DNA from: Candidatus Hodarchaeota archaeon
GTDB taxonomy: Archaea > Asgardarchaeota > Heimdallarchaeia > Hodarchaeales > Hodarchaeaceae
Direction: 5' to 3'
Assembly: GCA_016839815.1 (NCBI GenBank)
Contig: JAEOTM010000109.1
Coordinates: 1 to 19,773, forward strand
Length of the DNA stretch: 19,773 nucleotides
The notes below the pieces were generated by a model. That model worked only from the letters and a program-made list of their open reading frames with translations. It did not search any database and was not told the DNA's origin. Shown piece after piece: positions 1 to 19,773 of this stretch (its first letter is position 1; each line of letters starts with the position of its first letter). The translations under genes were made by a program, and so were the position numbers.

Positions 1-219
1 ATTCTTGCAGATGAACCCACAGGAAACTTAGATCTTGAAACAGGCTTAGAAATTATTGGATTATTAAAGGAATTAAATCGAGACCGTGGAACAACGGTGG
101 TTACTGCAACTCACGATCTCAAAATGATAGATGTTTCCGATCGTATTGTATGGATTCGAAATGGAAAAGTAGAACGCGATGAGTCTCGGGTGGACATCCA
201 GGTAACAGCGATTAGTTGA
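1..219 (+). CDS. ABC transporter ATP-binding protein, LolD/MacB (MJ0796-like) family; C-terminal fragment, 5' end outside window
   Basis: Manual frame-1 translation: ILADEPTGNLDLETGLEIIGLLKELNRDRGTTVVTATHDLKMIDVSDRIVWIRNGKVERDESRVDIQVTAIS*, with TGA at 217-219. Contains Walker B/D-loop (ILADEPTGNLD) and H-switch (THD). Absent from the ORF track because it has no start. Confidence 0.95.
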   Translation: MLADEPTGNLDLETGLEIIGLLKELNRDRGTTVVTATHDLKMIDVSDRIVWIRNGKVERDESRVDIQVTAIS

Positions 220-229
220 GAGGATAAGT

Positions 230-976
230 ATGGCAAATAGTAGTGAAATGGCGATACAGTTAACTGATGTCTGGAAAACCTACCACCTCAAAGGTGAGGA
301 TATTCATGCATTACGTGGATTAAATATGGGGATTAAATATGGAGAATATCGTGTCATTATGGGACCGTCTGGTAGTGGAAAGACTACTCTACTCAATATA
401 GTGGGAGCACTCGATACACCTACAAAAGGCGAAGTTTTAATCAATGATGAATCCTTAGTGGGAATGCGATCTAAAGACCTCGCGTCGGTACGAGCATATC
501 AAATTGGTTTTATTTTTCAATCTTTCAACCTCATACCTGTGTTAACCGCGTTAGATAATGTTATGATACCTTTAATCTTTAAAGGAGTTCCTTTATCAGA
601 GAGAAAAAGACGAGGTAAAGATATTTTGACTCGTGTAGGACTCGAAGGCCGGTTTGATCATAAACCTAATGAATTAAGTGGCGGTCAGCAACAACGAGTT
701 GCCATTGCCCGTGCATTAGCGAATGAGCCAACAATTTTACTTGCAGATGAACCAACTGCAAATTTAGATCTTCATACAGGATTTCAAATTGTTGAATTAC
801 TTCGTGAGTTAAATGAAGAAACTGGTGTTACTGTGATAAATACTACCCATGATCTGAAGCTGATTGATATTGCTGACAAAGTCTCTTGGCTCCGAGATGG
901 TGATATTACACAGACTCAGAAACGTATGAAGGTTGAACTTACTTCAGAAGAATTACCAATCGTAATTGATCTCTAA
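230..976 (+). CDS. ABC transporter ATP-binding protein, LolD/MacB family
   Basis: Walker A GPSGSGKT, Q-loop IGFIFQSFNL, signature LSGGQQQRVAIARAL, Walker B/D-loop LLADEPTANLD, H-switch THD. SD-like GAGGAT at 220-225. Confidence 0.97.
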   Translation: MANSSEMAIQLTDVWKTYHLKGEDIHALRGLNMGIKYGEYRVIMGPSGSGKTTLLNIVGALDTPTKGEVLINDESLVGMRSKDLASVRAYQIGFIFQSFNLIPVLTALDNVMIPLIFKGVPLSERKRRGKDILTRVGLEGRFDHKPNELSGGQQQRVAIARALANEPTILLADEPTANLDLHTGFQIVELLRELNEETGVTVINTTHDLKLIDIADKVSWLRDGDITQTQKRMKVELTSEELPIVIDL

Positions 977-981
977 AGATT

Positions 982-3900
982 TCATCTAGACACAGAAGTT
1001 TGAGATTTTGTATCCCAAATAAGAACCTTTTTTCGAATATGTGAAATAACTAGTTCAACAAGGGCCTCATAACCTCGAGGTGGTTGGCCAAATTTAGCTG
1101 GATAATAACAGGTGACGTGAGTTTCATAAAAATACGCACTAGTCTTCGTTAGAAACATTTCGCATTCCACTGGAAAAGCTCTCGAGTGGCCTTTCTTGCT
1201 CACTCTGAGATCATACATCAATCGATACGTATATGTATCAATGGTGTTCTTTTCAATTATTTGGACATCTCTTTGTTGGTAGGTCATTTTTTCGACATCA
1301 TCAGACGTAAAAATTGTCTCCATAAAATTCAGGAATTTATCCGTATTTGAATGATGGATACGTATTGGGATCAAAAATGAAAAGATTCCTTCCTCGCGGA
1401 CGGGACTTGTTTTTTTATCTTTTGACCATTTTCTAGAATGCATGGATGATATACCTTTTGCAGATTGATAAGAAGGTATTACAGAGCTAATAACTGCGGT
1501 AAGTATTGATAAAGACATTGCAACAACAGCCCAGATAACCTCAATTTTCGGAGTAACGAGTAGAGGGATGTTTAGCACAATGAAAAATGTATACGAACTA
1601 ATTCCAAGAATGTAGCCAATAACTCCACTGAGAATCCCAATTACTAGACTTTCTCCTAAGAAAATAAACGTGATATTAGCAGGATTTAAACCGATGGCAT
1701 TCAGAGTGTAAATTTCCTTTTTCCGTTCTAAAATACGTCTATACATGACGTTTGCTATTGTAAGACCAGAAACTATCATTATTAGAACTATTGATTCCAC
1801 ACCTTGAACTATTACTACCTCCCCATAATAATACCTAACTACAGATGATTTACTCTTTATCCATGCCTCGAATCCAAATGACACTACGTAATAATCCCCA
1901 AGAAAACTATAATCTGAATGTGTTCCCTCTTCAAGGTTTATATTGACTCGATTTAATTCCATCGAAGGTAATAGTTCAGCTTTGTCACTTGTGATGAAAA
2001 TTAAGTGATTAATATCAGCAAGAAGGGTAATTGGCCCGACTTCTGACTGACTTATTACTTGAGGCCGCATAGAATTTCCATCAAGGTCGGAAACTGACTT
2101 ATACTGATTTTCATTAAAGAAACCAGAAATCTTCACTCCGAAAGTGGTTTGAGTAGTTTTGTCAGTTATTAGGATCGAATCATTGATTGAAAAGCCTAGC
2201 TTTATTAAATTCGAAGGTACAAGAGCTTCATCAGAATAATTTGGCACTCTACCCGAGATGACAATTTGACTGAAATCGTAGAAAGCTTGTTCATCTTGAT
2301 AGTCAAAGGCCATAATTCCTGACACATTAAACCTGTGTGATCCATCTGTTAAAGCCCCTGATCCAAAAACATCCCAAATCGGGGTATTTTCCCATCGTTC
2401 ACTAGCATGAGCAATAGTCAAACCAAGGCTTGATGGAAGGGTTATTTCAGAGCGAAAGTCAGAAAAATCAGCAAAAGGAACTGTGGTTGATGTGTAATCC
2501 ACCGAAAAGTCAACGTTTCTGATCATAATCCCATCTATGTCCGGAATTCCTCCACTAGTAGGGATTCCTTGATGAGCAATCTGAGGACGTGTGCTAAAGC
2601 TTGTCAATGCAATAAATGCAAATATCATTATTGCTATACTTATGGTTGTAAGGCCAGATCGTAATCTTCTTCTTTTCAAATTACGCTTTGAAATCGAGAA
2701 ACTTGAGATGAACACCGAAAATAGTTGTGGCTCCTCAGAGCGGTCTTCTTTGAGCATTTTCGTAATTGCTGTTGAAAATAAATAGACACTTCCAATTACT
2801 ACAAGTGGGAAGATTAGAAGATCATTGGTATTTAATGACCTCATTGCGGGGAAGAAAAAGTATAGAAATACTGTAAGACAAGTATGAAGTATAATATACA
2901 ATGATATAAGTTGCATGATTTTCTCAGAGAAAAACCACGCTAATATCAGGGCAAATAGTCCAAAAATAGTCCAGAGAAGAAATACATTGTCTTGTGATAT
3001 CCGATTAACATAAGTTAGGGATTCTTCCAAGCTTTGGAGATTAAGGTAGGTTTTACGTAAAAAAAAATGGGCTAATTCGTAATCTCCACTCTCAAGATTC
3101 TCTTGAGCATCCAAGAGATCCTCTATGATCTGATCCATCTTTTCGTTATAGATCAAAGTATAATATCCCAAACGCTCAAGTTCCTGTAAGTCTGACAAAA
3201 CAACTTGCTGATAGTCTTCAATCTCCTTCATACTCGTACTGATAGAGAGTGCTGAAACTGAAAAACTCGTGGGGGTTATGAATTCAGTAATTTCATTACT
3301 TTGATATTCCGACGTTTTGTAAGGAATCTCTGAACCTGTTCCATAAATTTTTATATGAAGAGAGAATCCATCTGTCGCTGGTAAGAACATCTGGTCCTCA
3401 AATTCGGTGTTATCAAATGGTGAACCAAAAACTGGTAAATTCAATAAGGAATTTTCTACTACCATCTCTATAGCATGATACTCGATTTGGGGGGAGTTCG
3501 TTAACCAATAAGGGCCAACTAGGTCTACTTGATGCATTTCCTGAAGAGATAAAGTCAGATTTAATACTTGTGATTGATTTAGTACTAATCTTACCGAGCT
3601 CATATTGATTAATGAAGAGTTAGAATCTTTTTTTGCTAGTAGGTAAAAGGTGGTACCGCTGACAATTATAGGAATTGATACATTTCCTTGATTACCAGTT
3701 ATTGCTGGGTAAGATGCAAGTTGATATTCAAACTGGCCAGTTTCGTGAATTATTTCTTTGTATAACCATATTGATGTATTTGCTGCAGGAAAACCATTTG
3801 AATCATTAACTTGTAAGAAAATACTTGTAGTTAATCCTTGAGAAATTTCAAAACGATTTTCTGGTGATTGAGACAAATTTATGTCAATGAATAAGAGTTG

Positions 3901-4014
3901 ATTTATTCCCCCAAGAATAGCTATTGTAAGAAGACCTATTATCAAGAGAGAGAACTTTTTCAAATTATGCACCAGATGGAGATGAGTTCTATTTAACACC
4001 TTTAGGTAAATCAT
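982..4014 (-). CDS. Large FtsX/MacB-like ABC permease with extra N-terminal extracellular region and extra TM helices
   Basis: MacB-type amphipathic helix and TM1 (SKRNLKRRRLRSGLTTISIAIMIFAFIALTSF), extracytoplasmic core (GRVPNYSDEALVP...LGFSINDSI), FtsX motif (ERKKEIYTLNAIGLNPANITFIFLGESLVIG) plus further TMs. The N-terminal ~440 aa add a signal/TM, a beta-rich domain, a helical segment and ~3 TMs. An in-frame TTG at 3963 (MKKFSLLIIGLL..., GGTG upstream) may be the real start and would remove the overlap with the upstream gene. Confidence 0.9.
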   Translation of the reverse strand: MIYLKVLNRTHLHLVHNLKKFSLLIIGLLTIAILGGINQLLFIDINLSQSPENRFEISQGLTTSIFLQVNDSNGFPAANTSIWLYKEIIHETGQFEYQLASYPAITGNQGNVSIPIIVSGTTFYLLAKKDSNSSLINMSSVRLVLNQSQVLNLTLSLQEMHQVDLVGPYWLTNSPQIEYHAIEMVVENSLLNLPVFGSPFDNTEFEDQMFLPATDGFSLHIKIYGTGSEIPYKTSEYQSNEITEFITPTSFSVSALSISTSMKEIEDYQQVVLSDLQELERLGYYTLIYNEKMDQIIEDLLDAQENLESGDYELAHFFLRKTYLNLQSLEESLTYVNRISQDNVFLLWTIFGLFALILAWFFSEKIMQLISLYIILHTCLTVFLYFFFPAMRSLNTNDLLIFPLVVIGSVYLFSTAITKMLKEDRSEEPQLFSVFISSFSISKRNLKRRRLRSGLTTISIAIMIFAFIALTSFSTRPQIAHQGIPTSGGIPDIDGIMIRNVDFSVDYTSTTVPFADFSDFRSEITLPSSLGLTIAHASERWENTPIWDVFGSGALTDGSHRFNVSGIMAFDYQDEQAFYDFSQIVISGRVPNYSDEALVPSNLIKLGFSINDSILITDKTTQTTFGVKISGFFNENQYKSVSDLDGNSMRPQVISQSEVGPITLLADINHLIFITSDKAELLPSMELNRVNINLEEGTHSDYSFLGDYYVVSFGFEAWIKSKSSVVRYYYGEVVIVQGVESIVLIMIVSGLTIANVMYRRILERKKEIYTLNAIGLNPANITFIFLGESLVIGILSGVIGYILGISSYTFFIVLNIPLLVTPKIEVIWAVVAMSLSILTAVISSVIPSYQSAKGISSMHSRKWSKDKKTSPVREEGIFSFLIPIRIHHSNTDKFLNFMETIFTSDDVEKMTYQQRDVQIIEKNTIDTYTYRLMYDLRVSKKGHSRAFPVECEMFLTKTSAYFYETHVTCYYPAKFGQPPRGYEALVELVISHIRKKVLIWDTKSQTSVSR

Positions 4015-4447
4015 CGACAGTTATTTTTTCAAATTCTTTGATATCTCGTGAATGCTTTTGCCTCAGAGAGTGGGGCAATATGAATCCCACTAATTGCCGT
4101 TTCGATAGGTTTTCCACAAAGATTGAGATTGAAATTCGTGCTTCGAGTTCAGACATATTGTATTCCTTTTGAAATTCCGAAACTATGTCATTTATTCTGT
4201 TTTTACCATCGCAGAGTTTCCAAAAATGTGTTCCCATTTCGTCTAGTACAATTTTCCGACCAGTAGGAACTGAAAAAATCTTTGAAAAGAATCCACGTTT
4301 CTTAGATGGTACAGATTTAAGAACCAGTCCAATTTCACCACTATCATACTCCTTTACCTCTACTAATGGATTCTGAACAGGAGTAATTTTGAGTAATTCT
4401 TGTGCATTGACCTTTATTCCTGAACTATCTCTTCGTAGCTTTTGCAT
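3989..4447 (-). CDS. Stand-alone PqqD-family / RiPP recognition element (RRE)-like protein
   Basis: PqqD-like core IVLDEMGTHFWKLCDGKNRINDIVSEFQKEYNMSELEARISISIFVENLSKRQLV (LD..G..FW.L.DG...I..I...F...Y pattern, three helices) preceded by beta strands. Confidence 0.85.
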   Translation of the reverse strand: MQKLRRDSSGIKVNAQELLKITPVQNPLVEVKEYDSGEIGLVLKSVPSKKRGFFSKIFSVPTGRKIVLDEMGTHFWKLCDGKNRINDIVSEFQKEYNMSELEARISISIFVENLSKRQLVGFILPHSLRQKHSRDIKEFEKITVDDLPKGVK

Positions 4448-4462
4448 AGATCAACTCTCACT

Positions 4463-4693
4463 TCAAGGTAACAACATCGGTAAGAGGAAATTTAGAATCA
4501 AAGCAATTACTACTAATATTATCACTAATCTCATACTAAATTTAATTGATTCAATATCTTTTACTCGTTGTTGATCCCGCATCTCACAATCTGGAGAACA
4601 GTAGTCGCTAGATACAGAAACAACCTTCCCACAGGAAAAGCAGTGTCTATGCGGAGAAACTTTATGAGATACAGCGGGTTGTGAATTTTTCAT
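4463..4693 (-). CDS. DUF2116-family Zn-ribbon membrane protein
   Basis: PHRHCFSCGK...DYCSPDC (CxxC...CxxxC), then a charged helix and a C-terminal TM (LVIILVVIALILNFLLPMLLP). SD-like GAGGAT on the minus strand at 4701-4706. Confidence 0.85.
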   Translation of the reverse strand: MKNSQPAVSHKVSPHRHCFSCGKVVSVSSDYCSPDCEMRDQQRVKDIESIKFSMRLVIILVVIALILNFLLPMLLP

Positions 4694-4908
4694 GAATCAA
4701 ATCCTCTAATCCTCACTTCAGCTCTGAATCTTATACATTTTTTCTTCTGAATCTCTATGGTTATACTAAGGTACTCAAAAATTATAAGAATCTTGACAAA
4801 GAAATCAGATTCTCATCTAAAAAAAGATAAAAGTATACATCTATCTAATTTCGAAAAGAGTTCTAATCGATAGAAAGTAGTTCTTATGAGTAAAATGAGG
4901 CCTAATTT
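4694..4908. promoter_or_regulatory. Divergent promoter region with candidate TATA box and adjacent inverted repeat
   Basis: 215-bp AT-rich gap between divergent starts. Palindromic TTATAA at 4782-4787 preceded by an A-run. AGAATCT-N13-AGATTCT at 4787-4813. SD-like TGAGG at 4896-4900. Confidence 0.55.
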
Positions 4909-6390
4909 ATGAATCTTGACAAATCATCCAAATATTCTTTTCTTCTGGGATTATTAACCTTATTGACGATAAACTCTATTTTAATTCTTAATCCCGTATC
5001 CGCACTAACGATTACGATTGATGGAAATCCATCTGATTGGTTGGGTGATGGTCCTCCTCAAGGAACAAGTGACAGTATTGCAGGTCAATTCATTTATACC
5101 GATTTTTCGGGAGATGATGTAGGATATGGGCCATTAATCTATCCTGAAGGCGTTCCAGCGGGATGCGCAGATATATTAGAATTCCGTGTAACCACAGATA
5201 TCTCCAATATGTATCTTCTTGTAAAAATGAGAATTATTTCAGATCAAACGAAAGTAGTCGTTCATATTTTGTCAGATGAATTACCAGATTACAAAACAAA
5301 GAAAGAAGGAAGTTGGACGTGGACTACTGGCGGTAATGAAGGAAATATACCCTTTTGGCCAGGAATAGGAGTTGGAGTTACCATAGCCGATCCATTTGGT
5401 CTATTAACTACCCGTGAAGAAAATACTGTTTATTATGAATTAGCCACAGATACCAATGATCCAGATATGATTCAGGTTGGTGCAAATAAGAATTATAATG
5501 CGTTTGAAGTCTCTCTTGAACTAGCCCGATTAGAAGAATTAATTGGCTTAGAGAACGGGGAAATCAATGCTGGAGCAAAATTACACTTTTTAGCACTAGC
5601 ATATAGGATTGATGCCCCCATAGAGTTCGGGGCCCATGAAGTAAATGAGGCAGATGTCGAAGATGAAGCAGAGAAAAATCTAGTTACTGCATGGGAAGAT
5701 CCAGATATCTATGATATGATTGGATATAGTACTAAAGAGGATCAGATTAGTGCTTTATCAGATTGGTCACCAGGAGGACAGGGGAATACAATTCATTTTC
5801 CACGAGAATCACAAGCATGGTTAGAAGTAGATTTTCCTTTACCCATCCCTCCCACGACAATAGGTATCCAACCAACCTTCTCTGTAGAAGAAATAAACCC
5901 CAATACTTCTTTCATCCTTCAAGTGACCGTTATTAATTCAGGAGCCAAAGCATGGGATGTAAAAATGGCGTATAGTATTCCTAAAAGCTTTACTATCGTT
6001 AGCGGTTCATTAGTTCCTGGTGCAGTTGATGAAGGCCTATCAACTAATGAAACAACGTTTTATTCGTTAGATGACGAATTTGAAGTATTTGAGAGCCGAA
6101 GTTATTCGTTAAAGCTACAAGCTCCTGATATGGTTGATAATTATTTTATTAACTTCACATTTCAATTTTTAACATTAAATGAAACAGTATCTGGAGAGGA
6201 AGTGCTGATCAACGTAACTAGCCAAGCTAGTATCCTCATGCAGGTCGTGAATCCTACAGTATATGGTGGGGGGTATCCACTCGTGGGAGATGAAAATACA
6301 GCTCTCTTAGTATTGCTGGGAATTCCATTTATAATTGCCATAATTAGGTTAATTTCACAAGTAATTGCTCCACGGCAAGGAGGATCCTAA
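4909..6390 (+). CDS. Secreted, C-terminally membrane-anchored protein: glucodextranase-type DOMON-like domain plus Ig-like domain
   Basis: Signal peptide ending VSA. Segment TIDGNPSDW...YTDFSGDDVGYGPLIYP...ADILEFRVTTDISNMYLLVKM...DPDIYDMIG resembles the DOMON-like module of glucodextranases and archaeal amylopullulanases. Ig-like segment (FILQVTVINSGAKAWDV...). C-terminal TM (ALLVLLGIPFIIAII). Confidence 0.75.
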   Translation: MNLDKSSKYSFLLGLLTLLTINSILILNPVSALTITIDGNPSDWLGDGPPQGTSDSIAGQFIYTDFSGDDVGYGPLIYPEGVPAGCADILEFRVTTDISNMYLLVKMRIISDQTKVVVHILSDELPDYKTKKEGSWTWTTGGNEGNIPFWPGIGVGVTIADPFGLLTTREENTVYYELATDTNDPDMIQVGANKNYNAFEVSLELARLEELIGLENGEINAGAKLHFLALAYRIDAPIEFGAHEVNEADVEDEAEKNLVTAWEDPDIYDMIGYSTKEDQISALSDWSPGGQGNTIHFPRESQAWLEVDFPLPIPPTTIGIQPTFSVEEINPNTSFILQVTVINSGAKAWDVKMAYSIPKSFTIVSGSLVPGAVDEGLSTNETTFYSLDDEFEVFESRSYSLKLQAPDMVDNYFINFTFQFLTLNETVSGEEVLINVTSQASILMQVVNPTVYGGGYPLVGDENTALLVLLGIPFIIAIIRLISQVIAPRQGGS

Positions 6391-6391
6391 C

Positions 6392-9300
6392 ATGAAGAGA
6401 AAACAGCTTGTTCTAAGTGTAGTTCTTCTCTCGCTAGTTTTACCATTTACTATTTCGAAAGCGCTGTTTTATAATGTGAATATTGATCCTGCTTCGTCCT
6501 TCGAAGAATTACCACAGGTAAATGCCCCTTCTGTAAATGAAGTAAAGTTAGAAACAAAAATCCAAGTACCAGAATTACCCTTTAAATTTAATACAGAAGG
6601 CCCTATCCTGAGATATGAAGATCCTGCACATGATTCAATCACTGTACTGGGAAGAGCTCAACCTGAAGATGCAGACTTTGATTTTCTGGATATGGAGTTT
6701 GGAATGAATAATACACATTTATTCATAAATACAACAATGCGGGGAGATCCAGGGAGATTTTGGAGTAAGGGATATCACTCTGATCTAGGAGGAGTCGATT
6801 TAGTATTCGCTTTTGATACAGGGGATGCGAATGATAAATATCCGAATAATTCATTTTTCACCTATAAACGGCAAAAGTTCAGCGCTGCACGAGTATTTAT
6901 GGATCCGAAATTTACATGGAATTATTCATGGCAGATCTATGACCCTATCGGAGATGAAAAAGGCTACACATGGGATAACGAACTTTTATTCATGAATTCG
7001 TCGGGTTTAATAAATGGTGTTGAAGATACTGGATTACTTGATACAGTACTCGGGCTATTTGGGAATGATGCCTCCGCTTACGATCCTCGTGCCGGGAAAA
7101 ATACTACCACAATCACTTATTACAGCGATGAGACACGCACAGTGTATACAGCCCTACCTTGGCATTATTTGGGTATTTCTGAATCCCAAGACTTGTCTGA
7201 TTATGCTTTTAATGTGACTGCTTTTACATGTAACGATTTCATGACAGCAGATGCAGGAGGAGAGGCAGATGATATTCATAGTGCAATCTTTGATGTTATA
7301 GGAGATGATGGTACAGTTGAACTAATGGGAAATACTTCAATGATTCATAGCTGGCTAGAAGTAGATTTTGGTGCAGATGAGATCACTGAACATGTTAATT
7401 ATGAGTACCAACATCCAATAACAGGAGAATCACGTGAATTCGTCCCTACGAGAGAAAAAGTGTATTTAGATATTCCGTGGGATATTCCCAAGGGTCCTGA
7501 TGAACCATGGACTAATTATCACAAAACCTGGGCTGCAAATGATTATACAACCAACCTCCGGATGTTTAGTATCCAACACAACTTGACAAAGGATAGCACT
7601 ACCTTCCGAGTTTATGTCACTAATGATACAATTGAAAATTATATCCGTAATGGAGCAACCGAATACGATAACATTAATTATACTAGTAACCCATATGATA
7701 GAGCTCGTGAAACAATTGACTGGTCGAAAGTAAGTATATTTATAACTGTAGATACTCTTCCAGGGGGTCAGATATTACTCCCAACGCGTGAAGATGCAGC
7801 TGTAAATAAACTAGGTGCGTGGGAGATGGTTTTCGAGATATCTTCCGCGAACGATCTTACAAATAAATTCTGGCAATATAATTCTACTACCGATGAGGTT
7901 ACTAACCAAACGTTTCAAGATTTATCGATAGACTCGAATCAAGATAATTTTGATTTCGATTTGTTTGGTCGACAGCTTCTATTAACTCGGTATCTCAATA
8001 TCACTCTACCTACAGATTTAATCCGTCCTCCAAGTGGAGATCTTGTACGGTTTGGTATATTCACTATTACAAAACAAAATATTACTGGAACGATTGCCGG
8101 TGAAGAGGTAGATCTTCCTGATGTCGTCGATGTTTCCTCTGGGGCTTGGGCATGGAAAGCTCAAGAACCTAGAATTCAAGAAGTTGGATCTGATCCTGGT
8201 TATGATGAAGTAATCCCTGCAGGTGCACAAGGATTCAATAAGAGTACTCGTATGCTCCATTCATTCATTGAATATGATTTTGGTACAAATAATCTTGATG
8301 TTGGTGTTGCTCCGATATCGAACATAATTTCTGCTTCAGCTGAAGCTGAAAATGATACCAAAACACTAAATGGTTTACCAGAAGACCAAAAAGCTGTGGA
8401 TATCTCGGGAGTCACTGTGGGTTATCGATTTGATCGACATGACGTTGCTTGGGGAGCTGAAGATCCTGGATTAGAACGAGAGTTTAGTGCATTAGTTTTT
8501 GCAGTTCAAATGAATCAGTTCATTAATACAACAAGTACTAGCATCGCAATTCTACTTGATTTAGAGGAAGGAGGAGATACGCAACATTTCATCCATTCTG
8601 ATATAAATTTAAGTCTCGATATGTCAGGATTCAATTGGGATTACGCAATATATTCCACTGATCTAAACTATCCAGGTGCGACTCAGGTCATAACAAACTG
8701 GGATGGTAATAGAGTATTCTCTTCCCTTGATACAGTAACAGTACTAGATGAGGATATTATTACAGATGTTAAGGTGGCAGGCTCTGTAGCGTATTTCGAA
8801 ATTGAAAATAGCCTGTTTTTGCATAGTATATCTCCTGATCGAAGTATTTCTGGAGAAATGGTTGTAATCTCCTTCCCAAATCCAGATACGACAAATATCT
8901 CACTTCTACCTTCTCCTACATATTTCGATATTGTTGGAAACTTAACAGGAAATCAGATAACTTCTGGAATACCTGTTGATTTATCTGTTCCAGGGCCTGT
9001 AATATTTACTGAAGACGTGAACGTCGCTTCCTACGGAATCGTGTCTCCTACCCTGACAGTATTGGATAATAAGACATTTTCTATAAGAGCAAACATCACT
9101 GATCCCGATGGATTATCTGGTGGAGTATTAACAAGACCAACAGTGAATTATTATACAACGAATGGAGAAGTAGGCTCTGAAATAATGAAAAAGGTGAGTG
9201 GAACTAATGATACCTACGAAGCACGATTTCCAGCTTGGATACAAGCGTATAATTCCACATGGTTAACACCAGGATGGACAGGTGCAACATTCTTTTACAC

Positions 9301-10027
9301 AATAACCGCATTCGATGTGTTCAATAATAAAGGTGGTACAATATCATTGATGTCACTAGAAATTATCCCCAGTGATTTTGAAGCGCCCGAGTTTAATTGG
9401 TTTGTTGTAGACTTGTGGATAGAAAATACGTTTAATCGATCTCTTGCAACTCCTTTTGAATTGACTTATAACATGACTGATGATGATTTTCTCCGAATTA
9501 ACACTAGTGCGGTTGATCACTACTGGATAGGAGAGCAAATTGGCACTAATGTTACTGATCATTACTGGAGTATCTTAGATGAAAATGGTACTCAAGATAT
9601 CGATCGGATCCAGACATTCCTTGATATTCGAAATTTATACGGTTTAACTACTGCTTTTGTCAGTAGCCTTCAAATAAATCTTAGTATTGATGGAGGGAAG
9701 AGCTTCTCTTTACGGGATTTGAAGGTTGATCGTTATGGTGCAAGTTATTATGAAAAATCAGGAAGATTGTTTGATCCAAGTGCACAGCTCGGACCTTTCT
9801 TCCCTAATACCGAAGTCCATCTGAATATTGTCGCTACCGACGTATTCGGTAACTCTATAGCAAGTGATTCAATCATAATCGAAGTTGATTACAAGATTCC
9901 ACCAACACCACCAGATTATCGTTCTTCACTAGCAGATTTAGCATTATTATGGGTAGTACCTCTAATTCTTGTAGTATCTATTGTTATTGCATTGAAACCA
10001 GATCTAATAATTAGACGAAAGAGATAA
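6392..10027 (+). CDS. Large membrane-anchored surface glycoprotein with ~3 divergent DOMON-like modules and 2 Ig-like modules
   Basis: Start moved from TTG 6365 to ATG 6392: GGAGG at 6379-6383, 1 nt after the upstream stop, and a clean signal peptide MKRKQLVLSVVLLSLVLPFTISKA. Repeated motifs VFAFDTGD / IFITVDTLPGG / IAILLDLEEGG and MIHSWLEVDFG / MLHSFIEYDFG. Ig-like ends TAFDVFNN and ATDVFGN. Pro linker, TM and RRKR tail. Many N-x-S/T sequons. Confidence 0.75.
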   Translation: MKRKQLVLSVVLLSLVLPFTISKALFYNVNIDPASSFEELPQVNAPSVNEVKLETKIQVPELPFKFNTEGPILRYEDPAHDSITVLGRAQPEDADFDFLDMEFGMNNTHLFINTTMRGDPGRFWSKGYHSDLGGVDLVFAFDTGDANDKYPNNSFFTYKRQKFSAARVFMDPKFTWNYSWQIYDPIGDEKGYTWDNELLFMNSSGLINGVEDTGLLDTVLGLFGNDASAYDPRAGKNTTTITYYSDETRTVYTALPWHYLGISESQDLSDYAFNVTAFTCNDFMTADAGGEADDIHSAIFDVIGDDGTVELMGNTSMIHSWLEVDFGADEITEHVNYEYQHPITGESREFVPTREKVYLDIPWDIPKGPDEPWTNYHKTWAANDYTTNLRMFSIQHNLTKDSTTFRVYVTNDTIENYIRNGATEYDNINYTSNPYDRARETIDWSKVSIFITVDTLPGGQILLPTREDAAVNKLGAWEMVFEISSANDLTNKFWQYNSTTDEVTNQTFQDLSIDSNQDNFDFDLFGRQLLLTRYLNITLPTDLIRPPSGDLVRFGIFTITKQNITGTIAGEEVDLPDVVDVSSGAWAWKAQEPRIQEVGSDPGYDEVIPAGAQGFNKSTRMLHSFIEYDFGTNNLDVGVAPISNIISASAEAENDTKTLNGLPEDQKAVDISGVTVGYRFDRHDVAWGAEDPGLEREFSALVFAVQMNQFINTTSTSIAILLDLEEGGDTQHFIHSDINLSLDMSGFNWDYAIYSTDLNYPGATQVITNWDGNRVFSSLDTVTVLDEDIITDVKVAGSVAYFEIENSLFLHSISPDRSISGEMVVISFPNPDTTNISLLPSPTYFDIVGNLTGNQITSGIPVDLSVPGPVIFTEDVNVASYGIVSPTLTVLDNKTFSIRANITDPDGLSGGVLTRPTVNYYTTNGEVGSEIMKKVSGTNDTYEARFPAWIQAYNSTWLTPGWTGATFFYTITAFDVFNNKGGTISLMSLEIIPSDFEAPEFNWFVVDLWIENTFNRSLATPFELTYNMTDDDFLRINTSAVDHYWIGEQIGTNVTDHYWSILDENGTQDIDRIQTFLDIRNLYGLTTAFVSSLQINLSIDGGKSFSLRDLKVDRYGASYYEKSGRLFDPSAQLGPFFPNTEVHLNIVATDVFGNSIASDSIIIEVDYKIPPTPPDYRSSLADLALLWVVPLILVVSIVIALKPDLIIRRKR

Positions 10028-10055
10028 TCTACTCATTGTAACGTACTTAGAGGTT

Positions 10056-10100
10056 CTTTTTTATTTAAGATCTGACGACATGGGTGAGTACACCCAGATC
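10056..10100 (+). terminator. Possible terminator/processing signal: T-run followed by GC-rich hairpin
   Basis: T6 at 10057-10062 after the 10027 stop, then TGGGTG-AGTA-CACCCA (10081-10096), extendable by GATC 10069-10072 pairing with 10097-10100. Confidence 0.4.
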
Positions 10101-10173
10101 GGAATTTACTTCGTATGTACCAATATGTAATCTCAATAGATAGTTTTTCTCTTTCAATATTCATGAGAATCGG

Positions 10174-10192
10174 AAGGAAAATCATTATATAA
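10174..10192 (+). promoter_or_regulatory. Candidate archaeal BRE/TATA promoter for the 1340-aa surface protein gene
   Basis: Purine-rich AAGGAAAA followed by TTATATAA at 10185-10192, about 145 nt upstream of the probable ATG. Confidence 0.5.
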
Positions 10193-10337
10193 CTTGCGTA
10201 GATTGGAATTTAATTTCCCTCTTAATATTGCATAAGAGTGAAACAATAGTAAATTTTCAAATTTGGCAAAATCTAGTGCTAGAATTAACTCACGTTAAGT
10301 CTAAGTAGAGACAAACCAATTTGGAGTGAAAATTAAT

Positions 10338-13300
10338 ATGAAAATTAAAAGAAAAGTAGCTCCACTATTGCTCATTACAATATTTATGATATCTGCCTGG
10401 GCAATTCTCCCTCTTTTAAATCCAGGAACCATGAGCGTTCTTTCAGTAGATAAGCTCAGTTCCGCAGATCTGGCAGTAACAAATCCAACAAAATATGTAG
10501 ACGGGCAACTGTGGGATTATACAACTGACGAAATAGTACTTTTCGACTCACTAGCTGATGGTGATGCATTCGTCGATATCCAGACTGTGTATGTCACAAA
10601 ATCGAGAACCTACTTGTATTTTGCATTTGAAGGTCTATTCAATTATACCGCAACAGATGCAGCTATGGGAATGTTCATCGATCTTGATCAAACCGCAGAT
10701 TCTGGATGGAATGGTACATCTGATTCTTGGGGTCGAAGTACAAGCGTTGGTAACAATATGTACTTCCCAGAAATTAACTTCTATGTCTGGGATTGGCAAC
10801 CTGGAAACTTTGGTTTCGCCAGATACGACGGTGCTGGTGGCTGGGAAGGCCATGATGATTGGGATGCAGTAGTAATGACTGCACGCAATAATTATACTTG
10901 GGAAATGGCTATACCTTTCACAGCTTTTGAATCTGTAGGTTTTACTGAACCTAGTACAATTGCCTTCTCTCTTTGGGTTGCAGATAACTCTGCTTTCGAG
11001 ATTGCTCCCGATGATCCTTCAGTTACACCCAATGATCGTGTTAATGAAGGTGATGGCGCGGATATTGACGTAATTACAAATTTCGCTGTCGTTGAATTAG
11101 ATACTGCCTCTGATCCCTTCACAGTTGACGGAGATCTAAGTGATTGGACATCCGCCGATTTAATTATAGATGATACTGATGATGATTCAGCACCTTCAGT
11201 CAATGAAACAGGTGAAATAAAAGAAGTCTATGCAAAGGCAACTATGGCCGGTATATATTTCGGTATAAACGGTGATTTCAATTCCACAGCCGGAGATGGT
11301 GCATTTGGTGCTTTCTTTGATGTAGATCAAGTTCCAGACTCTGGTTATAATGGTACATCTGATTCGTGGGGCCGAGGCATGGGAATCGCTAATAGCATGT
11401 ATTTCCCAGAATATAACTTCTATGCTTGGGACTTCCAAGAAAATAACTTCGGATTTGCTCGATGGAATGGTGCCAGCTGGGGTAATCATGATGATTGGGA
11501 TCCTTATCTAAAAACCGCTCATACGAACACCTCTTGGGAAATGTTTATTCCTTATGCAGCTTTCGAAGACTTTGATTTAGACGTCTGGTCTAAAATTGCT
11601 TTTTCGTTTTGGTTTGCAGGGAATGTACCTGGGCAATTTGATCCACGATCAGCAACAGATATTGCACCCAATGATCCAGCTGTCGCAGCAAATGATGATT
11701 TAGAAGGTAATGATACTGATCTTATCTCAAACTTTGCTGTTCTCGATCTTGAAACTACTGCTATCACTGTTTCGATGACAGCTGACGGAGATGATGCCGA
11801 TTGGCCTATCAACGCCGATATGTATGTCGATGCTGATGATCCAACAAATGCATTTGGTGATTTCCACAACATGACTATTTCTGCAGCTGAAGAAGGTATT
11901 GCTATCCTCCTCAAAGGAGATTTCGATGGTGGTGCGTTCGATGGCGGTTGGCATCTTGCTTTTGATGTCGATCAGTTCATGAGCTCAGGTAAAAATCAAT
12001 CAGAATCCTGGATTGGTGGTTTGACTGTTGGTTCTGGTAATCCAAATCACTATGCAGATTTCTGGATAAATATGTGGGACCTGGATACTACAAACAGAAA
12101 ATTCTACACCTGGAATGGAACTCATTCTATTGAAAATGGTGATCTTGGTGCATGGGATTTAGCTAAATCAGCTGACGAAGATACCATAGAAATTATCATT
12201 CCCTTCGCTCTGTTAGGTCTTGATGGCCGTTATCCAACTCAATTCGCAGCCTATGCCGTTACAGGTAGTAATGGTGGGTATAATGATACCCTCCCGATGC
12301 CAGTTCATGGTAATTTTACTGATGCATACCTAGATTGGTTTAATGTCATTATCCCCTCAGTCATGGGATTACGTAATCAGTTCCCTGAATTCGTAGCAGG
12401 ATCACAGATGCAAACTCCTACCCCTGATGTCACTGCTGATGATAAGGTCAATCTGAAAATTAATGCTACTGATGCTGACGGTAGTATTGCAGGAGTAAAA
12501 GTCTACTATGACGTTGATGGAACTCCATTAGAAGCTGATTTTAACGCTCTTACAGGTGACCAATGGAATGTTACTATCGGTCCGTTTGTAGCAGGTTCCT
12601 TTGTACAATACTACATTGAAGCTGCTGACGACAAAGGAGCTACTGTTGAAACTGGTACCACATCTATGTTCATACTTCCCTCAGGAGCATATGTACCTTC
12701 TCGAACAATAGACGGAGATATTGCTGATTGGACAGGCTTAGCACCCCTCCCTGGTAACTATTGGGTAACCAGTGATGGTGTATTTATCTTCCATGATCCA
12801 ATGTACGATGATACTGGTGCTGATCTTGATGGAGATGGATTAGGTGATTATATCTATAATGATCCCGATGATCAAGTCGCTACCGATGGTACTGCTGATG
12901 TTCTTCAAATTAGGATTCTTGAAGATGCCGCTAATGTATTCTTCTTGATCACTGTTCGTGATTTAACATTAGCTTCCCGTGTAGTTTTCCAGATTTCGAA
13001 TGATATCAATTCTACTGTTGACGAATGGGGTGTAGGCGGCAATGAAATTCGCTTACCTTCATGGACAAGTGGAAATGGCTTTGCGGTCTCTTTAGCTCAC
13101 GAAGATCAAACCTTTGTGGTTGCTGGTGAAGTTAATACCCTCTTCTGGGCTGGTGGTGGTGAAGCTACAACTGATGCAATTCCAGTAAAGATGATTGCTG
13201 GTCTTGGTTGGGAAGTAGCCGTACCAAAAGCTACTATGCTTAAATGGGGTGTAGATTTCCGTGATCCAATGTACATGATGGGATCTGCCTTCCGTAGCGA

Positions 13301-14348
13301 TAATCCTCAGGAATTCTCGGCACACGAGGTGAATGATGGTGATGACGGATCTGGTGGTTCAATCCTTGGTGCTCAATGGGCTGATCCAGATACCTACGAT
13401 CTCTTCTGGCTTGATGAAGCTGCGCAAGTAGCTGAACTCAACTACAATGGTGGTGCCTGGAAAACTTTATCGTCTGATGCGAATGCAGTTCATTTCTGGA
13501 ACACCTCTTCAGCTTGGATGCGACTAGAACTCGCTGATTTCACTCCTCCAGGAGTTGAAGCCGATGCTCCAGTAGCCTACAATTTCATGGCAACTCCAGC
13601 TCAACCAGATGATCTTGATACTATTGATGTAAGTGTTTCTATTGGTGATGCGACAGGTATAGACTTTGTTACCCTTAACTGGGGTGACGGCGCGGTCAAT
13701 ATGACATATGTTGGTTTTGGCGTCTATACAGCTACTATTGGACCTTTTGCCTATGATTACAATCTTGATCTTCAAGTTCGAGGTGTGGATACATTTGGCA
13801 ATATGGGATCCTGGCTAAATTATCCGACTATCGTTATAGCCAGTAGTGATGTTATTGCTCCATTATTCGGCCTTCTAGGTCCTACCTTTACTCCTGATGC
13901 CCCTGAAGTGGGTGATACAGTAACTGTCTCTATTGATGTTACAGATGCAGGAGTAGGTGTGGCTATGGTGTCAATGTACTGGTCTATTGATGGATCAACA
14001 TTTTTCACAGAATCAATGACTGCTGGTGCAGGTGACTCTTGGACGGCTGACTTACCTTCTGATGCAACAAGCGCTGCGGGTATAGTGTATGTATACTTCT
14101 ATGCCGAGGATGCTGTTGGAAATAGCAGGTATGATGCAGATAGTTCACCATACGAAATAGTTGTGACTGCTCCAGTGGAAACTACTACAACCTCAACCAC
14201 TGAAGTTACTACTACCGATGAGGAATCTACTACTGATGAGGAAACCACTACTACCGAGGATGATGGTGGAACCCCAGGGTTTGGATTCTTGTCAGTAATC
14301 GTTCTTGTCGGTGCAGCTGTCGTAGTATCCCGTAGAAGAAGAAGATAA
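10338..14348 (+). CDS. PGF-CTERM-anchored multi-module surface glycoprotein: 3 tandem DOMON-like repeats, Ig-like, glucodextranase-type DOMON-like, 2 Ig-like, Thr/Glu-rich linker
   Basis: Probable start ATG 10338 (GGAGTG at 10323-10328; the ORF track starts at GTG 10326). Basic plus hydrophobic signal peptide. Four xDG(D/Q)xx(D)W-type module starts at ~10500, 11127, 11784 and 12711. Ig-like modules ending AADDKG, VDTFGN and EDAVGN. Ends TTTTSTTEVTTTDEE...GTPGFGFLSVIVLVGAAVVVSRRRRR. Confidence 0.85.
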   Translation: MKIKRKVAPLLLITIFMISAWAILPLLNPGTMSVLSVDKLSSADLAVTNPTKYVDGQLWDYTTDEIVLFDSLADGDAFVDIQTVYVTKSRTYLYFAFEGLFNYTATDAAMGMFIDLDQTADSGWNGTSDSWGRSTSVGNNMYFPEINFYVWDWQPGNFGFARYDGAGGWEGHDDWDAVVMTARNNYTWEMAIPFTAFESVGFTEPSTIAFSLWVADNSAFEIAPDDPSVTPNDRVNEGDGADIDVITNFAVVELDTASDPFTVDGDLSDWTSADLIIDDTDDDSAPSVNETGEIKEVYAKATMAGIYFGINGDFNSTAGDGAFGAFFDVDQVPDSGYNGTSDSWGRGMGIANSMYFPEYNFYAWDFQENNFGFARWNGASWGNHDDWDPYLKTAHTNTSWEMFIPYAAFEDFDLDVWSKIAFSFWFAGNVPGQFDPRSATDIAPNDPAVAANDDLEGNDTDLISNFAVLDLETTAITVSMTADGDDADWPINADMYVDADDPTNAFGDFHNMTISAAEEGIAILLKGDFDGGAFDGGWHLAFDVDQFMSSGKNQSESWIGGLTVGSGNPNHYADFWINMWDLDTTNRKFYTWNGTHSIENGDLGAWDLAKSADEDTIEIIIPFALLGLDGRYPTQFAAYAVTGSNGGYNDTLPMPVHGNFTDAYLDWFNVIIPSVMGLRNQFPEFVAGSQMQTPTPDVTADDKVNLKINATDADGSIAGVKVYYDVDGTPLEADFNALTGDQWNVTIGPFVAGSFVQYYIEAADDKGATVETGTTSMFILPSGAYVPSRTIDGDIADWTGLAPLPGNYWVTSDGVFIFHDPMYDDTGADLDGDGLGDYIYNDPDDQVATDGTADVLQIRILEDAANVFFLITVRDLTLASRVVFQISNDINSTVDEWGVGGNEIRLPSWTSGNGFAVSLAHEDQTFVVAGEVNTLFWAGGGEATTDAIPVKMIAGLGWEVAVPKATMLKWGVDFRDPMYMMGSAFRSDNPQEFSAHEVNDGDDGSGGSILGAQWADPDTYDLFWLDEAAQVAELNYNGGAWKTLSSDANAVHFWNTSSAWMRLELADFTPPGVEADAPVAYNFMATPAQPDDLDTIDVSVSIGDATGIDFVTLNWGDGAVNMTYVGFGVYTATIGPFAYDYNLDLQVRGVDTFGNMGSWLNYPTIVIASSDVIAPLFGLLGPTFTPDAPEVGDTVTVSIDVTDAGVGVAMVSMYWSIDGSTFFTESMTAGAGDSWTADLPSDATSAAGIVYVYFYAEDAVGNSRYDADSSPYEIVVTAPVETTTTSTTEVTTTDEESTTDEETTTTEDDGGTPGFGFLSVIVLVGAAVVVSRRRRR
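10497..11760 (+). repeat. Intragenic tandem duplication (~630-640 bp unit) encoding repeats 1 and 2 of the surface protein
   Basis: Identical AATGGTACATCTGATTC at 10710-10726 and 11349-11365, and CATGATGATTGGGAT at 10851-10865 and 11487-11501. Protein SGWNGTSDSWGR..MYFPEINFYVWD..NFGFARY..HDDWD versus SGYNGTSDSWGR..MYFPEYNFYAWD..NFGFARW..HDDWD. Confidence 0.9.
14178..14263 (+). repeat. Low-complexity Thr/Glu/Asp linker with short tandem 18-bp units
   Basis: ACTACTACCGATGAGGAA / TCTACTACTGATGAGGAA followed by ACCACTACTACCGAGGAT, encoding TTTDEE STTDEE TTTTED. Typical spacer before a PGF-CTERM. Confidence 0.8.
14274..14348 (+). other. PGF-CTERM archaeosortase sorting signal
   Basis: PGF, then TM (GFLSVIVLVGAAVVVS), then RRRRR and stop: the tripartite motif processed by archaeosortase A-type enzymes. 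Confidence 0.9.
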
Positions 14349-14376
14349 TTCTTCTCCTCCCTTTTTTCTTTTTTTT
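14340..14376 (+). terminator. Oligo-T terminator with short hairpin
   Basis: AGAAGA-TAAT-TCTTCT (14340-14355) spans the stop codon and is followed by CCTCCCTTTTTTCTTTTTTTT. Confidence 0.7.
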
Positions 14377-14483
14377 ACCAATCCCTGAATTTTTCCTACC
14401 TTTATTTTTCATGTCGTAATCCTTGAAAATACAATCTCTTTTCAGGTTAAATTGCCCTAATAACTTAAATGAGGTACTAGTTA

Positions 14484-16361
14484 ATGGCACACATTGCATG
14501 GCAAGAAACAGTACATTCTGATGGTACAGATGAATATCTCTTTCCCTCTAATCCTCGCGTTGGTGATGAGGTTACCTTTAAAATCAGAGTTTATAATGTG
14601 AATCCCATTCGTGCCATTTATCTCTGCTTTGCACCTGAGGGGGAGGAATTAACACTCAAATTGGAAGAAAAAGAGACTGATAGCTTTTTTACTTATTATA
14701 AAATCTGTCATAAGATAAAAACAAAGAGTCTAAGTTACAGGTTTATGATCATAACCAGTGAGGTTCAATATTGGTATACTTCTGCTGGAATGTTTTCTTA
14801 TCTTCCTACAGACCAGACTAATTTTAAGCTGTTATTAGACTTTGATGATCCTGAATGGGTCAAGAAATCTGTTTTTTATCAAATCTTCCCTGATCGGTTT
14901 TTCGATGGAGATCCTGATAATAATGTTCAATCAGGTGAATATACCTATCGTGGGCGCACTTCTGTTGCACGTAAATGGGGAGAGCTTCCTCAAACCTCTA
15001 ATTCAACATACTCACATGTAGATTTCTACGGAGGGGATTTAGAAGGGATAATGCAGAAAATTCCATATCTTGTTTCATTAGGAATAAATGCTCTTTATCT
15101 TAATCCCATTTTTACCTCTCTTTCGAACCATAAGTATGATACGATCAATTATAAGGAGATTGATCCCCATTTTGGAGGAGAAAAGGCATTTCTTAAGTTA
15201 GTTAGAGCTTTACATAGTCAAGAGGTGAAAATCATCTTAGATGGGGTATTTAATCATACAGGTGATCAACATACTTGGTTTAAAGCTGCATATACCAATA
15301 AAGAAAGTAAATTCACCAATTTCTACACTTTCAATGAGCATCCCAATGATTATGTGGCATGGTTCGGACATAAATCATTACCTAAGTTGAATTATAGTAA
15401 CGCTGATTTGTGTAATGAGATTTATCGTGATGATAATTCTATTGCTCAGTATTGGCTGAAAGAGCCATATAATATCGACGGGTGGAGAATTGATGTTGCA
15501 AATATGCTAGCTAGACAAGATGATTATGAAATCTTTAAACAAATATGGGAGGAGTTTCGGAGGTCAGTTAAAAAAGTGAAAGCATCATGTTACTTGCTTG
15601 GGGAACATTTTTTTGATCCCACACCCCTTCTGAATGGTTCTCGGTTAGATGCTGTCATGAATTATCGTGGATTTTACCAGCCAGTACTCAAGTGGCTTCT
15701 ACAGAGTGAAGAAATTGGCGTAATCACGGGAAGTAGATTCCATCGTCAACAATTGCATACTTTTTTTTCTACTGAGATGATGAATCGCCAAATGAAAGAC
15801 TTCCGTTCAGTGTTACCATTCCAACTACAACTTCTACAATTTAATCTCCTCTCCAGTCATGATGTCCCTCGATTCAATACGTTAGCAGATAATGACAAAC
15901 GAATTATCCAAATGGGTTTAATCTTTCTTTTTACCTACATTGGTGTCCCTTCTATCTATTATGGTGATGAAATCGGGTTAGAAGGAGGACGTGATCCAGA
16001 TTGCAGAAGATGTATGATCTGGAATGAATCTAAATGGAATAAACCATTGTTAGAGTTCTATAAGACTTTAATCCGACTAAGAAAGAATTCAGTAGCTTTG
16101 GAAAAAGGATCATTTCGAACAATTTACCTGGAAGATGATGTAATTTGCTATATTCGACAATATCAAAATGAGGTTATAGCTACGGTAATTAATAATGGAG
16201 ATTCTCCAGTCAAAGTAGAGATTCCCTTTTGGAAGGTAGGAATGATGGACGAAAAAATGTATACCCTGCTCGAATCAACTAATCTGCAAATTGAGGACGG
16301 AGTTCTTACTATATTCCTTTCTAAGTATTCAGGGGAAATTATTAAAAACTACCAGAAATGA
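14484..16361 (+). CDS. malZ: Cytoplasmic GH13 alpha-glucan hydrolase, maltodextrin glucosidase (MalZ) / neopullulanase-cyclomaltodextrinase group
   Basis: N-terminal beta domain, YQIFPDRFFDGD, GGDLEGI, LYLNPIF, NHKYDT, region I LDGVFNH, WFGHKSLPKLNY, region II DGWRIDVAN (D337), region III GEHF (E374), region IV LLSSHD (D460), YYGDEIG, DPDCRRCMIW. No signal peptide. SD GAGGT at 14471-14475. GEHF is MalZ-like, but the symbol is tentative. Confidence 0.9.
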   Translation: MAHIAWQETVHSDGTDEYLFPSNPRVGDEVTFKIRVYNVNPIRAIYLCFAPEGEELTLKLEEKETDSFFTYYKICHKIKTKSLSYRFMIITSEVQYWYTSAGMFSYLPTDQTNFKLLLDFDDPEWVKKSVFYQIFPDRFFDGDPDNNVQSGEYTYRGRTSVARKWGELPQTSNSTYSHVDFYGGDLEGIMQKIPYLVSLGINALYLNPIFTSLSNHKYDTINYKEIDPHFGGEKAFLKLVRALHSQEVKIILDGVFNHTGDQHTWFKAAYTNKESKFTNFYTFNEHPNDYVAWFGHKSLPKLNYSNADLCNEIYRDDNSIAQYWLKEPYNIDGWRIDVANMLARQDDYEIFKQIWEEFRRSVKKVKASCYLLGEHFFDPTPLLNGSRLDAVMNYRGFYQPVLKWLLQSEEIGVITGSRFHRQQLHTFFSTEMMNRQMKDFRSVLPFQLQLLQFNLLSSHDVPRFNTLADNDKRIIQMGLIFLFTYIGVPSIYYGDEIGLEGGRDPDCRRCMIWNESKWNKPLLEFYKTLIRLRKNSVALEKGSFRTIYLEDDVICYIRQYQNEVIATVINNGDSPVKVEIPFWKVGMMDEKMYTLLESTNLQIEDGVLTIFLSKYSGEIIKNYQK

Positions 16362-16457
16362 TTAGCATGGATTGTTGATAGAGATATTCTACTAAGATGA
16401 GATTCATCCTCTAATTTAATAACAATAAATCCCAAGAGTAGGGGTACGAACAATTCC

Positions 16458-17369
16458 TTATTTCTTGGAATCTAAGCTGAATAGAACTTGAATATCATTT
16501 AGGGAAGCTCCAAGATCCTCTGCCACCTTGGATGCTATATCTTTATTTGTAAAGGAGTTAAATAATAAAGGTTCTTTCCATTGCTGCTCCTTGCAATGTA
16601 GAGCAATTTCCCTTAAAAGAGGTTTCCAACTATCTTCAAATCCAGGACGAATAGCAGTAAATCGTACAATTATTCCATCTTCAAGATAACCTCGTAAGGG
16701 TGCTCCCGCCGCAACCAGGAGATTTTCTTTAAAGATCATTATTAAATGATTATCTGGTATAACCCGATTCTTAAAATAAGAATTCCAAGCATCATCATCT
16801 GAAAAGGCTTCCTTAATATTTGAATCACTCTTACACAACTGAATAAGAGAAGGGATATCATTCATTTCACCCATTCTGGGCGAAAATTCGGTATCTGTAC
16901 CTCTTTTCATTTGACTAACATCCAATGAATAGAAGAATGCCTTATCTTTTAGAGAGAATCCTTTACGTTTAGCAAACTCAGTTTGTCGTTCCCATGTTTC
17001 TGTAAAATAACCCATAACAATTTCATTATCTGGAAATTTGTTTGCCACATACTCAAGCATCTCGTCGAACAGAAATTCTTGTACTTCTGGTGGACAATGT
17101 TCTAATGCCCAGGGGTAACCAATCCATGTTTGAGGGGGAGATTTATTAAATGTTGTTTGGATATACGCTAATGGTTCTTCCTGTTCATCCAATGCATAGC
17201 GAACACCGAACTTGTCTTTTTTTTCCGCAATATAACGTTGTTTAATTTGCTCTGCTGTAGTTTCCCCAAATGCGGATTTAGGATTTCTTGTTAATTCATC
17301 ATTATAGATTCGTGCTTGGAGCTCTTCGAAACCCTGATCAGGTTCATAGTAGCGATAAATAACTTTCAT
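16458..17369 (-). CDS. Hypothetical cytoplasmic protein, probable tandem GNAT-like fold
   Basis: 303-aa ORF with two halves showing GNAT-like order: IYRYYEP...RYALDEQEEPLAYI...FAKRKGFSLK, and PRMGEMNDIPSLIQL...MIFKENLLVAAG...VAEDLGAS. The canonical acetyl-CoA motif is not clear. Confidence 0.55.
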   Translation of the reverse strand: MKVIYRYYEPDQGFEELQARIYNDELTRNPKSAFGETTAEQIKQRYIAEKKDKFGVRYALDEQEEPLAYIQTTFNKSPPQTWIGYPWALEHCPPEVQEFLFDEMLEYVANKFPDNEIVMGYFTETWERQTEFAKRKGFSLKDKAFFYSLDVSQMKRGTDTEFSPRMGEMNDIPSLIQLCKSDSNIKEAFSDDDAWNSYFKNRVIPDNHLIMIFKENLLVAAGAPLRGYLEDGIIVRFTAIRPGFEDSWKPLLREIALHCKEQQWKEPLLFNSFTNKDIASKVAEDLGASLNDIQVLFSLDSKK

Positions 17370-17514
17370 CCTTATCAGAATTCATTTTCTCATCAGGATT
17401 TTAATAAATCTAGGATAATGGCAATTTCGAAATGGACGAAATACGTAAATTCTGAACAATTACTTGACTACTACTTGACTACATCATGCTCAGAGATATA
17501 ATATCGGAATAGCT

Positions 17515-17552
17515 AAAAAAGAGAGAGGGTGAAGGAAATTATTTCTTCCTTC
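17515..17552 (-). terminator. Hairpin plus pyrimidine/oligo-T terminator
   Basis: Minus strand after the stop reads GAAGGAA-GAAATAAT-TTCCTTC (17552-17531) and then ACCCTCTCTCTTTTTT. Confidence 0.65.
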
Positions 17553-17559
17553 TTTAATT

Positions 17560-17637
17560 TTACTTACGTCGCTTTCGTGCCCTATAATAGGAAATTCCTA
17601 CAGCTGTGATTACTACCACTATCATTTCAAACCCAGG
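17560..17637 (-). other. PGF-CTERM (PGFE variant) sorting signal
   Basis: PGFE, then hydrophobic MIVVVITAVGISYY, then RARKRRK and stop. Confidence 0.85.
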
Positions 17638-19773
17638 AGCGGATTTTTTCATTTCTGCAGGAGTGATCTTCTTAACCACAAGATCTTTCTGTTTAACTTC
17701 GTTATCGCTAACTGTGTTATTGTAATCTTGATTTAACTGAAAGTCTAGTGGTGTGGCGGGAAGTTTTGATATTACTACCTGAAGCGTTCCGTTGTAAAGT
17801 GCTACTTGACGCTCTAGATCGATGAAAAGATAAGTCATATCTGATACAGTAAGAATCAACATGGTTTGCCAAGTTTTAAAATCATCAGAATCAGACATAT
17901 ATGTCCCAAAGATATCTAGATCCCGTAAATTTCCACCGTGAGCGTGAATTCGGTTCTCAAAAGAAAGATTGAGACTAGCAGAGGCAGAATAATTTCCAAT
18001 TAGATTCACTGTAATATTGTAGATACTATTACGATCTAAGTTAAGAGGGATACCAAATACTAGGTCGTCATCATCAGTTTGAACCTCATTTGTAGCGAAA
18101 CTTGAAGTACTACTTATAGGCGACTTGGGAATGAACGTTCCAGCAAAGCCTGTTGGCCCAAACGCACTTGAATATCCTGAAAATGTTAATGGGGCCCAAG
18201 ATTGATCAATCGCTTCATTAGTAGTGATTTTAAGTGTACCTGCAAACTCTGATAGCGCAGCAGGGGTAATATTTTGAGCAGATGTCGGATACACCACAAG
18301 AATCGGCGTGTCATAATCTCTTGTGGGAATGTAAGTAACAACGGGAGTATTATTAGAGGAAGGCCATGCATTCCAAACCCCGTCTGTTTCCCGATTTCCC
18401 AACGTTGTACTACTTGAACCTGTGGTTACTAATTCATTATATTTGCTAACAATTGTATATCCATACGTAATTGACTGATTGATATGATCAGTGGTTGAGA
18501 GATTTGCGAAATTTACTCGATTCTTTGTCAGTGGTAATTCGATGGCAAAAATACTATCTTGATCCACTGAATAAGGTAATGTTTGTGGTGCTTCAACTTG
18601 GACCATATTAACGCGAATTTCGTCATCAACATTGAAATTTGAAAACTCAATTGCGTACGATCCACTTGGAATGTACCGCCATGATGTTCCAAAGAAATTT
18701 TCATTTGCCTCATAGAACCATTGTCCAGGTGCTCCTTCTACATAAATATCATAATCAAAGTTGATTGATGAGTTAAATCGCAGAACAGCAGGGGAAGATA
18801 ATGTGAAATCATAGTATAAAGAATGTTCAGGGGCTATGTCTACATTAAAGCTTAAAGGTTCTGTTTCTTGAAGAGCAAATTGAGTAATCTCTTGGAAGAA
18901 AATTGAATACGAGCCATGGGCCTCTCCAGGTGAATACATGAAAAGTATGATTCCTTCATCCTTTGTAGCTCGGATAGAAAGACCTTCTTGGTCTAATGCT
19001 CCTGAAAGGACTTCAAAGTGTTTACCTATTAAGCTGGTTATCGGTTGACTACTAAGGACTCCTGGTTTAACCTCGTCCATTTCAAAAACAGTGTTAATGC
19101 GATAGTATTTATCTTCTTCAACGGTAAGATTGAACATTCTTAAACTAAACATTTCATTTTCTGGTTCAACTAATTGATCTGTTCTATCATCCTTGTACCA
19201 AGGAGTCCCTTGATCGAATTCTTCCGAAAAAATAGTATCAACATCTAATTCTGGGAACCAAGAGGGAAACTCCCATTCATGGGGTGTTAGGGTTACTAGT
19301 GTCGAATCATTGGTTATCAGCATGAATTCCTGAACACCCCCGTTCATCGGAATAAATGGATAAGTCATTCTACTCTCGGGAACTCCAACAGTATAGCCAC
19401 CTAAGGGGTATGTTGCAGTAAACCAGAGGTCACCTTCGGCTTTGCTATTGCTAAATGATACATCAAGGAAAAAACTTTCATTAGTTTTTACAAATCCTCT
19501 GTAAAGCGTTCCACCTTCAGCGAAGAATGTTGACGCATAATCTTCATGAAGGGAGATAGAAGATTTTTGAGAGGCTAAAAATTCAGCATCTTTATTTGAC
19601 TCTATTCGTACCGCCCGAGGATACATCGTGCTACCAAAGAAGTTATGACTGGAACTCCGAACATCATCATATAATAATGAGGAAGAAACAATATACTCAC
19701 CTCGTGTAAGTGATCTATCATAATCAGCAAAGTTATTTGTACCTACATCTGTATACTGTGCTGATCCTGATAC
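17560..19773 (-). CDS. PGF-CTERM-anchored beta-rich surface protein of unknown function; 5' end outside window
   Basis: The frame stays open from ATG 19626 to the window edge (VSGSAQYTDVGTNNFADYDRSLTRGEYIVSSSLLYDDVRSSSHNFFGST-M), so 19626 is probably an internal Met; no signal peptide follows it. C-terminus SAPGFEMIVVVITAVGISYYRARKRRK. Repeated beta-sandwich-like segments and many sequons. Confidence 0.85.
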   Translation of the reverse strand, partial: VSGSAQYTDVGTNNFADYDRSLTRGEYIVSSSLLYDDVRSSSHNFFGSTMYPRAVRIESNKDAEFLASQKSSISLHEDYASTFFAEGGTLYRGFVKTNESFFLDVSFSNSKAEGDLWFTATYPLGGYTVGVPESRMTYPFIPMNGGVQEFMLITNDSTLVTLTPHEWEFPSWFPELDVDTIFSEEFDQGTPWYKDDRTDQLVEPENEMFSLRMFNLTVEEDKYYRINTVFEMDEVKPGVLSSQPITSLIGKHFEVLSGALDQEGLSIRATKDEGIILFMYSPGEAHGSYSIFFQEITQFALQETEPLSFNVDIAPEHSLYYDFTLSSPAVLRFNSSINFDYDIYVEGAPGQWFYEANENFFGTSWRYIPSGSYAIEFSNFNVDDEIRVNMVQVEAPQTLPYSVDQDSIFAIELPLTKNRVNFANLSTTDHINQSITYGYTIVSKYNELVTTGSSSTTLGNRETDGVWNAWPSSNNTPVVTYIPTRDYDTPILVVYPTSAQNITPAALSEFAGTLKITTNEAIDQSWAPLTFSGYSSAFGPTGFAGTFIPKSPISSTSSFATNEVQTDDDDLVFGIPLNLDRNSIYNITVNLIGNYSASASLNLSFENRIHAHGGNLRDLDIFGTYMSDSDDFKTWQTMLILTVSDMTYLFIDLERQVALYNGTLQVVISKLPATPLDFQLNQDYNNTVSDNEVKQKDLVVKKITPAEMKKSAPGFEMIVVVITAVGISYYRARKRRK

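Follow-up and report, generated by a model that had tools for sequence, protein, structure and literature searches.

Among described systems, the closest to the locus studied here are the Thermococcales loci that combine a GH57 amylopullulanase with a MalEFGK-type (CUT1) importer. The same arrangement was found in the Heimdall-class relatives G034 and G018, where the importer adjoins a fusion of GH57 with a Glucodextran_C-type module; in G034 a glucan phosphorylase also lies beside the fusion. Module–GH57 fusions are likewise present in G030, G068 and G077, and in G015 the module is fused to GDE_C. In the GH57 fusions the module separates the catalytic domain from the membrane anchor. Sugar (alpha-glucan) binding by Glucodextran_C domains has never been directly demonstrated (PMC10074034), and the core of the CBM74 domain is CBM9-like (bioRxiv 10.1101/2022.11.20.514607). 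Type VII ABC systems have no transmembrane substrate path and act by mechanotransmission (PMC5985334). The systems known so far drive partner proteins or hydrolases on the outer side (PMC5985334, PMC7668044, PMC12646458), the hydrolase partners being documented in the latter two reports.

We analysed a stretch of 19,773 nucleotides (the window), which spans the complete contig C60 of the source genome, G000, a MAG of Hodarchaeales/Kariarchaeaceae type from an uncultured Asgard archaeon of the Heimdall group (Table 1). The window start shows a 23-nt exact overlap, in frame, with the reverse complement of contig C104, which joins the two contigs. We propose that an accessory island for alpha-glucan utilisation, ~70 kb long and with detached binding modules, extends over C60 and C104, the window being one of its arms, and we give this explanation as a whole, with its ABC system, coupling and uptake model included, a probability of about 0.55. 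The island contains two to three secreted, anchored GH57 giants, GDE_C and a MalZ-type GH13; on C104 we found three secreted GH57 giants and one debranching enzyme (GDE). These three giants are anchored and lack the Glucodextran_C module. Because an M28-FtsX/OPT-like system, esterases and an EEP-family protein are also present, the island is not purely devoted to alpha-glucan. No CUT1 importer was found in the island.

Table 1. Features of the window, with positions counted from its first nucleotide
Feature	Coordinates	Strand	Evidence or content
ABC ATPase 1 (MacB/LolD type), C-terminal 72 aa	1..219	+	gene begins on C104
ABC ATPase 2, 248 aa	230..976	+	PF00005 E 2.2e-33
FtsX1010, 1010-aa 8-TM MacB/FtsX-fold permease	982..4014	-	PF02687 E 1.5e-13, residues 742-853
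PqqD/RRE-fold protein, 152 aa, cytoplasmic	3989..4447	-	PF05402 40.9 bits vs cut-off 23.4
DUF2116 protein, 76 aa	4463..4693	-	PF09889 39 bits vs cut-off 26.8
AT-rich divergent spacer, 215 bp, DUF2116 to F	4694..4908	.	coordinates and sequence
Surface protein F, 493 aa	4909..6390	+	signal peptide, module, Ig-like domain, C-terminal TM anchor
Surface protein G, ~1211 aa from ATG 6392 (1220 aa from TTG 6365)	6392..10027	+	signal peptide, C-terminal TM anchor
Surface protein H, ~1336 aa (1340 aa from 10326)	10338..14348	+	signal peptide, repeats, module, anchor
Spacer with long oligo-T tracts immediately 3' of H stop	14349..14483	+	sequence read
MalZ-type GH13 maltodextrin glucosidase, 625 aa	14484..16361	+	NF008051, PF00128

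An earlier note on this DNA had described three consecutive anchored surface proteins without a recognisable catalytic domain, and this was borne out. The proteins F, G and H are consecutive, by hydropathy all three have a signal peptide and end in a TM anchor, and no catalytic family was detected in them in Pfam, NCBIfam, PDB and further homology searches. The start of G lies 1 nt beyond the stop of F, so the two genes form an operon. In F, a Glucodextran_C-type (CBM9/CBM74-like) module (residues 30-315) is followed by an Ig-like beta domain (~318-446), and the orthologues of F share 84%, 79% and 70% identity with it. H has three Trp/Asp-rich repeats of ~215 aa each (residues 55-700), as well as Ig-like domains and a Glucodextran_C-type module (781-1075). 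A Thr-rich linker then leads to an anchor of PGF/Heimdall-CTERM-like type, for which NF045529 scored 22.9 bits, below its cut-off of 24. Pfam searches of H returned PF09985 (E 3.7e-4) and Big_7, and a profile search with the F/H module retrieved 209 relatives, with PF09985 in 20 of the 26 scanned. Foldseek, which the note had proposed, and VIA-align showed on an AF2 model of F (pLDDT 86.3) that its module has the fold of glucodextranase domain C (Foldseek E 3.8e-9; VIA-align Z 18.5, 1UG9 residues 771-1020). The same module aligned with the CBM74 of Sas6 at Z 11.5-11.9 (~197 residues aligned, 12-14% identity) and with CBM9 at Z 10.5-11.1. These results firmly establish one divergent Glucodextran_C (DOMON/CBM9-like) module in each of F and H.

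The repeats R1 and R2 of H matched the module by hhalign at probabilities of 81% and 69%, and R3 is related to R1/R2 by BLAST, so that H probably contains three more, diverged copies of the module. For G, even with four orthologues included, no significant HMM or hhalign match to the module was obtained, and no match was found in Pfam, NCBIfam or PDB; only marginal matches and an atlas lead of 0.83 were seen, and just three orthologues were found. G, which makes up a third of the surface array and whose fold is without assignment, could contain a hidden enzyme. As G was not assignable, the estimate of roughly eight DOMON-like modules was only partly confirmed: it held for one each in F and H and probably for R1-R3. 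F and H are thus shown to be membrane-anchored surface proteins built on Glucodextran_C modules, with no detectable enzyme domain. Because relatives carry the module fused to GH57 or GDE beside CUT1, "detached, non-catalytic binding protein" fairly describes a real architectural difference, but the suggestion that binding had been moved to non-catalytic proteins omitted the three secreted, anchored GH57 giants on C104.

The MalZ-type GH13 passed the equivalog cut-off (NF008051 587.2 bits against 568; PF00128 E 3.7e-70), retained the motifs DGVFNH, GWRIDVA, GEHF and SSHD, and had no signal peptide, in agreement with the signal-less enzyme described earlier, and is cytoplasmic. Its place beside H is not fixed: the orthologue in genome G007 (54% identity) lies at the opposite end of the island, and oligo-T runs follow the stops of both G and H, the tract after H being a probable archaeal terminator. 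The GH13 is its own transcription unit.

The G000 island is collinear over 27 genes with contig C49 of G007, a genome of another species. A class-wide search placed F, G, H and FtsX1010 each in G000 and G007 only (2/22 genomes of the genus, 2/83 of the class), and the remaining 20 genus genomes lack the island. A search within the genus found the GH57 giants and the MalZ-type GH13 in the same two genomes (2/22). In a third MAG, the permease, two genes, F and G stand in the same order, as judged from consecutive accession numbers. The co-inheritance evidence comprises three to four closely related MAGs, and the pattern may reflect a single gain event. Every detectable Glucodextran_C-type module of G000 and G007 lies inside the island. 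The collinearity, the two-genome pattern, the confinement of the modules to the island and the module–GH57/GDE fusions of relatives uphold the alpha-glucan link of the locus.

A different reading of F, G and H is that they are envelope, adhesin or scaffold proteins, with modules serving as stalks or S-layer-like attachments, which the ABC inserts, extracts or remodels in a LolCDE-like manner. Pfam labels PF09985 an "SLH-like binding module", which together with the undemonstrated sugar binding (PMC10074034) leaves envelope attachment or a stalk function as possible roles of the modules, and their position between catalytic domain and anchor in GH57 fusions fits such a role. A PqqD paralogue flanked by two secreted PGF-CTERM proteins and the ability of LolCDE, itself type VII, to extract lipid-anchored proteins (PMC5985334) point the same way. 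However, the partners of the module in relatives are alpha-glucan enzymes, the closest folds after glucodextranase are the carbohydrate-binding CBM74 and CBM9, and F/G/H, present in 2/83 genomes, are too rare for general envelope components. We therefore consider this reading unlikely.

For the ABC genes, Pfam and NCBIfam agreed with the earlier description of DUF2116, PqqD, a giant FtsX and two ATPases, and the coordinates with that of a 215-bp spacer, but the system does not end in the window: across the 23-nt overlap, C104 supplies the missing part of ATPase 1 and encodes an FtsX of 216 aa and a Zn-ribbon (Cys4) protein of 115 aa. The ATPase 1 fragment shares 75% identity with residues 194-261 of its 261-aa counterpart in G007. 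ATPase 2 has canonical Walker A, signature, Walker B and H-loop motifs, shares 76% identity with its G007 orthologue, and its top NCBIfam matches (LolD, DevA, DarD and MacB types) all fall below the equivalog cut-offs. In FtsX1010, an outer head, ECD1 (residues 42-343), composed of a beta-rich part and a helical stretch, is followed by three extra TMs and then by a MacB unit, whose ECD2 covers residues 474-732; the cytoplasmic tail, ~165 aa long, is residues 845-1010. Only two orthologues (71% and 48% identity) were found among 5.8 billion proteins, and the head is the fastest-evolving part (34%/25% identity to G007, against 64% in TM6-8); residues 260-1010 are homologous to giant M28-FtsX paralogues. 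The small FtsX has ~18 outer residues between TM1 and TM2 and is ectodomain-less. The PqqD gene lies immediately upstream of FtsX1010 (61% identity to the G007 orthologue, which also adjoins FtsX1010). DUF2116 heads the minus-strand operon, combines a Cys4 zinc ribbon at its N terminus with a TM helix at its C-terminal end (56-74), is 59% identical to the G007 orthologue, and lies beside FtsX1010 there too, according to BLAST against the G007 locus only. The ABC is a heteromeric type VII (MacB/FtsX-fold) machine of FtsX1010, small FtsX, two ATPases, PqqD-fold and Zn-ribbon proteins.

The four-gene cassette of Zn-ribbon, small FtsX and two ATPases is present in 3 copies in G000, each paired with one large FtsX that has no ATPase of its own. 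It is possible, if doubtful, that the ABC/PqqD operon is independent of F/G/H and serves the FtsX-OPT-type nutrient System B on C104 (M28-headed FtsX, ATPase, DUF6785, OPT-like) or another envelope task, its adjacency being explained by block inheritance. The three paralogous G000 cassettes adjoin M28-FtsX, DUF6785/OPT-like, TldD/PmbA and GH2 genes, not alpha-glucan genes; System B itself lies 1-14 kb from the window edge; and the divergent spacer is poorly conserved between G000 and G007, with little in common beyond AT-richness. Thirteen of 21 genus genomes carry diverged PqqD paralogues (24-33% identity), and in at least 11 genus genomes an M28-headed FtsX is found 12-18 kb away from them; G009 is where we inspected the conserved block. 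At the two places inspected (G000 C85 and G009), the neighbours were M28/OPT-like genes and no glucan genes. Since the paralogues are genus-wide and the inspected ones lack glucan genes, the machine is not glucan-specific as a family. A second PqqD paralogue, on C101, lies between the two secreted PGF-CTERM proteins mentioned above. Against independence, FtsX1010 and F are each confined to the same two of 83 class genomes, the only above-cut-off DUF2116 copy of G000 is the one in this operon and its orthologue sits beside FtsX1010 in G007, and three genomes retain the head-to-head order FtsX1010-PqqD-DUF2116 / F-G in the face of 48-70% divergence between the proteins. Moreover, System B already has an ATPase next to its M28-FtsX, which leaves the small-FtsX/two-ATPase cassette free for FtsX1010.

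The PqqD protein might also be a genuine RiPP recognition element, with the FtsX/ABC exporting, or giving immunity to, a ribosomal peptide. Its PqqD match is full-length, with peptide chaperones (ScmD, lasso PqqD) as top NCBIfam hits, all below cut-offs, and the ATPase is similar to those that export darobactin (DarD) and lactococcin-972. Yet neither the window nor the first 32 kb of C104 nor the System A block yielded a radical-SAM, YcaO, lasso cyclase or other maturase, no candidate precursor was found, and the PqqD paralogues are fixed membrane-machine accessories across the genus, which makes this reading very improbable.

The idea that the MacB/FtsX ABC itself energises maltodextrin uptake would suit an island without a CUT1 importer, but we see little chance of it. 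Characterised type VII ABCs offer no transmembrane path to a substrate (PMC5985334), and no OPT-like gene adjoins FtsX1010. On contig C168 of G000, SBP_bac_1, two BPD_transp_1 permeases and an OB_MalK ATPase lie beside a GH13; they make up a conventional CUT1 importer, a candidate for oligosaccharide uptake. Its ATPase is 47-48% identical to ATPases adjoining GH57 enzymes in relatives, and because of this importer the earlier note's proposal of ABC-driven uptake is largely refuted. Judged by the example of all characterised type VII systems, mechanotransduction is a likelier role for the ABC than sugar import.

In the alpha-glucan island that we favour, F, H and probably G would hold alpha-glucan, or the enzyme layer, at the cell surface, and the three anchored GH57 giants would cleave the polymer. 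Oligosaccharides might enter through the conventional C168 importer or the island's OPT-like permeases, and breakdown would be finished by the MalZ-type GH13 in the cytoplasm together with the GDE debranching enzyme. Cytoplasmic ATP hydrolysis would drive movement of the outer head of FtsX1010, the fast-evolving part that could act on F/G/H or bound polymer. Coupling of the ABC to F/G/H is plausible but unproven, gene order and co-inheritance being its only basis. In this island the usual "stalk" module of sugar enzymes has been relocated to separate, enzyme-free surface proteins, back-to-back with an atypical ATP-driven motor.

Compared with E. coli MalZ (GH13_21), the island GH13 is an ordinary member with nothing notable: it shares the full-length equivalog pass, the lack of a signal peptide and the catalytic Asp/Glu/Asp motifs, and its position in the island is not conserved. 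With RiPP recognition elements of the PqqD family, the PqqD protein shares the full-length PF05402 domain; unlike them, it has no maturase or precursor peptide and its gene directly precedes a permease. The starch-adherence protein Sas6 of Ruminococcus bromii (CBM26 + CBM74) and Bacteroides SusE/SusF, whose modules bind starch, resemble the surface array as non-catalytic surface proteins with large beta-sandwich modules beside amylases. The resemblance is of fold only, however; the F/G/H locus has no dockerin, cohesin or SusC/D, Glucodextran_C binding is unproven (PMC10074034), and the surface proteins owe their anchorage to a TM helix or a PGF/Heimdall-CTERM-like tail.

The ABC shares with the type VII systems MacAB-TolC, LolCDE, FtsEX-EnvC, BceAB and YbbAP-TesA the FtsX-fold 4-TM unit with an outer domain between the first two helices, MacB/LolD-type ATPases and mechanotransmission as the expected mechanism. 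Unlike these, it is archaeal and fully heteromeric, with two different ATPases, and has no adaptor or outer-membrane duct. The 8-TM permease with two outer domains and the ectodomain-less 4-TM permease together resemble a split BceB, and the PqqD-fold protein, the tail-anchored DUF2116 Zn-ribbon, the 115-aa Cys4 protein and the ~165-aa cytoplasmic tail are extras. With the Thermococcales loci, the island shares secreted GH57 with a Thr-rich linker and C-terminal anchor, surface Glucodextran_C modules and cytoplasmic finishing enzymes. It differs in that CUT1 is missing, the module is detached from GH57 and placed on F and H, which have no detectable enzyme domain, H has three extra diverged module copies, and a type VII ABC stands head-to-head with the surface proteins.

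The window, 19,773 nt long, is a complete contig of a 4.24-Mb MAG (G000) with a completeness of 89.5%. Through ORF listing combined with Pfam and NCBIfam scans, we found a divergent arrangement in which an ABC machine faces three surface proteins (F, G, and H) and a GH13 enzyme across a short spacer. Close homologues carry the names Candidatus Hodarchaeales, Kariarchaeaceae, or 'Promethearchaeota' archaeon, and no 16S rRNA was found in the MAG; these names, together with the tails of H and of the right-end protein K, which resemble the Heimdall-CTERM model, indicate that the host is a Heimdall-group Asgard archaeon. The genes F and G form one operon with a 1-nt spacing, long oligo-T tracts lie 3' of the G and H stop codons, and H and the GH13 gene look like separate transcription units. 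No shared operator was found in the alignment of the divergent spacer with that of G007, another genome of the class. The GC content is 0.42-0.45 over gene H (11000-14000) versus 0.33-0.39 elsewhere, probably on account of the high Asp, Gly, Ala, and Trp content of H.

The left end of the locus lies on a second contig of the same MAG, C104. Window positions 1-23 repeat, base for base, the last 23 nt of the reverse complement of C104 (C104 1-23), and this overlap falls within an ATPase gene, at the ILADEPT-coding stretch shared by the two paralogous ATPases. The joined pieces of ATPase 1, sharing the ILADEPT segment, match the 261-aa orthologue of G007. The assembler probably broke at the shared stretch, and the true locus is C104 (reversed) joined to the contig of the window (C60); we refer to the two together as the island.

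Features of the island on contigs C60 (the window) and C104 (C104 entries in gene order)
Feature	Contig	Position	Strand	Basis
ATPase 1, C-terminal piece	C60	1-219	+	ORF listing with Pfam and NCBIfam scans
ATPase 2	C60	230-976	+	ORF listing with Pfam and NCBIfam scans
FtsX1010, 1010-aa FtsX permease	C60	982-4014	-	ORF listing with Pfam and NCBIfam scans
PqqD protein	C60	3989-4447	-	ORF listing with Pfam and NCBIfam scans
DUF2116	C60	4463-4693	-	ORF listing with Pfam and NCBIfam scans
Divergent spacer, 215 bp	C60	4694-4908	.	between DUF2116 and F
F	C60	4909-6390	+	ORF listing
G	C60	6365/6392-10027	+	ORF listing
H	C60	10326/10338-14348	+	ORF listing
GH13	C60	14484-16361	+	ORF listing with Pfam and NCBIfam scans
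J, 303 aa, no family match	C60	16458-17369	-	ORF listing with Pfam and NCBIfam scans
K, anchored protein truncated by the right contig end (737 aa or more)	C60	17560-19773	-	ORF listing
115-aa Cys4 protein, 216-aa FtsX with only ~18 outer residues, start of ATPase 1	C104			
318-aa protein	C104			
1643-aa M28-headed FtsX with own ATPase, then DUF6785 protein and OPT-like protein	C104			
PMT_2 protein, 411 aa	C104	13577-14812		
Three GH57 giants (979, 1343, 1386 aa), each with signal peptide, Thr-rich linker and TM/RRRR anchor	C104			
EEP-family protein, GDE_C debranching enzyme, esterase	C104			

F, G, and H share a signal-like helix at the N-terminus and a TM helix at the C-terminus. The anchors of F and G are plain TM segments, and the C-terminus of H displays a Thr-rich linker, a PGF motif, a TM helix, and an RRRRR tail, scoring, with the Heimdall-CTERM/PGF-CTERM sorting-signal models, 22.9 bits against NF045529 (cut-off 24) and 14.9 bits against TIGR04126 (cut-off 24.5). 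K matched no family, and its tail consists of APGF, a TM helix, and basic residues (15.7 bits with the Heimdall-CTERM model, below the cut-off); no mention of Heimdall-CTERM was found in the literature. Using BLAST of overlapping chunks, we found a module of ~285 aa common to F (36-315) and H (794-1075), and three repeats of ~215 aa (R1-R3) in residues 55-700 of H. The direct Pfam match of H to PF09985 (Glucodextran_C) was weak (E 3.7e-4, below the cut-off), F had none, and PDB sequence searches with the three surface proteins brought no useful match. A profile built from the F/H module retrieved 209 proteins from 1.84 billion representatives; PF09985 was detected in 20 of 26 scanned relatives (best E 3.1e-56), and it is through these relatives that the module belongs to Glucodextran_C by sequence.

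For the fold of the module, a first AlphaFold2 run on full-length F with a 6-sequence alignment was unusable (pLDDT 53) and was superseded by a model of the F module from a 36-sequence module alignment (pLDDT 86.3). This model matched domain C (771-1020) of the Arthrobacter glucodextranase 1UG9 (VIA-align Z 18.5, rmsd 3.2, 213 aligned residues; Foldseek E 3.8e-9), and further resembled the CBM74 of the starch-adherence protein Sas6 (Z 11.5-11.9), CBM9 (Z 10.5-11.1), and the ethylbenzene dehydrogenase gamma subunit (Z 9.6). The profile search and the fold match thus confirm the proposal of the earlier note that the module is glucodextranase-type and DOMON-like; its count of roughly eight modules fared less well. 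Two modules are firm (F and H), and R1-R3 bring the probable number to five: R1 and R2 matched the module profile with hhalign probabilities of 81% and 69%, and R3 is tied to it solely through R1 and R2. The figure of eight itself was not confirmed, G having no significant HMM or hhalign match with either two or four orthologues; it gave marginal matches and an atlas lead of 0.83 to a Glucodextran_C cluster. Pfam searches at E values up to 5 with individual H repeats and G segments returned nothing beyond Big_7 Ig-like domains.

According to the literature, Glucodextran_C is a member of the DOMON-like superfamily, its fold is CBM9-like, it occurs in GH57 amylopullulanases, and sugar binding by it is undemonstrated (PMC10074034). 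From context only, we infer putative α-glucan binding by F and H; the hints of a putative CBM74-like function are the fold similarity to CBM74 and the company that the domain keeps in relatives.

The GH13 protein scored 587.2 bits against the MalZ equivalog NF008051 (cut-off 568), matching along its full length (residues 27-619), and it has the catalytic motifs and triad and no signal peptide, in line with the signal-less GH13 of the earlier note. In G000, its gene adjoins H; in G007, it occupies the other end (G007:C49:189107-191071) of an island that is collinear in all other respects, as though a circular permutation or a rearrangement had taken place at this gene. A 130-aa ORF of G013 (G013:C145:1831-2196) is 70% identical to GH13 residues 435-556; it represents a fragment at a contig end or else what is left of the island in a third genome of the genus.

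On the other side of the spacer, both permeases have the FtsX C-terminal 4-TM domain PF02687 (E 1.5e-13 in FtsX1010, 9.5e-20 in the small FtsX). FtsX1010 has 8 predicted TM helices, a first extracellular domain forming the head (42-343), a second one at the MacB position (474-732), and a cytoplasmic tail (845-1010). The 259-aa loop of residues 474-732 aligns with paralogues bearing PF12704 (MacB_PCD); PF12704 gave no Pfam match in FtsX1010 itself, and the small FtsX has no such outer domain. From residue 260 to residue 1010, FtsX1010 shares homology with the giant M28-FtsX paralogues and is therefore the same scaffold with a different head. No other part of FtsX1010 evolves as fast as this head, for which we found neither a paralogue in the genome, nor any resemblance to F, G, H, or K, nor an atlas match above 0.79. 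The first 17 residues of the FtsX1010 ORF are absent from both orthologues; the true start is probably further in, and the apparent overlap of 26 nt with the PqqD gene may be spurious.

The ATPases are of the MacB/LolD/FtsE type, with LolD (2.5e-65), DevA, DarD, MacB, and FtsE as the best NCBIfam matches; all scores fall below the equivalog cut-offs, and we claim orthology to no single family. The cassette of Cys4 protein, small FtsX, and two ATPases is present in three copies in G000 (C85, C101, and C104/C60), each paired with a PqqD protein and one large FtsX without its own ATPase (1501, 579, and 1010 aa). In our reading, the system is a type VII ABC that is fully heteromeric and has a genus-specific PqqD-fold accessory.

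The PqqD/RRE domain PF05402 was detected at 40.9 bits (cut-off 23.4). An RRE of this kind could belong to a RiPP biosynthetic cluster; no maturase (radical SAM, YcaO, lasso cyclase, etc.) or precursor peptide was found in the ORFs of the window, in C104 1-32 kb, or in the paralogous blocks, which makes a RiPP cluster unlikely. PqqD paralogues occur in 13 of 21 genomes of the genus, and in at least 11 genomes one lies 12-18 kb from an M28-FtsX gene, mostly at ~12.5 kb. In G009, the whole PqqD/M28-FtsX block is conserved with no glucan genes around it. The literature yielded no link between PqqD and FtsX in archaea. A third PqqD paralogue of 114 aa lies between two same-strand secreted proteins (G000:C101:1396-4209). 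Pfam detects a PGF-CTERM anchor in one of the two, and its counterpart ends in a similar basic tail; this arrangement hints at a link between these PqqD-fold proteins and surface proteins that carry an anchor.

The machine and the array are inherited together. Two orthologues of FtsX1010 were found among 5.8 billion proteins, and three each of F and G. Among the 83 genomes of the class, FtsX1010 and F are common to G000 and G007 only, and the GH57 giants and MalZ are likewise found in the same 2 of 22 genomes of the genus. G007:C49:142,413-191,071 is collinear with C60 plus C104 over 27 genes with 48-92% protein identity, the MalZ GH13 being the exception. Every detectable module lies inside the island in G000 and in G007 (99% complete). 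In a third MAG, the gene order matches that of the window, with two genes separating the permease from F and G next in line after F; two metagenome scans for the nucleotide context of a third locus returned nothing and the genome scan only G007 and a weak WOR-3 fragment, and this order is therefore read from consecutive accession numbers only. A fourth, short contig carries F and G together. The co-inheritance, drawn from 3-4 related MAGs, may reflect one gain event.

To place the island, we examined the module profile across the class, where it matched 10 of 83 genomes. G034, G030, G068, G077, and the same-genus G018 have anchored enzymes of 1070-1330 aa that combine GH57 with Glucodextran_C. 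A CUT1-type (MalEFGK-type) importer stands beside the enzyme in G034 and G018, with SBP_bac_8/1 in both and a MalK-like ATPase; BPD_transp_1 was confirmed in the G034 importer, where a glucan phosphorylase is also found. A classical Thermococcales-like locus thus exists within the class. The GH57 giants of G000 contain no Glucodextran_C module, F and H, which bear it, contain no detectable enzyme domain, and no SBP or BPD_transp_1 was found in the island. The G000/G007 island is a derived variant, with the module detached into F and H, module-less GH57 giants, and no CUT1. Two further fusions were observed: a 714-aa protein of G007 (G007:C49:170206-172350, L014:17207-19351) combines a PMT_2-like membrane domain with a Glucodextran_C module, the G000 counterpart being the PMT_2 part alone, and in the same-genus G015, GDE_C is fused to a Glucodextran_C-type module beside an island-like esterase (G015:C1:154026-157541, L042:8027-11542), the GDE of G000 having neither module nor signal peptide.

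The earlier note had suggested that the atypical ABC might energise uptake. A search for malEFG elsewhere in the genome counts against this, since a conventional CUT1 system was found beside a GH13 on C168, with a MalK-type ATPase 47-48% identical to the GH57-adjacent ones of relatives. An SBP system on C150 was rejected as a maltodextrin importer; with its fused permease and TOBE_2 ATPase, it looks Fbp/Pot-like.

In the type VII systems characterised so far, no path for a substrate crosses the membrane, and ATP powers work outside it (PMC5985334), sometimes on partner hydrolases (PMC7668044, PMC12646458). From such family knowledge, the FtsX1010 system would serve mechanotransduction rather than import, and MalZ and GDE would trim imported maltodextrins in the cytoplasm. 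The architecture, the module fold, the island content, and its co-inheritance are observed. A more far-reaching reading, to which we give a probability of about one in four, is that a dedicated archaeal type VII ABC mechanotransducer is made up of FtsX1010, the small FtsX, DUF2116, the PqqD-fold protein, and the two ATPases and that its fast-evolving outer head works on the F/G/H array, e.g., by loading, releasing, or pulling bound α-glucan chains or by assembling the array. An action of the head on F, G, and H is suggested by context only. If true, this would be an ATP-powered apparatus for surface polysaccharide capture, a function for which we know of no ABC system, and it would put the PqqD/RRE fold to use outside RiPP biosynthesis and carry type VII ABC mechanotransduction over into nutrient capture by archaea. 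How Asgard archaea, the closest known relatives of eukaryotes among prokaryotes, feed on polymers is barely known. Even if motor and array were not coupled, the fused and detached modules offer a natural experiment on Glucodextran_C as a true carbohydrate-binding module.

Compared with known systems, the pairing of FtsX1010 with the small FtsX resembles a split BceB. A Bacteroidota-type PUL is marked by the SusC/SusD pair, whereas none of the scanned ORFs matched a TonB-dependent receptor or a SusD family; the host is an archaeon and lacks an outer membrane. The amylopullulanase plus MalEFGK locus is marked by the GH57-Glucodextran_C fusion and an adjacent CUT1 importer, both of which are present in G034 and G018 but not in the island. 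In the island, the classical archaeal starch locus has been rebuilt in a lineage-specific way: the putative binding module has moved off the enzyme into a separate multi-module surface array, with MacB/FtsX-type machines in the neighbourhood in place of the usual binding-protein-dependent importer.
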